Virus record (IMG/VR): IMGVR_UViG_2830161386_000001
Location: 133,772-197,771 of that record
Length of the DNA: 64,000 nt
Reading direction: 5' to 3' (one strand)
DNA from: a virus
Taxonomy: Duplodnaviria; Caudoviricetes
Below are positions 1 through 64,000 of this stretch, in pieces. The notes beneath the pieces were generated by a model. It was not told where the DNA came from and searched no databases. It was given only the letters and a program-made list of their open reading frames with translations. The position numbers and the translations under genes were made by a program. Numbering within the stretch: position 1 is the first letter of the stretch; every line of letters begins with the position of its first letter.

Positions 1-430
1 CGGCGGCCCGGGCGTTTTTTGGCCGGTCGTCTACAAAGAGGCTCGCCCCGCACGCCCGGAGCGCCTCCTTCTTGGAGTTTCCGGGCCCGACGGTGTGGAC
101 CGGCGCCGGGGGAAATCCATGCTTTTGAAGCCAGTGTTTCGACACCGGAGAGCCGATCGGCCGGGAAGTCACGTAGGCGTTGACCGGCCCCTCTACATAG
201 GCGTCTTCGTAGGGCTCAAGGCCAAGCCACCAGGACGGGTCGTTCTCGATGGAGGTCCACACCATTTCAAACGCCGTGTCGTCAATCGGGGACCAGCTGT
301 CCCAGTGGGTCCAGTGCGGCAGGAGCTTCTCGCCGGGCACCCCCATCCGTCGGGCGGTGTCCAGCACCCCAGCCACGAAGTTTGCCAGCACGCCGTCGAT
401 GTCCAGGGTCGGTGGGCCGTCGGTGTCCAT
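1..430 (-). CDS. HAD-superfamily 5'(3')-deoxyribonucleotidase-like protein (runs off window edge)
   Basis: Not in the ORF track because it has no stop in the window. Manual translation from the ATG at 430 gives MDTDGPPTLDIDGVLANF...YVTSRP...SKKEAL...LFVDDRPKN, i.e. HAD motifs I-IV. Confidence 0.8.
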   Translation of the reverse strand, partial: MDTDGPPTLDIDGVLANFVAGVLDTARRMGVPGEKLLPHWTHWDSWSPIDDTAFEMVWTSIENDPSWWLGLEPYEDAYVEGPVNAYVTSRPIGSPVSKHWLQKHGFPPAPVHTVGPGNSKKEALRACGASLFVDDRPKNARAA

Positions 431-487
431 ACCTAGTTGTTTGGGCTATCAGGATGTATGGGGAATAAGGGTTTCGGGAAGGGTGGG

Positions 488-1645
488 CTAAGCGGCCATC
501 GGAAGATCCGCCTCCAGCTTCGGGTTCGGGTCGTATCCGGTCACCTCAATCTCGCTTGCCTCATGCTCAAAAATCGAAACCGCCTCGGGAACCTCAATTT
601 CAGGGGAGTGCTGCGGAAGAGGGCGCTCGCAGAGGTCTCGGGCCGCCTCCATATGGTTGTGGTACACGTGGCAGTCCCCGCCCTGAAACACCAGGTCCCC
701 GACCGCCATCCCGGCCTCCTCGGCCAGAAGATGCGCCAAAAGCCCGTAGCCAGCGATGTTGAACGGGAGCCCGAGAACGCTGTCCGTCGACCGCTGGGAC
801 CACACCAGATGCAGGCGGCGCTTTGGCACGTCCACCGCGTTTAGAAGCTCGACGGGGTCCTCCTGACGGATTTTCTTTCCGTTCTGGCGGGCCATCCGTA
901 CCCGCTCGTCTTCGGAAAGCGGTTCGGTCAAGACTTGAAACCCGGTGTGGCACGGCGGCGGCTCGGCCTTCTCGCTCTCCGGCGCGCCGGGCATGTGGTA
1001 GGCAGGCTTCCAGGCCTCGACTTTCAGGCGGCGAGAGTCTGGGTTCTCCTCCAGCTGCTGGAGCAGGTTATCGATCTGGTCGACCCCGCCTGCGTCCCGC
1101 CACCGGGCGCCGTAGATCTCTCCCATCTCGCCCCACATGCCCGCGAAGTTGCCCTCTGCCGGGCGGTCGCAGGCTTTAATAAGCCGCTCGAACTCCTCCT
1201 TCGAACCCGCGGCCCCGCCGCCGGGCGCCTCGCTGGTTGCCTTCCGGTAGTTTTTGTAGGCGTTGCCGGTCCAAATCCCAACGCTGTCTTGAAGCAGGTG
1301 CCAGATGTTGGTCCGCCCCCGCAGGAACCACATCATCTCTCGGAACGCCCCGAACGCCCAGATCGGGCGCAAACCGATCAGGGGAAAACCCTCCTCCAAG
1401 TCAAAGCGCAATTGCCGCCCGACCAGCTTTCGGGTGCCAACGCCGGTTCGGTCGCTTGCGTCGAACCCACCGTCGACGATTTTCCGGAGGTACGCCCGGT
1501 ATTTCCGGTCGGCCGCCGCGCTGTCAGGGCCGGGCGAGCGGTAGGTGGTGTCTCGAAGGGTGCTTGTTGAAGAGGCGGTCAGCGGGTGAGGTTCTCCCGC
1601 CTCGCCGTTTAGGTCTTCGTAGTAAGCGGTGTCGTCGTTAGGCAT
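488..1645 (-). CDS. thyA: Thymidylate synthase
   Basis: DRTGVGT, EMMWFLRG, GEIYGARWR, NPDSRR, PPCH, QRSTDSVLGLPFNIAGY and GDCHVYHNH motifs. Confidence 0.97.
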   Translation of the reverse strand: MPNDDTAYYEDLNGEAGEPHPLTASSTSTLRDTTYRSPGPDSAAADRKYRAYLRKIVDGGFDASDRTGVGTRKLVGRQLRFDLEEGFPLIGLRPIWAFGAFREMMWFLRGRTNIWHLLQDSVGIWTGNAYKNYRKATSEAPGGGAAGSKEEFERLIKACDRPAEGNFAGMWGEMGEIYGARWRDAGGVDQIDNLLQQLEENPDSRRLKVEAWKPAYHMPGAPESEKAEPPPCHTGFQVLTEPLSEDERVRMARQNGKKIRQEDPVELLNAVDVPKRRLHLVWSQRSTDSVLGLPFNIAGYGLLAHLLAEEAGMAVGDLVFQGGDCHVYHNHMEAARDLCERPLPQHSPEIEVPEAVSIFEHEASEIEVTGYDPNPKLEADLPMAA

Positions 1646-1657
1646 GTCGGCAAATCG

Positions 1658-2206
1658 CTAAGCAATGTAAAGAACAGAAGCAATGGCGGCGGCGACCGGG
1701 ACGTGCCAAAGCAGGCCGTGCCGGACGCCGTGCTCATATCGAGCGCGGTTCCACGGGAAGCTAAACTGGCCCCAAAGGGCAAGCCCCAAAACGCCGGCGG
1801 GCACCAGCGCCTTAAGGCCCGCGGTGTAGGCCAGCGCGGCCAAGATCACGGCCGACCAGTACCCGATGTGGTGGAAGCTGGACGTGTGGTCTAAGTTTTC
1901 GTAGTAGAACCACCAAAACGCAATCGCGGCCAGCGGGGCTTGCGCCGGGCCGCCCAGCGCCCGGTTGACCACAACTGCGGCCACCGAAGACATAAGCATC
2001 ATCATCCCCAGCTCGTCGAACCGGCGGGCCCGGACCGACTCGAAGCGGTGCCACATCCAAGAGCCGACGCAGGTCATCGCGCCGGCGGGCACCACGGCCC
2101 ACGTTTCCCAAAACCCCATTGGAACCAGGGCTAAAAACGCGAACGAGAGGTTTGTCCACTCGTCTACGGCGGGGAACCGGTACTCTACGTCTGCAAGCTG
2201 TGCCAT
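1658..2206 (-). CDS. Multi-pass membrane protein, CREST/alkaline ceramidase-like
   Basis: Several hydrophobic helices with GSWMWH (SxxxH), DELGM and HGLLWH motifs. Confidence 0.6.
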   Translation of the reverse strand: MAQLADVEYRFPAVDEWTNLSFAFLALVPMGFWETWAVVPAGAMTCVGSWMWHRFESVRARRFDELGMMMLMSSVAAVVVNRALGGPAQAPLAAIAFWWFYYENLDHTSSFHHIGYWSAVILAALAYTAGLKALVPAGVLGLALWGQFSFPWNRARYEHGVRHGLLWHVPVAAAIASVLYIA

Positions 2207-2261
2207 CGGTATTGGTTGGTTTGTTGAACGCTCTTGCGGGAGTGCGTCTTGGCGGCAGCTG

Positions 2262-2277
2262 AGTCCCAGCTGGGACT
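2262..2277. repeat. 16-bp palindrome AGTCCCAGCTGGGACT (first of about 15 dispersed copies)
   Basis: Exact or near copies start at 2262, 7024, 10014, 11496, 13940, 14689, 14962, 16757, 21357, 26664, 37391, 48653, 50717, 54650 and 59794; a degenerate copy lies near 16462. Confidence 0.92.
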
Positions 2278-2283
2278 GAGGCG

Positions 2284-2853
2284 CTACACGCCGGTGGACC
2301 CGAAGCCGCCCTCCCCTCGATCCGTGTCGGACGGGACCTCCTCGACCTCCTCGAATTGGGGGCGGATTACCGGACGGATTGCGGCTTGGGCGATGCGGTC
2401 CCCCGTTTCAACCGCAAACGGATCGCCGGATCGGTTTTCAAGAAGGACCTTCACCTCGCCTCGGTAGCCGGGGTCGACGGTTCCGGGACTGTTGGCGACG
2501 CTAATGCCACTTCGGGCCAGCCCACTTCGGGGGCGGATTTGCATCTCTAAGTTGGGGGGAAGGGCGATTTTCAGCCCAGTGGGGACAAGGGTGTTTTTCC
2601 CAGACGGAATGATAATCCCCTGCGCGCTCGGGTCGACGCCCTCAGCGTTTATGAAGGCCCGCAGGTCCAGCGCCGCGTCTAAGGCGTTTTCCTGCCGGGG
2701 CATGTCTACGTCCTCGTGCATGCGCTCGACGTGGACGGTCGGGCGCTCGGCCCCCCGAGGGGCGCCTTCAAATTCGATGTCAACGTCTGTAGGAGCGTCT
2801 TCACTGCCGCTATGTGGGGCGGCGGGAGAAGCGCTTGCGTTTGGCGTGCTCAT
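2284..2853 (-). CDS. dut: dUTP diphosphatase (trimeric type)
   Basis: AALDLRA, RPRSGLA, GTVDPGYRGEV, GDRIAQ and RGEGGFGSTG motifs; start placed at MSTPN. Confidence 0.95.
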   Translation of the reverse strand: MSTPNASASPAAPHSGSEDAPTDVDIEFEGAPRGAERPTVHVERMHEDVDMPRQENALDAALDLRAFINAEGVDPSAQGIIIPSGKNTLVPTGLKIALPPNLEMQIRPRSGLARSGISVANSPGTVDPGYRGEVKVLLENRSGDPFAVETGDRIAQAAIRPVIRPQFEEVEEVPSDTDRGEGGFGSTGV

Positions 2854-2900
2854 CGGTATCGATTCGGGTGGGTGGTGCGGAAGAAGAGTGGACATAGTTG

Positions 2901-3164
2901 CTACCGGCCTGGCGGATTTGACTCCGGGCGGGACGGAAACAGGTCTTTGGTGTTGGGGTCGCGGTTGTACTGGAAGGCTAGCTCCTCGTCGCCGGCCATC
3001 TCGCAGAGGTTCTCGTAGTCGCTTCGGCCGATGTGTTCGGCTTCCTCGTAGCCGCTGGCCTCCAGAAGGCGCTGGGCGCCAGAGCGGCTGTAACCGGTCT
3101 CCAGCGCAATCGCCCAAAACCGGGCGGCTTGCTGATCGGAAATCGTCGTGTCAAGATCACTCAT
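2901..3164 (-). CDS. Hypothetical protein
   Basis: Acidic ORF in the operon; start placed at MSDLDTT. Confidence 0.6.
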   Translation of the reverse strand: MSDLDTTISDQQAARFWAIALETGYSRSGAQRLLEASGYEEAEHIGRSDYENLCEMAGDEELAFQYNRDPNTKDLFPSRPESNPPGR

Positions 3165-3186
3165 AACAGGTAGAAGCTGTTGATGA

Positions 3187-3411
3187 CTAAGAGTCTTGAT
3201 TCGTGGAGTGAGACTCGATAACGTCGGTTGGATCAAGCTCTTGTTCAGCCGCTTCCAACCGCTGGACCGCCGACGCCGAAGCCCTCGCCTCATCCGCCCG
3301 GCCTCGGTAATACTCCCGAAGGGCGGCGGTGCTGGCCGCGTCCGCCCGCTCGTCGTAGCGGCGCGCTGCGGCTTCAAACTGGCGGCGAACGGCCCCGATG
3401 CTGTTGATCAT
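3187..3411 (-). CDS. Small helical hypothetical protein
   Basis: Codirectional ORF filling the gap downstream of the tRNA. Confidence 0.55.
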   Translation of the reverse strand: MINSIGAVRRQFEAAARRYDERADAASTAALREYYRGRADEARASASAVQRLEAAEQELDPTDVIESHSTNQDS

Positions 3412-3459
3412 AGGGGCGCTGTTTGCTCTGAAAAAGCCAAATGTAGAAAGAACAGTTCG

Positions 3460-3532
3460 TAGGCCCGGCAGGACTCGAACCTGCGACTTTCCGGTTAAAA
3501 GCCGGAAGCTCTGCCAACTGAGCTACGGACCT
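3460..3532 (-). tRNA. tRNA-Lys(UUU)
   Basis: Cloverleaf: acceptor AGGTCCG/CGGGCCT, D arm GCTC/GAGC, anticodon loop CTTTTAA, T loop TTCGAGT; CCA not encoded. Confidence 0.95.
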
Positions 3533-3555
3533 AACAGCCTGCGCCAAGCGGGGCG

Positions 3556-4050
3556 CTACCGGAGAAGCTCTCGCTGGTTAAAAACGCTCATAAAGTCGAG
3601 CACCCGCCCGTCTTGGCCGGTGATAACGGTGTAGTCGCTTCCGGTCAAGGGGTAGACGTGCACTAGGCTATCGGCCTCAGGGAGCACGTTGTCCGTCCGG
3701 ACCCCATCGGGGACCGATTTGGGGAAGCAGTGCACCAGAAGGTCGTATTCCTGCGACTTGCGGAGAAGACGGGCCTGCTGCCTCTCTTGTCCAGGGGCGT
3801 AGTGCTGGACCCACACCGACAGGGTATCGCCGGTAATCGGCTCCAGCCTGCGATTGACCTCGACAAGATCGACGCTGTTGCCGTACCCGGGGCGAAGCTG
3901 CCCGCGCACGAGCACCTGCGTCACCGTTCGGTCTGGATCCGCGTTCTTAAAAAAGCGGACGTTCCGTTTTTCCGAATCGTCTCCAGAAACGGCAATTCCG
4001 CAGGCCAAGACGACAGCACAAAAAAGAGCAGTAAGGTAGCGCATCGGCAT
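3556..4050 (-). CDS. Exported protein with signal peptide
   Basis: N-terminus MPMRYLTALFCAVVLACGIAVSG; start approximate. Confidence 0.6.
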   Translation of the reverse strand: MPMRYLTALFCAVVLACGIAVSGDDSEKRNVRFFKNADPDRTVTQVLVRGQLRPGYGNSVDLVEVNRRLEPITGDTLSVWVQHYAPGQERQQARLLRKSQEYDLLVHCFPKSVPDGVRTDNVLPEADSLVHVYPLTGSDYTVITGQDGRVLDFMSVFNQRELLR

Positions 4051-4104
4051 TGGGTGGCAAAAAAGAATGCCCAGCCATCCGGTTTGGCTGGGCAATCCGG
4101 CGAA

Positions 4105-4524
4105 CTACTCGCTTGCGGTTTGAACCTCTTCGGCAAGGTAGACCTGCACGTCGGCCGCCCGCTCGGGGCCGATGTACTGAATCTCCGTCAGGTCCTCTCG
4201 GCCAAGCAGGTCGTTTAGATGTTGCACCCCGCCAGCCTCAAGCCAGCCTCGATGCGGGATGTCCTCGGGCAGGTCCACTTGCAGCTCCGGCGCCTCGTCG
4301 GCAAAGGAGGCCGTTCCGAAAGAAGCTGTCTCATCTTCGCCTGTTTGCACACCGGCGGCGGGCTCGTCCCGGCTTCCGGGCGCAACGGAGCTGTTTTCTT
4401 CCTCAGGCGGAGCGAGCGTCGTCTCCGAGGAGCCGCTTTGATACTCGTTTGGCCAGATGTAGAGGGAAAGAAACGCAAGGGTGGCAATTGCGAGAACGAG
4501 AACCGAAAGGAAAAACGCAATCAT
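4105..4524 (-). CDS. Membrane-anchored protein with C-terminal helix-hairpin-helix
   Basis: N-terminal TM segment, acidic linker, then DLTEIQYIGPERA (HhH-like). Confidence 0.6.
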   Translation of the reverse strand: MIAFFLSVLVLAIATLAFLSLYIWPNEYQSGSSETTLAPPEEENSSVAPGSRDEPAAGVQTGEDETASFGTASFADEAPELQVDLPEDIPHRGWLEAGGVQHLNDLLGREDLTEIQYIGPERAADVQVYLAEEVQTASE

Positions 4525-4569
4525 AACGGCGCTTTGGTTTTGCGTGGCTTGTTCAAATGCAATTTAGCA

Positions 4570-4827
4570 TCAGGCCGGATTTTTCTTGTGGTCCTTACCG
4601 GCCCGCCGCTCCTCCTGTCGGATTTGCGGGAAAAACTGCTCGATGATGCCGGGTGCAAGGTGGCGCTTTCTGCACCCGTCACACAGGAGAAAAACCTTGT
4701 CTGGATTAACGCGGGCCTCAGCATGGTTTGCAGTTTCGGTGTGCGTTACGCAGAACGACCTGCCGCACTCGTCGCACATCCAGTGGCCCCTTCGCATACA
4801 GCCGTCTTGTGAGCATTGGCCAACCAT
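4570..4827 (-). CDS. Small Cys/His zinc-binding protein (triplet member 3)
   Basis: CxxxGC..CDxC..CxxH..LCxxC followed by APGIIEQFFPQI. Confidence 0.7.
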   Translation of the reverse strand: MVGQCSQDGCMRRGHWMCDECGRSFCVTHTETANHAEARVNPDKVFLLCDGCRKRHLAPGIIEQFFPQIRQEERRAGKDHKKNPA

Positions 4828-4839
4828 GGCTTGGGCGTT

Positions 4840-5064
4840 TCATTGAGCGATTTGTGGAAAGTGCTGCTCGATAATGCCGGGCGCCCGGCGTTTTCTTTTC
4901 TTTATGCACATGTCGCACAGGCCAATCGTGTTGTCCAATAAGTCGACAATGTCGATTTCATCGCCGTATTGAATATGCAAATCGCAGAAGACCTGGTGGC
5001 AGCGGTCGCATCGCCAGGCAGGCTTTGCCCAGCACCCTTCACGTCTGCAACGAGAATGTGTCAT
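4840..5064 (-). CDS. Small Cys/His zinc-binding protein (triplet member 2)
   Basis: Same Cys pattern followed by APGIIEQHFPQI. Confidence 0.7.
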   Translation of the reverse strand: MTHSRCRREGCWAKPAWRCDRCHQVFCDLHIQYGDEIDIVDLLDNTIGLCDMCIKKRKRRAPGIIEQHFPQIAQ

Positions 5065-5076
5065 GGCTTCGTGTTT

Positions 5077-5283
5077 TTATGTGACGTCTGGAAAATGCTG
5101 CTCGATGATGCCAAGAGCGGACTGCTCTTTCTCCTTGCACGTCCAGCACAAGAGCATGACCCGCTGAGGGTTTGCCCCCGACGCCGTGTGTTTAAGGCAG
5201 ACAAGTCCTCCGCACTTATCACAACACGCAACGCCGTTCTTTTGGCATCCTTCTCGTTTACATGGAGTCGGAGAATAAGACAT
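5077..5283 (-). CDS. Small Cys/His zinc-binding protein (triplet member 1)
   Basis: Same Cys pattern followed by ALGIIEQHFPDV. Confidence 0.7.
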   Translation of the reverse strand: MSYSPTPCKREGCQKNGVACCDKCGGLVCLKHTASGANPQRVMLLCWTCKEKEQSALGIIEQHFPDVT

Positions 5284-5570
5284 TATGTGGTGGCGCCGTT
5301 GAGCTTTTCTTCGAGACGCTTGGCCGCCTGCTCCAGCGAGCGGGCACGCTCTCGCTTCTCCTTGGCAAAGCCGGGCATCTGCTCCTCTTCGTATGCGCTC
5401 GCTTTAGCGCGGAGCTTACGCGCCAGAGAGAGCCGCTGGTCAATCGCCTGCCGGATGCCGCGAGCAAGGTCTCGGTTTATTCGCTTTACGTCCTGGCCCT
5501 TTCCGCGGGCGCTTTTAATGTCAAACCTTCCGCCCTTCCTCGAAGCCGTCGAAAACGTGGTTTGGTGCAT
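5283..5570 (-). CDS. Coiled-coil protein, paralog of 5669..5989
   Basis: Shares INRxL..LRxxAS..EEE..KR..RLxEKL with its neighbour. Confidence 0.6.
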   Translation of the reverse strand: MHQTTFSTASRKGGRFDIKSARGKGQDVKRINRDLARGIRQAIDQRLSLARKLRAKASAYEEEQMPGFAKEKRERARSLEQAAKRLEEKLNGATT

Positions 5571-5668
5571 CGGTGTAGAGTAATCGGTGTGCCGTTTACC
5601 GTGAGAAAAAAGAAACGGCCCGGGGCAGTCCCGGGCCGCCTTGTAGCTCGCGCTCTTCCTCGCTTGCC

Positions 5669-5989
5669 TTATTCGAGCTTCTCTTGAAGCCGGCTCGCCT
5701 TCTCCAGCGCTCTCTTCGACGCTCGTCGCTTTTGCGCGGCTACGTCGGTATAGCCCTCCTCTTCGGCCACCGACGCCTCTACGCGAAGCTCATCGGCCTC
5801 ACGCTCTTTTTCTTTGATTCGCTTTTGCAACGAACGGTTGATCTCAACGCCCCGGATCCCCATCGCGCCCTGGGACCGCCGAACTTCCGGGCCTCTTGGC
5901 CGCCAGGATCCACCGAGCATGCTTGTCTTTCTCGTTTTCGAGCGAAGAAGTCTCATGTCAAAAGCTGTAGGTCTAAGGTAAGAACACAA
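5669..5989 (-). CDS. Coiled-coil protein, paralog of 5283..5570 (start uncertain)
   Basis: Shared pattern; flanked by hairpin/U-tract terminators near 5610-5640 and 5990-6015. Confidence 0.55.
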   Translation of the reverse strand: MCSYLRPTAFDMRLLRSKTRKTSMLGGSWRPRGPEVRRSQGAMGIRGVEINRSLQKRIKEKEREADELRVEASVAEEEGYTDVAAQKRRASKRALEKASRLQEKLE

Positions 5990-6038
5990 AAAACGCGGCC
6001 CCGTCTTCGGGCCGCGCCTCTTTGTTCAAAATGAGCAG

Positions 6039-6470
6039 TTACGCCGGCTGAAGCTCCCGCTCCTCTTCCTCCTCTTCGGTGTCTGGGGTTCCCGTGCCGG
6101 GGTCTTCGTCTGGGTCTTCGGCGCCGGAGTCTTCTGTGCTGGGCTCTTCGACCCAGAGCTTCTTGTCGGGGACCTCTTCCTCAAGCCACTCCGCAATGGC
6201 CTCCCGGCTCATTCCGACCTGGTCGTTAAGGTGAATGATCGAGTCAGAAAGCGAAGAGGGGCAAGGCGCGCCTCCGACGCCGGATATGTCCCTGTCGTCA
6301 ATCCCGAGGACACATTCGCTTGCGTTTTGCTGGCTTGCCTCTTTCCCCTGCAACGCAACGGCGGCGGCCCCGATTGCGCAGGCCGAATTTCCCATTCTCT
6401 TGAAGTAATGACCGGTGCCAGGGTCGGTGACTTCCGCACCTTCTCGGATAAGGTTAGGCAGGTATGCCAT
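6039..6470 (-). CDS. Phage protein with ACAIGA...LND...R..IA motif
   Basis: Motif shared with 51175..51573; acidic tail; start placed at MAYLPN. Confidence 0.6.
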   Translation of the reverse strand: MAYLPNLIREGAEVTDPGTGHYFKRMGNSACAIGAAAVALQGKEASQQNASECVLGIDDRDISGVGGAPCPSSLSDSIIHLNDQVGMSREAIAEWLEEEVPDKKLWVEEPSTEDSGAEDPDEDPGTGTPDTEEEEEERELQPA

Positions 6471-6495
6471 AGTAGAAGAAAGGTTGGTCAAAATG

Positions 6496-6684
6496 TTAGC
6501 TTGAGTATTCGTCGTAGATGGAGGCGACCTTGCTTTTCAGGTCTTCGTACTTAAACGCGCCGGTCTGCTTCTCGGGCGCCGTAAACGAAAACTCCACCGA
6601 CACCTTCTGCTCGCCGAGGCCCTCCTCGACGGTGATGGTGCCGATTTCCTCGCCGAAGTCGTCTTCAATAGAGATCGTGTCCAT
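6496..6684 (-). CDS. Small acidic hypothetical protein
   Basis: ATG-initiated, acidic, tightly packed. Confidence 0.6.
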   Translation of the reverse strand: MDTISIEDDFGEEIGTITVEEGLGEQKVSVEFSFTAPEKQTGAFKYEDLKSKVASIYDEYSS

Positions 6685-6712
6685 AACTGGTCAGTAGGTT
6701 TTGAGTAGCCAT

Positions 6713-6988
6713 TTACGAAAATCGGTTTTCGTACCGCCCGGTTAGCTCCGCCAGAACGGCGACCTTCGTCCGCATCTCCATGCGGGCGTGCCGGGCCTCT
6801 TGCTTTGAGGCGTCGCTAGCCTTCCGGTACAAGTCGATGAGCGCCTTTTGCTTCGGCTTCAGCTCCCGGACGACCGCCCACGCCGCTTCCTTGGGGCTTG
6901 CCGTCGTGTTTTGGACCCGAGAGCGCATCGCCTCTACAAGGTCGTCGTAATTGACCCCTGGGACGGGGTCGGTCTTTACCGTTGCCAT
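6713..6988 (-). CDS. Hypothetical protein
   Basis: ATG-initiated codirectional ORF. Confidence 0.6.
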   Translation of the reverse strand: MATVKTDPVPGVNYDDLVEAMRSRVQNTTASPKEAAWAVVRELKPKQKALIDLYRKASDASKQEARHARMEMRTKVAVLAELTGRYENRFS

Positions 6989-7042
6989 ATCGGTGTGGGG
7001 CTCCTGTGAGAAAACTTGTGACCAGTCCCAGCTGGGACTAAG

Positions 7043-7540
7043 CTAAATGCCGCTTGACGTCAGGTTCTCCGTCTCCTGAGCCTGCTCCTGCACAGTCGTG
7101 GGCGTGAGGTTAAACACCGCGCCGCCAAATTTGACGCGAATGCGGCTCGCCTCCGCCACGGCCGCTAGGTCCGAGGCGTTTATCGCGATGCCGTGCACCT
7201 CCCGCACGCCGGGGCCGTCCGCTTCGGTGCGGATTTCGTAGAGGTCCCACTCGTAGCGCTCCCCGTCGATTAGGGCGTAGGCGGTGTCGGTATTGAGGAA
7301 GTTCCAGCTCTCGGACTTCGTGCCAAACGCCAGGATGTAAACGTCATTGGCCGTCAGCACCGCAACGCGGGCCCAGTCCAGGTAGTGCTGCGGGTGCTCC
7401 TCGACCGGCAGCCGGTCGTACTCGCATTGGATGCTGGTCTCGCCGGTAAACTCGTCGGTCTCCGCCTCACAGAGGTCTTGGCCCGAGGCCGGGGCGGTGA
7501 GAAAGAGCGCGAAAAGCGCGGCTGTGATCGTTCGAAGCAT
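7043..7540 (-). CDS. Secreted protein
   Basis: Signal peptide MLRTITAALFALFLTAPASG-Q. Confidence 0.7.
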   Translation of the reverse strand: MLRTITAALFALFLTAPASGQDLCEAETDEFTGETSIQCEYDRLPVEEHPQHYLDWARVAVLTANDVYILAFGTKSESWNFLNTDTAYALIDGERYEWDLYEIRTEADGPGVREVHGIAINASDLAAVAEASRIRVKFGGAVFNLTPTTVQEQAQETENLTSSGI

Positions 7541-7591
7541 GTCTGCCAGTTAAGAACGGTTGGTCAAAATGGTTTTGAAAGCGGTCGTCCG

Positions 7592-7894
7592 TTACTCAAG
7601 AACGGCGATGCGGCGGCCGCCGATTTCGTAGGTCGGCACTTTTCCTTCCTGCTCGTACCGTTTTGTCTCCGGGTCGTAACTGCCCTCTTCGTAGAAGACC
7701 TCGCCCTCCGGCTCTTGCGACTCGATGGCGTCGGAAAGCGCCTCTTCCGCCTTTGCGCCGAGCACGTAGTCGATCTGAGCCGCGAAGTCCTCGGCCGTCT
7801 CCTCGAAGTTTCCGATTCGCTCGTTGTACCGCTGGGCAGCCCGGCGGCTAAAGTCAACGTCTTTCAAGATTTCCTTTGTGCGGTCCAGTCCCAT
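7592..7894 (-). CDS. Acidic hypothetical protein
   Basis: Acidic composition matching neighbouring genes. Confidence 0.65.
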   Translation of the reverse strand: MGLDRTKEILKDVDFSRRAAQRYNERIGNFEETAEDFAAQIDYVLGAKAEEALSDAIESQEPEGEVFYEEGSYDPETKRYEQEGKVPTYEIGGRRIAVLE

Positions 7895-7964
7895 AGTGCT
7901 TTGAAGGTGTCTTTAATGAGAGGAGGGGGCTCTCGCCCCTGCGAATAGTTTACGCAAGTGGGGC

Positions 7965-8567
7965 CTATTGCTTGACGCCCACCGGGTTGTTCTCGTAGAT
8001 GCCCTTCGCCGCAATCGTCGCGTCTCGGGGCGTGTCGTGCAGCTCCGTTTCCACCTCCCGCTTATCGTTTCCTGGATGAAGCACCCCGTAGAATTTAGTC
8101 GGGTCGTTTCGGCTAATAAAGACTTTGTAGTCGACCTGACTCCCAATCCGGCCGAACGTCCCGATCCGAACTCCGCCCCGGCCCATCGTATCGTCTTCTG
8201 CGGCCCGCACCTCCGGCAGCACCTCATCGGTTACGTTCGTCCAGCCCTCCGACCGATCTGCCTCGCCGTAGAGGCCGCTTTCTGCGTAGTCCCCGACCGT
8301 CCGGATGCGGTCTCCGCTCCACCGGCCGAAGTTCGGCCACGTAATCTTACACATCCGGCCGTACTCGTCCCAATCTACCTCGCCGTCATCGTCTTTGAAG
8401 GCGCTGTAATTGGCCGTCGGGGTGCCCCCACCGTCGTACGGCGCGTCGGCAGTGAGGTACGCCAGCGCCCCAGCAGCGGGATTGTTCATGATCTCCCACA
8501 TCTTGTGCATCAAGGGCTCGACGAACTCTTGCTTGTCTTCGCTAATCAGCTTATAGTACTGTCCCAT
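7965..8567 (-). CDS. Phage hypothetical protein (MGQYY...GRWSGDRI type)
   Basis: ATG after an AT-rich leader; acidic. Confidence 0.7.
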   Translation of the reverse strand: MGQYYKLISEDKQEFVEPLMHKMWEIMNNPAAGALAYLTADAPYDGGGTPTANYSAFKDDDGEVDWDEYGRMCKITWPNFGRWSGDRIRTVGDYAESGLYGEADRSEGWTNVTDEVLPEVRAAEDDTMGRGGVRIGTFGRIGSQVDYKVFISRNDPTKFYGVLHPGNDKREVETELHDTPRDATIAAKGIYENNPVGVKQ

Positions 8568-8618
8568 AAAGGGTAAAAGGTTGTACTTGGAAAAATAAAG
8601 GGTGGGAAAGCGCCTGCT

Positions 8619-9092
8619 CTACGCGGCAAACTCGCTGATCTCGTAGAGGTGCTCCCTCGGCTTCAACCTGTAGGTTGGGCGGACCGACGCAATGCGGGCC
8701 GCTTGCCGCTCGCACTCGCGCTTTAGGTTTCCGGACTTGATGCCCGGAAGCTCGCTTTCGATGTGGTCCTTGCTATTCCCGTACATCATCCGGGCCAGGG
8801 CTCGGGCAACGGCGTCTCTTGGGCCCTCCGCCCCAATCGAAAACTGAAACGGGGTGAAGTTCTGTGTATCGGTATAGACGCCGATCACGGTCCACTCCGG
8901 CCGCTGCTCCTGCCCCACCTCCTCGACGGACACGATGTGCTCGACGCGGCCATGGGTATCTTCACCGAACCGCACGGGCGTGCCGTCGGCGTAGTTGGCC
9001 TTATCAGCGGCCGCTTCCCTGCTGTCGGCCTCGACGCAAAACGTGACATGTTTTGGGCCGTCAATTGCGGCACTGACTAGGTAATAGCTCAT
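8619..9092 (-). CDS. Hypothetical protein
   Basis: Codirectional ORF with AT-rich leader. Confidence 0.65.
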   Translation of the reverse strand: MSYYLVSAAIDGPKHVTFCVEADSREAAADKANYADGTPVRFGEDTHGRVEHIVSVEEVGQEQRPEWTVIGVYTDTQNFTPFQFSIGAEGPRDAVARALARMMYGNSKDHIESELPGIKSGNLKRECERQAARIASVRPTYRLKPREHLYEISEFAA

Positions 9093-9127
9093 TATTTAGC
9101 GGAATCTATTCGTAGAAGAATAAAGAG

Positions 9128-9155
9128 TGGGCAGTTTGGCGGGATGCCCAGCCCG
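9128..9155 (-). ncRNA. Repeated cis RNA motif GGGCTGGGCATCCC-Nn-ACTGCCCA, putative H-type pseudoknot (1 of 6)
   Basis: Copies at about 9128, 9425, 11837, 12231, 12664 and 59324; one has a compensatory GGG/CCC to GAG/CTC change. Confidence 0.6.
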
Positions 9156-9161
9156 ATTCGG

Positions 9162-9389
9162 TTACGTCAGCGGCGTTCCGTCTTCGCCGAATACCGTCGC
9201 CTTTTCCGCGTCGGTGATCCGGTTGGCCTCATAATCCGGATTGGCCTGAATCTCATTTTTGATCGATTTAAGCTCCTCCTCGGAGCAGTCCTCTAGCGAG
9301 TCGGCCTCGACGCCGGCCTCCTCGGCCACCTCCTCGAACGAGACCGTCCCGAAGTGCCGCTTCCATACTGCGAAACCAATGTCGCTCAT
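9162..9389 (-). CDS. Small acidic hypothetical protein
   Basis: Lies between two copies of the pseudoknot motif. Confidence 0.65.
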   Translation of the reverse strand: MSDIGFAVWKRHFGTVSFEEVAEEAGVEADSLEDCSEEELKSIKNEIQANPDYEANRITDAEKATVFGEDGTPLT

Positions 9390-9490
9390 AAGGTCTAAAT
9401 TGCTGCTTGGGAAAGAATAAAGAGTGGGCAGTATTTTGGGATGCCCAGCCCTGTGGTTTGTGTGAAGTGTAAAGCTGAAGCAGTTTTTGG

Positions 9491-9919
9491 CTACGCTGCC
9501 GCCTTGTCCGTTCCGGCCATCGCGCTTGAGAGGCGGACCCGAACGTCCGGCAGGTTTGCGGGCAAAATTCCAAGATCAACGAGCTGCTCACCGGCATCTG
9601 CTTCCTCGGAGAGCGCCACGCGGACAAGCGCTGGCGTCGGCTCGACGCGCTCCCACTGCGCGTTGTCCGGCAGGTCGACGTGCCGCTTGACAAGCTCTTG
9701 AGGCACGTCGGCGTAGCTGATGTGAATAGAGCTGGCCACGTCGCCTGCAACCGTCTCCACAAGGGCTGCCTCTACCTCTTCGTCGGGGAGGCGCTCACAG
9801 AGAGAGCGAGCAAACGAGCAGAAAGCCCAGTACGCCTTATCGGTCACGCCCTCGCCTCGGTCGTGAATCTGATTTATGGCTCGGTCTAAAACGTTTGTTG
9901 GAAGCTCGTCATTGTCCAT
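9491..9919 (-). CDS. Hypothetical protein
   Basis: First gene downstream of the promoter-like motif at 9980..10008. Confidence 0.65.
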   Translation of the reverse strand: MDNDELPTNVLDRAINQIHDRGEGVTDKAYWAFCSFARSLCERLPDEEVEAALVETVAGDVASSIHISYADVPQELVKRHVDLPDNAQWERVEPTPALVRVALSEEADAGEQLVDLGILPANLPDVRVRLSSAMAGTDKAAA

Positions 9920-9979
9920 AAGTTGGATGGTATCCGTTTTAAAAAAGGCGAGAGCCGGGCTACGCCCCCCGGCTATATC

Positions 9980-10008
9980 TATGGTGGGAAGTCAGCCGGG
10001 ATTTTTGC
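9980..10008 (-). promoter_or_regulatory. Putative promoter GCAAA-N17-CACCATA
   Basis: One of 8 copies with an identical 17-nt spacer. Confidence 0.7.
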
Positions 10009-10032
10009 GCTTCAGCCCCAGCTGGGATTCTA

Positions 10033-10278
10033 TTAGTTCGAGCGGACGTACCCGCCGAAAAGACGGGACCGCCCGAAGTAGAAAAAGTGAAGCGCCCAGG
10101 AGCGAACGTCTGCCGGGCGTCCCCGGACCATTCCGGCCTCGAAATTGACCTCTTGGACCCGGTAGTTTCGGCCGTCCGGCAGGTAGATTTTATCCCCGGC
10201 CGAAAACGAGTGCTTCTCGATCCTGTCCTCCCCCACGAGAATCCCGGCGCGAAAGCCTTCCATAAATACGGCAATCAT
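10033..10278 (-). CDS. Small hypothetical protein
   Basis: Start overlaps the upstream stop (ATGA). Confidence 0.5.
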   Translation of the reverse strand: MIAVFMEGFRAGILVGEDRIEKHSFSAGDKIYLPDGRNYRVQEVNFEAGMVRGRPADVRSWALHFFYFGRSRLFGGYVRSN

Positions 10279-10844
10279 TGGTCTCGTTGATCTGGGTCGG
10301 TCGTGACAATGCCATCGGTCATGCGGTCTTCAAAGAGGGCCTCCAGGTCAATGCGCGCCCGGATGTAGACCTTTTGGCGCGGCACGTCCTCCTTGTCGTA
10401 CCAAAAGTCCTGAAGAATGGACTCTTGAACGGTCGCTTCCCCATCTTCGCTGCGCATGTACTGGGCGTTAACCCGCCCTTCCGGGTCGACGAGGGCCGGA
10501 ATCTTGATTTCAATGACCCCGTCTTCCGCCGGCCCGCGCCCGACCAGCCCCGAGCGGCGCAGGGCCTTCTTTAGGTCCGCCTCCCCGTCCTCGCTCTCCT
10601 CCAGCTCGGCCCCGCAGTACGGGCAGTAGTTTTTCTGCGGCTGGTGCAAGGAGCTGTGGGCGCAGTCGGGATCGGGGCACCGCATCTGTGTGGTGTCGAT
10701 GTGCCAACCGATCCGGCGGAGCTCCTCCGCGAGCGTTTCGGCCGCGCCCTTTACCGCGCCGCGCCCCGGCGGAACTGGCGTGCCAGGCGTGTCGGGTGGG
10801 CTTGTGGGCTTTTCTGGTTTCGTGCCTCCATCTTGACTACTCAT
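10275..10844 (-). CDS. Zinc-ribbon-containing protein
   Basis: CPDPDC...YCPYCG. Confidence 0.65.
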   Translation of the reverse strand: MSSQDGGTKPEKPTSPPDTPGTPVPPGRGAVKGAAETLAEELRRIGWHIDTTQMRCPDPDCAHSSLHQPQKNYCPYCGAELEESEDGEADLKKALRRSGLVGRGPAEDGVIEIKIPALVDPEGRVNAQYMRSEDGEATVQESILQDFWYDKEDVPRQKVYIRARIDLEALFEDRMTDGIVTTDPDQRDQ

Positions 10845-10901
10845 TGGTTTGGTATAGTTATTTCAGGTCTTGTGAGCTTGCCTTCTACCGGGCCGCTTGG
10901 C

Positions 10902-11183
10902 CTATTTGTCGTGGTTGAGGGTGTCGATCTCTTCTTGAAGACGGGTGGCCTGAGACCGAATGTGGTCAAGAACGGTAGGCAGTCCGCGAGTCTTCTCGCG
11001 AAGCACCCGCTCGGCCAGGCCCTGAGCGGCAGCGCTGGCGTCGGGATCTGTCAGAATGCGACGAACCGCAATTAGGGCCTGGAAGGTGCCCTCCAAGCGG
11101 TCACAAACGTCGTGAATGCGCTGGTGGGCGCCGACCTCGTCGACGGGGTCGGTATCGATGTCTCTGTCGCCAGGAAGGCTCAT
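10902..11183 (-). CDS. Hypothetical protein
   Basis: Codirectional ORF. Confidence 0.6.
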   Translation of the reverse strand: MSLPGDRDIDTDPVDEVGAHQRIHDVCDRLEGTFQALIAVRRILTDPDASAAAQGLAERVLREKTRGLPTVLDHIRSQATRLQEEIDTLNHDK

Positions 11184-11225
11184 AAGTACAGAATGGTTGG
11201 GAAAGAAGAAACGGTGGGCAAATGT

Positions 11226-11465
11226 CTAGGGAGCGTCCCCCGCATAGGTCGTGCACACCTCTTCGTATAGCTCCGCTTCACCCGCCCCACAGTCCTCGCA
11301 GTATTCGAGGCCCTTCTCGTTGGTCGTGATCGACGGATGGGTCAGGCGCGTGAGGTCTTTGATCAGCTGTTCGGCGTAGGTCTTTCCCGTGGCGTCTTCT
11401 TGGTTGCCTACGTCAACAATGCGCTTTGCCCGGGTGAAGGCATGGGTCAGGGTGGCGTCGTCCAT
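11226..11465 (-). CDS. Small protein with H..CxxC..C motif
   Basis: Start placed at MDDATL. Confidence 0.5.
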   Translation of the reverse strand: MDDATLTHAFTRAKRIVDVGNQEDATGKTYAEQLIKDLTRLTHPSITTNEKGLEYCEDCGAGEAELYEEVCTTYAGDAP

Positions 11466-11618
11466 ATCGCCAGTGCAGTAATGATAGAGATTGCGAATCC
11501 CAGCTGGGACTGGGGTAGCGTCATTTCGAATTCGTTCGACAGGTCTTAGAAATAAAAAAGATCTGCCCCAGTGTAAAACTGAGGCAGACCCGTTCTGCGC
11601 CCTACTCAATCCACGACC

Positions 11619-11810
11619 TTATACCTCATTTCGGTATTTCGCCACCTTCTGTGCTGCCTCGTTGAAAGCGGCCTCCCGCGCTTTGGACTCGCACCATTGG
11701 GTATGGTCATAGCCTCCGTCCTCTTCGGCCTTGGCTTCAGCATCTGCCGCCTTATTCGTAAAAATGTCGTACAGGTGGTCAAGTGCTTCGCTTGCGTCCA
11801 TGACGATCAC
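11619..11810 (-). CDS. Small hypothetical protein
   Basis: Followed by a hairpin plus U-tract near 11550-11590. Confidence 0.55.
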   Translation of the reverse strand: MIVMDASEALDHLYDIFTNKAADAEAKAEEDGGYDHTQWCESKAREAAFNEAAQKVAKYRNEV

Positions 11811-11877
11811 CTCGTCGTGTTATGCAAAAGAACGGAAAGGCAGTGATGCCGGGATGCCCAGCCCGCTCTTGTGAGAG

Positions 11878-12195
11878 CTAATCGCCGGTTTTCACCCGCG
11901 TCACTATATCATCCGCAATTGCGTCAAGAAGAACGTCGCGGAAGCTCTTTTTCTTCTGGCTGACAATTTCGCCACGGTCAGGAGGCCCGCCCTTCAAGAC
12001 GGTAATGTCAATGCCTTCATCGTCTAAAACCACTTTTATTTCAGCGTGGTCGATGCTGTCCCAACCATCAACTTCGAGGTAGTAGTTGACGTAGACCTCC
12101 AAGTCTGATTCGTCTATACTGTCCCCCTCATTGGATACTCCTGTAGTGTATCTTATTTCTTTTACCTCTGCCTGCAAGCCTCGGCCTTCAAGCAT
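11878..12195 (-). CDS. Acidic hypothetical protein
   Basis: Start placed at MLEGRG. Confidence 0.55.
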   Translation of the reverse strand: MLEGRGLQAEVKEIRYTTGVSNEGDSIDESDLEVYVNYYLEVDGWDSIDHAEIKVVLDDEGIDITVLKGGPPDRGEIVSQKKKSFRDVLLDAIADDIVTRVKTGD

Positions 12196-12272
12196 AACCC
12201 TGTGTGGATCCGGTGCGAAAGAATAAAAAATGGGCAGTTTAACGAGCTGCCCAGCTCCGCTCCGACACACAA

Positions 12273-12626
12273 TTAGAAGTGAGTCAGGTCAATTCCGTCT
12301 GGAATCTTCTCCTCATCGTACTTGCTCGATTCAAGTGCGCGAGCCAGAGCCAAGACGCGTTCGCCAACACGGTTGGTATCTCGGCAAATGGTGGTCACGC
12401 TTACGCCAAGCTGGTCGGCAATCCACGTTTTAAGCCCCTTGTAAAGCTCGCAGGGCGGCTCTTCCCGATTCCCGACTGCACCGGGGAAGAAGTATTCCAG
12501 AACGGCCTGTTCTCGCCTTTCTACATGATCGTGCAATATCGAAATCGCCAGTTGCTGAGACAACTGGTCAGGCTCAAGTTTGGCTTCTTGACTCCCCGTG
12601 AGAAGGTCGTTGACAGTGTATTTCAT
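12273..12626 (-). CDS. HTH protein, sigma-70 region 4-like
   Basis: REQAVLEYFF...WIADQLGVSVTTICRD. Confidence 0.55.
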   Translation of the reverse strand: MKYTVNDLLTGSQEAKLEPDQLSQQLAISILHDHVERREQAVLEYFFPGAVGNREEPPCELYKGLKTWIADQLGVSVTTICRDTNRVGERVLALARALESSKYDEEKIPDGIDLTHF

Positions 12627-12695
12627 GGTCAGGGTTGAAGTTTGAGCAGTGAAGAATAAAGGGTGGGCAGTTTTCGGGATGCCCAGCCCAGGGCG

Positions 12696-12881
12696 CTACC
12701 AGATGTTCGCCAGGCGCTTTTTCAGCTCCCGCGCCCGCTCGGTGGTAACTACCTCCATCCGATGGTCGGGCGTTCCCGCAATCTCGTGCATCTCCCGCAG
12801 CTCCTCCAGGTCCCCTGGCGGAAGCGCGGCCGATACCGAAATTACGTCTCCGTTCTGGTCTCTCGTGACTAAGCACTTCAT
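12696..12881 (-). CDS. Small hypothetical protein
   Basis: Codirectional ORF followed by the pseudoknot motif. Confidence 0.5.
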   Translation of the reverse strand: MKCLVTRDQNGDVISVSAALPPGDLEELREMHEIAGTPDHRMEVVTTERARELKKRLANIW

Positions 12882-12917
12882 ACGTAGAAAGAGTTTGGCT
12901 GCAAATAAAGAGTGCGT

Positions 12918-13295
12918 TTAGGCAAGCCCGACGATTTGGATGTCATCGCGCCGGACTCGGACTTCAACTTTCGAGGCTCCGTCCGCGAGTTCGCCATAAG
13001 CCCTGTTGAGGATATCTCGCTGCTGGGCGTGAAGCCGGCGAACGACCTCTTTAAGCACGCGGTGGCCACGGTCTGGATCAACCTGTTCGTCGGTGATTAC
13101 GCCGTAGTAGCGCGCCTTCTGCGGGCTGTACCAGTCGATCACAATCTGGAGCGATTGCTCAAACGCCTCCGGCCCGAGCTGCTCCCAAGACCAGTCGGTC
13201 GACAGGCGCCACGTCAAGAGGTCAGACATCTTGTTTACAATCCGCCCGAGTCGGTCCTCGCGGACTGTAGGGTCGGTTTTCAAGACAGCATCCAT
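12918..13295 (-). CDS. Hypothetical protein with the C-terminal VEVRVRRDDIQI motif (dispersed relative of the 31.6-37 kb array)
   Basis: C-terminus SKVEVRVRRDDIQIVGLA matches the array motif; DPTV near the N-terminus. Confidence 0.7.
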   Translation of the reverse strand: MDAVLKTDPTVREDRLGRIVNKMSDLLTWRLSTDWSWEQLGPEAFEQSLQIVIDWYSPQKARYYGVITDEQVDPDRGHRVLKEVVRRLHAQQRDILNRAYGELADGASKVEVRVRRDDIQIVGLA

Positions 13296-13339
13296 TTCGT
13301 TTCATTCTCATTGTGGGCCTTCTGGTGAGGTGGGGCTTC

Positions 13340-13894
13340 TTACCCTTCGCTCTTCGCCTCAATCGCGGCTTTGACCAGACCTTCTGCGCTCCGGTAAGCC
13401 GACTCCTCTTCTACGCACGCATGCTTCTGCTCTGCGTAGAACACGCGCCGCATGTTTTCCAGCACGTTTTTTCCGCGGTGCACCCGGTGGGCAGCAATGC
13501 GCCGGACAATCCAGTACTGCCGAAGATCATCTTCTCTCATCACCTCCACGAGATCCTCCTCCTTCGCGGTTAGCTCCCCGAAGGGAAGCTCTAAGGAGCG
13601 GCTAATGGCCCCAACGACTTCCCGGAGGCGCTGGCGGCCGACCGTCTCGCCGTCGAAGCCGCTTTCTTCGCCCCACGGGGGCACGCCTGAAATGCGAACC
13701 AGATATCGGCCGGACCGCTCGCCGGGCAAGTCGCTCGTTCTGCTTGAGCTTTGTTTCGCCCGAAGCTGCCGGCCGTCCCAGAACTTCACGTCGATCCGGA
13801 TTGCTTGGCCCAACTCACGCGCCTCGGCATCGACAACGTGCTCGCGCCTGAGCATTTTCTCGACCGCCTCTTCTTCGGTATAGATTGCAGGCAT
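13340..13894 (-). CDS. Hypothetical protein
   Basis: Codirectional ORF. Confidence 0.65.
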   Translation of the reverse strand: MPAIYTEEEAVEKMLRREHVVDAEARELGQAIRIDVKFWDGRQLRAKQSSSRTSDLPGERSGRYLVRISGVPPWGEESGFDGETVGRQRLREVVGAISRSLELPFGELTAKEEDLVEVMREDDLRQYWIVRRIAAHRVHRGKNVLENMRRVFYAEQKHACVEEESAYRSAEGLVKAAIEAKSEG

Positions 13895-13988
13895 GACGTT
13901 TTAGGTTGGTGAGAAAGAAGAAAAAGCCAGCCCCAGCTCAATCCCAGCTGGAACCGGCCGCGGAGGCAACTCGATATTTGAGAGCCGC

Positions 13989-14639
13989 TTAGGCCACAGG
14001 TTCGGCGAAGTGCCCCTCAGGAAAGTACCCTTTCACACCCACGTTAAGCCGGCTCTGATCGGCAACGGAGTGCAGATGGTAGTCAATCTCGTGGAGGAGC
14101 GAGTTGCCGACGAGCTTTTGGCTTAGGGCGTTCAGGATCTCGTTCAAGTCCTCATTCTCAAACAGGGACATCTGGACCTGCACCACACCTTCGATATGGC
14201 CCCACTCCTTTAGCATGGCCTGCTGCTCCTCTTCGGAAAGGGGCTCGCCTAAAACCACCTCCGATGTTTTCTCCTGCTCATAGGGTACAGAATCTGGGTA
14301 TTGCGTGGTGTCTTGATACCCAAGCTCGCCTGCCAACACGCGGGCCATCTCGTCAGGGGAAGGGTTGTCCTCGTTGTATCCAGCTAGCGTGTCCCAAAGC
14401 TCAGGGATGTCGTTAAAGACCCGGAAGGCGTCGTCATAAACGCGCACCTGCATCACCAGGTCATCGGCAAACGACTTGTCGTACCACCTGAGGGCAAATT
14501 CGCACTGAAAGGTCTCACCCTCGTAGACTTGAACCATAATTTCGTGCTCGAAGTCTCTGTCCACCTCTCGGAAATTGTTTTCTTTCAGCCAGCTTTTCGT
14601 GCCGTACCAGAACTTTCCGTTTGTGCTATTGCTGCTCAT
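13989..14639 (-). CDS. Acidic hypothetical protein
   Basis: 216 aa, flanked by palindrome-containing terminators. Confidence 0.7.
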   Translation of the reverse strand: MSSNSTNGKFWYGTKSWLKENNFREVDRDFEHEIMVQVYEGETFQCEFALRWYDKSFADDLVMQVRVYDDAFRVFNDIPELWDTLAGYNEDNPSPDEMARVLAGELGYQDTTQYPDSVPYEQEKTSEVVLGEPLSEEEQQAMLKEWGHIEGVVQVQMSLFENEDLNEILNALSQKLVGNSLLHEIDYHLHSVADQSRLNVGVKGYFPEGHFAEPVA

Positions 14640-14668
14640 AAATGGAATAGGGTCTTATTAGCAAGCAA

Positions 14669-14708
14669 GAAAAAGCCAGCCCCAACTGAGTCCCAGCTGG
14701 GATTGGCC
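14669..14708 (-). terminator. Intrinsic terminator whose stem includes the 16-bp palindrome
   Basis: Minus strand GCCAATCCCAGCT..AGTTGGGGCTGGC-TTTTT; related copies near 13921, 14942, 16445 and 16741. Confidence 0.6.
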
Positions 14709-14713
14709 TAGAG

Positions 14714-14911
14714 CTACCTTTCCACCAGCCGACAAACCGAGCGGTCCTGGCACAGCTGGCTGTCTTCCCAAATGCTTTTGGCTTCGCTGATAACCTCTTT
14801 GTCGAAGCCAAGCTCGCGGGCTCTCTCGACTAGGTCGTCAAATGAGACGCTCTCCTCATTGGTGGAAGAGGTATTTTCCGCGAAGGCGTGGTGAACCATT
14901 TCTTCATTCAT
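14714..14911 (-). CDS. Small hypothetical protein
   Basis: Lies between two palindrome terminators. Confidence 0.5.
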   Translation of the reverse strand: MNEEMVHHAFAENTSSTNEESVSFDDLVERARELGFDKEVISEAKSIWEDSQLCQDRSVCRLVER

Positions 14912-15003
14912 AGCAAGTCAGGGTTTGCGGAATGGGAAATGAAAAAAGCCAGCCCCAACTCAATCCCAGCTGGGACTGGCCGCTGATTGCTTTCTAAGAC
15001 GCT

Positions 15004-15567
15004 CTACGCCAAGACAGCCTCGACGGTATTATAGTCTCCCTCAAAAGACTGCTTGGCCTCCGCCCTGAGGTCTTCATCCTCGACCTCGTGGATGTCGAAC
15101 AAGGTTTCGACAACCGACATCAGCGCATCAAACATATCTTCGTGTTCAGGAATAGCCCTTACGCTAAGCATCAGCGCCTTCTCAATACGCCAAAACTCAA
15201 TCGTATCGTACGGCAGTGTCGTCGCCGCCTCTGGAAGCGGCTGCATGATGCTGTAATTCGTCAGCGGGAGGAGGTCAACCCCAAAGAAGAAATCCCCAAC
15301 TAGCTCGTCGACCTCTCCGTCTATCATTTGCACCGCTTTAATTGCGGGCCAAGGCCCATAACAAGACGCATTTTTCCAGAGGCCATCTTGGGCCGTCGAG
15401 TGTGAGGGCCAGTTCTGAATGCTTTTGTGTACGCTTGCACCAGGGGTTTCCGCAGCGATAAGATTCCCCACTGCGCAGGCTTCGCACTTATAGGGTTCAA
15501 GCGTGCCCTCCAAATACGCGGTGGCAAGCACATCTATCGATCGCCAAAATCGGTCAGGTCGGTTCAT
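15004..15567 (-). CDS. Phage hypothetical protein (CxACAVGN motif)
   Basis: First gene after the promoter-like motif at 15624. Confidence 0.65.
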   Translation of the reverse strand: MNRPDRFWRSIDVLATAYLEGTLEPYKCEACAVGNLIAAETPGASVHKSIQNWPSHSTAQDGLWKNASCYGPWPAIKAVQMIDGEVDELVGDFFFGVDLLPLTNYSIMQPLPEAATTLPYDTIEFWRIEKALMLSVRAIPEHEDMFDALMSVVETLFDIHEVEDEDLRAEAKQSFEGDYNTVEAVLA

Positions 15568-15623
15568 GTCAAGCTAAGTTGTTAGCGAAAAATGAGATGG
15601 ACGCACGTCCCCTCGTCCACTTT

Positions 15624-15652
15624 TATGGTGCAGATACAGCCGCTACTTTTGC
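15624..15652 (-). promoter_or_regulatory. Putative promoter GCAAA-N17-CACCATA
   Basis: Exact spacing; followed by a GACGAGGG leader. Confidence 0.7.
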
Positions 15653-16005
15653 GCCTCCTCACGGAGCCGCTCGATCGCTTTCTCCGGCACGTTGTATCCA
15701 GCCTCCCGAATCTCGGCGAGCCGCTCTGCGGCGCTCTCTGCCGTTTCTTCTTCAAACCACTCTCCGTCCAGCGGGCCGCCGATGGGCACCATCTCCGCGC
15801 CTTTGACCAAGTCCATGACCTCCCGCCAGTATTTGGCATACCGCTCCCCAAAGTCCTCCTCGCTTTCGTCCGGCTCCGGCGGTAGCCCGGACCGGTCGAC
15901 GTCGTGCTCCTTGCGGGCCACGTCGATTTGGTAATGGCCGGCGGCGTGCTTGTAGACGTATACGTGAGAGCGAAACGCATTTGTCGAAAACCGGGCGTAG
16001 GACAT
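15643..16005 (-). CDS. Hypothetical protein (MSYARFS type)
   Basis: Acidic codirectional ORF. Confidence 0.7.
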   Translation of the reverse strand: MSYARFSTNAFRSHVYVYKHAAGHYQIDVARKEHDVDRSGLPPEPDESEEDFGERYAKYWREVMDLVKGAEMVPIGGPLDGEWFEEETAESAAERLAEIREAGYNVPEKAIERLREEAQK

Positions 16006-16042
16006 AAAGCGTTAGTGGTTGGCTTATGGAAATAAAGCGCCG

Positions 16043-16420
16043 TTAGTCTTGGGCCTCTCTTTTTCTGAGTCCGCACCTGGCGCACTTCTCGTACCCGTGT
16101 TCTCGGGTTTCATCTTCGTGCCGGATGTCAAATACCGGAATGCTCTCCTGCTTCCAGCGGTGCTCACAGTCTGCTTGCACCGACCGCTCGGACAGCTGGT
16201 CAATGAAAAACTGGGCCGCATGCTTAATCTGCCTCGCCTGATCAATTATGTCCTGGTCGCTTCGGCTAAGGGCCGTCGATCCGGCAAGGTCTTTGAGCAG
16301 ACCTGCAACTTGCTCTCTCGTCATGTCCGCCGGCATCCCGTCCGTCGGCGGCACTTTCATCAGCTTCAATACATCAACCGCCTCGTCTGAGAGGTTTTTC
16401 TTTGCCTGCTTGTTGATCAT
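16043..16420 (-). CDS. Protein with C-terminal CxH...CxxCG zinc motif
   Basis: CEHRW...KCARCG. Confidence 0.6.
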   Translation of the reverse strand: MINKQAKKNLSDEAVDVLKLMKVPPTDGMPADMTREQVAGLLKDLAGSTALSRSDQDIIDQARQIKHAAQFFIDQLSERSVQADCEHRWKQESIPVFDIRHEDETREHGYEKCARCGLRKREAQD

Positions 16421-16497
16421 AGTTTTGAAGTCGTTTTTGAAATAAAAAACAGCCCCAACTGGATCGCAGCTGGGGCTGGCTATGTGCTAGCTTTTAG

Positions 16498-16713
16498 TCA
16501 TCGTCGGGGGTGCGGGATGTCGTGACCGCTTGTGCGATCCCGGTAGATCTCCATGCGCGACTCCCCGCCGATTAACCGATCTATGAGCCGCACGTCCCGG
16601 CTTGCGTCTCGGGCGCAACGAGGCTGTCGCGGACACAGTTTTCGAAGAGCGGCCTTTCGGATACCCTTCATTTGACTGTTTCTCGACGCGTGTATGAGGT
16701 CGGTCTTATTCAT
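16498..16713 (-). CDS. Small basic hypothetical protein
   Basis: ATG after an AT-rich leader, between terminators. Confidence 0.45.
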   Translation of the reverse strand: MNKTDLIHASRNSQMKGIRKAALRKLCPRQPRCARDASRDVRLIDRLIGGESRMEIYRDRTSGHDIPHPRR

Positions 16714-16786
16714 TTTTAAAGTTGTATTTTATGAGAAAGAAAAATAGCCCCAGCTAAATCCCAGCTGGGACTGAATTGTAGGTTGC

Positions 16787-17128
16787 TTAATTATCTCCCT
16801 CCGCGATTTCCTCCGCACGCGCCTGCATGCGGTCGATTTTTCGCTCTCTCTTCCAGAGCTTGTACCGCTCCCGTACATTCCGCTTCAACTGCTGCGCTTT
16901 CAGATACCCATACCTCGAAACGGCTACCGGAAGCGCAATAAATAGCCCGACTCCCAGTAGCGAGGTTGCGAAAGCGGGGCGCCTCTCAAACAGCCCCCGA
17001 AAGTTCTCGGGCATATCCGACTCGTTTCTGGGCTTTTCCATTTCCCTTAGCCCCCACTCGACGGCAGCACAGGTCCAATACGCCCAGCCGCCAACGTACA
17101 AGACAGCGAAGGTCAGAAAGTAGAGCAT
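16787..17128 (-). CDS. Membrane protein (2 TM)
   Basis: Start placed at MLYFLTF, downstream of the promoter-like motif. Confidence 0.6.
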   Translation of the reverse strand: MLYFLTFAVLYVGGWAYWTCAAVEWGLREMEKPRNESDMPENFRGLFERRPAFATSLLGVGLFIALPVAVSRYGYLKAQQLKRNVRERYKLWKRERKIDRMQARAEEIAEGDN

Positions 17129-17211
17129 AGTAAAACCCGGAGTACAATGCCTCCGGGTCAGGGCGTTTGTCGTAAGTAAAGTGAGCAGACGCACATTCCC
17201 TCGTCTATTTC

Positions 17212-17240
17212 TATGGTGGGGATTTGGCGCCGAATTTTGC
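17212..17240 (-). promoter_or_regulatory. Putative promoter GCAAA-N17-CACCATA
   Basis: Exact spacing; conserved TAGACGAGGG leader. Confidence 0.75.
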
Positions 17241-17258
17241 GGGGGCCTACTTGCCTTT

Positions 17259-17498
17259 TCAGTCCGGAAGCGGCGGGGGCGTCTCCCGGAAGCCAAGCAG
17301 CCACCCGGCCCCGACCGTGCCCCAAACGGCGAGGTATGCCAGGCCAAACAGCGGCCAGCCGAGGATAAACGCCGAGGGGTCCGGTTCCCCGAAAATCCGA
17401 GCGAGGCGCATCGCAAAGAGGCCAATCAGCGGGTACAGGGCCGCCGCGTAGGCCCACCACGGCAGCACGTAGACGTGCTCTGCGTACCAGGACAGCAT
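17259..17498 (-). CDS. Small membrane protein
   Basis: Two hydrophobic segments. Confidence 0.55.
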   Translation of the reverse strand: MLSWYAEHVYVLPWWAYAAALYPLIGLFAMRLARIFGEPDPSAFILGWPLFGLAYLAVWGTVGAGWLLGFRETPPPLPD

Positions 17499-17554
17499 GT
17501 CAGGGGCGCGTGCTTTTTGGAAGGCAAACCTGAGAGGGAAACCTGAGGGAAGGC

Positions 17555-18415
17555 CTAATGGCCGTCGGCGGCGATCTCCTGGGCGCTGGGCTCGCCCTGA
17601 AGCCGGCGGATCACCGGATACTCCATCTGCCGGTAGAGGTGTTTCCGGAGCGCCTTGATCTGCGGCCCCGCCTCCTCGATGTACGTCGACCGGAGCATCT
17701 CCAGCTGGTTCACCGTCCGGTTGGCCCCGGCGCCCTTGGCGTAGAGAATCGCCGTCTCGAAGTCCAGCCCCGAATCGACAGGTGTCCCGACCGACTCCCC
17801 GCTGATGAGGTCGACCGGCTCGTGGGGCCCGGCGTCCTCCACGATGTCCTGCGCGACGGCGGAGGCCATCTCCTCCTCTACCTCCGGCTCTAGGCGAAGC
17901 ACCGCTGAGCGCTTTTGGGGCCGCACCTCCACAACGTCAATCAGGCCGCTCTCTTCGTCCATCTTCTCCAGGCGGTCCTCAACGGTCCCGCCTGCGCCCC
18001 GCGCTTCCATCATCGCCTCCAGCTCCGGGAAGCCAATTTCCATCACGCTGGGCCGCCCGGCCTTCGCCGCCCAAAACTCGTCGGGCATCGGGCCCTTCCC
18101 GCTCATAAAGAGCACAAAGTCCCGCAGGGCCGGGCCGCTTGCGGCCTGGACGACCGTGTCCGGGTCCGCGTCGGTCGCCTGCACCTCCTCGATTACGGAC
18201 TTGGCCTCCTCCTTCCAATCCTCCCCGCCGTTGGCCGAATAGGTCATCCCTAGAATCGACACAAGGGCGGCGAGGCCCTCTGGGCCTTCTTCCTCCTGCT
18301 CCCAGCCGAACGGAAAGTCCTCGGTGGACTCCGCCCGGCGGGTAATGGCATCGCTTAGGGTCTCAAGCGCTTGGTCTTCGATCTTTTCTTCTACAGGCGT
18401 GCTCATAAGAGACAT
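17555..18415 (-). CDS. Acidic hypothetical protein
   Basis: 286 aa with high GC3. Confidence 0.75.
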   Translation of the reverse strand: MSLMSTPVEEKIEDQALETLSDAITRRAESTEDFPFGWEQEEEGPEGLAALVSILGMTYSANGGEDWKEEAKSVIEEVQATDADPDTVVQAASGPALRDFVLFMSGKGPMPDEFWAAKAGRPSVMEIGFPELEAMMEARGAGGTVEDRLEKMDEESGLIDVVEVRPQKRSAVLRLEPEVEEEMASAVAQDIVEDAGPHEPVDLISGESVGTPVDSGLDFETAILYAKGAGANRTVNQLEMLRSTYIEEAGPQIKALRKHLYRQMEYPVIRRLQGEPSAQEIAADGH

Positions 18416-18453
18416 GTGCTATTTACGAAAACAAATGAGGGTTCGGTCGGCTT

Positions 18454-18744
18454 CTACGCCGAAGCAAACTGCTTCACGTCCAGCGCCTCCTCCTCTTCGG
18501 CCTGCCGGAGATGGTACTGCATCTGTTGGGTAAGCCAACTTTCCGGGCTGCCGCCGAACGCCTTCGAGAGGCGGATTGCCATGTTTGGGGAGATCCCCGC
18601 CCGGCCATTCAGGAGCGCCGAAAGGTGCTTCCGGCTTACGCCAAGCCCTTCGGCCGCCTCGGTGATCGTAAGATCCAGCGGCTCGATGCAGTCTTTGCGG
18701 ACGGTTTCACCTGGGTGTGGAGGAGTCATGCTCATAAGAGACAT
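18454..18744 (-). CDS. higA: HigA-family antitoxin (orphan)
   Basis: PPHPGE..LTITEAAEGLGVSRKHLSALLNGRAGISPNMAIRLSKAFG.SPESWL..Q..Y. Confidence 0.9.
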   Translation of the reverse strand: MSLMSMTPPHPGETVRKDCIEPLDLTITEAAEGLGVSRKHLSALLNGRAGISPNMAIRLSKAFGGSPESWLTQQMQYHLRQAEEEEALDVKQFASA

Positions 18745-18747
18745 GGG

Positions 18748-19017
18748 CTATTTGCGAGAACGAATGGGGGAGTTTTCGGCAAACTTCTGGAGGGCCTTCG
18801 GGGCGAAGGCGGCGAGCAAAAACCCGAACACGATGTAAACGCCGGGGCCGCTGGCCGCCCCTTCGCCGGTGACGACAAGCCCGCCGAACACAATGGCCGC
18901 CACGAGAGCGATCATGCTCATCACCCGCATCGCGGAGGTCCGGCCGGGGCGCTCCTCCAGCATGCCGGTCTGGGGGCTACTCTTCGTTTTTGGTGTCTTC
19001 GTCTTGGATTGGCTCAT
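18748..19017 (-). CDS. Holin-like 2-TM protein
   Basis: Small, two TM segments, charged termini, TSAMR before TM1. Confidence 0.5.
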   Translation of the reverse strand: MSQSKTKTPKTKSSPQTGMLEERPGRTSAMRVMSMIALVAAIVFGGLVVTGEGAASGPGVYIVFGFLLAAFAPKALQKFAENSPIRSRK

Positions 19018-19429
19018 CGGGCTCGTCGGATCGGGTCCAAAGGTTAAAGTTGCGCTCGCGGGCCACCGGCTTGAAGTCCGAGAAACTCGGGTAGACCTTG
19101 TTGTCCCCGAGCTTGAGCTTGGCCTTCTCCGGGCCCATGATCGTCAGGCTCGGCATCCCGCCGTGCTCGTCCCCGACGTACACCGCCCAGCCGGGGTCGC
19201 CTTTCAACTTGATGCGAGCGGAGCGGCCCTCCGCGCTTACCACCGCGCAAATCGGGCCGGACGCGCCTTTCAGCATCACCGCCTGCTCGCTCAAGGACGG
19301 CGGGGCCCCGCTCAGCTCCCCGATCGCGGCGACCAGCTCGGCCCGGGACACCTCCAGGTCCGCAAAGATGTCGTAGGCGGATTCGCCGCTTTCGGCTCGG
19401 GACCGGATTTCGTTGATTAGCTGCTGCAT
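18977..19429 (-). CDS. HTH-like protein, paralog of 19442..19831
   Basis: GESAYDIFADLEVSRAELVAAI versus GTPAREIAEKLGVSGVRLVEAI. Confidence 0.6.
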   Translation of the reverse strand: MQQLINEIRSRAESGESAYDIFADLEVSRAELVAAIGELSGAPPSLSEQAVMLKGASGPICAVVSAEGRSARIKLKGDPGWAVYVGDEHGGMPSLTIMGPEKAKLKLGDNKVYPSFSDFKPVARERNFNLWTRSDEPDEPIQDEDTKNEE

Positions 19430-19441
19430 GGGATCGGTTTT

Positions 19442-19831
19442 TTAGTGGGCAGCCGAGCGGTTTGCCTCCCGGACGACCAGCTCCTCCCCTCGCATGTCGA
19501 GGCTTACGTCCAGGTACGGCGCCTGGGCCCGCACCGTCGGCACCGGGCTTTGGGCGTTTACGTTCAGGCGCCAGCGGGGCTCGCTTCCGAGGCGGACCGC
19601 AACCCCGCCGCTGCTTAGGTCCAGCTCCATCGGCACGCCGGAAATCAAAACCGCGTCGGCGCCTTTCTCGCTGGCTCCGGCAATGGCCTCGACAAGGCGG
19701 ACGCCGGATACGCCGAGCTTCTCCGCAATTTCTCGGGCCGGAGTTCCCTCTGCCAGAAGCGACTGGATCAGGGCCACGAGGCCGTCGTCGGACATGCTTC
19801 CCTTCGGGACAATCGGGCTGTTTTGTGCCAT
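19442..19831 (-). CDS. HTH-like protein, paralog of 18977..19429
   Basis: N-terminal HTH-like segment plus the shared L.GxP.W strand. Confidence 0.6.
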   Translation of the reverse strand: MAQNSPIVPKGSMSDDGLVALIQSLLAEGTPAREIAEKLGVSGVRLVEAIAGASEKGADAVLISGVPMELDLSSGGVAVRLGSEPRWRLNVNAQSPVPTVRAQAPYLDVSLDMRGEELVVREANRSAAH

Positions 19832-19850
19832 TGAGTGTCGTAATTTTGTC

Positions 19851-20345
19851 TTAAAGACTGGGCAAATCGGCCCCGGCGCGAACGTTTTTGCTCATCTCTT
19901 TGGCCTTCGCTTCCGCCTTTTCCAAGGCGCCGATGAGGTCGCCGTGGCCTTCTCCGCCAAGCCCGGTGGCGCACTGAAGCACCCGCTTGGCCGTCTCGAT
20001 TGTCATGCCCCAATCGGACAGGTACGGCCGCAGCCCCGCAATCTCCTCCGGGTCGGCTGGGTCGGGCAGGTCCCGCCCCTCCCGGCGAAGAGACACCCGG
20101 AGGTTGCCGGTGGCCTGGGCCGGCGTGCTGCCGGTGCCCACCATCGGGACGCCTGCCGCCTCGCGCACCGCCCAAAACTGCTCCGACGCGCTGCGGGAGG
20201 CGTAGATGCCGTCGGGAACGCGCTCGGTTTTTGCGACGGGCCAGGCGTGCCATTCCCCGCCGCTGAAATCCCCCTCAAACCGGTCGGGGATCAGCAAAAG
20301 CGGGTAGACGCTTCGGTCGGGCCGGACTACGGAAACGGTATTCAT
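19851..20345 (-). CDS. Hypothetical protein
   Basis: YPLLLIPDRFEGDFSGGEW...VGTGSTP; codirectional. Confidence 0.6.
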   Translation of the reverse strand: MNTVSVVRPDRSVYPLLLIPDRFEGDFSGGEWHAWPVAKTERVPDGIYASRSASEQFWAVREAAGVPMVGTGSTPAQATGNLRVSLRREGRDLPDPADPEEIAGLRPYLSDWGMTIETAKRVLQCATGLGGEGHGDLIGALEKAEAKAKEMSKNVRAGADLPSL

Positions 20346-20357
20346 ATCGCTTTGAGG

Positions 20358-20927
20358 TTAAGGGGTCGGGTCAATCTCGTCGGGAATGTGCTCGTCGATC
20401 TCGACGGCCTTTTCGTCGAGGCCGGCCACGAGGCCGTCCCACTCCGGCTCGGTGTCGGGCACGGCGATTTCGGTTTCAAACCGGCCCTCATATCCGTCTT
20501 GGATTTCAAGCGGCACGCTCCCTTCGCTTTGAAGCGGGCCGGAAAGCACGTCGCGGAGCCGGGAGAGCGTGGGCCCCGAATGGGTGACGTCCGGGTGGCC
20601 GTCTCCGTTTATGTCCACGAACTTGCGGCCGACAAGTATGCACCCGAGGATTTGGGTGTACAGGTTGCCCCGGTGGATCAAAATGTAGGAGCGGCCCTCC
20701 ACGTCTCGGACGTGAAAGTGGTCGTAGCCGAAGCTTCCGGACTCGACCGCCTCCCTGTACTCGACCGGATAGGTCCCGGCCGGGATGCAGCTGACGCGGT
20801 TTTTGTTTTCCCGCCAGGGGAGCTCTAAGGTTTTGCACTTGAGGACCTGCTCGTCTCCGTTTCGGACCTCAAGGGTGCCTCGGGTCTGAACGTCGGACTT
20901 GTAAAGGCGGCGAAGAAGTAGTTTCAT
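20358..20927 (-). CDS. DUF5675-family protein (candidate cell-wall peptidase/endolysin)
   Basis: TLELPW..N...SCIPAGTY...V.GRSYILIHRGN...GCILVG. Confidence 0.8.
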   Translation of the reverse strand: MKLLLRRLYKSDVQTRGTLEVRNGDEQVLKCKTLELPWRENKNRVSCIPAGTYPVEYREAVESGSFGYDHFHVRDVEGRSYILIHRGNLYTQILGCILVGRKFVDINGDGHPDVTHSGPTLSRLRDVLSGPLQSEGSVPLEIQDGYEGRFETEIAVPDTEPEWDGLVAGLDEKAVEIDEHIPDEIDPTP

Positions 20928-20967
20928 ATCAGGTAGGAAGCGCAAGCGTGAAGCTCAAACGCGAATT

Positions 20968-21318
20968 TCAGTCGTGAAGCAGCGCAGCCTGCCTTAGCTC
21001 CTCTTCTCGGCGGCCGCTTGGCATGTGGCGAAAGTGCGACGCAATCTCCTCCCTACTCATCTTTGCGGGAGCGTCCAGGGCAAAAGGCGCGCCGGGAAGA
21101 ACGTTACTCTCGTGCCGGGCGCGCGTGATCAGCCCGTTGATCTCGCTTAGTTCCTGCTTTGAAACCGGGCGGGTCCGGACGCGGCCCTGGGCGTGGCGAA
21201 GGATGTCTTCCGGGCCGCTGAGCCGCTTTTCCGGCCACGGAATTGCGGTCATCGCGCCGACCTCAAACTCCGGCGCCGGCTCGTTCGTCCACCGCGCTAG
21301 AAATACATGCTTAACCAT
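20968..21318 (-). CDS. Hypothetical protein
   Basis: Codirectional ORF. Confidence 0.55.
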   Translation of the reverse strand: MVKHVFLARWTNEPAPEFEVGAMTAIPWPEKRLSGPEDILRHAQGRVRTRPVSKQELSEINGLITRARHESNVLPGAPFALDAPAKMSREEIASHFRHMPSGRREEELRQAALLHD

Positions 21319-21371
21319 AACTTATTGGGGGAATTTGAAGAACGTGATGCTCGTTCAGTCCCAGCTGGGAC

Positions 21372-21890
21372 TCAAGGCGCCTCCTCGATAGGTGGAAGCG
21401 CCTCTGATGCAGGCTCCGGGGGCATCGACCGGCTTACCCGGCTCGGAGGCCCGGCCTGCTTTTCGCTGAGGTCAACGTCGACGGCCCCGATTTCTCCGCC
21501 CCGCACCGACAACACGACGTTTCCTTGGGCGACGTCTTTCTGGAACCGCCCGGCAACCTTTTCGGCACGTTCTCCGAGGTAGGTCTTCCGGGCGACCACC
21601 TCGTACTCGACCTCTTCCTGGTTCCAAGCGGACTCGTAGCTCCGAAACCGCTTGTTTCGAAGTTTTCCGGAGGGGCCGAAGAGGATGTGGTCGTGGTCGG
21701 TGCTCCAGGCTAGGCGCACGGCCTTCGACGCCGAGTCGGTCAGCTTCGTGGCCAGGTGCGGCACGTCCGGCCGGTTAAGCGGAAGCAGGAGTCGCGGCCG
21801 CTTTTCCATGACCGCAAAGCTCGACAGAGCGGGGTAGTCTTCAGTCGGATGGTAATGGACATGCGAAAGGTGATACAGGTCACTCGGCAT
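21372..21890 (-). CDS. Hypothetical protein
   Basis: Codirectional ORF ending at a palindrome copy. Confidence 0.6.
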   Translation of the reverse strand: MPSDLYHLSHVHYHPTEDYPALSSFAVMEKRPRLLLPLNRPDVPHLATKLTDSASKAVRLAWSTDHDHILFGPSGKLRNKRFRSYESAWNQEEVEYEVVARKTYLGERAEKVAGRFQKDVAQGNVVLSVRGGEIGAVDVDLSEKQAGPPSRVSRSMPPEPASEALPPIEEAP

Positions 21891-21893
21891 TGT

Positions 21894-22286
21894 CTACGTG
21901 GCTTCGCTGTTGAAAAGACGATTCGGGCGCCCGCCCTGCGCGATCACGATACAGTCCCGCGAGCGGGGCGAAAGATTATCTGGCAGGTCGTAGCCCCGGA
22001 GACGCTTCTTCCGCTTTCCCGGCGGAATAATCTCGGCCCCGCCCACTAGCGAGAGCACCTCTGGGGTCAGGCACAAAAGCCCACTGGAGACGCCGGCGGC
22101 CCCGGCGATGCGGTCGACCATATCCGTGCGAACACGGGCATTGGCCCGCATGGGCGTGTTCTCGATCTTCGTAATCGAGCGGCGGCTTATCTCCGCACGC
22201 TCTGCGAGGTCGGGCTGGGACCACCCGTGGCCCTCCCGCAAAAACCGGACGCTTCGGGACAGACACGCCGTAAGGTGGGGCTGCAT
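21894..22286 (-). CDS. XRE-family HTH regulator
   Basis: VRFLREGHGWSQPDLAERAEISRRSITKIE. Confidence 0.8.
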   Translation of the reverse strand: MQPHLTACLSRSVRFLREGHGWSQPDLAERAEISRRSITKIENTPMRANARVRTDMVDRIAGAAGVSSGLLCLTPEVLSLVGGAEIIPPGKRKKRLRGYDLPDNLSPRSRDCIVIAQGGRPNRLFNSEAT

Positions 22287-22347
22287 CGGTGGAGGGCGCG
22301 GCAAAAAGAAATGGAGCGAGGCCAGGCTCTCCGCCCGGCCTACTGGA

Positions 22348-22809
22348 TTAGTCGAAGAACTCGTACGGGAACGGCACGCCGCACTCGTCCCGCCAGTTTT
22401 TCTTCTGCTGGTAGGAGAACCGTTTCCGGTCGTCGTTTTTGGGGTGGTTGTCCCGGTAGTCGATCCAGTTTTCCCACCGGTGAAACGCGACCCGCCCGTG
22501 GATGGGCACGACCAGCGACCAGTACTTCACCCCCGCCCCGAAGAAGTAAATCGGGTCGCCCACGCCGGAATCGAAATACGGGGCGCCCCGGCGGATGAGC
22601 TTATCAGTTTCGATCAGGCGCCGGCACGCCGGGCAGATCTGGCGCTCGGTTTCGCCGGTTTCTGGGTCGTAGCGGCTAAGCACGACGTCGGACCGAGGGG
22701 ATTCGACCGTTACCACTTCGCCCCCGCCGTCTTGCTGGTTCGGCGGGGTTGCCGTCCACTCCATCTTCCGGTGGTCGGGGCCGACGGCACTTCGGACATC
22801 GTCAGACAT
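22348..22809 (-). CDS. Hypothetical protein
   Basis: Codirectional ORF with CPAC. Confidence 0.6.
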   Translation of the reverse strand: MSDDVRSAVGPDHRKMEWTATPPNQQDGGGEVVTVESPRSDVVLSRYDPETGETERQICPACRRLIETDKLIRRGAPYFDSGVGDPIYFFGAGVKYWSLVVPIHGRVAFHRWENWIDYRDNHPKNDDRKRFSYQQKKNWRDECGVPFPYEFFD

Positions 22810-22827
22810 GTGTTTGAGCTGCGTTGA

Positions 22828-23019
22828 TCAACGGCTGATGACCTTTACTTTGCCCGGATGAATGCGGGCGTACTTTTGGACTTCAGCCTTTATGGTATTG
22901 CCTACGTCTTCACAGCTCGTTTCCGTCTGGTTTTGAAGGTACACCGACAGGTGCTGCCGGTCTAAGATCCGGACGGTCTTGTCTCCGAGGTCGTAAATGC
23001 AGTTGCCTTTTTCGATCAT
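22828..23019 (-). CDS. Small hypothetical protein
   Basis: Tightly packed after 23023. Confidence 0.5.
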   Translation of the reverse strand: MIEKGNCIYDLGDKTVRILDRQHLSVYLQNQTETSCEDVGNTIKAEVQKYARIHPGKVKVISR

Positions 23020-23022
23020 TGC

Positions 23023-23658
23023 TTACCGTACGGGCTTTACAATTGGGGGCCCGGGCGTCGGCCCCGAGGGCGTGGAGATCAGGTGCTGGACCGTTACGGT
23101 CACTTGGCTGGCCGCGTTGTGGATCAGGTCCGCAAGCGCCTCGATGGTCTGGTCGAAGGAGTCGTGATCCCCCTTGACGACCGGTTTCGCCGACTTCATC
23201 GGCACCAGCGCGCCGGTCGAGTCGGTCTTCTGCACGCTTCCGGGCGGGGGCGTAGACAGCTGAAACTTCAGCGGGAAAAACGACGCCCAGTTTGACTGCA
23301 CCTGCGCGTCGATGGCCGGGACGTTGATCCCGCTTTCCGACTGGGCCATCGGCTCGACCAGAGAGCGGGCCTGCGCCTTCGTAAACGGGGTCATAAGCGG
23401 GTCCCCAAACGGGTCCTGCATGCCGTTTAGATACGTCTGTATAGCCGCCGCGTACCGGTCGAGGGTCTTCTCTTGCATCGACTCCGTCTTGCGTTCAGCG
23501 ATTTTCCGGGCCTCCTCCTGAAAGCGCTCTGCGGAGAGGCTCTGGCCGATATCGGCCCGGAGCTTTTTGATCTCCGCCTCGACCTCGCGGTAGGCCTGCC
23601 GGTTCTTTTCGGCAGCGGCCGTGAAGCCTTCGGTGAGAACGCTTCGCTGAAGGGGCAT
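23023..23658 (-). CDS. Putative virion protein coupled to the spike gene
   Basis: TGATG overlap with the upstream gene; Pro-rich TPSGPTPGP end. Confidence 0.55.
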   Translation of the reverse strand: MPLQRSVLTEGFTAAAEKNRQAYREVEAEIKKLRADIGQSLSAERFQEEARKIAERKTESMQEKTLDRYAAAIQTYLNGMQDPFGDPLMTPFTKAQARSLVEPMAQSESGINVPAIDAQVQSNWASFFPLKFQLSTPPPGSVQKTDSTGALVPMKSAKPVVKGDHDSFDQTIEALADLIHNAASQVTVTVQHLISTPSGPTPGPPIVKPVR

Positions 23659-25025
23659 CAATCGGTGTAGTTTTTTTGGCTCAGGATCGGCTGAGAGGGT
23701 CGGGCGAATGGAGTCATCGGCGGCCCGGTCGGGCCCTGCGGGTGCGTGTGAGTGTGCTTGTTGGCCCACTTTTTAAAGGCGTCCAGGAAGTCTTGAAGGG
23801 CACTGCCAAGGGCCAGGGGCTCCGATTCCGAGCTGGCAGTATCCCCAACGTAAATGTTGGACCCAGTCACCGTGATGCTGGTGCTTCCGTTGTCGATCGT
23901 GGCCTCGTCGTCCTCGATGGTCACGGTTGTCGTGCCGTTTGTGACCGTAAGCGCCCCGCCCGCTTCCATCGTTACGTCCCAGGTCGGGTTACTCGCCTCA
24001 AGGGTCCCGTCCTCCAGCACGCGGCGCTCGTAGGTCCCGCTCCCCTCCAGGACCTGCTCCGCAAGCACGCCGCCAAACTTCCCGCGCCGGGTCAAGGCAG
24101 AGGCCTCCTCGGCAACGACCTCGTGCCGCCACGCCTCGCCGGGAGCGGTCACGCCCGCCCCGACGCGCCGGGTCACCTCCACCTCTCCCTGCGACACCCG
24201 GTAGCGGTCGAACGTCTGCCCTTGCGTGCCAACCTGCCGCTCAAGCGCAGCTCCGGTTTGGAGATCCGACACCCGGGTTTCAAGCACCGAGTCGCGGCTC
24301 GCGGCCACCGCTTCTCGAAACCGGGCCTTCGGCGTTCCCTGGTCGCCTCGGTGCTCGGCCTTTCGGTACAGCAGGCTTCCGGTCTCCGGGTTGAGGGCGC
24401 TGGCCTGCTCGCTGCCCCGAGTCCGGCCCCACGTCTGGACCACGTCGGGCCCCTGGTCGCCTTCCCGGTGCATGAACGCGGAGTTAAGCAGAAGCTCCCG
24501 GAACCCGGCCTCCGCCTCTGCGTCGTGGATCGTCCGGTCGTGGGCGATGGGCGTGTGGAGAACCTCCTTCGACTTGGCCCACTCCTTGATTAGTTTCTCG
24601 CTGGGGAGGTAGGTCCGGCGGGTCCAGTCGTCGGCCTTCAGGTCCACGAGGCCCGACTGGCTAAAGAGCACCTTCGACCCGCCGTTGGCCCGGTAAATCA
24701 TGTCGCCCGGCGCGCCCCAATCGGGCGTGTCTCCCTGCGCTGCGCTGTAGGTCGAGAGCAGAAACGAGTGGTTCGGCCGGGGGGCGCCGCCGGACTCTAA
24801 AATCGCGACGAGGCACCGAGCGCCCACTCGGGGCGTGAGCCGCAGCCCCGACCCACCGATTCCGCCCATAGGCGTGGAAATGCGGGCGGTAATTTCCCGG
24901 CCGGTTTCGGTGATGACCGTCGCGTTTCCGGCCTCCCGGTCGACCCGGTCGATGGAGCCGAGCTCGACGGAGAGCGACCGGTTCGGGCTGCCGCTTCCAA
25001 TTCCGGAGGTATTGGGGCGTCTCAT
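23658..25025 (-). CDS. Baseplate central spike protein (gpV/gp5-like)
   Basis: N-terminal OB-fold-like region (G.IDRVD..PRVGARCLV), short beta-strand repeats, C-terminal HTHTH metal-binding tip. Confidence 0.7.
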   Translation of the reverse strand: MRRPNTSGIGSGSPNRSLSVELGSIDRVDREAGNATVITETGREITARISTPMGGIGGSGLRLTPRVGARCLVAILESGGAPRPNHSFLLSTYSAAQGDTPDWGAPGDMIYRANGGSKVLFSQSGLVDLKADDWTRRTYLPSEKLIKEWAKSKEVLHTPIAHDRTIHDAEAEAGFRELLLNSAFMHREGDQGPDVVQTWGRTRGSEQASALNPETGSLLYRKAEHRGDQGTPKARFREAVAASRDSVLETRVSDLQTGAALERQVGTQGQTFDRYRVSQGEVEVTRRVGAGVTAPGEAWRHEVVAEEASALTRRGKFGGVLAEQVLEGSGTYERRVLEDGTLEASNPTWDVTMEAGGALTVTNGTTTVTIEDDEATIDNGSTSITVTGSNIYVGDTASSESEPLALGSALQDFLDAFKKWANKHTHTHPQGPTGPPMTPFARPSQPILSQKNYTD

Positions 25026-25219
25026 GTAAAAACCAAAAGGCTAATTAGAGCCAAAAACACGACCGAAGCGATGAGCACGATAATCGCTCCAAAGGCCACT
25101 TCCCTGGCCTGCTCGTGCCCGGAAAACAGAGGGCTTCCGAGGGCTTCGGTGATAATGCGCCCGCCCTCAAACAGAAAGTACGCCGATAAAAACAAGCACA
25201 GAAATACGAAAAGCGTCAT
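25022..25219 (-). CDS. Small 2-TM membrane protein
   Basis: ATGA overlaps on both sides. Confidence 0.6.
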   Translation of the reverse strand: MTLFVFLCLFLSAYFLFEGGRIITEALGSPLFSGHEQAREVAFGAIIVLIASVVFLALISLLVFT

Positions 25220-26271
25220 TGCTCTTCCTTGTTAATAAACTCGCCCTGTCTGATCGCGCCGCTTTTGAGCTGCTTGATGCGCCGGGCGAGCCGGTCTCTC
25301 ATGCCGAGATTGTGCGGGAAGTCCCCGTCCGGCTCGATCGCGTCGTTGTCCCGGACGAAAGCGCGGAGCGCCTCGCTGCCCTGACAGATCGTTTCTCCCG
25401 CAATCTTGTACCAGGACCCGGCCTGCTCAACCGCGCCGGCCTCCTCGGCGTGCTCCGCCAGCTCGAAGGCGCGGTCCAGCCCCTCCCCGTAGCGGATCAG
25501 GAGCTTGTCCTTCTTGAAGGGGGCGGCGGTTTTGTTTTTGACGCACCGGGCGTTGATGTAATTTGCGACCGTCTCCCCGCCGTCTTTCACGTGGGAGGAC
25601 GGGGCAAGCCGGAGGCGAATGGAGCTGTAAAACTTCAGCGCCCGGCCGCCGGGGGTCGTTTCGTCGGGGCCAAACATTTGCCCGATGGTCGACCGGAGCT
25701 GGTTGACAAAAATAACGGTCGCCCCCGCCTCTTTAACCGTCGAGGAGAGCTTCCGCAGGGTTTGGCTCATAAGCCGGGCCAGGAGGCCAACGTGATCGTC
25801 GCCGATGTCTCCGTCTAGCTCGGCCTGCGGGACGAGGGAGGCAACCGAGTCTAAAATAACCAAGCCCACCCCCTCCTCGACCATCGACTCGACGAGCTGA
25901 AGCGCCTGTTCGCCGCTGTCCGGCTGCTGAAAGATAAGAGATTGCTGGTCCGCCCCAATGCCGTCGAACGCATACACTGGGTCTAAGGACTGCTCCGCGT
26001 CGACGTAGCCGCAGACCTCTCCCTCTTTTTGGGCCTCCTTTACCGCGTGGATCGCGCAGGTGGTTTTCCCAGACGAGGCCACGCCAAAGAGCTCGATGAG
26101 GCGCCCCTCCGGCCACCCGCCGCCCAAGATGTTGTCGAGCTTATAAGACCCGGTGTGAATGCGGGGAATGTCTTCCGGGTCGTCCCCGAACCGCTGAACG
26201 TCGAATCCATCCTTGTTCAGGCGATCGTGAATGTCTTCCGTCCGCTTCCGAATTTCTTCTAGGTTAGCCAT
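25216..26271 (-). CDS. recA: RecA recombinase
   Basis: GVASSGKTT Walker A, DAEQSLDP, QPDSGEQAL, DSVASLVP, ARLMSQTLRKL, TPGGRALKFYSS, KNKTAAPFK. Confidence 0.97.
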   Translation of the reverse strand: MANLEEIRKRTEDIHDRLNKDGFDVQRFGDDPEDIPRIHTGSYKLDNILGGGWPEGRLIELFGVASSGKTTCAIHAVKEAQKEGEVCGYVDAEQSLDPVYAFDGIGADQQSLIFQQPDSGEQALQLVESMVEEGVGLVILDSVASLVPQAELDGDIGDDHVGLLARLMSQTLRKLSSTVKEAGATVIFVNQLRSTIGQMFGPDETTPGGRALKFYSSIRLRLAPSSHVKDGGETVANYINARCVKNKTAAPFKKDKLLIRYGEGLDRAFELAEHAEEAGAVEQAGSWYKIAGETICQGSEALRAFVRDNDAIEPDGDFPHNLGMRDRLARRIKQLKSGAIRQGEFINKEEQ

Positions 26272-26691
26272 AATGGCAGAAAAAACTTATTGAACAGGCA
26301 ATCTTACCAAGTGAACAGTCTTCTACTCCTCGCCGAGACGATCAAAAAGGCTGCTGACCATCTCGGAAAGGCCTTCGCGCCGCTCGCCAATCGGCCCGGT
26401 GTCCATCCGGCCAAAAAGGTTTTCGGCACCGTTTAGGTTTTTGTCCTCCCCGCTGAAGGGCTCGTCTGCAAACGCGCTTTTGTCTGGTTCATCTGGAGTC
26501 ATTGGGTTTGAGTTCATAACGTTAGGTATAACATCAGGTGATTGAGGTAGCGAGGTCGCCCTCGCGTCTAGGATAGAAAGCAGGGCCAAAGACAGAAGGC
26601 CCGCAGCTACGACAGCAATCCAGCGCTTGTCTCTCCACATCGATTGGGCATCTGGATTTTTTGAGTCCCAGCTGGGACTGAGCGGCAGAAG

Positions 26692-27126
26692 TTAGCCCTC
26701 CTCCTCCACCGGCGCGGTCTGGTAGGTGTCGCACTGCGTGGCGGCAGAGCGCATCCCCTTGTTCGGGTTGAAGCTGATGTGGACTTCTCCGGCCTCGCAG
26801 TTGTGCTGCCGGTTAAACACGCACGAGGTGGCGCCGCACTGGATTTGAACTTCCTGGTTGCCGGCGCTCTGCGTCGTTACGACCGTTTGGCCGCCTTTCC
26901 CGGCCACGTCATCCGGCTCCGGGACCGACTCTTCGCTGGCCATCTCGCCGGCCGGATCGCCCTCTTCATTCATCGGCTCGTCTCCGGACTGCTCATCTTG
27001 GGGCTCGTCGGCGGTTTTTTCAGAGCCGGTCTTTTCGGCGCTGTCTTGACCGTCGAGGTGCTCTTCTGCGGACTCCAGCCCGCTAGGGCCAATTCCAAGG
27101 CTTAAGTTGTTTGCCATTTTGAACAA
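26692..27126 (-). CDS. Acidic protein with C-terminal DUF1540-like Cys motif
   Basis: IQCGATSCVFN..NCEAGEVHI...TQCDTY. Confidence 0.6.
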   Translation of the reverse strand: MFKMANNLSLGIGPSGLESAEEHLDGQDSAEKTGSEKTADEPQDEQSGDEPMNEEGDPAGEMASEESVPEPDDVAGKGGQTVVTTQSAGNQEVQIQCGATSCVFNRQHNCEAGEVHISFNPNKGMRSAATQCDTYQTAPVEEEG

Positions 27127-27526
27127 GTCGTTTTAGCAGGCGGTAGTACGCCTTGGCATACCGCTTTTCGTCGCCGGAGGGATCAGCCCCGCCCCAGCTC
27201 TCCGAGTATGCCGTGCTGTCGAGATATCGATACAGGATAACAAGAACCATTTGCTCGTAGGGCGGCAGGTCCCACTCGCGCAAAAACGCCTTTTTGCCGA
27301 GCTTGTCAATCGACCGGTCCCCGTGAACGTGCCGGTTTAGCGACACCGGGATCGTCCACCAGTCCGGGCCCTTTTTGGCCACACCTCGTTTGACGACGTG
27401 ATGCACGGTCGTCCGGGACTGTTGCGAGCCACCCGAAAACATCGAAACGACCCCCGGATACTGCCCCACGTACGCGAGGTAGTGGCGGGACCGGAGGGCC
27501 TCTTCAGAAGCTAGGTCCATGTGCAT
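27083..27526 (-). CDS. DUF968/Ref-like HNH-type protein (Cys ligands degenerate)
   Basis: RS..YLAYV...HHV...G..KGPDW.TIPV...H...G.KAF. Confidence 0.5.
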   Translation of the reverse strand: MHMDLASEEALRSRHYLAYVGQYPGVVSMFSGGSQQSRTTVHHVVKRGVAKKGPDWWTIPVSLNRHVHGDRSIDKLGKKAFLREWDLPPYEQMVLVILYRYLDSTAYSESWGGADPSGDEKRYAKAYYRLLKRLVQNGKQLKPWNWP

Positions 27527-27552
27527 TGGTTAAAGTAGGAGGTTGATCGGTT

Positions 27553-28038
27553 CTACGTGTCGAGGAACGGGATGCTCTCGATCCGAGAGCGGAGCTGCTT
27601 TGCCTCCCGCTCCGCATCGTCGGCCCGGCGGATCTCTCGCCTCAAATCCTGCTCCGCCGTCTCGCATTGCCGCAGCGCCTCAAGCACAACTTCCGACAAG
27701 CGATCAAACGCCTCCGCCTTGCGGATGAACTTCGCAACCATCCGGGCTTGCTTTCGGCTGTCGATGTCCGGGATTGAAGCCTTGGACTTAGCTGACTCGG
27801 CCGCCTTCAGCGCCTCGTCTTGACCGGGCCCCAAGCCCGCGATCACCTCCTCAATCTTAGACTCGATCTCTTGAAATATCCCGGACGACGACTCGACCAG
27901 TATGTCAATTGCCATCCTCCGCGTCGACCGGTCTTCTTCATGTGCTCGGATTAAGGCGTCCTGAAGGTCCCTCGCCAGTGAGGCGACGCTTTCGCTGCTG
28001 TACTCTTTAGGATTTACATGTTCGGGCTTTACGCTCAT
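27553..28038 (-). CDS. Coiled-coil hypothetical protein
   Basis: Helical charged ORF downstream of dnaE. Confidence 0.65.
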   Translation of the reverse strand: MSVKPEHVNPKEYSSESVASLARDLQDALIRAHEEDRSTRRMAIDILVESSSGIFQEIESKIEEVIAGLGPGQDEALKAAESAKSKASIPDIDSRKQARMVAKFIRKAEAFDRLSEVVLEALRQCETAEQDLRREIRRADDAEREAKQLRSRIESIPFLDT

Positions 28039-28092
28039 GGTTTTTCTAACTTGGTTTGTGAGGTCTCAGAAAGTGAATCTCAAAACAGAGAG

Positions 28093-31000
28093 CTAAAACA
28101 CGTGCACTTTTCCGGTCTCTCGGAGGCTACTTAGAGACTGAAGGTCCGGCTGGATGCCGCGGCCAAGCGAGACGGTTTCCTGGTAGTTTGTCTGCCCATC
28201 GCTAGCATTTCGCTTCGGGCCTTTGACCCACGCCTCCATCTCCCCCTCCGGAAGCTCAGAGAGCCGCTCTAAGGCGCTTCGGGCCGCCTCTGGGGAATCG
28301 GTCTCCACGCACGCGACTTGGCCGAAGCGGGCCGGAATTTGCCGCGCAGGCACCGCGTTTTCGACGGTGTAGCTTCCGGCGTACTCCCCTCGCACGTCGG
28401 TTTCCAGCACAAGCATCACGGCGGTGTCCGGCCGCAGGTGGTCCCCGATCTCCTCGTAAGTGCTGTCCCACATCGCGGCGGAGTCGGGAATCTCGTAGCC
28501 GGCGGTCTGGTAGGTCACCCACCACATCCGGTTTCCGTTGCTGGTGGTCTGCTCCTTTACCTTCATGACCGTCGCCAGCTCCAGGCGGTAGCGGGTGCCT
28601 TTGTAGGTATGCTCGTGGCCGCTTAGGTGCTGGGCGAGCCACTGGAAGTCGTCGGTCGGCGGGCCGCCTGTGTAGGTAGAGGCGACCTCCCGCTCTTGCT
28701 GAAAGCGGCTCTGGCGGGGAAACTCCGCGACGTCGTGGACCTGCGGGGCATCCGGCATCGACTTGCGGCTGCCCTGCTTGTAGTTCCGGCGCTTCCGGGC
28801 GTAGGTCAAGACCTTGTCGTGGGCTTCCATCATCGCGGCCCTCGACAAGTCGAAGTCGTCGAAGGCGCCGGCCTTGATCAGGGCCTTGACCGCCCGGGCG
28901 TTAGGCGTGCAGCGGCACAGGCACTCCATAAACGACTCGAAGGGGCCGCCCGTCTCCCGCTCCTCCAAAAACACCTGCGCCTCCTTGCCCACGTACTTAA
29001 TCGTGGAGAGGCCAAAGCGGACCTCCCCCTCATCCGTGGCGGCGAACTCCGCTTTTGACTTGTTGACCGAGGGGCGCTTTACGTCAACGCCCTCCCGGCG
29101 CAGCTCCCGGATCTGGTCGGCGCGGTCGCCGTCGTCGCTTTTCGATTGGACGATCGCGGCCTGAAAGGCCTCCCGGCAGTAGCACTTGAGGTAGGCCTGC
29201 TTGTAGGCCAGCGCCGCGTAGGACGAGCTATGTGCGCGGTTGAACGCGTAGTCTGCAAACTCCTCGATCTTCTGGAAAATCGTCTCTCCGAGGGAGCGGC
29301 CGTAGCCCTGCTCGATGCAGCCCTCGACAAACTTCTGTTTCTGCTCCATGAGGAGCTTCTCCTTCTTTTTGCCGATCGCCCGTCGCATGATGTCCGCCTG
29401 CCCGAGGGAGAAGCCGGCCACCTCCTGGCAGACCTTCATGACCTGCTCCTGAAAGACCATGATCCCGTAGGTGTCGCCGAGGATATCTGATACATCATCC
29501 TTGATCGCGTCGTGGATCGAGGGGTCGATGTAGATTGTCTCCTCTTCCCCGTGCATCCGGGCGATAAACTCGGGGATCTGCTGCATCGGGCCGGGCCTGT
29601 ACAGGGCGTTCATCGCCGCGATGTGGACGAATTCGGTCGGCTCCATCTGCTCTAAAAACTGGCGCATCCCGTCGCTTTCGAACTGGAAGACGCCCTTCGT
29701 GTCGCCGGTGGCAAAAATCTCCTCGTAGACCTTCGGGTCGTCCCTGGATTCTAGGTCTTCCTCGCTGATGTCGTAGCCGAGGTCCCTGGCCATTTCCAGG
29801 GCCCGGTCGATTTCACTCAGCGCCGAGAGGCCCAATACGTCAATCTTCAGGAGCCCCAGGTCCTCCAGCTGGTCCCCGTCAAACTGGGTCACGATGTGCT
29901 TTTCCCCGCTGCTTGTGAGGGCCTGGGTCGGGACGTGCTCGCTCGTCTCATCCGGCGTTACGATCACCGCCGCCGGGTGGCGCCCCGGGTGGCGGGCCAA
30001 GCCCTGGATGTCATCGGCCCACTTGCAGACTTTCTCAAAGCGCCCGTCGTCCTGGCGCTTGCGGCGGAGCTTGGGGCTCACTTCCAATAGGTCCTCGACG
30101 GTGCCGACGTCATGCTCTTTTTTGATCTCTTTGATCTCGTCGGCGACCTCGTCTTGCTCGGTCGGCTTGAGGCCGAAGACCCGGCTTACGTTCCGCACCG
30201 CCGCCTTGAGCTGAAACCGGTTGAACGTAATGGCCTCCGAGACGCGGTCCTCTCCGTACTTCGCCCGGATGTGCCGGATTACCTCCTCCCGGCGCTTGTC
30301 GTCGAAGTCGATGTCGATGTCCGGCATCGTCGTCCGGGCGTGGTTGAGAAAGCGGTCGAACAGCAGCCCGTGGGCCATCGGGTCCAGGTCGGTAATCCCG
30401 AGGCAATAGGTCACCATCGACCCGGCGGCCGAGCCGCGCCCGGGCCCGACGCGGATGCCCTGCGCTTTCGCCCACTGGACCACGTCGCTTACGATCAGGA
30501 AGTAGTCGTTGAAGCCCATCTCGTCGATCACGCCCAGCTCGTAGCGCATCCGGTCCTTGTGGGCTTGCGTGGCGCCCGGGTAGCGACGGCGGAAGCCCTT
30601 GGCGCACTCTTCGGTGAGGCGCTCTTTGGGCGTTTCCGCGGGGCCGAGGTCCGGAAACTCCGGGAAAAAATATTCCCCCTCCTCCATCGGGAGGCGGGCG
30701 CCGCAGCTTTCAGCAATCCGCATTGTGTTCTCCGCCGCCTGGGGAAACTCCTCGAAGAGGCTGATCATCTCCTCTGGCCCTTTGACGTGCATGTTTTCGT
30801 GGGCGAAGCGGCCCCCGTCCTCGTCGGTAAGCAAGACGTTGTCCCCCCCGCCCTCCGAGCGGGAGAGGCAGGTGCGGACCTTCTGGATCTCGTAGTCCTC
30901 CGGCCGGGCGTAGTGGCAGTCGTTGGCCGTAATGACCGGAATGTCGTACCTTTTCGCCAGGTACTGAACGAGGTCGTTCATCGTCTCCTCGTCCTCGATG

Positions 31001-31599
31001 CCGTGGCGGTGGGCCTCCAGGTAGAAGTCGTCCCCGAAGATATCGAGGTACTGCTCCGTAACCGAATGGGCCTTCTCGATCCGCTCCCGCTTGGAGAGGT
31101 GGCTAAACTGATCGTCCCCGAGGGCGAGCTTCGGCAAAATTCCCTGCACGCAGCTGGAGGTGGCGATGATGCCCTCGCTGTGGCGCCGGAGACGCTTAAA
31201 ATCAATGGTCGGGTTGTAATAGAACCCTTCATCTCCGGCCCAGCTCGCGAGCTTCATCAGGTTGTTTAGGCCCGCCTGCGTCTTGGCAAGCAAGACTTGG
31301 TGGAACCGCGTTTTCCGAACTTTATTTTCGCGGTCTGAGCAGGCAGCTCCCTTCTCCCGGAGCGACTGCACGTGGTCGAAGTCCTCGACGAAGTACGCCT
31401 CAATGCCCAAAATCGGCTTGATCCCCGCCGCGTCGCACGCCTCCTGAAACGAGGGCCAGGCGTAGCACACGCCGTGGTCGGTCACCGCCGCGGCGCTCAT
31501 CCCAAGCTCGCCTGCCCGCCCGGCAAGCTCTTTCGGGGACTGGACCCCGTCGAAGGTCGAGAGGGACGTGTGGTTGTGTAGGTGGGTAAAGCTGGCCAT
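28093..31599 (-). CDS. dnaE: DNA polymerase III alpha subunit
   Basis: PHP domain (HLHNHT, TDHG, ANDCHY), GPGRGSAAGS, PDIDIDF, KIDVLGL, GVFQFES, ALYRPGP, YAFNRAHS. Confidence 0.97.
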   Translation of the reverse strand: MASFTHLHNHTSLSTFDGVQSPKELAGRAGELGMSAAAVTDHGVCYAWPSFQEACDAAGIKPILGIEAYFVEDFDHVQSLREKGAACSDRENKVRKTRFHQVLLAKTQAGLNNLMKLASWAGDEGFYYNPTIDFKRLRRHSEGIIATSSCVQGILPKLALGDDQFSHLSKRERIEKAHSVTEQYLDIFGDDFYLEAHRHGIEDEETMNDLVQYLAKRYDIPVITANDCHYARPEDYEIQKVRTCLSRSEGGGDNVLLTDEDGGRFAHENMHVKGPEEMISLFEEFPQAAENTMRIAESCGARLPMEEGEYFFPEFPDLGPAETPKERLTEECAKGFRRRYPGATQAHKDRMRYELGVIDEMGFNDYFLIVSDVVQWAKAQGIRVGPGRGSAAGSMVTYCLGITDLDPMAHGLLFDRFLNHARTTMPDIDIDFDDKRREEVIRHIRAKYGEDRVSEAITFNRFQLKAAVRNVSRVFGLKPTEQDEVADEIKEIKKEHDVGTVEDLLEVSPKLRRKRQDDGRFEKVCKWADDIQGLARHPGRHPAAVIVTPDETSEHVPTQALTSSGEKHIVTQFDGDQLEDLGLLKIDVLGLSALSEIDRALEMARDLGYDISEEDLESRDDPKVYEEIFATGDTKGVFQFESDGMRQFLEQMEPTEFVHIAAMNALYRPGPMQQIPEFIARMHGEEETIYIDPSIHDAIKDDVSDILGDTYGIMVFQEQVMKVCQEVAGFSLGQADIMRRAIGKKKEKLLMEQKQKFVEGCIEQGYGRSLGETIFQKIEEFADYAFNRAHSSSYAALAYKQAYLKCYCREAFQAAIVQSKSDDGDRADQIRELRREGVDVKRPSVNKSKAEFAATDEGEVRFGLSTIKYVGKEAQVFLEERETGGPFESFMECLCRCTPNARAVKALIKAGAFDDFDLSRAAMMEAHDKVLTYARKRRNYKQGSRKSMPDAPQVHDVAEFPRQSRFQQEREVASTYTGGPPTDDFQWLAQHLSGHEHTYKGTRYRLELATVMKVKEQTTSNGNRMWWVTYQTAGYEIPDSAAMWDSTYEEIGDHLRPDTAVMLVLETDVRGEYAGSYTVENAVPARQIPARFGQVACVETDSPEAARSALERLSELPEGEMEAWVKGPKRNASDGQTNYQETVSLGRGIQPDLQSLSSLRETGKVHVF

Positions 31600-31637
31600 A
31601 AAGCGTTTCTGTGATGCGTGAAAAAGTAATCGGTAAG

Positions 31638-32156
31638 TTAGAGCGGGAACGCTGACTTCGGGAGCACAGAGCGGATCTCGATGCCGTCTCTCGTGACCTG
31701 CACGAGCACTTCGAGGGTGCCACGCTCATAGGCCTCTTCCATCTGGCGTTCGTACTCGAAAATAAACCCGTCGGCTGCTGCTTGAAAGGACTCCCCTAGC
31801 GTCCGAATAAGGCGGCACATGAGCCGCTGGCTCTCCTCCGGCGCCGACTCGTTCCACTTTTCATGACCGGACCAAACCACCTCTCGGCTTATTGGCTCCG
31901 GCACCTCCCCCCAAAGATCCCGGCAAACCCTCCACACGGTCCGTTCGGTTACGTGCTCTATAGCTCGCCACGGAGTGCCTGTCTCGTGAGTGTAATACTC
32001 TTGAGCGGTCTGCGACCATATTCGCTCGCGCATCATGCGCTCCCCATGACGCAGAATGTCGTGTGCCCAGTCGGGAACCTTCTCGTATTCTTTGCGCTCG
32101 GCCTCCGGCATCGTCTGAGGTAGAATTGGGGAAACAGAACTCGGCTTAATGCCCAT
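31638..32156 (-). CDS. Array member 11, shared C-terminal motif
   Basis: LEVLVQVTRDGIEIRSV. Confidence 0.8.
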   Translation of the reverse strand: MGIKPSSVSPILPQTMPEAERKEYEKVPDWAHDILRHGERMMRERIWSQTAQEYYTHETGTPWRAIEHVTERTVWRVCRDLWGEVPEPISREVVWSGHEKWNESAPEESQRLMCRLIRTLGESFQAAADGFIFEYERQMEEAYERGTLEVLVQVTRDGIEIRSVLPKSAFPL

Positions 32157-32208
32157 AAAGCAAAACGTTTATTTTTGAGTGGTCACGCTTGAAAGTCGGC
32201 TCTGAAAG

Positions 32209-32640
32209 TCACTCCTGAAAGACCGGCTTCTGGTGCGCGAGCGGCTCGTAGACGCTTTCGATCTCGATCGCCTCTCGCGTTACGCGCACCATCACCTCCA
32301 GTCTCGTCTCTTCGCGGCGCCGCTCTTCGATTGCTTCTTTGGCCGCCTTTTCGGCGCTCTTTCCGGCGTGCAGGATGATTCGGCTCATGAGCTTGTTGCC
32401 ACTGCCGACTCCCTCCTCGGAGATCGGCCACGGGACCCGGCCGAGGAGGTCCCGCGCTACCGACCGCACGCTCTTTTGGTCAATCTCATTTTTCGCAAGC
32501 ACAGAGGCAACGATCTGCTCGGTCTCCGGCTCTCGGGCGATAATCTGGTCGGTTCGCCGCATGACCGAAAAGTAGAGCTTCTCGACAATTTGCCAGGCCC
32601 AGTCTGGGTCCTGGTCGCGAAGTGGTCCAGTTGGCTGCAT
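32209..32640 (-). CDS. Array member 10
   Basis: LEVMVRVTREAIEIESV. Confidence 0.8.
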   Translation of the reverse strand: MQPTGPLRDQDPDWAWQIVEKLYFSVMRRTDQIIAREPETEQIVASVLAKNEIDQKSVRSVARDLLGRVPWPISEEGVGSGNKLMSRIILHAGKSAEKAAKEAIEERRREETRLEVMVRVTREAIEIESVYEPLAHQKPVFQE

Positions 32641-32686
32641 GGCACGGCTGTTTACAAGGTCAAGTTAATGATCAGGGATAGGTGGG

Positions 32687-33118
32687 TTAAAGCGAGATCC
32701 GGTGCGGCGTTACCCCCTCGATGGAAATTCCGTTTCGGGTCACCCGGACGTATACCTGCGTGGTCCCGCCGGGCCGCTGGAAGTCCATTTTCGCCTCGTG
32801 GACCGCTACGTCCACCACGTCTGGGCCGCTGTCGATGAGGCGAGCTAAAACCTCGGAGCTTGGGTCCATAAGCTCCGGCGGCACCGGGCGGTCCAGCCGC
32901 CGGGCTACCCCTCGTATGACCGACGCGGTAATGCTTTCGGGCCCCAGGTCCGGAATGTGCAGGTCAATGGCCGGAAGCGTCGGCTCCTGGAGGCCGTGGC
33001 CGGAAATTTCTCGCTGGGCGTGCTCGTAAACCGAGCGGTAGAGCTCCGATATGATCTCATGGGCCCACTCAGGGTCGTCGTCTCGGATTCGGGTGTCAAC
33101 GAAGGCTGGATAGTTCAT
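32687..33118 (-). CDS. Array member 9
   Basis: TQVYVRVTRNGISIEGV. Confidence 0.8.
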   Translation of the reverse strand: MNYPAFVDTRIRDDDPEWAHEIISELYRSVYEHAQREISGHGLQEPTLPAIDLHIPDLGPESITASVIRGVARRLDRPVPPELMDPSSEVLARLIDSGPDVVDVAVHEAKMDFQRPGGTTQVYVRVTRNGISIEGVTPHRISL

Positions 33119-33159
33119 ATCTGCGTTGTTGCGTCTGAATGTTGGCTGTAGGCGAGGTG

Positions 33160-33558
33160 CTACTCAGAGCGGTTTACCAGCCGCTGCTCGTAGTACTTGT
33201 TTCCCTGTGGCGTGCGGGGCGGGAGCACGCGCCGAATCTCCAGGCCGCGCCGCGTCACTTGAACCTCAACCCGAAATCGCCCCTCAAAGCGGTGGGGCCA
33301 GATCTGCTGCCCCAGATAACAAAGCCAGTCAAACGCGTCTTCCGGGGCGTATTTCCGGGGGCGAATCAGCTCCCGCTCGATCACAGACCGCCACTCCGGG
33401 TCGTCAAAAATAAGAGAGGCCGCCTCGTTGACGGCCTCTGTTCGCGGTTTCGACGGGGCCGCCGCCCGGATCGCAAGCATCGACCGGCGCAGCGGCTCCC
33501 ACAAAAGTTTCGTCAGCGGGTGGTCCCGCACGATTTGGTGGCTCGGAACGTGCTTCAT
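33160..33558 (-). CDS. Array member 8
   Basis: FRVEVQVTRRGLEIRRV. Confidence 0.8.
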   Translation of the reverse strand: MKHVPSHQIVRDHPLTKLLWEPLRRSMLAIRAAAPSKPRTEAVNEAASLIFDDPEWRSVIERELIRPRKYAPEDAFDWLCYLGQQIWPHRFEGRFRVEVQVTRRGLEIRRVLPPRTPQGNKYYEQRLVNRSE

Positions 33559-33609
33559 GAGACGGGGCGTTTTGCGGCAGGAAGCTATCGAAACTGTCGG
33601 CGCAGGCCG

Positions 33610-34041
33610 CTAGGAGGGCAGCCGTCCGGTATCGGGGCCGTTGAGCCCGCGCTCCGACTCAATCGAAATGCCGTTCCGCGTTACCCGCACCGTGACCCGC
33701 CGCTCCGACGTCCAAATCTCGCGGAGGCACTCCTCCAAGCGAGAATCGAGCCACCGAGCGAGGGCCGCGTTTAGGTCGTCCGGGTCGACCGCCCAGCCGG
33801 ACGTTTCGTGAAGGGCCTTCGCGAGGCTCTGGCGGAGGCTCGGCGCCGCCGGAGCAACCTCGTCTGCAAGTTGACTGGTGGACAGCGCTTTTCGGACCGA
33901 CTCCGGCGGCATGCCCCGGCGGACCGCCGGGTGTGATGCAAGGTACCTTTTGTACGTGTTGAAGGCGCGGCCCAAGAGCGCCTCTCCGTCTTGAAGGCTC
34001 ACGTCTTTGTAGCCTGGAAGAGTCTCGTTAGAGCGGGTCAT
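33610..34041 (-). CDS. Array member 7
   Basis: RRVTVRVTRNGISIES; start placed at MTRSNE. Confidence 0.78.
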   Translation of the reverse strand: MTRSNETLPGYKDVSLQDGEALLGRAFNTYKRYLASHPAVRRGMPPESVRKALSTSQLADEVAPAAPSLRQSLAKALHETSGWAVDPDDLNAALARWLDSRLEECLREIWTSERRVTVRVTRNGISIESERGLNGPDTGRLPS

Positions 34042-34498
34042 ACGTGGAAGGGTTGTCAATTCGATTTTTTTGAAGGAGGTCTGTGATTTCAATTCGGTCC
34101 CGAAAGACCCGGATCTCAACCGTGTCCACCCGGCTCCGAATAGTGGACTGGGCCTCGCTTATGATGTCGTCCCGTTTTTCGTAAAGCCGGGTTCGGAAAA
34201 GCGCCTCCGCGTCTTCCCACGCCTCAAGCATGGCTTGGCGCTGCTCTTCGCGGGTAGCGCGGGGCATAGCTTCGGCCGGGTCCTTGATCGCGCTGGACGC
34301 ACGGCCTAGTGCTTCGCCAAGCCACTCCTCCTCAAGCGCGTTGAGCGCCCTCCGAAACGCTTTGTCCGGCTTTCGCCCAATCGCCTGAGGGCTCCAGTCC
34401 AGAAAATAGTCGACGATTGCGTCCCGCCCGCCGGCGACCACTCGGTCGAGCTCCGGGTTCCGAATCAGCGGATTGTCATACGCGTGCATCAGACTCAA
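34028..34498 (-). CDS. Array member 6
   Basis: DTVEIRVFRDRIEITDL. Confidence 0.78.
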   Translation of the reverse strand: MSLMHAYDNPLIRNPELDRVVAGGRDAIVDYFLDWSPQAIGRKPDKAFRRALNALEEEWLGEALGRASSAIKDPAEAMPRATREEQRQAMLEAWEDAEALFRTRLYEKRDDIISEAQSTIRSRVDTVEIRVFRDRIEITDLLQKNRIDNPSTYDPL

Positions 34499-35003
34499 GC
34501 TTTTGGTCTAGGTGATTGCGAGAAGCGATGTTCGAGGCGCTTTGGTAGAGGTTCACGACCTCAATTCCATCGCGGCGAACGCGGATCTCAATGTGCTTCG
34601 CCTGGCTAATAAACAACTCCTTTGCCCGCCGGAGAATCGTTTCTTCTCGGTTTCCAATCTCGTCGGTCGCAAACCGAATTACGTCCATCATCGCCTGCTG
34701 GCGGTCCGCCGGGCGGGCTCGCGCCTCCTCGTCCCACATCTCCGGCACGACGCCGTATTCCCGGGCAAGATCGTCGATTTGCTGGTTGTAGTAGTTTTTC
34801 AGAATCTCTTGGAAGGAGCCCCGCCCAAGCGTTGACCACGAGCATTCGACGACCAGTCTCTGCACGACGTCCGAGCACGCGCACTCGACCATCTCGTAGT
34901 AGGCGTCCTGGTCGATCAGCGGGTCGTTCTCAACCGACGTTCGCAGGCTCTCGCACCGAAACTCGTCAAAATCCGGCATCAGCGTTCTTGTGGAGCTATA
35001 CAT
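34476..35003 (-). CDS. Array member 5
   Basis: KHIEIRVRRDGIEVVNL. Confidence 0.8.
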   Translation of the reverse strand: MYSSTRTLMPDFDEFRCESLRTSVENDPLIDQDAYYEMVECACSDVVQRLVVECSWSTLGRGSFQEILKNYYNQQIDDLAREYGVVPEMWDEEARARPADRQQAMMDVIRFATDEIGNREETILRRAKELFISQAKHIEIRVRRDGIEVVNLYQSASNIASRNHLDQKLESDARV

Positions 35004-35048
35004 AGGAAGAGAATTTAGTTTGAGAGTATAGTTCGGCAGTTGAGCCGC

Positions 35049-35462
35049 TCAGTAGTTGCAGCGGACATTCAAAATCTCGATGCCCGTTCGAGTGACTCGA
35101 ATGGTCACCTCATTCGCGCTTCGCAGAAGCCTGTCTTGGGCTTTCTCAATCACAGCCCGGCGGCTCTCGCTCACGCGAGCAACGATCTCCTTCCGGGCCA
35201 TAAAGAAGAGCTCGTTGAACCGATGGTCTGCTCGGCAAGTCTCTGTATCGGGCATCTCATCTGTGAGGCGTTCGTCCAGCCAGTGGTTTGGGCCGTAAAG
35301 CACATGTTCTGCCACGTCGTGGAAGGCATCAGTACCGATTTCGTCCAACCCGTAGCGAAACGCCAAGCGGTTGACGACCATGTCTATCGCCTTCCCCTCA
35401 AGGCGATTGGCGATGTTTTCGGCCGCTACGTAAATTGGCTCATCGAAGCTAGTAGTGCGCAT
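35049..35462 (-). CDS. Array member 4
   Basis: NEVTIRVTRTGIEILNV. Confidence 0.8.
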   Translation of the reverse strand: MRTTSFDEPIYVAAENIANRLEGKAIDMVVNRLAFRYGLDEIGTDAFHDVAEHVLYGPNHWLDERLTDEMPDTETCRADHRFNELFFMARKEIVARVSESRRAVIEKAQDRLLRSANEVTIRVTRTGIEILNVRCNY

Positions 35463-35922
35463 GTTGATTGAATTTGGTTGTTCGAGGTTCGGGGCGAGGT
35501 TGGGAGGGCTCTAGGCCAAACCCTTCGATCTCGATTCCGTGACGGCGGACGCGAACGTACACGTCGAGGCCGCCTTCAAGAATGTCTTCAAGCATGAACC
35601 CAAGCTCGCTGCGGAGATAGTCTTCCAGCTCCTCGCGGACCATCTCTTCTTTGCTCAGGCTGGGCATCTCCTCGTTGATTGGGCTGGACATTTCTTTTTC
35701 GGTCGGGTCGGGCCAGAGCGGCCCTTGAAACTCCCTGTACCTGTCGTGAAGGTAGATCATGTCCGCATCCGACAAGACCGAAATTTCGTTGTGAACAATT
35801 TCGCGGATCCGCTGCCACATCTCTCGGGGCGTGGACACCTCCCCCTCCGCAAGCGCCCATTTAAAACGGAGGGTCGATCGCCTCGTGATTTCGTCGAGGG
35901 GGTCGTCGCTCTGATAAATCAT
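35449..35922 (-). CDS. Array member 3
   Basis: LDVYVRVRRHGIEIEGF; start placed at MIYQSD. Confidence 0.78.
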   Translation of the reverse strand: MIYQSDDPLDEITRRSTLRFKWALAEGEVSTPREMWQRIREIVHNEISVLSDADMIYLHDRYREFQGPLWPDPTEKEMSSPINEEMPSLSKEEMVREELEDYLRSELGFMLEDILEGGLDVYVRVRRHGIEIEGFGLEPSQPRPEPRTTKFNQHAHY

Positions 35923-36481
35923 CTGATAAATCGTGGGGTTGCGTTTCGTATTGTGCGTCGAGTGCAGACTGAACCGCCTCTTCTTCCCCGTAAAACGCCT
36001 CGGCCAAGGGCTTCGGCAAGACGCCCTGGACCTCAATGCCGTCCCGCCGCACGGTGACCATCACCGTAAGAGGGCCCTCCAGGCGGCTTTCCCAAAACTC
36101 GTGCAGGCCTCTGTACGCCCAACAAAAGAGGTTCATGTAGGCGCACTCCAAGGGGCCTTCCGGCTTCCGGCCCGCAACCCATGCTTGATCTGGGTGAGGC
36201 TCGATCAGGCGGCCGTCGGCACTGATGTATTCTTTGAGCACGTCTCCATTCGGGACCGTTGCGTGTACCGTGTTGTTGATCATCCGGTCGACGGCCTGCC
36301 CGAGCTCTAGGTCCTCCCGCTCCAGAAGCACCCGCGCTATGTCCGTTCCGGTCACTTTTGAAAGCCGGTAGCAGAAGTCCTGCCGGACTTTCTGGTACAG
36401 AGAGCAAAACGGCTCGAATAGGTCGGCTTGCTCCGGATTGATATCTAAGATGTGTCGCCTGCGGTTTTTGTCACTGTTCAT
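35861..36481 (-). CDS. Array member 2
   Basis: LTVMVTVRRDGIEVQGV; start placed at MNSDKN. Confidence 0.78.
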   Translation of the reverse strand: MNSDKNRRRHILDINPEQADLFEPFCSLYQKVRQDFCYRLSKVTGTDIARVLLEREDLELGQAVDRMINNTVHATVPNGDVLKEYISADGRLIEPHPDQAWVAGRKPEGPLECAYMNLFCWAYRGLHEFWESRLEGPLTVMVTVRRDGIEVQGVLPKPLAEAFYGEEEAVQSALDAQYETQPHDLSDDLSERRPPRRNHEAIDPPF

Positions 36482-36986
36482 GGGTTGAAGGTCTTTGTGA
36501 GAGATAATGAGCGATGGGCCGGGGGCGCGCCCCGAGGCACAAGATCGAGTCGCGGCGGACCTGGACGGCAATCACAAGTGGCTCCTCCCGCACCTGGCCC
36601 GCCCACTGCCGCAGGTCCCACACGACCGCTGCAAGGAAGTGCGTTTTCGAGGCCGCCGCCCCCGAGGACCTTGGCCACTGGACTCGGCCCCACACCTGCT
36701 CGACCACCTGGGTGGGCGGCCGGCCCACCTCGTCTACAAAGCGGGCGGCGTCGTACGGAGAGTACGGGCACATAGAAAAAGCGAGGTCCAGGAACGCCTG
36801 AACCTCGCTTTCCGGGTCGAGCCCGTTTTTTGCCCACCGCCGGGCCATCCGGCGGCGCGCTTCGCTGAGGAGAGGGTGAACTTTGTGGGTATCAGGCCAC
36901 CTAGTTCCGGATTGCTCCGCCCCGGGCCTTTTGCCGGCGCCGGAGGGCGGATTGGAACTGGTCGCGGTCGATCTCTTCGTATGCAT
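36471..36986 (-). CDS. Array member 1
   Basis: LVIAVQVRRDSILCLG (degenerate motif); start uncertain. Confidence 0.7.
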   Translation of the reverse strand: MHTKRSTATSSNPPSGAGKRPGAEQSGTRWPDTHKVHPLLSEARRRMARRWAKNGLDPESEVQAFLDLAFSMCPYSPYDAARFVDEVGRPPTQVVEQVWGRVQWPRSSGAAASKTHFLAAVVWDLRQWAGQVREEPLVIAVQVRRDSILCLGARPRPIAHYLSQRPSTHEQ

Positions 36987-37287
36987 CGGAATGGCGACTT
37001 ATTCGAAAGTACGACGGGGCGCCGTGGGAGCGCTTCTCCATGAGCGCGCAGCTGGGGGCGCCGTACATCGCCTGGCCCATCACGCCGGGCGAGAGGTCGT
37101 GAAGCACGACCAGAAGCGAGGTCTGCGGGTGCTCGGCGCGTTGCCACTTATACCCGCACACCTGGCAAAAGCGCGTCTCAATCGGGGCGTTGACAAAAAG
37201 GTTGGAGAAGGGGTCCGGCACGGCGTTCAGCTTCGGGGCCGTCTCGAAGCTGGACACCCCTTCAGATTTGCAGCAAGGGCATCGCAT
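36901..37287 (-). CDS. Zinc-ribbon protein heading the array operon
   Basis: CPCC...CQVCGYKW; first gene after the promoter-like motif. Confidence 0.6.
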   Translation of the reverse strand: MRCPCCKSEGVSSFETAPKLNAVPDPFSNLFVNAPIETRFCQVCGYKWQRAEHPQTSLLVVLHDLSPGVMGQAMYGAPSCALMEKRSHGAPSYFRISRHSDAYEEIDRDQFQSALRRRQKARGGAIRN

Positions 37288-37356
37288 AACTTGAGTTTAT
37301 TTAAGCAAAAGGGGCGAAAAGAAGGTCGGCAGAAGGCAATGGCCTCCTTCTGTGTT

Positions 37357-37385
37357 TATGGTGGGGACTTTTCGCCAACATTTGC
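37357..37385 (-). promoter_or_regulatory. Putative promoter GCAAA-N17-CACCATA upstream of the paralog array
   Basis: Exact spacing; palindrome copy 5 bp upstream (37391..37406). Confidence 0.7.
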
Positions 37386-37429
37386 GCTTCAGTCCCAGCT
37401 GGGACTGGCGCCTATGCGTTGGGCCGCTT

Positions 37430-40400
37430 TTAAAACTCCCACCGGTCCGGGTCAAGTCCCTTGTCGAAGCCCTTGCCGTACATGTAGGCGCTTACCGGGC
37501 TCGTCCCCCGGATCTCCGCCTCGTGCCCTTCCTGGGCAGACGTGGTCAGCTCCCGCTTCAGGTTTTGGAAGTTCATCTTCGAGAGCCAATTTTCCCCGTG
37601 GAAGGGCACCTTCCCAACTGGCGTAAGCTGCCCCTCCGCAACGACCGGATCCTCATCGTCCCCGGCCTGCTGGTTAAACGCCTCGATTTTGCCGGACTGC
37701 ACGTTCTCGCCGGGCACAAAATCCGAATCCCCCGGGTCCCGAACGCGGGCGAAGTCCGTCATCGCGGCCAGCGTCGTCTCCGCGCCCCGGCGGTTGATGC
37801 CGCCGATCTCGTTAAAGATGGTGTGCAGCTCTCGCGTCAGGTAGTCGCGGGTTTCCTCCAGCCCCTTTGTTTTCTGCATCTCATCGGGGTCGAAGTGGCC
37901 CGCTTCGGTGATCTTCTCTCCCGCCTCCAGCTCCGCGCCCGGCTCGATTTTATCTCGGATGCGGCGCTCCGGCGGAATTCGGGTAGAGCGCGTCTCGCCC
38001 TTGTCTTTGGAGGTGTAGGTGACGTCGGTGCCGACCTTCCCGCCCTGCGCGAACACGTCTTCCGTTTCCTCAATCTCGAAGGATTCGCCGGGCTCCCCCT
38101 CCGCGATGTGGGCCTTGAAGTTCGGAGACTTTAGCTGCACGATCTCTTGAAAGCGGTCGAACGAAGGGGCGGTTTTGTCCGCCGAACCAGTTTCGTGCAT
38201 CGCCTTGAGCGTGAGCTTCGTGGAGGCCTCAATGATGCCCTGCCCCTCCCGGACGCCGACGTTTTCCCCGAGATCCGGCATGTTTCCGTTTTCCGTTCGA
38301 CCATAACAAGCCGCGCAGACCCCCTCCTCCGACTCGCAAGTCAGCGGGGAGCGCACCTTCACGGTCTCCTGCCCGGCCCGCTCCATCGCCGCGAGCTTCG
38401 AGCCGTCAATCTCCTCGCCGCTTTCGGCCAGGAACCGCCCGTTGAGGTCGTCGGTGTTGAGGCTCCCGCCCTCTTTGAGCGGAATCTCCTTCCCCGCCGT
38501 CGTGCCGCAGTCCCGCTCGGTCACGACCAGGTCTTGGCTTCCGGCGATAATCTGTTTCCCGAGGTAGCCCGGCTTTGAGGTCTCGACCGACCGGTCTCGA
38601 AGCCCCATAAGGGCCCCGTGTTGCTGGAGGTAGTACTCTCCGCCCTTGAGCCCCCGGTTCAAAGAGTTTTTGACCGGCCGGGGCACCCGGTTTTTGTGCA
38701 CGTCCTTCACCATGCCGAACGTGCCGAGCAGCTGCCGGATCTGGTTCGGGCTCGACCGGGAGCCGACCTGCATCATGCGGACCAGCGGGTTGTCCCCGTC
38801 TCGCTCTTTGATCTCTTTCTCCATTCGCTTCATCGTGCCCATGATGGTCTTGTCCTCCTCGCCCCCTTCGCCTTTCTCGACGGTCACGTCCGTCCCCATA
38901 TTCAGGTCGATTTCCGCCTGCTGGTAGTCTGCTTCATCCGGCTCTTCTTTGCCCTTCTCCTCGGCGATAATCTGGGCGCGGTCGCCGATGTACTGTTCGG
39001 ACTGTTCGTAGTGCTTCTCCGCGAGGCTGTCCTCCGGCTTTACGTCGTCGAACCCGACCGTAAAGCCCTTCTTCGTCGCGTGCTGGGAGCCGAGCATCGA
39101 GAGCTTGTGGGAGATGTCCGCGTACTTTTCGGGAAAGCGGCGCACGAGCCCCTCCAGAAAGACGTCCTCCATGCCCTCGTCATCGAGGTCCAGGCCCCGC
39201 ATGCTAATGTCCTTGTCCGGGTGGTCGCTTTGCAGCTCCTCCATGTATTTGTTCAGGCCCATCTGCCCCTCAGTGCCCTTCCGGATCGCGTCGTCGATCA
39301 GGGCCCATCCCGGCGTCCACTGCTCCGCGTCTCCGTCCTCGCCTTGAATCTTAAACGGCTGGTGGGGCTTCACGTCGCCGGTGTTGTACTTGCGGATCAG
39401 GTCGTTCTTGTCGGTTATGTCCGGCTCGTTTTTCGGCTCCGGGTCCCCGTCGGCTACAGGGCTGCTTCCGGCCACCTGCGACAGGTCGTGCAGCCCCAAG
39501 AGCTGGCTGTGGTCCGGGTGCACAAGCAGCTTTTTTGAGCCGGGAGCGCGGAGATTCCGGCTTGGCTTCATGCTGTGGGCCTCGTTTACTGCCGCGTCGG
39601 TCACCGGCACGTGGGCTGACATTGTATTGTGCACGATAATCCCCGGCCCCACGCAGAACACGTGATCGCCTTCTACGGTCATGTCTGCTACCACCGGCTC
39701 TTGCTCGACCTGCTCAACTGAGCGGACCGTATAGGCTTCCTGAGTGGGTGGCAGACCGAGCTTTTCTGCCACCTCACGACCAGACCCGAATACCGAATCG
39801 TGCACGTTGTCAAGCACGTCTTCACCCGCCTCAAGGTCTTGGGGCGCAACCTCCTCTCCGCCGACCATCATCGAGTGGTCGCTCGTCACGCGAACGGCAT
39901 AGCCGCCCCTAGTTTCAACCTCATAGGTTGGTTTGTCCGTCTGGTGGACCGTCAGCTCATTAACCGACACCCACTCCCCGTTGCTATTGAGCGTTTGAAC
40001 ACTTGACACGAACGGCAACCTGAGGTTTTCCGACGGAACCTCTCCAAATATCTGGGTGATTAACTCTTTAATTTGGCCTTCCCAAAGCCCATTGGCCATA
40101 CGAAGCACGACAGGCGTGTTGAGCGACACGGAATCCCCGTCAAAATCTCCGCCCTGAAACGGGGCGACGACCTGGTTGGGGACCCGGATTGCCTTCTCGG
40201 TGTCGTTGGACTCCGGATCCTCCGAAATCAGCTTCGGCTCGTGGGCCGTGACGTTGTGCTGCCACCACGACGGGTCCCGGTTTAGAAGCACCGGGCGGTC
40301 CTCCATTGCCTTCCGCAGCTCTTTGCGGGCCTTGTCGGTGCGGTCCTCGTACTCTTCCTTCGCGTCGACCGCGCTTCCAAGCTCTTTCGAGAGCTCGTTC

Positions 40401-43400
40401 CGGACAAACGGCTCGTAAATCGTCCACGCCATCTCCTCCGGCAGGCCGACCTCGTCGACCCCGAGGGCGTCGGTGCCCTCAATCTGTTTGAGCCCGGAGG
40501 GAATGATCGTCGACCGGCCAGAGAGGTCCTGTTTCTTTTTCATGACTTTCCGCTGGGCGTAGCCGCCCTTTGGGCCCTGCGATTCGTCGTCCTCGTCGGT
40601 AAAGTTTTGGTCCCCGGCCACGGCGCCGCCGCCGGCAATCTGGTCCATGATCGACTTGGCCTTGATGTTGCCCCGCGGGCTGGAGCCGTCCCCAAAGAGG
40701 GCCCCGAGGTCCTGCATCAGCCCTTTTCGGTCCTGCTTGATCTCTTCCTCCCCGAGGTAGTTTTCAACCGACTGATTTAGCTGCTCCTTCCCGTGAAGCA
40801 CCTCCCCGTAGAGCTTGTTCGTGGGCTGGCGGTGAATCTTCCCGTCCCCGCTGAGAAGCGGGCGGCGGTACTTGCCCGGCATCACCGGCACCTTGCTCAA
40901 CATAAAGGCGTCCTCCGGCGCCACGTCGTTTTCCTGGAGGTTGCCCAAAAACTTGAGCTTCGACTTGTACATATCCGCCCGCTCGGCCTTGAAGTCCCCC
41001 TGCATGTAGTCTTCGGCCTTTGACCGGACCTCCTCCATCGTTTTGTCCACGTCAATCGTGGAGAGAAGCTCCTTGAGGTCCTCCCCGCCGCTGTAGGTTT
41101 TGTCCCCGATCTCCACGGAGGCGTCTCCGATGTAGAGGTTCTTTACGTCCTTCTGCGTCATGTTCGACGTGGTGCGGGTCTTCCCGTTTGCCTTGTTGAT
41201 GCGGGGAGTCACGTCGTGGGACACCCGGAGCCCGTCTTCCAGGGCGTACTGAAGGCCCTTCTTGAATAGCGGGTTCGGGACCGGCTCCGGAAGCTCGATG
41301 TGGTTCCAGTTCTCCGCCCCCTCCCCGACGAGGTTCGGGTCGAAAAGCCCCTTCGTGACCGCTTTTTGCCGCCCGTACCCGCGGTCATGCTGCTTCGGGG
41401 TCTGGTAGCCGCCGGGGTTTTCGATCTCCCCCGCGCTTTTTCTCTGGATGTCCTTATCTGTCATCGGCGTGAGCTTAATCGCGTCCTTCTGGTCCTCCTC
41501 GACACTTACCCCGAGGCTTTCGATCATCGATTTAAACTTGTCAAACGAGAAGGGCGTGTCCGCCACCCGGGGCTTCCGGCCTCCCTTGACGAAGTCGTAC
41601 CAGTAGTCCTGATTTTCCGTCCCCTTGATCTGGGCCATCTCCGAGAGGTTTGCCCGGGCGTTGTGGCCGATCATGCTGTGGACGGTCAGGTTGTCCATGC
41701 TCGCCCCGCCGACGGGCTGTTCGTCCATGTCGTACCCCTCGTTGACCCCGCGGGCGTCGAACTTCTTGTTCAGCATGTGCTTCAGCTTCGCGACGTACTG
41801 CTTCCCGATGTTGACGTCGGGAATCGTCTCTCCGGTCTCCGGGTGCTCGAAGTCCTCCTGCACGTCGATGCCCAGCTCCTCAAGCTCCTGGTTTATGTCC
41901 TCCCAGTCGGTCCGGTTGTCGAAGTTTTTGACCTTGTAGGTTTCTCCCTTCTTGTCCGCGACTTTCCCGGCCGCGTTTTCGAAAATCTGCCCCACATTCG
42001 CCCGCGAGGGGACCCCGTGCGGATCGACGAGGAGGTCCGGCACCTTCCCGTCTCGCTTTCGCTTCGGCATTTTGTCCTCCGGAAGCACCTTGGAGGTAAT
42101 GCCCTTGCCCCCGGCGCGCACGGTAATCTTGTCTCCCTCTTTAAATTTCTCTTCCGTCTTCACGTACACCCGGACGCCGGCGGTATTGCCCTCCCCGTCT
42201 TTGTCCGTTTCCACGCGGGTGACGACGCCCTTGTCCGGCTTATTCCAGTAGACCGACCGGTCCCGGGCGTCGATCCCAAACTCCTTAAACGTCTGCTTGA
42301 GCTGGCGCGTCAGGTCCGGGTCGTTGCGCAGGTTTGCCTTTCCAATTGCGGTCACGAGGGCGTCTCCCTCCTCGACGGTCGCGCCCTCTTGAATAATGCC
42401 ATCGGCCCCGAGGGTGTCGCGGTTCAGGTCCCCGAGCTTCCCTCGGTCGCGCATGTGGGTGGAGTAGATGTCCAGGCCCTGCTCGTCGTTTGGCTCCGCC
42501 TCGTAGACTTTCTCGTAGACGTGCTCGGAGGTGAGCTTCTCGGCCCCCTTTTCCGACATGACCATACTGTCCTCGTAGTTGAAGCCGGACATCGGCATGT
42601 AGGCGACGTCGAGGTTTTTCCCGACCGCGAGCTTCCCCTCCTCGTCGGTGTAATTGTTGGTCGTCATGAGATCCCCTTCCTCCACCTGGTCTCCGGGGTC
42701 GACCTTGACAGAGTGGTCGATAAAGCCGCCTTGATTGAGCGGAAGGTCGTTAAAAAGCGGGTACTGCTTCTCCTCCCCCTCGTCGGTCTCGACGACAATG
42801 GCCTCCTCTTGCACTTCTTTCACCGTACCTGGCTCCTCGGCGGTCACGTTGTAGCGGTGGCCGAGTCGCTTTGAGAAGGTCTCTCCGGTTTCATCTACCG
42901 GGTCGACCAGAGGCGACTCCGCGTCTTTCAGGGAAACCCCCTGGGCCATCTGCCTCGCCCCCATAATCGCCCGCGGGCCGGAGTTGTGGTGCACAAACGG
43001 GACGATGTTGGTCCCGTCGGCCAGCATGTCGGTCATGTCCGGCAGGACGTACCGAACTTCCTCTTCGGGAACTTGCTTGACCTCGTTTCCGACGCCGGCG
43101 TAGACTTCCTCTTGCTTCGGCTCGTAGGTTTCTCCGCCCTCGGTTTCCTCCCGCTGGAAGTCGTCTGCAAACCCGATATTTCCCTCCGCGATCTCCTGGG
43201 CGGAGACGATCCGCTTCTCTCCCTGCTTCCGGTCGTAGACCTCACGCTGGACCTCCCCGTCCTCCCCGATGCGGGCGCCTTTTGCCAAAGGCATCGAGCG
43301 GCCCGGACTGCCGGTTGGGGTGTTGACCACGTCAATGAGGCCAAGCCGGGAGGGGTGCAGCTCGATGTTCTCTGGCTGGATCGCGTGCTCGGACTGGATG

Positions 43401-44596
43401 CCGCCGGGGCCCTTGATGGTAATTTCCTTGCCCCGGTTGTCGATGTCGAGGATGTTGTTGGTTTCGGTGGTGGTCGAGAGAGCTGAGTTTTTGTAGGTCG
43501 ACTGCACCTTGTTTCGGATCTTCCCCTTTACCGAGGAGAGAACCGAGGAGAGATCCGGCGTCTCCCCGCTTTGAAGCGCGTCGTCGATCCGGTTTTCCGC
43601 CTCGCTCATCTTCCCCTTTAGTTTCGAGTCCCGCTTTAGGTTCTCGCGGAGCTGGGTCGGAATCCCGTGGATGCGCCGGAACTCCTCGGAGAAGCGGTGG
43701 GTGGGGTTCTCCCGGCCGTTGAGCGTCTGGACGAGCTTCCGGGCGGACTGCTTGATCGTCTCGGCCGAATACTTCTCGGTTTCAACGTCTATGGTCTTGC
43801 GGTTTACGTCCGACTCAAACGCCTTCCCGTCCGTAAGGAAGTCCCGCAGCATCTCGGCCATCTCCTCAAAGGATGCCCCTTCCGGCAGCTCCTCCTGGAG
43901 CTTGTTCGGCGTGATGCCAGTGAAGATTTTCTTCGTCACGTTCTCCAGGTCCAGCGGTGCCGCGTCCCCGGCCGCCTGGCCGACGCTTAGGTCCTGGTGG
44001 TTGTATTTGTAGAAATCCCCCATGATGTCTTGGATCTCCGACTCCGGGACCTCAAACACCTTTAGCAAGGCGTAGACGCCCCGCTCGACCGTTTTTCGGC
44101 TCTGGCCGATCACCTGAACGTCAAGGGTCGGGGTGTCGTCGTTGTCCGCGTCGACTACGAAGTTAAACGACCCGCCCTGCTGGGAGTTGAACTCGACCAT
44201 CGCGTCTCCCTCCTTTCGGGTCGGGTAAATGCCCGGCTCCCGCCGCACCTGAAACTTGTTCTGGTAGTGCATCCCGTTGATCATCCGGGTGCCCAAGTTG
44301 TCGACAACGGGGTAGTACGGGCCAATTTTCGTGTCGTGCTCCTGGAGAACCTCCCCGTCCTTTTTGAGCTGAAACGTCCCCTTCATCGGGACCTCGTAGG
44401 ACTTGCCCTTCGCCCGGGCGTCGTTGATGTAGCCGGGGTTGTCTTCGAGGTCGTCTTTACTTTTGTCGATGTGCACGTCTTTGAGGTCGATCTGCACGTC
44501 TCCCTGGTCGGACTCCAGGGGCATCATGTCGCGCAGGGCCTTCTGGACCTCCGTCTCGATCTCCTGGTCCTCATTCCGCGTTAGAAGCGAGCTCAT
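37430..44596 (-). CDS. rpoBC: Single-chain fused RNA polymerase beta-beta' subunit with intein
   Basis: Beta motifs (HPSRLG, PFVHHN..RAIMG, GFNYEDS, GDKITVRAGGKG, PHGVPSRANVGQ, KLKHM) continue in frame into beta' motifs (HIELP, SGRSTI, LLNRDP, GDFDGD, GYL, CESEEGVCAACYG); start placed at MSSLL. Confidence 0.93.
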   Translation of the reverse strand: MSSLLTRNEDQEIETEVQKALRDMMPLESDQGDVQIDLKDVHIDKSKDDLEDNPGYINDARAKGKSYEVPMKGTFQLKKDGEVLQEHDTKIGPYYPVVDNLGTRMINGMHYQNKFQVRREPGIYPTRKEGDAMVEFNSQQGGSFNFVVDADNDDTPTLDVQVIGQSRKTVERGVYALLKVFEVPESEIQDIMGDFYKYNHQDLSVGQAAGDAAPLDLENVTKKIFTGITPNKLQEELPEGASFEEMAEMLRDFLTDGKAFESDVNRKTIDVETEKYSAETIKQSARKLVQTLNGRENPTHRFSEEFRRIHGIPTQLRENLKRDSKLKGKMSEAENRIDDALQSGETPDLSSVLSSVKGKIRNKVQSTYKNSALSTTTETNNILDIDNRGKEITIKGPGGIQSEHAIQPENIELHPSRLGLIDVVNTPTGSPGRSMPLAKGARIGEDGEVQREVYDRKQGEKRIVSAQEIAEGNIGFADDFQREETEGGETYEPKQEEVYAGVGNEVKQVPEEEVRYVLPDMTDMLADGTNIVPFVHHNSGPRAIMGARQMAQGVSLKDAESPLVDPVDETGETFSKRLGHRYNVTAEEPGTVKEVQEEAIVVETDEGEEKQYPLFNDLPLNQGGFIDHSVKVDPGDQVEEGDLMTTNNYTDEEGKLAVGKNLDVAYMPMSGFNYEDSMVMSEKGAEKLTSEHVYEKVYEAEPNDEQGLDIYSTHMRDRGKLGDLNRDTLGADGIIQEGATVEEGDALVTAIGKANLRNDPDLTRQLKQTFKEFGIDARDRSVYWNKPDKGVVTRVETDKDGEGNTAGVRVYVKTEEKFKEGDKITVRAGGKGITSKVLPEDKMPKRKRDGKVPDLLVDPHGVPSRANVGQIFENAAGKVADKKGETYKVKNFDNRTDWEDINQELEELGIDVQEDFEHPETGETIPDVNIGKQYVAKLKHMLNKKFDARGVNEGYDMDEQPVGGASMDNLTVHSMIGHNARANLSEMAQIKGTENQDYWYDFVKGGRKPRVADTPFSFDKFKSMIESLGVSVEEDQKDAIKLTPMTDKDIQRKSAGEIENPGGYQTPKQHDRGYGRQKAVTKGLFDPNLVGEGAENWNHIELPEPVPNPLFKKGLQYALEDGLRVSHDVTPRINKANGKTRTTSNMTQKDVKNLYIGDASVEIGDKTYSGGEDLKELLSTIDVDKTMEEVRSKAEDYMQGDFKAERADMYKSKLKFLGNLQENDVAPEDAFMLSKVPVMPGKYRRPLLSGDGKIHRQPTNKLYGEVLHGKEQLNQSVENYLGEEEIKQDRKGLMQDLGALFGDGSSPRGNIKAKSIMDQIAGGGAVAGDQNFTDEDDESQGPKGGYAQRKVMKKKQDLSGRSTIIPSGLKQIEGTDALGVDEVGLPEEMAWTIYEPFVRNELSKELGSAVDAKEEYEDRTDKARKELRKAMEDRPVLLNRDPSWWQHNVTAHEPKLISEDPESNDTEKAIRVPNQVVAPFQGGDFDGDSVSLNTPVVLRMANGLWEGQIKELITQIFGEVPSENLRLPFVSSVQTLNSNGEWVSVNELTVHQTDKPTYEVETRGGYAVRVTSDHSMMVGGEEVAPQDLEAGEDVLDNVHDSVFGSGREVAEKLGLPPTQEAYTVRSVEQVEQEPVVADMTVEGDHVFCVGPGIIVHNTMSAHVPVTDAAVNEAHSMKPSRNLRAPGSKKLLVHPDHSQLLGLHDLSQVAGSSPVADGDPEPKNEPDITDKNDLIRKYNTGDVKPHQPFKIQGEDGDAEQWTPGWALIDDAIRKGTEGQMGLNKYMEELQSDHPDKDISMRGLDLDDEGMEDVFLEGLVRRFPEKYADISHKLSMLGSQHATKKGFTVGFDDVKPEDSLAEKHYEQSEQYIGDRAQIIAEEKGKEEPDEADYQQAEIDLNMGTDVTVEKGEGGEEDKTIMGTMKRMEKEIKERDGDNPLVRMMQVGSRSSPNQIRQLLGTFGMVKDVHKNRVPRPVKNSLNRGLKGGEYYLQQHGALMGLRDRSVETSKPGYLGKQIIAGSQDLVVTERDCGTTAGKEIPLKEGGSLNTDDLNGRFLAESGEEIDGSKLAAMERAGQETVKVRSPLTCESEEGVCAACYGRTENGNMPDLGENVGVREGQGIIEASTKLTLKAMHETGSADKTAPSFDRFQEIVQLKSPNFKAHIAEGEPGESFEIEETEDVFAQGGKVGTDVTYTSKDKGETRSTRIPPERRIRDKIEPGAELEAGEKITEAGHFDPDEMQKTKGLEETRDYLTRELHTIFNEIGGINRRGAETTLAAMTDFARVRDPGDSDFVPGENVQSGKIEAFNQQAGDDEDPVVAEGQLTPVGKVPFHGENWLSKMNFQNLKRELTTSAQEGHEAEIRGTSPVSAYMYGKGFDKGLDPDRWEF
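39626..40132 (-). mobile_element. Mini-intein (169 aa) in the RNAP active-site loop
   Basis: DFDGD|SVSLNTPV...VTSDHS...DMTVEGDHVF..GIIVHN|TMSAHVP; block B TxxH and terminal HN followed by Thr; no room for an endonuclease. Confidence 0.92.
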
Positions 44597-45083
44597 GTTC
44601 GGAAATGTCGAAGTAATTAGCAGGCGGTCGGTGGGCGACGCGCCGACTGTCGTCAATCTGTATCGATAGCTCGGGGGTCTTCTCTTTCTTTTGCACGTAG
44701 GAGAGGGCGCTGGGGCGAATCCGGTTGACCCGCGTGTACCAGTAGTCGTAGGTGTTGCGGTGGGAGTCCCGGCCCGACGCGATGGACACAAGCGGCACGC
44801 CGCCCTCCGCCATCAGGTCCACGATCGGGTCGCTTTCCCCCTCCATCGCCGTGGTCACGAGGCGGGCCGCTGCGTTGAGGCGGTAGGAAGAGCGCCGCTT
44901 CAGCATGTACTCTTTGATTTTCTGGCCGCCCGGGTTGTCGTCCAGGTACCGGTACACCCGCATTGTCAGGCGGTCCGCCTCCTTGTCGGACTTGGTGTAC
45001 CGCTTGATCACGTCGCGAAGCGCGGAGCGCTCCTCCAAAGACTCCTCGACAACACTGGCCGGATCGGGAAGCTCGCTACTCAT
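44571..45083 (-). CDS. Hypothetical protein overlapping the RNAP start
   Basis: Overlaps both neighbours. Confidence 0.65.
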   Translation of the reverse strand: MSSELPDPASVVEESLEERSALRDVIKRYTKSDKEADRLTMRVYRYLDDNPGGQKIKEYMLKRRSSYRLNAAARLVTTAMEGESDPIVDLMAEGGVPLVSIASGRDSHRNTYDYWYTRVNRIRPSALSYVQKKEKTPELSIQIDDSRRVAHRPPANYFDISEHELASNAE

Positions 45084-45345
45084 TGCTCTCGCTTTGCTGC
45101 TGCTGGATTTGCTGCCTCGCCTCCTCGTACTCGGCGGTGCTGTCGGCCCCAGGCTCCTGCGGGACCTGCGGGTTTAGCTCCCCCCGAAACTCAATTGTCG
45201 GGTTGTTGACGGCCGTTTGGCCTCCGTCTCCGTCCGGCACGTACACCCGGACGTCGCTCCAGTCCGCGATGTCTCCGTACAACAGCTGCATCGCTTCAAG
45301 AAGCTCCGTCTTTGTCGGTCGGTGCGTCGTCGTCGGCTTGCTCAT
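45076..45345 (-). CDS. Small hypothetical protein
   Basis: Overlapping operon arrangement. Confidence 0.6.
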   Translation of the reverse strand: MSKPTTTHRPTKTELLEAMQLLYGDIADWSDVRVYVPDGDGGQTAVNNPTIEFRGELNPQVPQEPGADSTAEYEEARQQIQQQQSESNE

Positions 45346-45829
45346 TGCAAGTTTGGCACTGGCTCGAAGAAATAAACTGCTCGATTTCGCTTTGCCCCCG
45401 CTTTTCTGGGGCGATCACAACGTCGGTTTGCTCGTGTCCGGCGTCGCACACCCGGATTCGCCTCACGAAGTGCGGAGCCCGGTAATCGCTGGTAAAAAGC
45501 GACCGGACGTGGCTTTTTTCTGTGCTGGTTGCCCAGCGGACGTACACCCCGTTCCGCCGGAGCCGGGCGTACCGCTTGAGTTTCGGCCCCAGGCCCGACG
45601 GCCGGCTCAGGCCGAGCCCGTCGTACTCCACGAGCATCAGCGCCTGGTCTTCAACGCTTTGCGGGCCGAGCTGGACCCCAAAATCAGACTCGGCCCCGGC
45701 GACCACCGGGTGGCCGACGACCCCGCGAAGATACTCCTCGCGAACCAGCGCAAAAAGCACGCGGGCCACTTCTTGCTCGGACTTCGAGTCAAAGGCCCCC
45801 AAGACGCCTGATTTTGGGGCGCCGAACAT
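45296..45829 (-). CDS. PD-(D/E)XK nuclease-like protein
   Basis: DSKSEQEVA...SDF...LVEYDG pattern (Vsr/DUF559-like). Confidence 0.5.
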   Translation of the reverse strand: MFGAPKSGVLGAFDSKSEQEVARVLFALVREEYLRGVVGHPVVAGAESDFGVQLGPQSVEDQALMLVEYDGLGLSRPSGLGPKLKRYARLRRNGVYVRWATSTEKSHVRSLFTSDYRAPHFVRRIRVCDAGHEQTDVVIAPEKRGQSEIEQFISSSQCQTCNEQADDDAPTDKDGAS

Positions 45830-46449
45830 CAGAACACCTCTACTGGTGAGGCCGCCGGGCTGGGGGAATCCTCCGGGCCGCTGGCCTGCGGGTCAAGACG
45901 GGTCATCCACTGGGAAAGCGACTGTGCAAGGTCTCGTTCGCTCAGGTCCGAAAGCTCGTCGCCGACCATCCACGTGTCAAAGCCACGCGCCATCGCCTCG
46001 ACGAGCCCGGTGCTCATTTCTTCGTTCTGGTCTACACCAAAATATAACAGCCCCCCGTATATCTGGTGATGCAGAAGCGACCGCGGGATTGCCTCCGCGA
46101 CGATGCCCATGCGCCGGGTCCGGTCAATGCCAGGGAGGCAGAACGCAACTGTGGGCTGGCCGCTGATAAGATCCCCTTGCAGGTCCGTCGCCGTGGAGGC
46201 GTACTCCACTACGTTGGCAAAAAGGCGGCGGTCGTGCTCCGGCTCGTCCGGGGAGAAGGGAAAGCACATCGGCTGGCAGACCTGCTCGACGACCCCGTAA
46301 ATTGCCTGCCACCGCTCCGGCGGCCCGAGCACCCCGAGCAAAATAACGCGAACCGGCGGGTCCTCCTCTACGCCCTCTTTTTCGCTGTTTTGATCAGGGC
46401 TTTCATTTTGACTGGGCTTCCCATTTTGCCCATCCCTTTTGCTATTCAT
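45829..46449 (-). CDS. Hypothetical protein
   Basis: Overlapping operon arrangement. Confidence 0.65.
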   Translation of the reverse strand: MNSKRDGQNGKPSQNESPDQNSEKEGVEEDPPVRVILLGVLGPPERWQAIYGVVEQVCQPMCFPFSPDEPEHDRRLFANVVEYASTATDLQGDLISGQPTVAFCLPGIDRTRRMGIVAEAIPRSLLHHQIYGGLLYFGVDQNEEMSTGLVEAMARGFDTWMVGDELSDLSERDLAQSLSQWMTRLDPQASGPEDSPSPAASPVEVF

Positions 46450-46888
46450 CGTTTACGACTTGATCGGCCAATTCGTTGGGGCGGCGTTTCAGCTTTTCGT
46501 AAATGCGGGTTCCCGAACCGATGTGCGAGGACCGGTACCGAATAACCGCCCGCACCTCCGGCTCCGACAGCACGTCCTGCCGCAAAAGCCGGGCGCACTG
46601 CTCGACAAACTTGCGGGAACAGCCCCGGACGCCTCCTTCGGTAAGGCCCGCTTCTTGAGCCAGCTCGTAAGTGAGGCGGATCCGGTAAAGCGTGCGGTCG
46701 CTTTTTTTGAGCACGCGCCCGGAGACCTCAACGGCCTGGCGGGCCTCGGCAGGGGAAAGGTCTTGCTCCGACATCGCCTTTCCGGCGCGCCACCACCAGT
46801 CAACTTTGTCGTGGAACGCCTCGGCAATTTCGTCGCCAACGCGCTTTGATTTAAGTACCTCGCCTGGGCTCATCGCGCTTTCGGTCAC
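46442..46888 (-). CDS. Hypothetical helical protein
   Basis: Overlapping operon arrangement. Confidence 0.6.
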   Translation of the reverse strand: MTESAMSPGEVLKSKRVGDEIAEAFHDKVDWWWRAGKAMSEQDLSPAEARQAVEVSGRVLKKSDRTLYRIRLTYELAQEAGLTEGGVRGCSRKFVEQCARLLRQDVLSEPEVRAVIRYRSSHIGSGTRIYEKLKRRPNELADQVVNDE

Positions 46889-47373
46889 GACCGGGAAAAC
46901 AGGTTTGGCTGGATGCGGGCGATGTAGAGATCGAAGTTTTCAAAAGAGGGAGAGCGGTACGTGTACCGCGGGCTCCAACTTACGTGCCGGCCGACCGACT
47001 CGATAATGCCAGAAAGCCGGCTTGTGGCCCGGCCCGGATGAACGGCCATGTCCCGCATCCGGATCATAAACTCGTTGCCCGACCGGTACCCCGCCGCCCA
47101 AAGCGGCGCCTGCTCGCTCAAGGACAGGTCCGTTTTCGTGTGGTGGAGGATCAGCTCCTCTTCCGGCTCGATCTGGGCGCCGACCTCGTTTTTATCTGGC
47201 GGGCCTCCCTCAATCCAGCTCGCGCAGACGTAAACCTCCTGCCCAACTGGGTACTTCAACACCTCTTCGACAAACGACCGGATGGCCGCTTCAAACTCGT
47301 CGGATGCCGGGTTCACCATCGGAAGGGAAGATTGGGCGCATCTGCTACATGTCCAACCTACTCCGAAAGCCAC
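46885..47373 (-). CDS. Hypothetical protein
   Basis: Overlapping operon arrangement. Confidence 0.55.
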   Translation of the reverse strand: MAFGVGWTCSRCAQSSLPMVNPASDEFEAAIRSFVEEVLKYPVGQEVYVCASWIEGGPPDKNEVGAQIEPEEELILHHTKTDLSLSEQAPLWAAGYRSGNEFMIRMRDMAVHPGRATSRLSGIIESVGRHVSWSPRYTYRSPSFENFDLYIARIQPNLFSRS

Positions 47374-47774
47374 TCAATAATGTTTTCTCGCTCCATCGTC
47401 GTCGGGCGGCCCCCCTTCAGCTTCCGGTCCTCGACAGGAAGCGGCTCCCCGCGGCGCTCCTCAATCTCGTTTATTACGCGGCGAAGCCCTTCCTTCGCCA
47501 GGTCGTAGAGGCGAAGGCCCGGCGTCCGAAACACCGCCGCCCGTGCCTTTTGGGCGATCTCCTCCCCGACATCGACGGTAATCTTTCCGGAGTAGGAGCC
47601 CTGCCCCGAGCTTTCGTCCTGCCCGCTTTCCGCCGAACCGCTTTCCGGCGATTTGCTTTTTGGCGGCGCGCCTTCTGGGGGCGGGTCCTCGCTTGAGGCC
47701 CCGTCGGGCGCGGCCGGGCCCTTTTCCAGGTTCTCTTTGTCAACGCGGCTTAGCTTTTCTTCTGGAGTGCTCAT
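47358..47774 (-). CDS. Putative ParA partner, ribbon-helix-helix (ParG-like)
   Basis: Directly downstream of parA; disordered N-terminus then KITVDVGEEIAQKARAAV...LYDLAKEGLRRVI. Confidence 0.6.
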   Translation of the reverse strand: MSTPEEKLSRVDKENLEKGPAAPDGASSEDPPPEGAPPKSKSPESGSAESGQDESSGQGSYSGKITVDVGEEIAQKARAAVFRTPGLRLYDLAKEGLRRVINEIEERRGEPLPVEDRKLKGGRPTTMERENIIEWLSE

Positions 47775-47830
47775 AACAGGGGGTTTCTTTTATCAAGTAA
47801 AAGTGTCAGGTAAGAGCCGGCCGAGTGAGA

Positions 47831-48622
47831 CTAGGCCGTAGCAAGCGTTTTGGCCCCGACTTCACGGGCCACGCGGCGGTACTCCGCCGACGCCCGCGCA
47901 TCGGGGCGGCAAATTACGGTGGGGACCTGCCGGCGGTAGGAGTCTTGAACCGCAACGTTTTGAGCGATTGTCGACTCGAACACGTAGTCCTCGAACTTCT
48001 CCCGCATCGCGCTGCTGACGTCGGCGGCATGGTTGGTTCGGTGGTCGACCCGGCAGAGGAGGATCCCAAGGAGAGAAAGCCCGGAGTTGTGGTACTTCTT
48101 GATGTCCTCGAATACCCCGAGCAAGTCGGCGGTCCCGTCGATTGCCATGTCCGAGGCCTCGACCGGAATAATCAGGTCTTCCGCCGCAACGAGCGCGTTC
48201 ATCGTAACCCGCCCGAAGTTGGCCGGGCAGTCTAAAATCACGTAGTCCCAGCGGGTCCGCTCTCCGCGAAGGGCCTCCCGGAGCTTTTCGTTCTGCCCGA
48301 TTTGCTCTTTTTCAAGCAGGGCGTCGGCGCTGGCCATGCTGCCGGTCGAGGGGACCAGGTCGACGTTCTTTGCAATCGTGTCCTTAAAGAGAGAGGAGGG
48401 AGGCGACCCTTCAACCAGGACCTCAAGCGTCCCTCGCTGGGCGCCGCCCTCCCCGTGCCAGATGGTCGCGGAGCGCTGTGGGTCCAGGTCGACAATCAAG
48501 ACGGAATGACCCATCTCCCCAAGCGCGGCGGCTAGGTTGACGGCCGTCGTCGTCTTTCCGGTTCCGCCCTTCCGGTTTGCAATAGCGATTACGTGGCCGG
48601 CTCCGCTGTTGGGGGCGCCCAT
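47831..48622 (-). CDS. parA: ParA partition ATPase
   Basis: NRKGGTGKTTT deviant Walker A, VDLDPQ, DYVILDCP, ALVAA..LIIPV. Confidence 0.95.
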   Translation of the reverse strand: MGAPNSGAGHVIAIANRKGGTGKTTTAVNLAAALGEMGHSVLIVDLDPQRSATIWHGEGGAQRGTLEVLVEGSPPSSLFKDTIAKNVDLVPSTGSMASADALLEKEQIGQNEKLREALRGERTRWDYVILDCPANFGRVTMNALVAAEDLIIPVEASDMAIDGTADLLGVFEDIKKYHNSGLSLLGILLCRVDHRTNHAADVSSAMREKFEDYVFESTIAQNVAVQDSYRRQVPTVICRPDARASAEYRRVAREVGAKTLATA

Positions 48623-48725
48623 AGGTCTGATCTGCTTTTTTGAACGCAGCTGAGTCCCAGCTGGGACTGGGAGAAAGAGTGGGCAATAACATAGGCGGGG
48701 ACGCCTGGACTTTCAAATTCTGGCT

Positions 48726-48936
48726 TGTACTGTCGTGGTACCCTCTGTACTGTCGTGGTAGCCTATTTTGCTGGTTTCGGCCGTTTTTGGGCCTTTGGCC
48801 CCCTTCATCGGCGCTAGGGGCCAAAAACGTGAACAAAACGTTGGAAAACGGCTCTGTACTGTCGTGTAAGCCAGCTTGTACTGTCGTGTAAGGGTACTTG
48901 TACTGTCGTGTAAGTTTGGTTGTACTGTCGTGTAAG
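48726..48936 (+). repeat. Iterons TGTACTGTCGTG(TAAG), putative replication origin
   Basis: Copies at 48726 and 48746, then 48855, 48877, 48899 and 48921 (22-bp period). Confidence 0.88.
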
Positions 48937-48954
48937 TTTTGGCGGGCCTCTGAG

Positions 48955-48963
48955 TTATCCACA
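48955..48963 (+). promoter_or_regulatory. DnaA box
   Basis: Perfect TTATCCACA next to the iterons. Confidence 0.8.
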
Positions 48964-49209
48964 ACTCTAATTCGTTGGCGCTCATTGTTTTACGCGGCTC
49001 GGGGGTCGCGCGTGCGCGCAGGGTATGGTAAAGGGGTAATGGTAAAAGGTAAAGCGCGTGCGCAAGCGCGCATGCACATGCGTGTGCAGGCACGCAGGCA
49101 CACACATGCGCGTGAGGCAACCGCATTTCCCAACGGTTGCTTTTCACCAACCTACCCCCATATTTGTACCTTCCCTTACGAACGCGCCTCTCCTTATGCA
49201 CCGAAGACA

Positions 49210-50751
49210 ATGCCAAACGGCTCGCCTCGGACGTTTTCAACGTCGCTACCAAAACCACCCCCCAGCGGAACCAAGCCCATCGACCCAAACGGCGCCCTTT
49301 CCACCACCGGGCACGACGAGGCCAACCTCACCGGCCTTCCCGTCACGCGGAACCACCGCCAAGACGACCGGAGCGAAATCGAGCGGACCTGGACCGCCCT
49401 TGGCCGCGGTGGAGAAGAGCGGGAGTTCTACCGGCTTATCAAAAGCAAAAGCGGCGGCGCTCTTCCCGGCCCGACCGCCGACCGGGTGCTAAACGCCCTC
49501 TCCTGCCTGACCGCCCGGCAGGGGCGGGTAATGCAGACCAGCTACTCGGAGCTCGCCTCCCTCGCCGGGCTGACCCGAAGCGGGCGCAGCTACGACTTGA
49601 TCTACCGGGCCCTAGACCGTCTCCAGGACGTGATGATCGAGACCAACTCAATTTGGCTCCACGACCGGGAGCAGTACGTCCGGGAAGCGAAGCTCTACCT
49701 CATCGGCGCGCAGGCGGAGGTCCCCGAGCCGGGAGGGGAGGTCGAGATCCGAGTTGCCTGGACCGAGGAGTTCTACGGGATGATCCAGTCCTGGGCAAAG
49801 CCGATCGACATCCAAAGCGTAAACGACTTGTCCACGCCCATCGCCCGGCGGCTCTACCGCCTCAGCGAGCTTGCCTTCTTCCACGAGGGGCGGTTCTTGG
49901 AAGACCTGCACATCCTGGCCCACGTCCAGCTCGGGCTCTCGGAGCACCGGACGGCGCCGAGCCGGATTAAGCAATCGCTGAAAGGGTCGGTCAAGAGCCT
50001 GCACGAAAACGGGCTGGCTCGCGTGGAGTACGTATCGGACGACCGGCTTCAGTCCGGCAACGGAATTTACGTCTCCCCCGGGCCGAAGATGTACGACTTG
50101 AACATGGGGATCGACGACCCCCGCTACTGGGCCGCGCAAATCGCGATCCGGGGCGTGCAGAACAAGCGAGACAACCCGGTTCGCCGCTGCCGGTCGCTTG
50201 TGGAGCGAAACCCAATGCCTTTCGTCAAGAAATGCGTCAAGGGCTACGACATCCGGCGCCGGGGGGAGCGGGACCTGACGGCGGCAGAAGGGCCGGGGTG
50301 GCTACACAGCGCCTTAAAGCGAGACTTTGAGTTCGACCCGTACGACCCGGGAGACAACGAGCCCCACGTGGAAAGCCCCTCCCGCGCAAGGCCCGCCAAC
50401 ACGGCAAAAGAGGGCCCGCTTCCGGCCAACGACTACGACCCGAAGCCCGCGCTTCAGCCCCGGCCGGACGCCGCGAGCTTCTGCGTCCGGGTGCACGACC
50501 ACATCCACATGCAGGGCGACGTAGACCGAACCGCTCTCAAGAAGCGGGCGGAGGAGATGATGAATTCGGAGAACGGCCACCACCAGTGGCTCCCAAGCGG
50601 GGCGGAGGGCCAGGCCCGCGAAGCCGTCGAGCGGCGGTTTCTTGTCGCGGCCTATCTGAAGAAGCATGGGCTAGAGGCGCTTCCGGATGAGGTCCGCCGG
50701 TCGGCCCCAGATGACCTGTCCCAGCTGGGACTCAGCTCCTCAAGCGAGTAG
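49210..50751 (+). CDS. repA: Plasmid replication initiator protein (RepA-type winged helix)
   Basis: DEANL..LP, LPGPTADRVL.AL, SYSEL..AG...SGRSY..I..ALDRL....I.TN, ARRLYR; adjacent to iterons; the only credible plus-strand gene. Confidence 0.8.
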   Translation: MPNGSPRTFSTSLPKPPPSGTKPIDPNGALSTTGHDEANLTGLPVTRNHRQDDRSEIERTWTALGRGGEEREFYRLIKSKSGGALPGPTADRVLNALSCLTARQGRVMQTSYSELASLAGLTRSGRSYDLIYRALDRLQDVMIETNSIWLHDREQYVREAKLYLIGAQAEVPEPGGEVEIRVAWTEEFYGMIQSWAKPIDIQSVNDLSTPIARRLYRLSELAFFHEGRFLEDLHILAHVQLGLSEHRTAPSRIKQSLKGSVKSLHENGLARVEYVSDDRLQSGNGIYVSPGPKMYDLNMGIDDPRYWAAQIAIRGVQNKRDNPVRRCRSLVERNPMPFVKKCVKGYDIRRRGERDLTAAEGPGWLHSALKRDFEFDPYDPGDNEPHVESPSRARPANTAKEGPLPANDYDPKPALQPRPDAASFCVRVHDHIHMQGDVDRTALKKRAEEMMNSENGHHQWLPSGAEGQAREAVERRFLVAAYLKKHGLEALPDEVRRSAPDDLSQLGLSSSSE

Positions 50752-50790
50752 CGCCCAGATAAGTGCAGCCACGGGAGCAGCGCCGACAAA

Positions 50791-50816
50791 AAAAGAGGGG
50801 GGCGCCCCCCTCTTTT
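50791..50816. terminator. Bidirectional terminator
   Basis: AAAAGAGGGGGG-CG-CCCCCCTCTTTT between convergent genes. Confidence 0.75.
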
Positions 50817-50822
50817 GAGTTC

Positions 50823-51182
50823 TCAGCCCGGCAGGACCCAGACGTGGACCATCGTGATGCCGCTCCGGTGGCCCCAAGTCTCAGTTCGCTGGGTGTGCCG
50901 GTCGTACTTTCGGTTTATGTCCGGGTGCTCAATTCTTTGGATCCGCACCTGGCCGTCGCTGAAGTACTTGGCGGCTCGTTTGATGGAGGCAGTTAGGCTT
51001 TGGAGGCTCGTGTCCAGCTGCCAGTGCCTGCCGGACTTGTGTCCTTTAAGCGAGATGGCAATCTGGGCGGAGTCCCCGCGCCCATCATCAAAAACGGCCC
51101 CCCGGATGTCACCGGGCGGCCGGGCCTCGTGTTGGATTTTTCGGGCGAAGGATCGGGCAATCTCTTTTGCTTTATCAGTCAT
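50823..51182 (-). CDS. Hypothetical protein
   Basis: Start placed at MTDKAK, overlapping the upstream stop. Confidence 0.55.
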   Translation of the reverse strand: MTDKAKEIARSFARKIQHEARPPGDIRGAVFDDGRGDSAQIAISLKGHKSGRHWQLDTSLQSLTASIKRAAKYFSDGQVRIQRIEHPDINRKYDRHTQRTETWGHRSGITMVHVWVLPG

Positions 51183-51573
51183 GTCGGACGTGGATTGGTC
51201 CAATCTTATCGTGAACGTAGGTGGCAATTCGCTCGCGGTCCCAATGCTGATTGTCGTTTAAAATGGCCATTCGGTCTTGAAGGTGAGTGCCCCCAAGCTG
51301 GCGGGTTCGCAGCTCGATGTTGAGCGGGTGGGCGTTGTCTCCAATCTCCCGGGCAGCAGACAAAACCGTGCCTTTCACCTCGAAAAACTGGGGCCGAATG
51401 TGGCGGCGCCCCGTGAGGTCCGCGTACCCGGCGTGCGCCGCCCCGATCACGCAGGCCGCAGGTGGGCTGTCCGGCGGAGAGGGGGCAAATCCGGTCTTGT
51501 AGCATTGGATCGGATGAATCTCGCACCCGCGCTCGATGCAGCGTTTTAGCGTAGGCATATTTAGCGTAGGCAT
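51175..51573 (-). CDS. Paralog of 6039..6470
   Basis: ACVIGAA...LNDNQHWDRERIA; 15-bp tandem duplication at the start (MPTLN-MPTLK). Confidence 0.6.
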   Translation of the reverse strand: MPTLNMPTLKRCIERGCEIHPIQCYKTGFAPSPPDSPPAACVIGAAHAGYADLTGRRHIRPQFFEVKGTVLSAAREIGDNAHPLNIELRTRQLGGTHLQDRMAILNDNQHWDRERIATYVHDKIGPIHVRHD

Positions 51574-51607
51574 AAAGCCTGTTTTGGTGAGCTTGTCTGC
51601 GGGAAGG

Positions 51608-51955
51608 TCACTCGGGAAGAAGGTGCTGGCGAAAGCCCCCGCCGTTGGGCAGGTACTTGTTTTCGCCGCCAATTTGTGACCGGGGGACGCCCTCAAAAGC
51701 GCGGTGGGCGTTTCGGGCGAGATCGACCCCGACCTGCCCGCCCCACTTTTGAAGAACCATCTCTTGAAGGGTCTCTTTCGACACGCTTTTCGTAATCGAA
51801 TTCGCGATGCTTGAGGCGTCGGAGTGCAGGACGCGGAAGTGAACGCGGCCGCCGCTCTCGCGGAACACCCCTGACACCACGACCCCCTCATTGGCGTCCA
51901 TGCGGAGGTAGTAGTCGTACCGGGACACGTCGATTGGAAAAGGCATAAAGCGCAT
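51608..51955 (-). CDS. Hypothetical protein
   Basis: Codirectional ORF. Confidence 0.55.
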   Translation of the reverse strand: MRFMPFPIDVSRYDYYLRMDANEGVVVSGVFRESGGRVHFRVLHSDASSIANSITKSVSKETLQEMVLQKWGGQVGVDLARNAHRAFEGVPRSQIGGENKYLPNGGGFRQHLLPE

Positions 51956-52071
51956 CTAATCTGGTGGGCCCGCTAAGGGGCCGGCTCATCGTGCCTTTCC
52001 AACATGGCGGCTACGCGCTACGGTCGCCGGCTCCCTGCCAGCTGGTCGGATGGACAGTTTGAATAGAACGG

Positions 52072-52695
52072 CTAATCCGGCAGTCCCCCCTGCTCCTTCT
52101 GGCCGGCTTTGTACCTGCTGCTGTGCAGGACGGCGACCGAGCCGGTGTGGTTTGCGTTCGGCGGCACGGCCCCGCCGCCTCCGTGCTGCTTAATAATTGC
52201 CTCGATGTGCTTGCAGTGATTCCCGGTGGTTTTGTACTGAAAGGACTTGCACGTGCAGCCGTACTCCGGCACCTGGGCGGAGGGGTGCCACTTGCTTCCG
52301 ACGTCCCAGGTAACGACGTACTCTTTATTTTCGTCGCTTTCGCTGGGATAGACCAGCTCCCACGTCGGCATCCGCTCTACGAAATCATGGTCTTCCTGAT
52401 ACGAAGAGCGCAGGGCCGCGGCCACCGCTGCTTCTTCTCCACGTTGCATAAGCGCCAGGAGGTCGCGGAGCTGGTTTTCTGCCTTTTGCAGCTGCTCTTC
52501 GTTTCCGAACATCTTGACCATGCCGGAATCGACCTGCTCCAGCGCCCGGATTGCCCGCTGCACCGTCTGGACGGGGGATTCCTCGGACTCGCCGACAAGC
52601 GCGTTCATTTCTTCTTCCAGGTCAAAAACATCGTCCATGTCAACTTCGCTCATAAATTGAGTGATTTGGTCAAAAGTGCCAGTTGTGCTTTGCAT
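52072..52695 (-). CDS. SWIM zinc-finger protein
   Basis: EYVV...CTCKSFQY....CKHI. Confidence 0.75.
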   Translation of the reverse strand: MQSTTGTFDQITQFMSEVDMDDVFDLEEEMNALVGESEESPVQTVQRAIRALEQVDSGMVKMFGNEEQLQKAENQLRDLLALMQRGEEAAVAAALRSSYQEDHDFVERMPTWELVYPSESDENKEYVVTWDVGSKWHPSAQVPEYGCTCKSFQYKTTGNHCKHIEAIIKQHGGGGAVPPNANHTGSVAVLHSSRYKAGQKEQGGLPD

Positions 52696-52708
52696 GGGAG
52701 GGAGCTCC

Positions 52709-53188
52709 TTAGAGAGAATACCGGCCGGTCAGCTTCCAAGAGAGGTGGTTGAAGTTTCCCTCGTCGTCGTGGCGGTTGAAGGACTCGAAGACAAACAGAT
52801 TCGGCGGCTTGTCTCGGCTGCTCCGGCGCAGCATTTTTGCCCGGAGCGGCGGGGTGAGCAAGGCAAAGAGGGCAATCGCGTCTTCCTGCTCTAAAAGCCC
52901 CTCGATTCGCCCCTCCAGCGCGGCAAACACCTTGTCTACGTCCCGCTGGGTCTTGGCCGGCGGCCGGGCCACGTCGGAGATATCCCGCATGTCGTCGAGG
53001 CTCGCCTCCTCGCCAGGGACAATGCGAAGGGCGTCGTCGAGCTGCTTCATCGACAGGTTGATGTGGGCGTACACGGCCGGAGTCACGTCGACGTCGGCCG
53101 GAAGGGCCGGGCGCTCGGCCGGGGTCTCGTTTTTGGGGGGATTCGCGGGAAAAGGGAGCGTAAGTAGGTCTTGCATCGGGCTAACCAT
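52709..53188 (-). CDS. Hypothetical protein
   Basis: Codirectional ORF. Confidence 0.6.
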   Translation of the reverse strand: MVSPMQDLLTLPFPANPPKNETPAERPALPADVDVTPAVYAHINLSMKQLDDALRIVPGEEASLDDMRDISDVARPPAKTQRDVDKVFAALEGRIEGLLEQEDAIALFALLTPPLRAKMLRRSSRDKPPNLFVFESFNRHDDEGNFNHLSWKLTGRYSL

Positions 53189-53269
53189 AGGTTCGAGTCT
53201 GGTTGAAAATTCGAGTTTAGAGAATAAAAAAAGCCCCGCGCTTGCGGGGCCGCACTAGCGAAGAAGTAG

Positions 53270-53341
53270 ACAAGCCCCCCGGATTTGAACCGAGGACCTC
53301 TCCCCAGTAGGGAGCGCTCTGGCCGCCTGAGCTAGGGCTTG
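53270..53341 (-). tRNA. tRNA-like gene with a shortened anticodon arm (isotype undetermined)
   Basis: Acceptor CAAGCCC/GGGCTTG, D stem GCTC/GAGC, T arm CTCGG-TTCAAAT-CCGGG; anticodon arm CTCCC-TACTG-GGGAG has a 5-nt loop. Confidence 0.8.
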
Positions 53342-53455
53342 TGCACGGGCTAATCGTGTCCACGGGGCGCCCGACGACCCGCCTCACTCGACATTGGACA
53401 TTGCCTGAAATTTATTCCCTCCAGGAGGGGGACAGCTCTGTAAGACAGTTTATTG

Positions 53456-53938
53456 CGGAGCCGGCGGGACTCGAACCCGCGTCCGCATAGCTGACCGTTC
53501 GGCCTTTGTTACAACCATTATCACCACTTGTCTTTGCCCTTTCGCCGCAGGTGACAGCGGCCAGAACAGGCGCACCCTCGCTTCCCCTTTCGTTTCACGT
53601 CGGGGCTCAGGTGGGCGAGAGGCCACAGGGTCTGCCGATTTGTAACACCACGGCACCCGCAGTCTCAGCGGTTATCTATCGGCGTCAAGGCCGTGATGGA
53701 GGGCGGGAGGCGCAAGGCCTCCCGCAAGCCTACGCGCAAAGCGCAGACTCGTCCGCGAAGACCTCGTCGGTCTCCGCGAGCCGGTCCATCGCCTCGTCGG
53801 CGATGGCGCCGGTCTTGTCCTCAAAGTTGGTAAGGTTGCCAACTATAAGTTCCTCGATTTCTTTTGCGGCCACTTCGAGGGAACGGCCGGGTTGTAGCGT
53901 CCGGGTCGCAGGCTACGCGTCGAAGCCAAGTCGGCCCC
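53456..53938 (-). ncRNA. ssrA: tmRNA
   Basis: 5' GGGGCCGACTTGGCTTCGAC and 3' GACGCGGGTTCGAGTCCCGCCGGCTCC with a G3-U70 pair; tag ORF at 53730..53840. Confidence 0.93.
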
Positions 53939-54070
53939 ATTGTCCCAGCACGCCCGACCTGATCGTGCCTGCCGGAGGGCAGGGCAGAGGAGGTTGCAGT
54001 TCGTGCTGGCGCCTGCGGACGGCATGTCAATGATCTATTCAAACATAGCCGCCCGCCAAAAGGAAATTGT

Positions 54071-54262
54071 TTACCCGTCGTCCTCGCGCATCTCAAGGCG
54101 CTTTTCTTCGAGGCGGGCGAGTTTCCGAAGATTTGCGTTTAGCTCGCGCAGCTCCTTTGTCAGCCGGCCTACGTCCCGGCTGTCGAGGTTGCCTGCGCCG
54201 CCGCCCATGCTTTTCTTAACCTGCCGGATAACATGCTCCGGAATGCCGTCAAGTGTAGACAT
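54071..54262 (-). CDS. Small hypothetical protein
   Basis: Downstream of the promoter-like motif at 54306. Confidence 0.55.
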   Translation of the reverse strand: MSTLDGIPEHVIRQVKKSMGGGAGNLDSRDVGRLTKELRELNANLRKLARLEEKRLEMREDDG

Positions 54263-54305
54263 AAAAGTTGGTGTCGGATTTGTGCATGAAGGTCCCGTTC
54301 ATAGT

Positions 54306-54334
54306 TATGGTGCTGCTCTCGTCCTCATTCTTGC
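54306..54334 (-). promoter_or_regulatory. Putative promoter GCAAG-N17-CACCATA upstream of the tmRNA cluster
   Basis: One mismatch to the consensus, same spacing. Confidence 0.6.
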
Positions 54335-54672
54335 ATGCGGGCGCGAAAGAAGGGCGGGTCATTTCGCTTTTGAAACCTTGCATACGCGTACCCAATGTGG
54401 CTGAGCGGGAGGCTCGGTCGGCGCTCACGCTCATAGATAGCCACCCCAATTTCACGGCCGCTGAGGCCCCTTTGCTTGGGGCAGTTGGACTGAATCTCAA
54501 TTTTTCGAGGCGGAGCAAACTTGCTCCACCGGAAATGCTCGCTTGCGTGAGGGCCGTAGGTAACAACAAGAATCATAGACCTTGGGTCAATGGGCAAAAA
54601 TAAAGCCCGCCCCTCTTGCTTCGGGGCGGGCCGGCCTGGACGCTTCGCGAGTCCCAGCTGGGACTGAACTAT

Positions 54673-55086
54673 CTACCACGTCAGCTCCCGGAGGCGCACG
54701 ACCGCAATGTTTGCCTCCTCCCGGCGAACGCGGTCAAGCTCCCACGTCGTCGCCTTGTCACGGGGCACCTGTGTCGGCTCGGTCACGCCCGTTGCCGAAA
54801 AGTTGAAGGCGTACTTGCTGATTCGAGACAGCTTTGGCCCTTGCAGGGCGCCGGCCTTCAGGTAGATGTACCCTTCGGGGCCGTCTGCAAACTGCACCCG
54901 ATAGGACTGCTTCTTGTTAATGTCGATGGCCTGTCCTAATTCGGCGGCAAGATAGCCGCGCAGCTGCCCTTCACTGTTGGGCCTGAACTTAACCCTTTCG
55001 CCGATCGTCCTGTCGATACCGCGTTGAGATCGGCTTCCCCAGTTCAGGTCTTCTGTCTTAACGAGATCAGACTCAGAAATACGCAT
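54673..55086 (-). CDS. Hypothetical protein
   Basis: Start placed at MRISES. Confidence 0.55.
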   Translation of the reverse strand: MRISESDLVKTEDLNWGSRSQRGIDRTIGERVKFRPNSEGQLRGYLAAELGQAIDINKKQSYRVQFADGPEGYIYLKAGALQGPKLSRISKYAFNFSATGVTEPTQVPRDKATTWELDRVRREEANIAVVRLRELTW

Positions 55087-55154
55087 GGTTGAAAATCTGT
55101 TATTGCAAGTAAAAGTGAAAACCCCGCCCCTGCGGTGGGGCGGGGTGAGGTCAG

Positions 55155-55526
55155 TTACCACTCAGAATGAGCATTCCAAGACTCTGTGACCTCAAGGGGC
55201 CCAGATCCGAAAGAGGTCTTTGCGGTTTCCTGTCGGATCCATTCGACTAATTGACTTTTTAGGGCCTCTTCCGCTTCTGTGTGAAGTTCCTGACCAGCCT
55301 CTAGGGTGAGCTCGTATTCGATGATGTATGCTTCGTCTTCTTCCCTGATGTCAGCCCACTCTGTTACTGTCGCGTCGTGGGCTGCCTTGTGCCCGTGGGG
55401 AGACGAGGGTACGGGCCGTGAGCTGTTTCCAATTTCCTGTAGGAACCTCGAAAGAAAGTCTTGGGGGCCTCGGACCGGCTCTCCTTCGAGATCAATTTCT
55501 ACTGAGTATTCGACAAGAAAAGTCAT
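55155..55526 (-). CDS. Acidic hypothetical protein
   Basis: Start placed at MTFLVE. Confidence 0.55.
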   Translation of the reverse strand: MTFLVEYSVEIDLEGEPVRGPQDFLSRFLQEIGNSSRPVPSSPHGHKAAHDATVTEWADIREEDEAYIIEYELTLEAGQELHTEAEEALKSQLVEWIRQETAKTSFGSGPLEVTESWNAHSEW

Positions 55527-55601
55527 AATCTTACACTGCTTTTGTAGGTATAGAGTTATCGCCTGCCAGGTGGCAGGGAGGAGGGGAAGCTGCCCCAACC
55601 G

Positions 55602-55768
55602 ACGCCCGCCCGGGACTTGAACCCGGCGGTCCGCTAACGCTTCTAGCGGCTGAGAGCCGCTTAGAAGCGCCGCCTCGCTGCGCGGGGGTTGCCCCATGGC
55701 AGGTCAAAAGCGCTCACGTTCGTTCCAAGTGCTCCGTTCAGCGATTGGTACGCTGCGGTGCGCGGACG
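55602..55768 (-). ncRNA. Candidate tRNA-mimic structured RNA
   Basis: T arm CCGGG-TTCAAGT-CCCGG directly followed by GCGGGCG, which can pair with CGTCCGC about 150 nt upstream; internal hairpins. Confidence 0.5.
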
Positions 55769-55838
55769 ATTTGCCCAGCATTTATGTTTGACCGGGCAAT
55801 AAAAAACCACCCCGCGCTTTACGGGGTGGTATAGAACG

Positions 55839-56093
55839 TTACTGCTCGGGGGTCATATCGTCGACCATCGCCTTCCCGAGCCTGTCGATCTCTCGCGACA
55901 GGTCGGGAAAGAAAACGTATCGAATCAGAAACGCTATGCTATAATTAACAACGAGAAGAGAGACGGCAATGCAGGAGGACCAGAAGACAAGGCCTGCACC
56001 TTCCGCGATGCCCCAGATTGCCAGGGCAAATACGATAACCTCAATTACTGTGCGCAACCGATAGGCTATGTCCATCTTTTTGATCGTGTTCAT
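55839..56093 (-). CDS. Small 2-TM membrane protein
   Basis: Start placed at MNTIKK after the conserved leader. Confidence 0.6.
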   Translation of the reverse strand: MNTIKKMDIAYRLRTVIEVIVFALAIWGIAEGAGLVFWSSCIAVSLLVVNYSIAFLIRYVFFPDLSREIDRLGKAMVDDMTPEQ

Positions 56094-56176
56094 AGAATTG
56101 ACCAGAATACAATGCCTCTGGGCAGGGCGATTGTGCGAAAGAGTGAGAACGACGAGCCATGTCCCTCGTCTATTTA

Positions 56177-56205
56177 TATGGTGCCCACATGCCCGCAATT
56201 TTTGC
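56177..56205 (-). promoter_or_regulatory. Putative promoter GCAAA-N17-CACCATA
   Basis: Exact spacing; directly after a terminator (about 56228-56255). Confidence 0.75.
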
Positions 56206-56264
56206 ACAAATCTCGACTCAAAAAGCCAAAAAAAGACCCCCGCTTTTCGGGGGCCCACAGAATG

Positions 56265-56630
56265 TCATGAAAGCTCTTCGGCCAAGTCGGCCAGGACTCG
56301 CATGTCGTCTTCAGTTACCTCTCTGCTGACCCGCACTCGCGGAGCGATCCCCCGCGCTTTTTCCATTCGTTGGTCGGCCGAGAGAGATGTAAAGGTCGAC
56401 TCTTCGTATTTCTTTTCGAGCCGATCAAACTCGTCGAGAAAGTGTTCGGCCCTTCCCTTCTGGGCCTCCTTTTCTTCCTCGATGTTATCGTTAAGCCTTT
56501 TCACCTCGTCGAGGAGTTGCTCCAGGATACTGCCCTGGGAGTTATTGCTCGAAGCCGTATCAGCGGCCTCAGCGGCTTGGGCCATCTGGCCCAGTGCGTT
56601 CAAGATTTCTTTCTTATCAGAGTTAGCCAT
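56265..56630 (-). CDS. Coiled-coil acidic protein
   Basis: Codirectional ORF followed by a terminator. Confidence 0.65.
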   Translation of the reverse strand: MANSDKKEILNALGQMAQAAEAADTASSNNSQGSILEQLLDEVKRLNDNIEEEKEAQKGRAEHFLDEFDRLEKKYEESTFTSLSADQRMEKARGIAPRVRVSREVTEDDMRVLADLAEELS

Positions 56631-56778
56631 GTCACTGTTTTCTTATCTATATGATTGAGTGAGAAAGGCAGCATTTGGCGTGACCCGCCACGCGCCGCGA
56701 GGAGGCAGCTGCTATGCGTGGCATATGTCACCGCCCTTTCTGTTGACAGGGAAGGCGGAGTAAAACCCCGGCGTGTGG

Positions 56779-57267
56779 TTACGCCAAGTCGGCCCGCTGG
56801 AGCCGGTCCAGCGCCTGGACGGTGTTTTTGCCGATGAACGGGACCTGAAGCAGATCCCACTTATCGGCGCCCAGAACGTCTCCGTAAGTCTGGAGATTTC
56901 GGGACATGAGCGACCGCGCCTGCTTTTTGGTGAGGCAGGGCAGGTCCCACACTGGCGTTCCGTCCAGATCCACAGGAACATCGGACGCCAGCACGTCCAG
57001 CGCGTCTGTCGGGAACCGCCCGTCTTGGTCGCGGGCCCACTTCTTAAAGCGGGTTGCGACCTTCTTGCGGGTCCGGGCTGGAATCCCGGCGTCCCGCAGG
57101 CGCTGGTGCAGCTGCCGGGTGGTATCCCAGAGCTGCTTGTTGACCGGCCGATTGTCCGGGCACGTGCAGTCGTCGCCCCGTACGTGTCCAGCGGCTTTCG
57201 AAAGTGCCATCGCTGGCTTCATACGTTGGAGTCCCGGATTCGCGCCTCCGTGGCGGGCATAATTCAA
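56779..57267 (-). CDS. Protein with C-terminal RNAP alpha-CTD-like (HhH) domain
   Basis: PVWDLPCLTKKQARSL...LQTYGDV...KWDLLQVPFIGKNTV resembles alpha-CTD L..RS.NCL...I..IGDL....ELLK.PNLGKKS. Confidence 0.6.
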   Translation of the reverse strand: MNYARHGGANPGLQRMKPAMALSKAAGHVRGDDCTCPDNRPVNKQLWDTTRQLHQRLRDAGIPARTRKKVATRFKKWARDQDGRFPTDALDVLASDVPVDLDGTPVWDLPCLTKKQARSLMSRNLQTYGDVLGADKWDLLQVPFIGKNTVQALDRLQRADLA

Positions 57268-57372
57268 AGAGTGAGAGCGGCTGGTCAGCTAACGTTCGCC
57301 AGCCACGCTCTAGGCTTAACTGCTCAAGGCGAGTGCTACTCGCTTTAGCCTGGCCTAGACCAGGTTGACGGC

Positions 57373-57693
57373 CTACCGGCTGAAGCCCTTGGCTCCAATC
57401 GGATTGCCGTCGTCGTTCCGGATAAGTTCTCCGGGTGATACCACATCGCTGCGGTCGACTTCGCTGCACACGAAGCCCGACACGACGTAAAGCGTGTCGT
57501 CCTCTTTCGGCTCCGGAAGACCCACGACCTCATCAGTCGTGGTCTCGTAAATTGGCACGCCTGCCACCTCGTCTACTTTCTTCCGGGTAGTCTCCACGCG
57601 GGCCGTTTGTCCGCTCGGCTCAATTTCGAGGGTTTCTCGGCCTTGTTCGTCGAAAATGTTGAGGGTGTGCGGAGTTAGGTTGATAATGTCCAT
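57373..57693 (-). CDS. Conserved phage protein (INLTPH family)
   Basis: IINLTPH...PSG..ARV...GLPEP....YVVS...R.DV.SP. Confidence 0.7.
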   Translation of the reverse strand: MDIINLTPHTLNIFDEQGRETLEIEPSGQTARVETTRKKVDEVAGVPIYETTTDEVVGLPEPKEDDTLYVVSGFVCSEVDRSDVVSPGELIRNDDGNPIGAKGFSR

Positions 57694-57751
57694 AACGCGG
57701 TAAGCAGTTTCGAGTGAGAGAACGAGACGAGCCATTCCCCTCGTCTATTGA

Positions 57752-57780
57752 TATGGTGCGCATACGCACTACATATTTGC
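57752..57780 (-). promoter_or_regulatory. Putative promoter GCAAA-N17-CACCATA
   Basis: Exact spacing; follows a terminator (about 57822-57852). Confidence 0.75.
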
Positions 57781-57860
57781 ATAGAATCGGCCTTTAGCGG
57801 CGCTGAACGGGGATTTTAGATAAAAAAAGACCCCCACATATTTGCGGGGGTCTCGGAGAG

Positions 57861-58283
57861 TTACCACTGCAAATCAGTGATATTGAAGCCCTCCTCCTTG
57901 AGGGCTTGCCCCAAAGTAGAATCTTGGTCGAGCGTGCCGTCAGGGTGTATTACCCAGGCGGTCACGCTTTTAGGATTTGATGCCCCTTCGTGCACCTCCC
58001 ACCCGAACTGGAGCCCATTTCGGGTACTGTACTGAATTCCATGCGCTTGCACGTTGATCGAAGCCTCCCCCCAACCGACGCCGTTAGCCGTTGTGCGGTC
58101 TCGGGCGACGTTCGCTGCCAGGCTGCCGGCCACCCGCTTCTCCACGGCGTGAGACGGCCGTTCCAGAAGATGTTCTAAGGCAGGGCCATTATTTTCAATG
58201 GCCTGCTTGATGGAGAAAGAGGCGGATGCCAGTGAGGCAACGGCTTTCTTCACTGAGTTAAATGTCCGTTCTGCGGTATCCAT
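57861..58283 (-). CDS. Hypothetical protein
   Basis: Flanked by terminator-like hairpins. Confidence 0.6.
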   Translation of the reverse strand: MDTAERTFNSVKKAVASLASASFSIKQAIENNGPALEHLLERPSHAVEKRVAGSLAANVARDRTTANGVGWGEASINVQAHGIQYSTRNGLQFGWEVHEGASNPKSVTAWVIHPDGTLDQDSTLGQALKEEGFNITDLQW

Positions 58284-58381
58284 GGATATTTGCCGGTCTA
58301 TCGGTTCCGGCGCCGTAGGTTAGGTTGTTATGTTAAACGCAAAGACCCCCGCCTCAAATCGAGACGGGGGCCGTTTTCGGC

Positions 58382-59125
58382 CTACAGGTTCGACGCAATC
58401 TTGTCCCTTTCCGCCTCTGCGGCGGAAAGAGCGCGTTCGGTCAGGGTGGACTTGCCTCCTGGGTAGGCGTAAATCGCCGCCCGGGCGGCATCTTCGATCT
58501 GTGTCCGAGCAACTTCTTTGCCCCGCCTAACGGCATAATTTCCGGTAGGGGCGCTTACCTCGCGCTGCACCCACCGCAGCGCGTCCCGTACAACTTCGTG
58601 ACGCAACGGTCCATGATCTCTCTCAGGAACGTCATATTTCCGTCGGATGTTACGGCGCGATTTTGCCGCGTCTTGAAGATATTCCGGAGCAAAGATCCCA
58701 CCGCTTGAGTCGAGGCCGATAGAGTTCGTCGACGCCCTGGCAAATGCAGTGGCAAAGAGGTTCTTTCGCACCTCCCCCTCGGTCTCGTTACTCGACGGAT
58801 CGAGTCGAATAAACCAGCCGTTCTTCTTTAGCTGATTTAATCCCCACTTCATCGTGACCGGAGACATGGCCTCATGAGGAGTGCCAATACTCAGCACGCC
58901 ACTTTTGGGGCTGTAACTTACCCCCGTATATCCTTTGCCTCCAATCGAGCACCTTGAGCCGTTCCGCTCCTCTACCCTCTTCATGCCATACGTTCCGTTG
59001 TCTTTCTCATGCACCCGGAAGATAAGATCATCTGTTCCGAGGACCCAAGACTGTCGCCTTCTTGGGTCATTCGGGTAGCAAGACCGAATAGTCGTTGTTC
59101 GTACTAGAAAATTTGTGCCAGCCAT
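58382..59125 (-). CDS. Basic hypothetical protein
   Basis: Lower GC; start placed at MAGTNF. Confidence 0.55.
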   Translation of the reverse strand: MAGTNFLVRTTTIRSCYPNDPRRRQSWVLGTDDLIFRVHEKDNGTYGMKRVEERNGSRCSIGGKGYTGVSYSPKSGVLSIGTPHEAMSPVTMKWGLNQLKKNGWFIRLDPSSNETEGEVRKNLFATAFARASTNSIGLDSSGGIFAPEYLQDAAKSRRNIRRKYDVPERDHGPLRHEVVRDALRWVQREVSAPTGNYAVRRGKEVARTQIEDAARAAIYAYPGGKSTLTERALSAAEAERDKIASNL

Positions 59126-59357
59126 AGCAAACGTGCCCTCTCGGGCGGTGAATGAGTGCAGTGGAGCCACGTCTGCGGTCGGTTGGCTCCGGTCATCTGC
59201 CAGGTGGCCAGTTCGGCCGTGTCGTTCGGCAGCGCCCACTCACCAGCTTGCTGCCCAGCGTGAGCAGTGGGACCCTTGTGACAGTCCCGGCAGCAGCACA
59301 GGGCTGCTGGGCGGTTTAAGCGCGGCAGTGATGCCGGGATGCCAGCCCGGGTGTAAG

Positions 59358-59630
59358 TTACCACCGCGTCTCCGCGGTGGGGTCCTTGCGGTTCGCTACT
59401 GATCTCAACACCTGCCGGATTCGCGTCCAAGAAGCTCCGGCCACCCGCATGTTGTTGATCATCACCTTGATGTTCATGCAAATATCGGAGGGGGTGCCTC
59501 CGTATGTGTCTTGCTGAAGGATGGTCATGGCCGCCAGGGCTTCCCCCAACAAATACTCTTTGGAATAGTCCATCTGGAACTCGGCGAAGGTTTTCTTGAA
59601 CCGTTCGATTTCCTCTTTTTCGGCAGCCAT
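59358..59630 (-). CDS. Hypothetical protein
   Basis: Start placed at MAAEKE. Confidence 0.55.
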   Translation of the reverse strand: MAAEKEEIERFKKTFAEFQMDYSKEYLLGEALAAMTILQQDTYGGTPSDICMNIKVMINNMRVAGASWTRIRQVLRSVANRKDPTAETRW

Positions 59631-59813
59631 TGTTCTGTGGATCTTAGGATGGGCCGAGCAGCCCCACGAGTGAGATTTTCGCTCGATAGTCACCACCCTG
59701 CGACTCGAACGCAGCGCTTCGGTTGTAAACGCCGAAGTCGCCGAGCGGCCCGTGAATTCACAGGCCGGTGGTGAGCCTTTGCCCAGCTGGAAGAATCCCA
59801 GCTGGGACAGAGA

Positions 59814-60113
59814 TTAGAGATAGTCTCCGATTATGGAGAGCGCCTCCGCCCCGCATCCGGCGGAGACCAAGCCCGCGGCGAAGAACGCCGCGGCCTCAAT
59901 ATGTGCCTGGGTTCGGGCACGGCTCTTAATCTTTTCCTGCCCTGCTCCAGGGTGGAGAACGTCGGGATCCCACCCGACCTCTCGCTCGGGGTCCTCTAAG
60001 GACGCGGCGTACAGGTCCTTCGCCTTCACCGCCCGCCCAGCGGCAAAGACACCAGTTAAGATTGAGACCCCGGACAGAACGACTATGTCAATCGCGTTCT
60101 CTGCATGGTTCAT
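59814..60113 (-). CDS. Small membrane protein
   Basis: Start placed at MNHAEN after the conserved leader; two hydrophobic segments. Confidence 0.55.
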   Translation of the reverse strand: MNHAENAIDIVVLSGVSILTGVFAAGRAVKAKDLYAASLEDPEREVGWDPDVLHPGAGQEKIKSRARTQAHIEAAAFFAAGLVSAGCGAEALSIIGDYL

Positions 60114-60198
60114 GGTGACATGCGGAATACAATGCCTCCGCGTGAAGGCGTTTTTGGAGTGAGAGTGAGAACGACGAGCCATTCCCCTCGTCTATAAA

Positions 60199-60227
60199 TA
60201 TGGTGCCGATGTAAGGGCTATATTTGC
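60199..60227 (-). promoter_or_regulatory. Putative promoter GCAAA-N17-CACCATA
   Basis: Exact spacing; follows a terminator (about 60268-60298). Confidence 0.75.
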
Positions 60228-60391
60228 ACAAAAACGGCCTTCAGCAGCGCTAAACGCCAATTTCGACAAAAAAAAGACCCACCCCGGAAGGGTGGGCCTG
60301 GGGGCGCCTGAAGCGCCTCTCGGCGGCTTCAAGCCCCAACCTCCGCTTGCGCGGACTCTACATGTGATCTCCGGTGCAGCCGGCCGGCTGG

Positions 60392-60649
60392 CTACATCTC
60401 CTGCTTGAGCTTGTGGTATTCCCGCTCAAGCTCTTCCTCGAAAAACGTCTCTTCCGGCCCGGAGAGCTTGGCGTAATCCAGCTCCCGCTTCAGGTGCTTC
60501 CAGTCTTCCCCGAGGGGCCGGATGTCGGTTTTGCTTTTCATCTTCGCGTATTCGCCGCCGTTTTCAGCGCGAATCTTCTCGCGCCGGAAATGGCGCCGGG
60601 CCGCTTCGGAGGCTGCGATTTGAATGGTGCTTTTCTGGCGGATACTCAT
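60392..60649 (-). CDS. Hypothetical protein
   Basis: Codirectional ORF. Confidence 0.6.
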   Translation of the reverse strand: MSIRQKSTIQIAASEAARRHFRREKIRAENGGEYAKMKSKTDIRPLGEDWKHLKRELDYAKLSGPEETFFEEELEREYHKLKQEM

Positions 60650-60676
60650 AGGAGGAAAAGGTCTTGTTTGGTAGGG

Positions 60677-61081
60677 TTACACGGAGTGGCGTTCGGAAGA
60701 GGGCTCCTCCTCACGAAGAGACTTTCGAATTGAGTCGGACACCTGCCGGCCGATTTTCCGCAGCATGATCGTTTTCGCAAGCGGGTCGACATGCGTGTCG
60801 TGCCAAATCTTACGCACGTACTTGTCAGGCCGGATGTGGAAGTTTACCAGGTAGCCAACGAAGCTGATCCAAAACCGGCTCCACCCAACCCGGCCCTCTT
60901 CGGCCTCCGACCGGATAAAGGCGTACATCTCTTCGTCGGCCCAGTTTTCGGCAGGAGGGAGCCAGTCAGTATTTTGGTTAATGTAGCGGAGATCCTCCAT
61001 CAGCTCCGGTATTGTCGCCAACACCGAGCCGGTAACGAAGACGGAGTAGCCTCCAATCGCAAAGAGCAAAATGTCAAGCAT
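60677..61081 (-). CDS. Membrane-anchored hypothetical protein
   Basis: N-terminal hydrophobic segment. Confidence 0.6.
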   Translation of the reverse strand: MLDILLFAIGGYSVFVTGSVLATIPELMEDLRYINQNTDWLPPAENWADEEMYAFIRSEAEEGRVGWSRFWISFVGYLVNFHIRPDKYVRKIWHDTHVDPLAKTIMLRKIGRQVSDSIRKSLREEEPSSERHSV

Positions 61082-61123
61082 AGAGAGTTTAGGGCAATGG
61101 CAAAGAGCCTGAAAGGGGTTTGG

Positions 61124-61351
61124 TTAAGATGAGAGCTCAGCCTCACGCGCCTCCTTCGCGACGCGCCTGAGCTGCTCTTTTCTATCTACGATTTCGTAGC
61201 CGTTTTCAGTCACCTGCATTTTCAAATGCGACTCGCAGGTGGTTTCGTTAAGTGAAACCTCAATCGGCACCTCGACGGTCATGCCTATGCTGAAGTCCGC
61301 ACCGAGCTCGTCGAGGTTTTCGTTTATTTCGAATATGGTTTCAGGGGTCAT
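61124..61351 (-). CDS. Small acidic protein
   Basis: Codirectional ORF. Confidence 0.55.
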   Translation of the reverse strand: MTPETIFEINENLDELGADFSIGMTVEVPIEVSLNETTCESHLKMQVTENGYEIVDRKEQLRRVAKEAREAELSS

Positions 61352-61363
61352 GTCGTAGCAGAG

Positions 61364-61645
61364 CTAATCAGAGGTACGTTTCAATATCTCTTTGAGGCAC
61401 TCTTTGTATACGTTCCGCTCCTCAGCGACCGAGCGGATTGGGTGGTTGAGCTTGGCCTTTTGGTGGCCACGCTCCAAAGCCTCTTTGCACCGCTCTCGGA
61501 TCTGCGGGACTCGATAGTTTTCAGCCGGGCCGTGCTTTAGCGCCTCGCCCCAACTGATCTCTCCGCTCATGGCCCGTTCGTATTCGTTTTGGTGAAGCGG
61601 CCGCCAGGCCTGGAAGGGCCACCACCTTTTGATCAGATCAAGCAT
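61364..61645 (-). CDS. Hypothetical protein
   Basis: Codirectional ORF. Confidence 0.55.
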   Translation of the reverse strand: MLDLIKRWWPFQAWRPLHQNEYERAMSGEISWGEALKHGPAENYRVPQIRERCKEALERGHQKAKLNHPIRSVAEERNVYKECLKEILKRTSD

Positions 61646-61702
61646 CTTGGCGCGATTGGACTATGAAAAAGTGGCATCGGTATTCGAAGCCAGGCCGGAA
61701 AG

Positions 61703-61930
61703 CTACGTCGTAACCTCGTCAGGGTCGACGCGGTCGACGATGCGGTCGTTCTTCTGCGGGTCGATGACCTCAATAAAGAGCTCCTCGCCGTCGTGGAGCT
61801 CGGCGCCCTCAGCCTCGCGGGCGGCTTCGATGTCGGTGTCGTGGCCAGTGCTGATCGTGCGGACGTTTCCGCCGTTCGGGTGGTCCGACGAAACGAACGC
61901 GGTCAGGCGAAACGTGTATTTGCTGCTCAT
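61703..61930 (-). CDS. Small acidic beta-rich protein
   Basis: Codirectional ORF. Confidence 0.6.
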   Translation of the reverse strand: MSSKYTFRLTAFVSSDHPNGGNVRTISTGHDTDIEAAREAEGAELHDGEELFIEVIDPQKNDRIVDRVDPDEVTT

Positions 61931-62023
61931 ATCGGCTTTGGTTTACGATCATTTTATGAAAAGAGCGGACTTTAAAGCGGCTCTAAAAACGGGACATAAA
62001 GCCCTTTATCTCGCGTTTTCAGG

Positions 62024-62380
62024 TCAAATTGTCGGCTCGACCACGCCGGACGGGCCGAAGTAGCATCCCAGGTCGTGATCGAAGGAGAGCACCTCCTTTG
62101 GCGTCTCGGCCTGGAGGTGGTAGATGGAGTACTTCTCCAAGGCGTCCTGAAACCGCTCGTCTTCCGTCACGCCTTTGTCAATCAGGTCGCCAAAGTTAAA
62201 CGTCCAGTCCGGCGGGTGCTGGTAGCTCTCCTGCTGGTCGTACCAGTCGGCCAGGGCCCGTTCAATTGAATCGATGATTGCGTTGGCCGTGCGCTCGTCG
62301 CCCTCTTTGAGGCCGAACCGCAGGATAACAGGCGGCTCGTTTCGGCCGTATCGTGGAACAGAGTAAGTGCGTTCGATCAT
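62024..62380 (-). CDS. Hypothetical protein
   Basis: Acidic; FNFGDL motif. Confidence 0.65.
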   Translation of the reverse strand: MIERTYSVPRYGRNEPPVILRFGLKEGDERTANAIIDSIERALADWYDQQESYQHPPDWTFNFGDLIDKGVTEDERFQDALEKYSIYHLQAETPKEVLSFDHDLGCYFGPSGVVEPTI

Positions 62381-62413
62381 AAACCTAATTTTGAGTTTGT
62401 GGATTGGTTGTTA

Positions 62414-62743
62414 TTAAGATTCCTGCTTCAGGTCGCTTACCATAGTCGGCACCTTCTGCACCGCGTCTTTGTGAGAACAAACGTTGCTTCGGTACTTCGC
62501 CGGATACCCAAATTCAGGGTCGCCGTTTTTGCGAACTCGCTTTACCGGACAAACAATAATCCCGTGCCGGTCGGCTTCGCCCATGTATCCGCCCAGCCCA
62601 TGGGTGCCGGCAAGGTCACCTCCCTTCAAATACTCGGTGCCAAAGAACGTGACGGCTTGGCCCCCGCCCTGCCACTCCCATCCGTTCGGGAGCGGAGGCG
62701 GGTCGCGCCAGCTCACGCCTAGTAGGTCGAAGATGTCTTTCAT
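62414..62743 (-). CDS. Hypothetical protein
   Basis: Codirectional ORF. Confidence 0.6.
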   Translation of the reverse strand: MKDIFDLLGVSWRDPPPLPNGWEWQGGGQAVTFFGTEYLKGGDLAGTHGLGGYMGEADRHGIIVCPVKRVRKNGDPEFGYPAKYRSNVCSHKDAVQKVPTMVSDLKQES

Positions 62744-62764
62744 GCTGGTTTAGAGTAGGTATTG

Positions 62765-63382
62765 CTAAAAGAGATTTCTAAACTTGCCGATCAGGTGGCC
62801 TAGGCCGTCCGGCACGTTTGATAGCACGGCGAGGACCACTGGCTCGTACGCCCGCTCCGGGCGCAGGAGGGCGTCGGCAAGGGCGCCCTTGAAGGCTTTC
62901 CGTTTGTAGGAGGTGCGGGACAGGCGGTGCTCCACGCCAACCTCCCAGCCGGGACGGTACGGAATCGAGGCCGCCTCTTTCGGGACGGCCGCAGCTCCGG
63001 AGGGCGTGCCGGTCGAGCGGCGGGACAGGGCCCGCAGGCACTTCTCGCTCGTTTTCACCGGGAAGCGGCTCTGCCGCGCCACGAAGCAAAACCGGAGCGC
63101 GTCGTGGAAAAACTGGTCCCGCTTTCGCGGCTGCATTCCGCTTTTGCCCAAGAGCCACAGGAAACCAGCGCCCCGGTCGGAAAAGGCCGGTTTCTTCGTC
63201 GCGACAAGTGCCCGCTGGACTTCGGTCAGCGGCCGCACCGATCCAGGGGCCGGAAGTCTCGCTTCGCTCAGCGAGGCTCTCCTTTTGTATCTGCGCCCGT
63301 ACGCGCGCACGGGGCTTCCGTCAACGAGCTGGCGCGCCCGGCGCCGCTTCTGCCGGACCTCGTCTGGGTCTACGACTTGCAT
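62765..63382 (-). CDS. Basic hypothetical protein
   Basis: Fills the gap between neighbours. Confidence 0.55.
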   Translation of the reverse strand: MQVVDPDEVRQKRRRARQLVDGSPVRAYGRRYKRRASLSEARLPAPGSVRPLTEVQRALVATKKPAFSDRGAGFLWLLGKSGMQPRKRDQFFHDALRFCFVARQSRFPVKTSEKCLRALSRRSTGTPSGAAAVPKEAASIPYRPGWEVGVEHRLSRTSYKRKAFKGALADALLRPERAYEPVVLAVLSNVPDGLGHLIGKFRNLF

Positions 63383-63406
63383 AAGACAGTTATCGGTTGT
63401 GAAACG

Positions 63407-63910
63407 TCAAGCGGGGACTTCGTCGGGAAACACCGCCGGGTACGGCCGGCCCCACGACTCGCGGACCTGGATCTCCAGGTCGTTGAGGCGGCGAAAGAGG
63501 CGAGCGATGCGCTTTTCGCAGCGGCCGATTTGCCAGCGGGCCTCCTCCTCCGACTCTCCGGGTGCAAACTCGCCGGTCTTGAGCCGCAGCTTCCAGGCCA
63601 TCTTTTTTGCCCGCAGGTCCGCGATGCTCGGGTCTGGGGCCGGGGACGAGGCCTCCGCGTATTCGTCCAAGAGGTCTTCAGGGCGCTCGACCGGGTAGAT
63701 GGTCGTAAACTCGCCGGTCGGGCGGGCCGCTCCCTCACACAGTACTCCGTGAAGGGGCGCCTCGGGAAGAGGCGTTCGGTACTCCGCCTCCACCCAGTCC
63801 CGCAGCGCCCGAACGCCGTTCCAGTCCGGCGCAAAAACCGACGTCTCGCCGGGGTGGTAGTGGGTGTGGTGCTCGTCTTCGATTGGGGCTAAGGGCCGGA
63901 TGTGCTTCAT
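63407..63910 (-). CDS. Hypothetical protein
   Basis: Acidic codirectional ORF. Confidence 0.6.
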   Translation of the reverse strand: MKHIRPLAPIEDEHHTHYHPGETSVFAPDWNGVRALRDWVEAEYRTPLPEAPLHGVLCEGAARPTGEFTTIYPVERPEDLLDEYAEASSPAPDPSIADLRAKKMAWKLRLKTGEFAPGESEEEARWQIGRCEKRIARLFRRLNDLEIQVRESWGRPYPAVFPDEVPA

Positions 63911-64000
63911 TGGCGCTTGGTGTTGTTGTTTGAGTACTGAGATGAGTACGGCGAGTGCTCGCTTTCGAGATAGAGGCGGACGAGGCGCTTTTGGCTTTCG

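Follow-up and report, generated by a model that had tools for sequence, protein, structure and literature searches.

A bipartite promoter-like motif at the head of gene blocks in a large salt-lake phage that encodes a fused RNA polymerase

Promoters of the T7 type consist of one contiguous block of ~23 bp and are read by a single-subunit RNA polymerase (RNAP). In SPO1 and T4, the promoters that depend on phage sigma factors redirect the multisubunit RNAP to phage genes. The promoters of the non-virion RNAPs of phiKZ and AR9 are short, consist of a single block near the start, and are used by polymerases whose subunits are split. To our knowledge, only metagenomes have so far yielded phages whose multisubunit-type RNAP is fused in a single chain, and in the literature searched we found no description of how these single-chain enzymes find their genes. 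Metagenomic tailed phages with beta and beta' have been described as the mReC RNAP-encoding Caudovirales (Weinheimer and Aylward 2020, PMC7481178), and the words "promoter" and "sigma" do not occur in the main text of that article.

The phage analyzed here is large, comes from a salt lake, and carries its own fused RNAP. The stretch under study (the window, 64 kb) is the terminal part of the complete phage record of 197,771 bp. An earlier note on this DNA had described eight minus-strand copies of GCAAR-N17-CACCATA, and all eight were found where it had placed them, each with a spacer of 17 nt. We conclude that the motif is real and very probably a new, phage-specific promoter class. The sites in the window are:

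60199..60227, minus strand: promoter-like site GCAAAtatagcccttacatcggCACCATA, predicted start ~60194, 45.3 bits
57752..57780, minus strand: promoter-like site, predicted start ~57747, 40.5 bits
56177..56205, minus strand: promoter-like site with the top score, predicted start ~56172, 50.1 bits
54306..54334, minus strand: promoter-like site with the bottom score, 34.0 bits, strong leader hairpin absent
37357..37385, minus strand: promoter-like site right behind the RNAP stop codon, predicted start ~37352, syntenic with position 15852 of the related phage L103
17212..17240, minus strand: promoter-like site heading a small membrane-protein ORF
15624..15652, minus strand: promoter-like site whose -35 block overlaps the 3' end of the upstream ORF 15643-16005 (final codons and stop)
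9980..10008, minus strand: promoter-like site right behind a palindrome copy

No match to the motif arose in 100 dinucleotide-preserving shuffles of the window (0 expected, 8 observed). Scanning of the whole element, which the earlier note had proposed, gave 14 exact matches in 197,771 bp, all on the reverse strand; the forward strand of the record had none, and the motif read backwards, used as a control, matched nowhere in it. Counted by itself, CACCATA has 15 minus-strand occurrences in the genome and no plus-strand occurrence, and in 14 of these 15 GCAAR lies exactly 17 nt upstream. The fifteenth promoter-like site carries the variant CACCACA, and all 15 sites are on the coding strand. When scored with a weight matrix, the 15 sites reached 34.0–50.1 bits, no other position on either strand reached 8 bits, and the maximum on the plus strand was 2.7 bits; because the matrix was trained on the same 15 sites, what counts is that intermediate scores are missing. 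Among the 15 copies the blocks are conserved and the spacers divergent, so they are not simple duplications. Beyond the promoter-like sites, the genome has a single CACCATA on the minus strand and none on the plus strand; Markov models predict 2–4, and the deficit is too weak to claim avoidance.

The -35-like block of the 15 sites reads (G/C)(T/C)GCAAAWAT(A)G, the spacer is exactly 17 nt in every one of them and holds a conserved A and T, and the -10-like block is a G+C-rich pair followed by CACCATA. If CACCAT is read as the -10 element, its second place (-11) is A in 15 of 15 sites and its sixth (-7) is T in 14, the exception being the variant CACCAC. The start is predicted ~6–7 nt past the -10-like block, at the purine of AT(A/G)G; a search for RNA runs containing the sequence found none. 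On the reverse complement, ATWTTTGC resembles the Bacteroidota -7 box, a reading that was rejected because transcription would then oppose all genes. In the 40 variant places listed, of 619, none lies in a motif block, a count that is not generalizable.

As the earlier note had remarked, the motif matches neither TTGACA/TATAAT nor the Bacteroidota consensus. TGCAAA and CACCAT each share three of six letters with the former (compared by eye), and sites selected by a 9-of-12 rule as sigma-70-like are not enriched in positions 44001–64000 (6, against 4.2 ± 2.0 expected). The motif nevertheless has the sigma-70 geometry, with a spacer within 16–18 nt, A at -11, and T at -7. Promoters of the Bacteroidota primary sigma factor have TTTG at -33 and TAnnTTTG at -7; this consensus was found in none of the 15 sites, and TTG-N18-21-TAnnTTTG occurs genome-wide once on the coding strand and four times on the opposite strand. 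ECF sigma promoters have AAC in the -35 and CGT in the -10, both absent from the conserved blocks, and sigma-54 promoters have GG at -24 and GC at -12, 10 nt apart, while here there are no conserved GG/GC dinucleotides and the blocks are 17 nt apart. A T7-type system is not indicated either, as a Pfam scan of the 133 predicted proteins found no member of the single-subunit RNAP family, the only RNAP being the beta-beta' fusion.

The claim that each copy sits at the head of a gene block held for the whole genome: in 15 of 15 cases, an ORF of 40 aa or more with an ATG start begins 13–85 nt past the predicted start. The two ATGs at +13, which lie inside the leader hairpin, are probably not real starts; the distance from site to ORF is otherwise given as 31–85 nt, and one site (genome position 108012) is within a called ORF. 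By our own crude gene caller, ~170 of 173 genes are on the minus strand. Site 54306 heads a small ORF, a tmRNA gene, and a tRNA-like gene, and site 37357 heads a block extending to DNA polymerase III alpha. Overall, the operons headed by the motif include nucleotide metabolism, replication, cell-wall hydrolase, terminase, and tail-fibre-like genes, so the motif does not define a clean temporal class. Several copies were also said to follow a terminator directly, and this is true of three of the eight (60199, 57752, and 56177), which lie 50–75 nt past a strong hairpin with a T-run; 9980 and 37357 come right behind a 16-bp palindrome. The flanking elements are:

60275..60299, minus strand: intrinsic terminator-like hairpin and T-run just upstream of promoter 60199
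57827-57854, minus strand: terminator-like hairpin and T-run upstream of promoter 57752
56234-56256, minus strand: terminator-like hairpin and T-run upstream of promoter 56177
37391..37406: 16-bp palindrome AGTCCCAGCTGGGACT, abutting the -35 block of 37357
10014-10029: second copy of the palindrome, abutting promoter 9980

In single-sequence folds, the predicted transcript opens with a stem-loop at 11 of the 15 sites (mean z about -1.25); the hairpin is absent at the other four and at both sites of L103. RNAalifold, given an ungapped alignment of the 15 leaders, returned no consensus structure because the loop lengths differ, and the hairpins thus rest on the single-sequence folds. In promoters of the N4 virion RNAP type, a short hairpin in the DNA, with a loop of 3 nt, precedes the start, while here the hairpins come after the predicted start, their loops measure ~7–10 nt, and they are not universal. 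Those in the window are:

56151..56170, minus strand: leader stem-loop GACGAG/CTCGTC, beginning at +3
60161-60192, 57711-57743, 37320-37351, 15594-15614, and 9953-9974, minus strand: equivalent leader stem-loops
17186-17207, minus strand: weaker leader stem-loop

The earlier note had attributed the motif to the encoded RNAP or to an alternative sigma factor. The RNAP is indeed encoded, and a sigma gene is not detectable in the phage. The genes concerned are:

37430..44791, minus strand: fused beta-beta' multisubunit-type RNAP with an intein, longest ORF 2453 aa
44571..45083, minus strand: 170-aa protein belonging to an unnamed family, its gene immediately preceding that of the RNAP
45079..47373, minus strand: five further small genes, whose order upstream of the RNAP is kept in L103

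The database call of the RNAP has 2388 aa, by which its start would be ~44596. The clamp-helix region of beta', which binds sigma in bacteria, is retained in the protein (E 1.5e-11 against bacterial beta' 104–396). The gene sits among replication genes and not among structural genes, and its operon is within a 17-kb motif-free stretch, behind two terminators and a plus-strand gene. This arrangement resembles that of phages whose RNAP gene is transcribed by the host. Before the operon, at 48716–48688, is the sigma-70-like TTGAAA-N17-TATGTT, although sites of such quality are at chance level. No sigma factor was found in the phage by a six-frame Pfam search for r2/r4 or by phmmer or hmmsearch, nor by hhalign, whose best probability among 108 phage proteins was 10.4%, and PHROGs assigned no transcription factor among 107. 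Among the distant phages with a fused RNAP, three of five large contigs encode Sigma70_r2 proteins.

In this phage as well as in L103 and L050, a member of the family of the 170-aa protein is encoded immediately before the RNAP, and we infer that this protein is a candidate specificity factor. In the predicted model (pLDDT 79, a first model having been poor with pLDDT 43), residues 1–51 are helix-turn-helix-like; the best structural row is a winged helix (Z 5.2), and the comparison with sigma domain 4 gave Z 3.5–4.0, which is noise level. The protein has no Pfam match and no sequence match in the PDB, its hhalign probability against sigma is <1%, Foldseek found no match to the model at E <= 0.001, and the weak sigma leads in the Atlas fall below the Atlas's own bar. 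Iterative HMM searching contributed no homologues beyond those in L103 and L050.

L103, whose RNAP is 55% identical to that of this phage, has a GC content of 46%, against 60% here. Its only two sizeable intergenic gaps both contain GCAAW-N18-ACCATA-N3-ATG, one being the syntenic gap just after the RNAP stop, and its RNAP gene lies inside a gap-free operon headed by the motif. Elsewhere, megablast against known phage records gave no match, and a single-protein query found no close relative of the RNAP in IMG/VR. The motif is absent from 34 distant RNAP relatives (26–33% identity), apart from a single L037 match, which lies on the opposite strand and is no more than chance would give. A search of IMG/VR for the promoter-plus-hairpin pattern found nothing, and a strict motif scan gave 24 single matches on 24 stretches, mostly AT-rich DNA and including some near-identical copies, which is about what chance would give. 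In 401 Bacteroidota genomes, listed without family or genus names, there were 0–8 exact matches each and no outlier, a count of little power. The best weight-matrix score on the Salinibacter ruber plasmid pSR35 (35.5 kb) was 2.4 bits. Shine-Dalgarno leaders are absent in this phage and in L103, and at least 23 of the 25 genes of the plasmid likewise have none. Searches for the host were uninformative, as relatives of RecA (~50% identical) are taxonomically scattered and those of the RepA-like protein (~25% identity) are on plasmids of Planctomycetota, Rubrobacter, and Deinococcus.

Taken as a promoter class, as the earlier note had it, the motif is well supported by its strand, position, fixed geometry, conservation in L103, and lack of a sigma-70 or Bacteroidota consensus. 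That the sites are promoters of phage-specific transcription read by a phage-directed RNAP has, in our estimation, about an even chance, and such an enzyme is the reader that we favor over a host sigma factor. In its favor are the presence of the RNAP gene, the retained clamp-helix region, the Sigma70_r2 proteins of distant phages with a fused RNAP, and the motif-free surroundings of the RNAP operon. A two-domain, sigma-like specificity factor would read both blocks at their fixed spacing and dock on a multisubunit-type RNAP, forming a holoenzyme directed by the phage and distinct from the host housekeeping enzyme. For the core, the phage's own beta-beta' fusion is proposed, possibly joined by one of six small proteins whose genes lie just upstream, and the RNA of most units would start with a stem-loop, probably protecting or marking the 5' end. 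Considerably less probable is that the fused RNAP and a non-sigma-70 helix-turn-helix subunit, of the family found upstream in three lineages, make up a minimal holoenzyme that serves all genes through one ~35-bit class; if so, transcription would be largely free of host sigma factors, in a host without Shine-Dalgarno leaders.

A host RNAP with a host sigma factor, either the housekeeping one of an uncharacterized halophile lineage or an alternative one, is a possible though less probable reader, in which case the phage RNAP would use other, unrecognized signals. The sigma-70-family geometry, with its 17-nt spacer and with A and T in the places that correspond to -11 and -7, is consistent with a host enzyme, as are the failure to find a sigma factor in the phage or a second promoter class on the coding strand and the presence of the motif before operons of every functional class. 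In addition, the RNAP gene of L103 is itself behind the motif, which favors an enzyme present before the phage RNAP is made, and because Shine-Dalgarno leaders are missing from both phages and from nearly all genes of the Salinibacter plasmid, the hosts could be related and share a sigma factor. However, host promoters are usually graded, while this class is all-or-none, with no site below 34 bits, and the motif is kept across phages of 60% and 46% GC. The S. ruber plasmid does not score above 2.4 bits, none of the sampled Bacteroidota genomes is enriched, and the sites, compared by eye and by counts, fit none of the sigma-70, sigma-32, ECF, sigma-54, and Bacteroidota consensus sequences.

It is unlikely that a phage RNAP carried in the virion and injected reads one universal class for all genes, making a host promoter unnecessary. 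A single promoter-like class in 198 kb, across all modules, no enrichment of a host-type consensus on the coding strand, and the motif heading the L103 RNAP operon would agree with it, but the gene lies among replication and not structural genes, and the RNAP operon here has no motif and is preceded by the sigma-70-like site, albeit one of chance-level quality. Very unlikely, in turn, is a regulator binding site or the boundary of a recombination cassette in place of a promoter. DNA contigs in two of four runs (X2 and X6) do join 56201 to 60224, promoter to promoter, skipping 4,022 bases, and two copies abut the palindrome, a possible operator. Recombination between repeated promoters is, however, an expected side effect, and the motif is asymmetric, strictly co-oriented with the genes, and placed at a fixed short distance before ORFs and behind terminators, with a conserved purine start context.

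Fifteen crisp sites, conserved in a relative, provide a concrete promoter for reconstitution of a fused RNAP, and the six proteins neighboring the RNAP provide a short list of candidate specificity factors. The sites also give operon boundaries for annotation of the 198-kb genome. If the reader is not a sigma-70 relative, it would show a cellular-type RNAP recognizing promoters in a new way.

The likeness to sigma-32 promoters suggested by the earlier note extends to the letters C-CCAT only. The sigma-32 consensus is CTTGAAA, 13–15 nt, and CCCCATnT; both promoters have a C-rich -10 ending in CAT (CACCAT here, CCCCAT there), but the -35 block (TGCAAA instead of TTGAAA) and the spacer, ~3 nt longer at 17 nt, do not fit, and the conserved T two bases past CAT is missing. 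As in the T7 group, the promoters are few, near-identical, high in information, and co-oriented, the phage encodes its own RNAP, and the RNAP operon is not behind its own promoter class, whereas the two blocks at 17-nt spacing and the fused beta-beta' enzyme are unlike that group. The gp28 and gp33/34 classes of SPO1 and the late promoters of T4 share the non-canonical -35 and -10 at sigma-70-like spacing, but no sigma-family gene is detectable here, and the RNAP core may be phage-encoded. With phiKZ and AR9 the phage has in common an encoded multisubunit-type RNAP and a conserved A/T-purine start context (AT(A/G)G here), and differs in that its motif is bipartite, with no less than 34 bits, and that beta and beta' form one fused chain. 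Like the mReC phages, as far as these are described in PMC7481178, it is a tailed phage that carries the beta and beta' of a multisubunit RNAP.

The earlier note had described eight minus-strand copies of the bipartite motif GCAAR-N17-CACCATA, all with a 17-nt spacer, and each was recovered at its position (window starts 9980, 15624, 17212, 37357, 54306, 56177, 57752, and 60199); none of 100 shuffled sequences contained a match. A scan of the whole element gave 14 exact sites, every one on the reverse strand, and a control in which the motif was read backwards gave none. Taken alone, CACCATA has 15 occurrences in the whole genome, all of them on the minus strand; GCAAR lies 17 nt upstream in 14 of these 15 copies, and one further site has CACCACA. 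When the 15 sites were aligned, the upstream block widened to (G/C)(T/C)GCAAAWAT(A)G, a spacer A and a spacer T were each present in 12 sites, and the downstream part consisted of two G/C bases, CACCATA, three free bases, and AT(A/G)G. By weight matrix the 15 sites score 34.0–50.1 bits, and no other position on either strand of the 198 kb reaches 8 bits (plus-strand maximum, 2.7). Because the matrix was built from these sites and two of a relative, and was thus trained on the sites it scored, the informative result is the absence of intermediate scores: the promoter-like class is all-or-none.

That the motif stands at the head of gene blocks was borne out, as every site has, within 85 nt downstream, the start of an ORF that opens with ATG and spans 40 aa or more. 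The first ATG after 60199 and after 57752 falls within the leader hairpin, and the later ATGs are probably the true starts; the PHROGs match of the 57752 ORF begins at residue 15. Three window sites lie, as had also been noted, just behind strong terminators:

Window 60299–60275, minus strand: hairpin and T-run terminator
Window 57854–57827, minus strand: hairpin and T-run terminator
Window 56256–56234, minus strand: hairpin and T-run terminator

A 16-bp palindrome adjoins two sites, the −35 block of 15624 overlaps the final codons of the upstream ORF, and one site (genome position 108012) is inside an ORF as called. Genes of every kind are served: small membrane proteins, a tmRNA, a cell-wall hydrolase, the replication block beginning right after the RNA polymerase (RNAP) gene, the ribonucleotide reductase block, the terminase region, and a block for large proteins, those with PKD domains among them. 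The tmRNA gene, just downstream of 54306, was located by Rfam (window 53453–53938, minus strand; 70.4 bits, E 2.2e-25, over the entire model), and ARAGORN gave no tmRNA call for this interval. After it come a tRNA-like gene with the odd anticodon ACT (53269–53341) and then a terminator.

The perfect palindrome, 16–22 bp in length with the sequence (CTC)AGTCCCAGCTGGGACT(GAG), is found throughout the genome and in all modules, including the structural genes (for example, at window 37391–37406, 10014–10029, 48652–48667, 26663–26678, 21356–21371, 7023–7038, and 2261–2276). CCAGCTGG occurs 40 times genome-wide, about 33 of these being full copies. Most palindromes are intergenic, typically just past a stop codon and 20–60 nt ahead of the next start, and several are followed by a second half-copy and a T-run. 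They could act as an RNA hairpin (for processing, as a 3′ end, or as a terminator for the phage RNAP) or as an operator.

The virus record of 197,771 bp, whose positions 133,772–197,771 form the window and whose two ends have 95 bp in common, belongs to the IMG/VR class of direct terminal repeats and is complete by CheckV. Its GC content is about 60%, and some 170 of 173 genes, as counted by our own crude gene caller, are on the minus strand. Pfam and PHROGs scans, from which the domain content was taken, recognized replication genes (DnaB-like helicase, primase, DNA polymerase III alpha, and RecA), nucleotide-metabolism genes (thymidylate synthase, dUTPase, and an intein-containing ribonucleotide reductase), and structural and packaging genes (gpA-type large terminase, baseplate and tail proteins). 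Four studies contributed DNA sequencing runs with contigs that match it at 99% or more; the runs are labeled hypersaline lake (X2, X3, X8) or brine (X6). Inteins occur in two genes, those of the RNAP and the ribonucleotide reductase (genome 123559–127284, L015:9559–13284), the latter with an additional LAGLIDADG domain. Genome 78156–89603 (L013:2156–13603) is an ORF of 3,815 aa whose sole match, a carbohydrate-binding module, is below the cut-off; several other ORFs of 1,000–2,150 aa have weak matches or none. One region of this otherwise 60% GC genome (genome 28750–29032, L010:9750–10032) is rich in AT and repeats TAATAAC-like words; it could serve as a second origin or as a packaging site. 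The features of the RNAP region are:

Window 37430–44791, minus strand: fused beta-beta′ RNAP with intein; Rpb2 domain 6, then Rpb1 domains 2, 4, and 5
Window 44571–47373: six small genes just upstream of RNAP, kept in a relative phage
Window 44571–45083, minus strand: the gene nearest RNAP, encoding a 170-aa protein
Window 47831–48622: ParA-like gene, heading the operon whose last gene is the RNAP
Window ~48650–48890: divergent region with four copies of the iteron ACGACAGTACA
Window 47831–50751: plasmid-like module with a plus-strand RepA-like gene (PF10134)

The plasmid-like module, to which the iterons and the ParA-like gene also belong, could be an origin or could point to a phage-plasmid lifestyle.

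The RNAP is one of a large set of fused beta-beta′ proteins of about 2,000–3,000 aa from metagenomic contigs; a search returned 95 matches, the nearest being 58% identical over the part searched and P0002–P0008 being 50–58% identical. Relatives in IMG/VR are distant only (34 loci, 26–33% identity), and the motif is absent from these 34 loci. A metagenome contig of a relative phage (L103), with a GC content of only 46%, has an RNAP with 55% full-length identity and shares the gene order of our phage, namely, six small genes, the RNAP, and, further downstream, DNA polymerase III alpha. Over the 25.8 kb examined, there are only two sizeable gaps on its coding strand, each of which contains the motif:

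L103 position 1849, coding strand: GCAATtattcagctgattatcggACCATAagtATGG
L103 position 15852, coding strand, directly after the RNAP stop, as is window 37357: GCAAAtatagccctttatggtgaACCATAaatATGC

In its first 15 bases, the second site matches the one at window 60199 exactly. Together with the phage sites, these two define a conserved core, GCAAW-N18-ACCATA-N3-ATG, which has survived a large change in base composition.

We regard the motif as very probably a promoter, of a bipartite class that would be new and phage-specific; that it is something other than a promoter seems most improbable. As to its reader, the chances of a phage-directed holoenzyme are about even. The very high, all-or-none information content favors such an enzyme and speaks against recognition by a host sigma factor, which we consider doubtful. 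Also in favor of the phage-directed enzyme are the conservation of the motif between phages of differing GC, the beta′ clamp-helix region (sigma-docking in bacteria) that the phage RNAP retains, the sigma-70 family genes of three out of five large contigs of distant fused-RNAP phages, and the position of the RNAP operon of this phage, inside 17 kb of DNA that lacks the motif and is screened off by a pair of terminators and a plus-strand gene. Counting against it, and in support of the host sigma, no sigma factor was found in the phage by six-frame Pfam, phmmer, hmmsearch, or hhalign. In L103, moreover, the RNAP gene is within a gap-free operon with the motif at its head, which suits an enzyme present before the phage RNAP is made, either the host's or one borne by the virion; positive feedback is a possible alternative reading of this operon. 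Even with this arrangement on its side, an RNAP that arrives in the virion and uses one universal class of promoters is improbable.

The 170-aa protein encoded next to the RNAP is one of about 20 members of an unnamed family, another of which is also the immediate upstream neighbor of the fused RNAP in a contig of a third, distant lineage (L050; E 3.2e-07). It had no match in Pfam or in a PDB sequence search. Its structure model, from a 23-sequence alignment, is good (pLDDT 79); Foldseek returned no match, and in a wider structural search residues 1–51 resembled a helix-turn-helix or winged helix (top Z 5.2). The rows for sigma domain 4 (Z 3.5–4.0) are within noise, and the sigma-family leads of a protein atlas are weak, below the atlas's own bar. 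The protein may be a specificity factor, a candidate that we treat as a lead and not as a finding.

At 11 of the 15 sites, a stem-loop of −8.5 to −14.5 kcal/mol starts from +2 to +6 within the 36 nt past the predicted start. The stems vary in sequence (GACGAG/CTCGTC, GGACG/CGTCC, AGAAGG/CCTTCT, AGCCGGG/CCCGGCT, and others), and the z-scores are modest, individually −0.9 to −2.9 and about −1.25 as the mean of all 15 sites. RNAalifold found no consensus in an ungapped alignment of the leaders because the loop lengths differ. Both L103 sites, folded in the same way, are without the hairpin. The stem-loop thus counts as a common accessory of this phage rather than as part of the core signal; it may protect or mark the 5′ end. 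A second leader hairpin, ..GGAGGCATTGTAYTCC.., is common to three units (17212, 56177, and 60199; window ~17136–17157, 56102–56121, and 60122–60141, minus strand), where it lies 10–12 nt ahead of the ATG in paralogous ORFs for small membrane proteins, and contains the sole Shine-Dalgarno-like GGAGG of these leaders. An rIIA-like gene is preceded by the promoter at genome 2586, whose leader hairpin (genome 2546–2581, L009) runs straight into T6 and so has the look of a terminator or attenuator placed immediately past the start.

In natural populations, contigs of two of the four runs (X2, X6) contain a promoter-to-promoter join, 56201/60224, that skips 4,022 bases and is a recombination between two promoter copies. 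Contigs of three runs (X2, X3, X6) join 59918 back to 56088, between paralogous leaders or genes. From both joins, promoter-headed units behave as exchangeable cassettes, and the early-looking region is mosaic between strains. None of the 40 variant places listed, out of 619, falls inside the motif blocks.

A literature search that included the text of PMC7481178 found no publication on the motif or on promoters of fused-RNAP phages. The motif is distinct, as the earlier note had held, from TTGACA/TATAAT, sigma-70-like sites being at chance level, and from the Bacteroidota −33/−7 pattern, which is less frequent, if anything, on the coding strand than on the other; the proposed likeness to sigma-32 extends to the letters C-CCAT and nothing beyond them. 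Exact matches were not enriched in any of 401 sampled Bacteroidota genomes (0–8 each), a low-power test, and the weight matrix found no site in the Salinibacter ruber plasmid pSR35 (best, 2.4 bits). Host pointers from RecA and RepA comparisons were uninformative. A Shine-Dalgarno sequence is missing from the leaders at all 14 confident starts, as it is from at least 23 of the 25 genes of pSR35, and these leaders, with the habitat, make a Salinibacter-like host plausible. The phage leaders are also G-poor, often with TCTCACTC-like runs, and those of pSR35 look alike.

What the first reader, a model, noticed from the sequence alone, without database searches (positions are those of the whole stretch)
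31638..37287. Tandem array of 11 divergent genes sharing a C-terminal VxV(R/Q)VxRxGIxI module, between RNAP and dnaE
Seen: eleven consecutive 130-210 aa ORFs have largely dissimilar helical bodies, but all carry the same two-strand motif near the C-terminus (VLVQVTRDGIEI, VMVRVTREAIEI, VYVRVTRNGISI, VEVQVTRRGLEI, VTVRVTRNGISI, VEIRVFRDRIEI, IEIRVRRDGIEV, VTIRVTRTGIEI, VYVRVRRHGIEI, VMVTVRRDGIEV, IAVQVRRDSIL). Many also have a (D/N/H)P(L/I) or PxW N-terminal cap. The block follows one promoter-like motif and a zinc-ribbon gene. Inference: a constant docking or oligomerisation hairpin on variable specificity domains. This could be a mix-and-match adaptor family for a shared partner (the phage RNAP, a protease, a packaging/injection machine) or a hetero-oligomeric anti-defence panel. 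I do not recognise the family.
Basis: partly seen in the sequence, partly recalled or inferred. Interest (0 to 1): 0.9.

Follow-up and report, generated by a model that had tools for sequence, protein, structure and literature searches.

The report
Phage gene family sharing one beta-hairpin
A 198-kb virus from salt lakes carries fifteen small genes whose bodies differ widely but which all keep the same short two-strand hairpin at one end, a new protein family whose shared hairpin probably serves as a common contact point, though its job is still unknown.

Summary
All 11 tandem minus-strand genes (31638-36986) carry the motif [VI]x[VI][RQ]V[TR]RxxI[ESD][IV]; m11 is the weakest member. A 12th copy lies at 12918-13295. 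Three more genes elsewhere in the same 197,771-bp complete virus genome carry the hairpin at their N-terminus, in tandem directly upstream of the large terminase. Conservation is at protein level: synonymous codons are scrambled, and pN/pS is 0.19 against a sister strain. With the hairpin removed, the bodies fall into two related clusters plus eight singletons. AlphaFold2 models m08 as six helices plus a C-terminal hairpin (pLDDT 86.6), with no convincing structural match. Pfam, PHROGs, NCBIfam, PADLOC and PDB sequences give nothing. A scan of 1.84 billion representative proteins found 24 hits. Twenty-three are small proteins resembling individual members; the named ones are from Salinibacter ruber assemblies. 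My best reading is a lineage-specific multigene family with a constant, position-independent association hairpin on diversified helical domains. The scan's earlier notes hold no look-alike on other DNA.

The parts
31638..32156 (-). m01, 172 aa, hairpin VLVQVTRDGIEI (core 31665-31709). An alternative start at 32111 gives 157 aa, as in the database orthologue P0003.
32209..32640 (-). m02, 143 aa, hairpin VMVRVTREAIEI. Body is related to m01 and m03.
32687..33118 (-). m03, 143 aa, hairpin VYVRVTRNGISI
33160..33558 (-). m04, 132 aa, hairpin VEVQVTRRGLEI. Basic (pI 10.1). Body is a singleton.
33610..34041 (-). m05, 143 aa from the ATG at 34041 (the open frame runs to 34119). Hairpin VTVRVTRNGISI. 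Body is a singleton.
34028..34489 (-). m06, 153 aa from the ATG at 34489. Hairpin VEIRVFRDRIEI. Overlaps the m05 start by 14 nt.
34476..35003 (-). m07, 175 aa, hairpin IEIRVRRDGIEV. Body is related to m06, m08 and m12. Orthologues occur in Salinibacter ruber assemblies.
35049..35462 (-). m08, 137 aa, hairpin VTIRVTRTGIEI. AlphaFold2 model: helices 8-36, 44-56, 61-69, 73-76, 80-99, 101-115; strands 118-124 and 127-134.
35449..35922 (-). m09, 157 aa from the ATG at 35922. Hairpin VYVRVRRHGIEI. In all four runs laid, contigs replace a 91-nt stretch (35664-35756) with 43 other letters, a net 48 nt that keeps the frame.
35861..36481 (-). m10, 206 aa from the ATG at 36481. Hairpin VMVTVRRDGIEV, followed by a 55-aa tail that overlaps the m09 start.
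36471..36986 (-). m11, 171 aa, or 125 aa from the Met at 36848. Hairpin IAVQVRRDSILC. It is the most divergent and weakest member.
12918..13295 (-). m12, 125 aa, a dispersed 12th C-terminal-hairpin member (VEVRVRRDDIQI, four residues from the end). Its body is closest to m07.
36901..37287 (-). Cys-rich, zinc-ribbon-like gene heading the block, 128 aa with CxCC...CxxC. No family hit. Found only in near relatives. Its link to the family is by position only.
37330..37352 (-). Stem-loop followed by a T-rich run, in the 142-nt gap between the RNAP gene and the zinc-ribbon gene. It looks like a terminator by eye; the terminator scan did not list it.
37392..37405 (.). Copy of the genome's dispersed palindrome GTCCCAGCTGGGAC, in the same gap.
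37430..44791 (-). Context: fused beta-beta' RNA polymerase, 2453 aa, with an intein-like insert. Lies directly upstream of the block.
28093..31599 (-). Context: DnaE-type DNA polymerase III alpha, 1168 aa. Lies directly downstream, 38 nt after m01.

Best explanation
This is a lineage-specific multigene family of a complete ~198-kb tailed virus from hypersaline waters. The likely host is Salinibacter, judged from named relatives.

Fifteen small proteins per genome share one amphipathic beta-hairpin of about 15 residues: [VI]x[VI][RQ]V[TR]RxxI[ESD][IV]xx[VL]. Twelve proteins carry it at the C-terminal end of a five-to-six-helix body. Three carry it at the very N-terminus of other bodies.

Shown: the hairpin is kept by selection on the peptide while the bodies have diverged beyond recognition. 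The 11 array genes lie tightly packed or overlapping between the virus's RNA polymerase and DNA polymerase genes.

Inferred: the hairpin is a position-independent association element. Its hydrophobic face (V1, V3, V5, I10, I12) pairs with another sheet. Its constant polar residues (R4, invariant R7, E11) make the same contact in every member. Every member would therefore self-associate, mix with other members, or dock on one common partner, while the variable helical body gives each member its own target.

The most likely role is a set of co-expressed early or middle effector or adaptor proteins for take-over of the cell or control of the virus's own transcription and replication. This last step is inference only.
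For: - Motif reality: (see observation check).
- Conservation: in 39 distinct hairpin cores from 79 proteins, V5 is 39 of 39, R7 39 of 39, I10 37 of 39 and R4 30 of 39.
- Protein-level selection: only 245 of 663 codon pairs coding the same residue use the same codon, and mean nucleotide identity of the 36-nt core is 0.57. pN/pS is 0.19 over eight genes against sister strain L001.
- Body divergence: 6 of 66 body-only profile pairs reach >= 90% probability, and 0 of 132 reversed controls exceed 2.4%.
- Position independence: three genes at genome 106378-107696 carry the hairpin 3-14 residues from the N-terminus. Their bodies match nothing: 0 of 36 comparisons with the 12 C-type families above 1.6%, and 0 of 3 among themselves above 0.2%.
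- Structure: the m08 model has pLDDT 86.6 and pTM 0.75, six helices, then strands 118-124 and 127-134.
- Operon-like packing: gaps of 38-52 nt or overlaps of 11-62 nt, one sigma-70-like match inside the block, and terminator-like sites no more frequent than in shuffles.
- Largest paralogue family in the genome: BLASTP clusters of 5 and 3, against at most 3 for any other family among 211 ORFs.
- Retained as distinct orthologues in relatives, and present in four independent metagenome runs.
Against:
- In the monomer model the hairpin already has pLDDT of about 86-90. It may simply pack on its own helical body and be a structural core rather than a contact site. The coordinates could not be inspected.
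- The N-terminal-type model is unreliable (pLDDT 46, hairpin region 30-34).
- The R4-E11 pair and the turn residues could be conserved for hairpin stability alone.
- No partner is identified. The genome has no sliding clamp or sigma-70 region 2 match.
- m11 is not separable from background by the motif HMM.
Confidence: 0.45

Rival explanations
1. The hairpin is only the slowest-evolving structural core of one fast-diverging paralogue family made by tandem duplication. It packs on each protein's own helices, and there is no shared partner or oligomer. The members have unrelated or redundant functions.
For: - Neighbouring genes are the most alike (m01-m02-m03; m06-m07-m08), as tandem duplication predicts.
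- All C-type members share length, an N-terminal Pro helix cap and the hairpin position at residues 97-150.
- The hairpin is confidently placed in a monomer model.
Against: - The same hairpin, including its polar residues (RVTRNGIDIE), heads three proteins with unrelated bodies at the opposite terminus.
- Arg7 is invariant in 39 of 39 cores, which is hard to explain by packing against ten different body classes.
Confidence: 0.25
2. The hairpin is a capsid-loading tag. Tagged proteins are packed into the head and injected with the DNA, like the T4 internal proteins, which share only a capsid targeting sequence. The variable bodies would be first-strike effectors.
For: - The three N-terminal-hairpin genes lie inside the morphogenesis block, directly upstream of the large terminase (phrog_675, E 1.4e-47).
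- The T4 precedent of diverse proteins sharing only a targeting sequence comes from passages read in PMC3012670.
- Unchecked notes of this scan describe cargo polyproteins next to these genes.
Against: - The 12 C-type genes sit between RNAP and DnaE, not with the head genes.
- I saw no constant cleavage-like motif beside the hairpin in the flanking residues printed.
- No presence/absence variation was seen among close relatives where contigs bridged, unlike what I recall of the T-even internal-protein loci.
- There are no virion proteomics.
Confidence: 0.15
3. The hairpin is a nucleic-acid-binding beta-ribbon. The family would be DNA- or RNA-binding regulators or packaging factors, possibly reading one common site such as the dispersed palindrome TCCCAGCTGGGA.
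For: - Arg sits on the polar face and at the hairpin tip.
- The proteins are Arg-rich, 12-19 Arg each.
- The position is next to the polymerase genes for the array and next to the terminase for the N-type genes.
- The palindrome occurs 13 times in the window.
Against: - A conserved acidic residue (E or D in 27 of 39 cores) lies on the same polar face.
- Most members are acidic overall: 10 of 15 have pI below 6.
- There is no hit to any DNA-binding family.
Confidence: 0.08
4. The members are alternative specificity or accessory subunits of the virus's own single-chain RNA polymerase. The hairpin docks by strand addition, and the body selects promoters or templates.
For: - The block lies immediately downstream of the RNAP gene.
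- No sigma-70 region 2 match exists anywhere in the genome.
Against: - Twelve to fifteen specificity factors is far more than a 198-kb genome should need.
- There is no similarity to sigma or to known phage RNAP-binding proteins.
- The three N-type genes sit in the packaging module.
Confidence: 0.07

Closest known systems
T4-type internal proteins (IPI, IPII, IPIII and their variable relatives) with the shared capsid targeting sequence
   Same: Both are sets of otherwise dissimilar small phage proteins that keep one short terminal module in common. [quoted passage not shown]
   Different: - From recall, the T4 tag is an N-terminal peptide of about 10 residues that the head protease removes. 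Here the module is a 15-residue beta-hairpin, C-terminal in 12 genes and N-terminal in 3.
- There is no sequence likeness, and I saw no constant cleavage-like motif beside the hairpin.
- Most of these genes lie with the polymerase genes, and packaging into the virion is untested.
T7 Ocr (gene 0.3 protein), DNA-mimic anti-restriction protein
   Same: The helical body of the m08 model aligns to four Ocr entries at Z 5.3-5.9, with 86-93 residues aligned at rmsd 4.1-4.7 A. A BFVD 'Protein 0.3' model matches at probability 0.51. Both are small helical phage proteins.
   Different: - The scores are within the tool's stated background for helical proteins (Z under 8).
- From recall, Ocr has no beta-hairpin and is extremely acidic.
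- The members here have pI 4.7-10.2 and net charge -14 to +8, no more acidic than the genome median pI of 5.09.
Small terminase subunits with a C-terminal beta-barrel (P22 gp3, Sf6 gp1; from recall)
   Same: Both have a helical body followed by a beta-hairpin and a flexible tail. In those terminases, hairpins from many subunits form a ring-closing barrel, which is a model for how a short hairpin can drive oligomerisation. The three N-type genes occupy the position just upstream of the large terminase.
   Different: - No terminase family hit for any member.
- No small terminase chain appears among the top 50 structural rows.
- In the genes next to the terminase the hairpin is N-terminal.
- Twelve copies lie far from the packaging genes.
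Short clamp-binding or PIP-type motifs shared by many replication proteins (from recall)
   Same: A short module found at either terminus of unrelated proteins tethers them to one hub.
   Different: Those are linear peptides, not a folded hairpin. No sliding-clamp gene was found in this genome.

Membership tests
Any described protein family (Pfam, PHROGs, NCBIfam, PADLOC, PDB sequences) | Significant profile match over the protein | tested here: not met
   - Pfam: 11 members scanned, best E 0.0038, each listed family matched by one member. In the re-scan of eight C-type and two N-type proteins, all five families listed scored 14.1-18 bits, below their curated cut-offs of 25-31.2.
- PHROGs: best E 0.073.
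- NCBIfam: best E 0.0019, single members only.
- PADLOC: 0 families.
- PDB sequences: best E 0.13.
T4 internal-protein / capsid-targeting-sequence system | Shared short N-terminal targeting peptide | tested here: not met
   The shared module is C-terminal in 12 of 15 genes and is a predicted two-strand hairpin. What the T4 tag looks like is recalled, apart from the passage read.
T4 internal-protein / capsid-targeting-sequence system | Tag removed by the head protease at a constant site | tested here: inconclusive
   I saw no constant motif in the eight residues before the hairpin or after it in the flanks printed. The protease specificity of this virus is unknown.
T4 internal-protein / capsid-targeting-sequence system | Proteins present inside the virion | not testable with these tools
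   This needs virion proteomics.
Ocr-type DNA mimics | Strongly acidic surface mimicking DNA | tested here: not met
   pI 4.7-10.2 and net charge -14 to +8. The genome median pI is 5.09.
Ocr-type DNA mimics | Shared fold | tested here: inconclusive
   Z 5.3-5.9 with 86-93 residues aligned at rmsd 4.1-4.7 A. This is within the stated background.
Small terminase subunit | Match to a terminase small-subunit family or structure | tested here: inconclusive
   No PHROG or Pfam hit for the C-type or N-type proteins. None is listed among the top structural rows.
Small terminase subunit | Gene directly upstream of the large terminase | tested here: met
   This holds only for the three N-type genes at L002 10378-11696, upstream of TerL at 8407-10248. 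It does not hold for the 12 C-type genes.
Sigma-70 family | Region 2 domain | tested here: not met
   PF04542 gives no match in the whole genome at E <= 0.01, while the controls rang in 10 of 14 genomes. No member hits it in Pfam.

The most novel reading that the evidence does not exclude
The hairpin is a universal assembly tag that works at either end of a protein. Through it, fifteen different proteins of one virus would join one beta-sheet structure. That structure could be a mixed ring or barrel built from paralogues, or a docking site inside the capsid through which they are packed and injected. This would be a cargo-loading or hub-docking system with a folded hairpin tag, unlike the linear peptide tags known from T4 and encapsulins.
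Probability: 0.2. Interest if true: 0.8.

Novelty: new variant of a known kind. Interest (0 to 1): 0.58.

Why it matters
If the hairpin is a self-contained association tag, it is a compact natural module of about 15 residues that works at either terminus. It could explain how a large virus organises a panel of effector proteins, and it could be borrowed as a tagging device. The family also makes up about 7% of the genes of a virus that is widespread in hypersaline metagenomes (20 runs from 8 studies listed, one run a possible source). Its function is therefore a real gap in understanding virus-host biology in salterns. If the hairpin is only a conserved structural core, the finding is an ordinary expansion of orphan genes in a large phage.

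Tried and rejected
Family searches that found nothing:
- Pfam, PHROGs, NCBIfam, PADLOC and PDB-sequence searches gave nothing usable.
- The DksA_N hit of m06 covers 23 residues at 18 bits, below the cut-off of 27, and I treat it as noise.
- The ESM Atlas gave no usable hit.

Structure searches:
- Foldseek against PDB and BFVD found 0 matches at E <= 0.001.
- VIA-align wide gave a best Z of 7.0, and the second look a best of 6.7. Both are within the stated background.
- No small terminase chain was among the 50 rows shown in either VIA search.
- The DNA-mimic idea was rejected on charge.

Searches for relatives:
- Nothing in IMG/VR. The 21 pattern matches agree with my own rough chance estimate.
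- Nothing in GTDB genome contigs, INPHARED phages or PLSDB plasmids.
- The metagenome scan gave one 3.9-kb near-identical contig.
- No listed sequencing run holding the array is on record as RNA, so nothing can be said on expression.
- Parts of the array without contig cover in single runs are not interpreted.

Other steps:
- The AlphaFold2 model of the N-type protein n1 was too poor to use (pLDDT 46).
- P0026, a 689-aa secreted-looking repeat protein with five VTVSVTRSDIG-like stretches at E 7.3e-4, is treated as a chance or analogous hairpin. It was dropped from the motif count.
- The first all-against-all BLASTP used a greedy two-strand gene set and lost the family to longer antisense ORFs. 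It was redone on minus-strand ORFs.
- A CsrA-like reading of the N-terminal 'MLKIEIRVTRNG' was considered from recall and dropped. No Pfam hit was found, and the rest of the protein is predicted helical in a low-confidence model.
- Two literature searches found no paper on this virus or family. The one Salinibacter paper opened, PMC12064560 (passages read), concerns a different virus.
- Supplementary files were not consulted.

Full report
WHAT IS THERE. The window is the last 64 kb of a single-contig virus record of 197,771 bp. The record has direct terminal repeats and is rated 100% complete. Minus-strand ORFs cover 93% of the genome.

Between a fused beta-beta' RNA polymerase gene (37430-44791; Pfam Rpb2_6, E 3e-60, plus Rpb1 domains and an intein-like insert) and a DnaE-type polymerase (28093-31599) lie a Cys-rich 128-aa gene and eleven small genes, all on the minus strand. 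With ATG starts they encode 132-206 aa. They are separated by 38-52 nt or overlap by 11-62 nt. The start codons have no Shine-Dalgarno-like sequence upstream.

THE MOTIF IS REAL.
- All 11 genes carry [VI]x[VI][RQT]VxRxx[IL] close to the C-terminus.
- A regex found 16 matches in the window's six frames. Twelve are in minus-strand genes. Fifty shuffles gave a mean of 1.66 and a maximum of 6.
- An HMM of the 11 C-termini was scored against all 2,896 stop-to-stop ORFs of the genome. It separated 14 ORFs (E <= 1.2e-4) from the rest, whose best was E 0.25.
- Leaving each member out of the model in turn, 9 of 11 were recovered at E <= 6.2e-4. m06 scored E 0.12, and m11 scored E 0.53 and was not recovered. 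m11 is therefore a member mainly by position, size and the regex.

THE FAMILY IS LARGER.
- A 12th C-terminal copy lies at 12918-13295.
- Outside the window, at genome 106378-107696, three tandem genes carry the same hairpin at their N-terminus: MLKIEIRVTRNGIDIES, MSIYEPQLIVQVSRTGVDV and ...FEIQIRVTRNGIDIERV.
- These three lie directly upstream of the large terminase (phrog_675, E 1.4e-47).
- A looser regex found 20 hits genome-wide. Fifteen are these genes and five are on the plus strand. Twenty shuffles gave a mean of 2.85.

SELECTION ACTS ON THE PEPTIDE.
- Among 39 distinct hairpin cores from 79 proteins (15 from this genome and 64 from databases, P0026 dropped), V5 and R7 are invariant, I10 is 37 of 39 and R4 is 30 of 39.
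- Codons are scrambled. Only 245 of 663 same-residue codon pairs use the same codon, and mean nucleotide identity of the core is 0.57. This is not a DNA repeat or a recent gene conversion.
- Against the near-identical contig L001, eight genes give pS 0.057 and pN 0.011, a ratio of 0.19. These are coding genes under purifying selection.

THE BODIES.
- With hairpin and tail removed, BLASTP links only m01-m02-m03 and m07-m12.
- Profile comparison of the 12 orthologue groups gave 6 of 66 pairs at >= 90% probability. These define the clusters {m01, m02, m03} and {m06, m07, m08, m12}.
- m04, m05, m09, m10 and m11 stand alone. Reversed controls reached at most 2.4% in 132 comparisons.
- The three N-type bodies match none of the 12 families (0 of 36 above 1.6%) nor each other.
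- All C-type members still share overall length, a Pro column near the N-terminus (11 of 11) and the hairpin position. Neighbours are the most alike. Tandem duplication followed by strong divergence is therefore the simplest history for the array.

STRUCTURE.
- AlphaFold2 on m08 with a 15-row alignment gave pLDDT 86.6 and pTM 0.75. The model has helices 8-36, 44-56, 61-69, 73-76, 80-99 and 101-115, then strands 118-124 and 127-134.
- From that strand register I infer, without seeing coordinates, that V1, V3, V5, I10 and I12 form one hydrophobic face. R4 and E11 would sit opposite each other on the other face, with the invariant Arg at the turn.
- Foldseek found nothing at E <= 0.001 in PDB or BFVD.
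- VIA-align gave a best Z of 7.0 (wide) and 6.7 (second look), which is background for helical proteins.
- T7 Ocr recurs at Z 5.3-5.9. The members are not unusually acidic: pI 4.7-10.2 against a genome median of 5.09. I do not file them as DNA mimics.
- The N-type model (n1) has pLDDT 46 and is not usable.

DISTRIBUTION.
- No described family matches.
- The word-indexed search of 5.8 billion proteins found 6 hits.
- The exhaustive HMM scan of 1.84 billion representatives found 24 hits. Twenty-three are small proteins of 87-176 aa, each resembling one particular member. One is a borderline 689-aa repeat protein.
- More distant orthologues, about 25-55% identical by my reading of the alignments, exist for m02, m03, m04, m06, m07 and m08.
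- Orthologues of m01, m02, m03, m05, m08, m09 and m11 are recorded on contigs with the same two longest lengths, 21,110 and 31,145 bp.
- m07-like and m06-like proteins with adjacent accession numbers occur on 25-28-kb contigs of Salinibacter ruber assemblies. With the lack of Shine-Dalgarno sequences and 61% G+C, this points to Salinibacter as host by inference.
- The array's sampled words occur in 20 listed runs of hypersaline lake, brine and saltern metagenomes from 8 studies. One run may be the source of this record.
- Contigs of four runs laid on the array gave depth in 29 or 30 of 30 bins each. Differences were mainly point changes. One replacement in m09 was seen in all four runs: 91 nt replaced by 43, a net 48 nt. 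No member was lost where contigs bridged.
- Nothing was found in IMG/VR, GTDB contigs, INPHARED or PLSDB.

CONTEXT.
- All genes run from the right end of the genome leftwards.
- Upstream of the RNAP lie a ParA-type ATPase (47831-48622; AAA_31, E 2e-41) and, on the other strand, a protein with a replication-initiator RPA domain.
- Downstream of DnaE lie a DUF1540 protein and RecA.
- The 142-nt gap between the RNAP and the Cys-rich gene holds a copy of the dispersed palindrome (37392-37405) and a stem-loop followed by a T-rich run (37330-37352).
- Inside the block the scan found one sigma-70-like match, against a shuffle mean of 1.2. It found 6 terminator-like sites, against a shuffle mean of 7.7. 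The block looks like one transcription unit that continues into dnaE. This is an inference.
- The genome has no sliding-clamp or sigma-70 region 2 match.

HOW IT MOST LIKELY WORKS.
- Shown: one hairpin peptide is conserved on at least ten body classes at either terminus, under purifying selection, in co-located genes.
- Inferred: a 15-residue hairpin cannot fold alone, and it is conserved regardless of what it is attached to. Its constant face therefore most likely meets a constant surface, either other hairpins (self or mixed oligomers by sheet extension) or one shared partner. The helical bodies would supply the individual functions.
- I put this at 0.45.
- Rivals: structural core only (0.25), capsid-loading tag in the manner of the T4 internal proteins (0.15; PMC3012670 passages), nucleic-acid-binding ribbon (0.08), and RNAP accessory factors (0.07).
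- The retention of distinct orthologues of six members in distant relatives argues against a freely exchangeable accessory panel. So does the lack of any gene loss where contigs bridged in four metagenome runs.

NOVELTY. The family has no described relative in sequence or, as far as these searches reach, in fold. The general idea of a short shared module on diverse phage proteins is known. A folded hairpin used at either terminus would be a new variant of it. Function remains untested because co-folding and the contigs of relatives were not available. By-sequence look-up of this scan's earlier notes found no look-alike on other DNA.

Noticed in passing
genome 106378-107696 (locus L002 10378-11696), outside the window: Three tandem genes (about 116, 164 and 142 aa) begin with the same hairpin and lie directly upstream of the large terminase, where a small terminase gene is usually found. 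None hits a terminase family.
   Followed up: partly
window 37430-44791: A single 2453-aa ORF fuses RNA polymerase beta and beta' domains. It carries an intein-like insert (Pfam Intein_splicing, residues 1604-1722, 34.4 bits, just under the 35.8 cut-off).
   Followed up: partly
window 47831-48622 (-) and 48898-50751 (+): A ParA-type ATPase and a divergently placed protein with a replication-initiator (RPA) domain suggest a plasmid-like maintenance module in a virus genome with terminal repeats.
   Followed up: partly
window 2264, 7026, 11498, 14691, 14964, 16759, 21359, 26666, 37393, 48655, 50719, 54652, 59796: There are thirteen exact copies of the 12-mer palindrome TCCCAGCTGGGA in the window. 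One lies in the gap between the RNAP gene and the array.
   Followed up: no
window 4570-5283 (genome 138341-139054): Three adjacent small ORFs (about 70-85 aa) are BLASTP paralogues of one another. They form the only other family of three in the genome.
   Followed up: no
window 35664-35756 (in m09): Contigs in all four metagenome runs laid replace 91 nt with 43 other letters, a net change of 48 nt that keeps the frame. It lies in the linker of m09.
   Followed up: partly
database protein P0014 and its cluster (m06-like, 163 aa): Some sources name this 163-aa protein 'CHAT domain-containing protein'. No Pfam scan here supports that name for its window relative m06, so it is probably a mislabel.
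   Followed up: no
window 26692-27126 and 25216-26271: A DUF1540-domain protein (E 1e-7) and a full RecA (E 5e-84) follow DnaE on the same strand.
   Followed up: no
window 36901-36986: The Cys-rich gene and the longest reading of m11 overlap by 86 nt. Database gene calls of m11 orthologues start at the internal Met (125 aa), which would remove m11's Pro cap.
   Followed up: partly
window 3459-3532, 53269-53341, 55601-55688: ARAGORN calls three tRNA genes on the minus strand: Lys-TTT, Ser-ACT and Glu-CTC.
   Followed up: no

Follow-up and report, generated by a model that had tools for sequence, protein, structure and literature searches.

Fusions of rpoB and rpoC occur in Helicobacter and Wolbachia, where beta and then beta' lie in one polypeptide; in these bacteria the fused chain belongs to a host enzyme of full size, which has the N-terminal zinc domain and works with alpha, omega and sigma. 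RNA polymerases (RNAPs) of the cellular type are also carried by phages, and they probe both the evolution of the transcription machine and the minimal size of the enzyme. The multisubunit-RNAP-encoding Caudovirales (mReC), described by Weinheimer and Aylward in 2020, are reported to form a clade apart from cellular RNAP, and in the main text of that study the words 'fused' and 'fusion' are used only of crAssphage (PMC7481178). The RNAPs of phiKZ/AR9-type jumbo phages, with beta/beta'-like components, are described as working without alpha or a sigma70-family factor (PMC7824862, PMC7598289). For Salmonella phage Arash, virion mass spectrometry is reported to show two RNAP chains and sigma as abundant components (PMC10585845).

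Here we describe a phage genome from salt lakes in which one gene encodes both large subunits of a bacterial-type RNAP as a single chain. The stretch of DNA analysed (the window) comprises 64,000 nucleotides, and all coordinates refer to it. The record from which it is taken is a complete tailed-phage genome of 197,771 bp, with terminal repeats (DTR) and a CheckV completeness of 100, which also carries terminase, a portal homologue, and baseplate and sheath genes; the RNAP gene is phage-encoded. The open reading frame spans 37430..44791 on the minus strand (2453 aa if counted from a TTG), and from the ATG at 44596 it yields a 2388-aa protein identical to one on record (P0006). The whole gene (37430..44596, minus strand; 2388 codons plus stop) is delimited by the ORF list, its translation, and Pfam and PDB matches. 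The original prediction of a single ORF of about 2390 aa with beta motifs followed by beta' motifs holds, with the Pfam domains in that very order: Rpb2_6 of beta (587-965), Rpb1_2 (1422-1495), Intein_splicing (1539-1657), Rpb1_4 (1922-1977) and Rpb1_5 (1982-2291). Scores were 204.8 bits for PF00562 (cut-off 23.4), 80.4 for PF04998 (28.5), 29.2 for PF00623 (25.3) and 25.5 for PF05000 (24.8). The best PDB sequence matches are RNAP chains (beta', E 1e-68; beta, E 5e-61), while PHROG returned two unnamed families at E 1e-65 to 1e-71 and phiKZ/AR9-type RNAP families at E 1e-6 to 1e-24. The precursor of 264.9 kDa is predicted to be spliced to a product of 2219 aa and 246.5 kDa. Taken globally, we consider it probable, with good confidence, that the phage transcribes with an enzyme of its own and that the fused protein forms its catalytic core, of the two-barrel bacterial type, spliced at an intein and reading phage promoters.

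The beta module (residues 1-1035; 41492..44596, minus strand), delimited by BLASTP to Salmonella RpoB and by alignment blocks, keeps the motifs NYEDS and GDK...GGKG, aligned with the E. coli-type NFEDS and GDK...GNKG; we take the first to be the acidic pair for Mg-II and the second to supply the active-site lysines. The predicted alteration of the GRHGNKG motif is seen directly in the alignment, where GDKITVRAGGKG stands opposite GDKMAGRHGNKG. The rifampicin cluster I region of this module is diverged. The C-terminal end of beta abuts the N-terminal end of beta' with no linker, and the beta' N-extein (residues 1036-1488; 40133..41491, minus strand), placed by alignment to RpoC and by BLASTP (1095-1498 to about RpoC 100-474), opens at the RpoC N-terminal homology (QKDAIKLTPMTDKDIQ). 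By alignment it contains the clamp helices, in a region aligned with RpoC 255-312, and it ends in the catalytic GGDFDGD (40133-40153, minus strand; alignment), whose DFDGD, presumably the catalytic Asp triad, corresponds to residues 1484-1488. The beta' C-extein (residues 1658-2388; 37430..39625, minus strand) was placed by alignment blocks and by BLASTP (1659-2137 to about RpoC 466-939, 2207-2364 to about 1190-1346). It starts with TMSAHVP and has no SI3 insert; the bridge helix, the trigger loop (KAMHETG) and the second, Cys4, Zn site are kept, as seen in the alignment blocks of RpoC 765-830 and 880-950.

The Cys ligands of the beta' N-terminal zinc domain are missing, as first noticed: a clean alignment gap covers the Cys-containing stretch of RpoC 60-100, and no Cys occurs before residue 1648. 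The entire protein holds five, namely Cys1648 in the intein and Cys 2030, 2087, 2094 and 2097 of the second Zn site (38306-38509, minus strand; RpoC alignment). The enzyme is also compact, in line with the earlier description, since in BLASTP against the Salmonella proteins RpoB 938-1050 and RpoC 939-1190 have no counterpart, and the spliced chain would measure 2219 aa against 1342+1407 aa.

At the catalytic centre, two features that are usually conserved differ: the translation and the RpoC alignment both confirm the change of NADFDGD to GGDFDGD, in which N458 and A459 are both Gly, and RAPTLHR has become RDPSWWQ. The equivalent of the active-site His1237 in the beta module is Asp. In E. coli RNAP, Asn458 of beta' touches the ribose of the incoming NTP. 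Given these changes substrate handling could differ, and the protein might even be something other than an ordinary DNA-dependent RNAP: Gly in place of Asn458 could loosen the selection for the sugar or shift the preference for template or product, as in priming or mixed rNTP/dNTP synthesis. GGDFDGD is, moreover, a subgroup trait, present in 14 of the 96 fused proteins whose motif can be read. However, the enzyme retains Arg425, the DFDGD triad, the bridge helix and the trigger-loop His, Arash-type enzymes are without the Asn as well (AADYDGD), and the genome carries a gene for a DnaE-type DNA polymerase and one resembling a primase. We regard such an altered preference as quite improbable.

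Directly after GGDFDGD the gene carries an insert of 169 aa (residues 1489-1657; 39626..40132, minus strand), recognised by its terminal residues, Pfam and homologues. It begins with Ser1 (Ser1489), has a block B TSDH and a C-terminal IIVHN (N1657), is followed by Thr+1 (Thr1658), and lacks an endonuclease domain; GC3 is lower in the insert (0.65) than over the RNAP gene as a whole (0.82). The Pfam match to Intein_splicing (PF14890; E 2.1e-8) scores 34.6 bits, under the cut-off of 35.8, and the five PDB sequence matches, weak as they are (E 0.11-0.48), are all inteins. Judged by its sequence, the insert is a class-1-type mini-intein. Homologues occupy the same site in P0007 (375 aa), P0008 (169 aa) and P0014 (354 aa), the 375-aa insert of P0007 having LAGLIDADG and matching both PF14528 and PF14890. 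Ser or Cys comes right after DFDGD in eight family proteins, and a search for the end pattern confirmed an intein in four of them (P0006, P0007, P0008 and P0014) while finding no C-terminal intein junction in P0016, P0034, P0091 and P0098. The insert is polymorphic in the population too: in one run a variant is longer by 618 nt (206 aa) at 39715-39803, the endonuclease site.

Cutting out residues 1489-1657 leaves GGDFDGD joined to TMSAHVP, where intein-free relatives read GGDFDGDTMGVHVP and GGDFDGDTMSVHVP. Because the intein lies inside the Mg-binding loop, the primary product could not be active: it would stay inert until splicing, the third Asp of the DFDGD loop being parted from the rest of beta'. 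Mechanistically, attack by Ser1, cyclisation of the Asn and ligation at Thr+1 would restore ...GGDFDGD-TMSAHVP... and release the 2219-aa enzyme.

An insert that breaks a catalytic loop, in a gene known from a single metagenome-assembled record, could also suggest that assembly or sequencing produced the fusion artificially, or that the intein has disabled the gene and left it a decaying relic. The population data argue against both. Contigs from all four other metagenome runs compared, which are hypersaline metagenomes from four studies, cross the beta-beta' junction (about 41491) with no indel, in agreement with the original prediction, and 102 other fused clusters are found among those listed. 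Cover of the gene by contigs has gaps in 2 of 30 bins for run X4 and 1 of 30 for run X8. The differences listed between contigs and the gene fall at third codon positions in 36 of 40 cases, the 2388 codons are open with the GC3 given above, and the canonical terminal residues of the intein are all intact. The gene is real and under purifying selection, and an artefact or relic is largely refuted, with very little probability left to it. As a separate observation, one contig of run X3 links 38262 to 40449 via 29 other letters.

Sequence databases hold many fused enzymes of this kind: beta and beta' are joined in 103 of the 120 database clusters listed. Alignment-based scans found the family at 39 IMG/VR loci and 55 metagenome loci; a query of viral contigs with the single protein found no related locus. 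Loss of the N-terminal zinc domain is family-wide, 94 of 96 fused proteins having no Cys in the corresponding segment, and our protein falls in a divergent nine-row clade inside the GGDFDGD group. The best PDB matches being bacterial RNAP chains, one could suppose that a host rpoB-rpoC region was captured by the phage or misbinned with it. Identity to Salmonella RpoB/RpoC is only 22-28% in BLASTP, however, and a quick tree search on the beta' part, with a small bacterial sample of 13 rows, splits off all 13 bacterial proteins with an SH-aLRT of 100 and places ours deep in the phage side rather than nested in host RpoB/RpoC. The gene also sits within a DTR-bounded phage genome with phage genes around it, and lacks the zinc domain as its phage family does. 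Capture or misbinning is thus extremely unlikely. The earlier view of a bacterial-like but trimmed phage RNAP is upheld, with the junction bridged in four runs and the bacterial beta' proteins separate in the tree.

The original prediction saw neither an alpha nor a full sigma gene in the window, and this is true of all 197,771 bp. Throughout the genome no match was found at E<=1 to PF01000 (alpha), PF04542 or PF04545, profiles whose controls were positive in 14, 11 and 14 of 14 genomes, respectively; profile searches thus found neither an alpha gene nor sigma regions 2 and 4. A search of the genome with an HMM of the sigmas from four related phages reached a best E of 7.5, and PF00562 gave one match in the whole genome, with no second RNAP found. 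The covalent link between beta and beta' probably assumes the assembly role of alpha, whose gene the genome lacks, although host subunits (alpha, sigma) could still be used. The fused protein is acidic, with a pI of 4.8 compared with 7.7-9.7 in relatives, and such a surface would fit work in a high-salt cytoplasm. Gene content, pI and habitat suggest a bacterial, salt-in host; a RecA scan of database genome contigs for a hint of the host gave no match.

With respect to promoters, the motif GCAAA-N17-CACCATA is real in the sense that the window holds 8 copies where 0.07 would be expected; the genome has 15, all lying on the gene strand and co-oriented with the genes. One copy (37357..37385, minus strand) is found about 45 nt past the RNAP stop codon and 70 nt ahead of the next ORF. 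A scan for sigma70-type promoters, for its part, gave four sites around the RNAP gene against 1.3 expected, all within coding sequence, and one site upstream of parA against 0.6 expected; neither result can be used. GCAAA-N17-CACCATA is a candidate promoter whose link to the fused RNAP is circumstantial. In the proposed mechanism, the enzyme would transcribe phage genes from phage-specific promoters, of which this motif would be one class.

As no sigma70-family gene is detectable, promoter recognition would depend either on an unrecognised phage factor or on a borrowed host sigma. The second option, in which the core enzyme reads GCAAA-N17-CACCATA through host sigma and needs no phage factor, fits the lack of a sigma70-family gene in a complete genome, the bipartite motif with a 17-bp spacer, typical of sigma70-family promoters, and a beta' clamp-helix region that can be aligned with that of RpoC. 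On the other hand, sequence conservation of the clamp helices is poor, and a near-copy of the motif (one mismatch) lies at the same place after the RNAP gene in the relative L058, whose GC content is 46% compared with about 60% here; this recurrence speaks for a reader supplied by the phage. Related phages also have sigma genes of their own: four of five related phages of about 200 kb carry a normal sigma70-family gene, so the absence here might mean that the factor is too diverged to detect, and not that the mechanism differs. We give the borrowed host sigma a real but minor chance, and prefer a phage enzyme that reads its own promoters.

The best candidate for a phage factor would be the product of a 170-aa ORF (44571..45083, minus strand), translationally coupled to the RNAP gene, its stop overlapping the RNAP start by 26 nt. 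The ORF is conserved, and likewise overlaps the RNAP gene, in L058, a 55%-identical relative; an exhaustive HMMER search gave 21 members of the family. Among 94 related loci (1.71 Mb) searched with an HMM, the family adjoins RNAP only in our own sequence (L057) and L058. The AF2 model from 23 sequences has a pLDDT of 79.3 (42.9 with 5 sequences), with a helix-turn-helix (HTH) over the first ~50 residues. VIA-align of residues 1-51 gave many generic HTH matches, including sigma region 4, at Z 3.5-5.2, and Foldseek of the AF2 model against PDB gave nothing at E<=0.001. Pfam sigma families had no match at E<=1 in 23 members of the family. In hhalign against the four phage sigmas the probability was 2.0-2.6%, with both runs placing the same stretch on region 2.2-2.3, and Atlas listed sigma families for the protein only below its bar. 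None of the statistical tests applied (Pfam, hhalign, Foldseek) backed a sigma-like nature of the 170-aa protein. From its position and modelled fold, the HTH protein is a candidate RNAP-associated or specificity factor. Upstream of it lie four small ORFs of 177, 206, 148 and 162 aa (45296..47373, minus strand), which are syntenic with the RNAP gene in L058 by tblastn and have no Pfam or PHROG match.

Carried further, these elements lead to a bolder idea that we hold only tentatively and think rather unlikely: the GGDFDGD subclade might be a self-contained, alpha-free and sigma70-free single-chain RNAP of the bacterial type with a small HTH specificity subunit of a new kind (the 170-aa family) for GCAAA-N17-CACCATA promoters, switched on only after exit of the intein, a step that might depend on salt in a high-salt cytoplasm.

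What makes the locus valuable is that the only RNAP found in a complete genome is a predicted spliced chain of 2219 residues, with no alpha, N-terminal zinc domain or recognisable sigma. A single chain and a candidate promoter make a defined in vitro system possible, with one protein, one template and few candidate factors. The catalytic-loop intein, present as mini and full-length alleles, offers a natural example of the homing cycle within a phage population, and an acidic, salt-adapted RNAP with its intein could be a salt-tolerant pair for biotechnology. In a literature search confined to papers available without subscription, we found neither a fused phage beta-beta' nor an intein at NADFDGD described, and no paper containing both 'intein' and 'NADFDGD'.

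Compared with the Helicobacter and Wolbachia fusions, our chain is without alpha, omega and sigma partners and without the N-terminal zinc domain. The phiKZ/AR9-type RNAPs have diverged much further and are divided among four or five polypeptides, whereas ours is a single chain that can readily be aligned with RpoB/RpoC. Like our phage, the mReC are uncultured tailed phages, some of them from IMG/VR, and their beta and beta' can be aligned with the cellular ones. However, the 15 phage rows of part 9 of supplementary file 2 have one ORF for beta (920-1563 aa) and another for beta' (902-1052 aa), and the study, as described, selected for separate beta and beta' of at least 800 aa and for NADxDGD, neither of which is found in our single GGDFDGD ORF (PMC7481178).

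Arash (gp206 and gp216) and Vibrio phages D69, D181 and D148 have homologous beta/beta' with 26-29% identity by tblastn. In these Arash-type phages, with genomes of about 180-190 kb, beta is also fused head-to-tail to beta', their RNAPs fall on the phage side of the beta' tree, and portal and terminase are distantly homologous to ours; our enzyme may, like that of Arash, be packaged in the virion. The differences are nevertheless clear. Arash-type beta' is divided between two genes, one of 1525 aa with beta and the N-terminal part of beta' and one of 606 aa with the C-terminal part, the break lying about 100 residues past AADYDGD, a point through which our chain runs unbroken. Arash has no intein at DFDGD, its sigma (gp10) has no BLASTP counterpart in our genome, and its RNAP gene follows the portal gene, while ours is about 140 kb from the portal. 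Finally, the intein itself resembles known inteins with LAGLIDADG endonucleases and their mini derivatives, with the same placement in the best-conserved catalytic site of an essential enzyme, the same Ser1, TxxH, HN and Thr+1, and coexisting endonuclease-containing and endonuclease-free alleles; unlike in those, the protein that carries it is a fused phage RNAP.

On the minus strand, an ORF running from 44791 to 37430 encodes, from an ATG at 44596, a protein of 2388 residues beginning MSSLLTRNEDQ (ORF list and translation). Its relatives share this N-terminal start point (consensus MS...), and an identical 2388-aa protein is known as database entry P0006. Pfam domains follow in the order Rpb2 domain 6 of beta (residues 587–965, E 2.9e-60), Rpb1 domain 2 (1422–1495), an intein splicing domain (1539–1657), Rpb1 domain 4 (1922–1977) and Rpb1 domain 5 (1982–2291), and in a PDB sequence search the matches were to bacterial beta' chains, with a best E of 1.2e-68, and to beta chains (5.1e-61). 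The translation, the domain order and the PDB matches thus confirm the original prediction of a single ORF at 37430–44596 (-) carrying beta and then beta'. With Salmonella RpoB and RpoC from a phage-collection contig for comparison, BLASTP aligned beta residues 9–124, 360–801 and 808–1033 with RpoB 41–156, 498–938 and 1050–1338, and beta' residues 1095–1498, 1659–2137 and 2207–2364 with RpoC 100–474, 466–939 and 1190–1346. RpoB 938–1050 and the RpoC 939–1190 insert had no counterpart in the fused protein by BLASTP or alignment. In multiple alignments the two subunits are joined head to tail, essentially linker-free, at about residue 1035/1036, where the end of beta (...SLGVSVEED) abuts the homologue of the RpoC N-terminus, QKDAIKLTPMTDKDIQ...

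The alignment retains NYEDS, GDK...GGKG, the DFDGD triad, the bridge helix and a trigger loop with its histidine (KAMHETG). The alterations of GRHGNKG to VRAGGKG and of NADFDGD to GGDFDGD that had been noticed initially are borne out; RAGGKG occurs in no other of the 103 fused proteins tallied. In addition, RAPTLHR is replaced by RDPSWWQ and the equivalent of His1237 is Asp. The predicted absence of the Cys ligands of the beta' N-terminal zinc domain also holds, as a clean gap opposite the four-Cys stretch of RpoC; the five cysteines of the whole protein lie in the intein (one) and at the second zinc site (four). The rifampicin cluster I region is strongly diverged; as aligned, D516 is changed to E, H526 to R and S531 to T, positions associated with resistance in bacterial RNAP.

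The intein (residues 1489–1657, 169 aa; 39626–40132, minus strand) is inserted directly behind the third Asp of DFDGD. It starts with Ser, carries T-S-D-H inside and ends with IIVHN followed by Thr; its removal joins GGDFDGD to TMSAHVP, in agreement with intein-free relatives such as GGDFDGDTMGVHVP. The Pfam intein match (E 2.1e-8, 34.6 bits) is slightly below the cut-off of 35.8, and all five weak matches of the insert alone to PDB sequences are inteins (E 0.11–0.48). GC3 is 0.65 in the intein versus 0.82 in the RNAP gene. The nearest relative, P0007 (3001 aa, 55% identical), carries this intein at an identical site in a 375-aa version, with the surplus 206 residues forming a single linker block and a LAGLIDADG Pfam domain present in the protein; elsewhere the versions measure 169 aa (P0008) and 354 aa (P0014). 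On this comparison the 169-aa insert is a mini-intein without a homing endonuclease. Since it sits within the metal-binding loop, the precursor would have to splice to become active.

Logan metagenome assemblies offered an independent view of the gene. Twenty listed runs from 10 studies, labelled as hypersaline lake, brine or saltern metagenomes, contain the window or close copies of it (one of these runs may be the source of the record), and we compared contigs of four other runs, each from a different study. The beta/beta' junction (~41491) is bridged without an indel there in all four: X2 (40097–42799), X3 (40690–42652), X4 (41327–41827) and X8 (41280–42550). The sole indels reported form a +1/-1 pair at 42003/42006, three bases from one another, in a single X8 contig of low depth. 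Third codon positions account for 36 of the 40 differences listed (267 further ones exist), the pattern expected under purifying selection. In one X3 contig 38262 is linked to 40449 through 29 other letters, a change that is not a multiple of three and would take out the catalytic centre; this contig may be chimeric or derive from another organism.

Within the intein the contigs tell a different story. In X2, 87 nt at 39715–39803 are swapped for 705 nt (+618 nt, or 206 codons), an addition that sits in the same linker and matches the P0007 endonuclease block in size; therefore, endonuclease-bearing and endonuclease-free alleles coexist in nature. X2, X3 and X8 have 108 other letters in place of 39991–40097, and the segment 39803–39991 differs at 30 of 189 positions, versus ~1–3% in the exteins. 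Independently of the gene around it, the intein either evolves or is exchanged. No intein-free allele was found among the contigs of the four runs, a kind of data that cannot show absence.

In sequence databases the fused architecture is common. Among 5.8 billion proteins, a word-indexed search gave 131 matches, 120 of them listed, and 103 of these 120 (the window protein included) combine PF00562 and PF04998 in one protein by a count of the Pfam column. Most fused proteins measure 2000–2100 aa, on contigs that reach up to 210 kb, and some 35 of the 103 listed also contain intein or homing-endonuclease domains. Alignment-based scans gave 39 IMG/VR loci, at 26–32% identity, and another 55 loci in metagenomes. 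Where the motif could be read, in 96 fused proteins, D[FY]DGD is preceded by NA in 56, GG in 14 and GA in 8, so GGDFDGD is a subgroup trait, while 94 of the 96 have no Cys in the segment matching the beta' N-terminus, so loss of this zinc domain is a family trait. Cysteine is absent altogether from three fused relatives (P0042, P0096 and P0105), which means that parts of the family can do without even the second zinc site.

For the phylogeny we built a beta' tree (56 rows, 1124 columns; IQ-TREE quick search, LG+C20, SH-aLRT only), with few, similarity-chosen bacterial rows and with every second fused protein of at most 2150 aa. A branch with support 100 sets the 13 bacterial rows apart, and opposite them, likewise with support 100, lie 42 phage rows, 40 fused and 2 of the Arash type; the window protein falls among the latter, apart from the sampled bacterial beta' sequences. 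It belongs to a long-stemmed nine-row clade with P0007–P0014 (support 100), whose sister is P0017/19/21; the joint 12-row group (support 99) holds the GG enzymes. Kleczkowskaviridae phages have a separate 1127-aa beta' gene (L013:7743–11126, on the contig of Rhizobium phage RHph_Y65), which forms a very long branch beside the bacterial rows, apart from the fused family.

The window forms the final 64 kb of the 197,771-bp IMG/VR virus record, which has direct terminal repeats (95 identical bases at the ends, by script) and a CheckV completeness of 100. The genome encodes a large terminase, a portal homologue sharing 23% identity with Arash gp204 (E 1e-64), baseplate wedge and sheath-like proteins, rIIA, DnaB, a DnaC-like loader, a DnaE-type polymerase, RecA, thymidylate synthase and GroES. 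The RNAP gene, the single PF00562 match of the whole genome, lies among replication genes ~140 kb from the portal gene. A second intein, of LAGLIDADG type, resides in the 1348-aa ribonucleotide reductase large subunit (L011:9559–13605, genome 123559–127605), and a 3826-aa ORF (L009:2156–13636, genome 78156–89636) has only a weak carbohydrate-binding-module match. A ParA-type ATPase gene (47831–48622, -) and a RepA-like initiator gene (48898–50751, +) diverge from a region (48623–48960) with six iteron-like repeats, (T/C)ACACGACAGTACA or a CCACGACAGTACA variant. The region forms an origin and partition module of plasmid type, and the phage may therefore persist as a phage-plasmid.

The fused RNAP is acidic (pI 4.83; D+E 18.5%, K+R 12.4%), as is P0007 from the same assembly (pI 4.89), while ten other relatives range from pI 7.67 to 9.65. 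The 160 predicted phage proteins of at least 100 aa have a median pI of 5.22, with 43% under pI 5. This acidity, the habitat labels of the runs and the bacterial type of the replication genes together suggest that the host is a bacterium whose cytoplasm is high in salt.

Neither alpha nor a full sigma gene had been visible in the window, and the wider searches agree: profiles found no alpha N-terminal domain in the genome and no sigma70 region 2/4 at E<=1, with positive controls. No PHROG or Pfam sigma appeared among 75+86 window ORFs and 87+89 other ORFs. Four of five related ~200-kb phages have a sigma70-family gene (265–271 aa); an HMM of these four sigmas matched nothing in the six-frame ORFs of at least 50 aa of the 197,771-bp genome (best E 7.5). 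The covalent beta-beta' link probably stands in for alpha during assembly, for which the alpha-free phage enzymes of phiKZ/AR9 type are a precedent (PMC7824862, PMC7598289).

For promoter choice, the motif GCAAA-N17-CACCATA is a strong lead. It has 8 window matches (at most one mismatch; 0.07 expected), spanning 9980–60227, and 15 copies genome-wide, all on the gene strand (minus), 10 of them 17–70 nt ahead of an ORF start. Most copies are followed ~5 nt further on by a short hairpin-forming sequence, in several window copies GACGAGGG(G/A)A(A/C)ATG(G/C)CTCGTC (GACGAG...CTCGTC). One copy lies ~45 nt past the RNAP stop, and a near-copy (one mismatch) occupies the same place in the 55%-identical relative (contig L058), where GC is 46% versus ~60% here; because the motif persists while base composition shifts, a phage-borne reader is suggested. 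The structural gene block has few copies, which requires at least one further class of promoter. The 5' leaders shown behind motif copies are rich in pyrimidines and lack an obvious Shine-Dalgarno sequence.

A 170-aa ORF (44571–45083, -) immediately upstream overlaps the RNAP start by 26 nt. In L058 it is 45% identical and again overlaps the RNAP start, and four more ORFs upstream of it are syntenic; exhaustive HMMER gave a family of 21. In a model from 23 sequences (pLDDT 79.3), its first ~50 residues appear helix-turn-helix-like (Z up to 5.2), and in profile comparisons with phage sigmas the stretch DLMAEGGVPL...TYDYWYTR aligned twice to region 2.2–2.3, at a probability of just 2.0–2.6%. This protein is a candidate RNAP-associated factor, a lead rather than an established finding.

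Judged from sequence, the window protein is a real, selected, phage-encoded single-chain beta-beta' RNAP with a catalytic-loop mini-intein, and a divergent, acidic, sigma-less member of a large fused phage polymerase family that is abundant in databases; we found no printed description of the fused form. Searches of the openly accessible literature gave no paper on fused beta and beta' in Caudoviricetes or on 'intein' together with 'NADFDGD', and the accessible text of two jumbo-phage overviews does not mention the fused form (PMC7824862, PMC7598289). The mReC study reported uncultured phages with beta and beta', selected by an NADxDGD motif; as far as its available text and supplementary table go, the two are separate ORFs in 15 phage rows, and 'fused' or 'fusion' is applied to crAssphage only (PMC7481178). 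The closest deposited phages are Vibrio phages D69, D181 and D148 and Salmonella phage Arash, at 26–29% identity. In the Arash virion, both RNAP chains and a sigma factor are reported among the most abundant proteins by mass spectrometry (PMC10585845). These four phages place beta and the front of beta' in one chain of 1525–1527 aa and the back of beta' in a gene of its own (606–609 aa), whereas the window RNAP unites all of them in a single chain.
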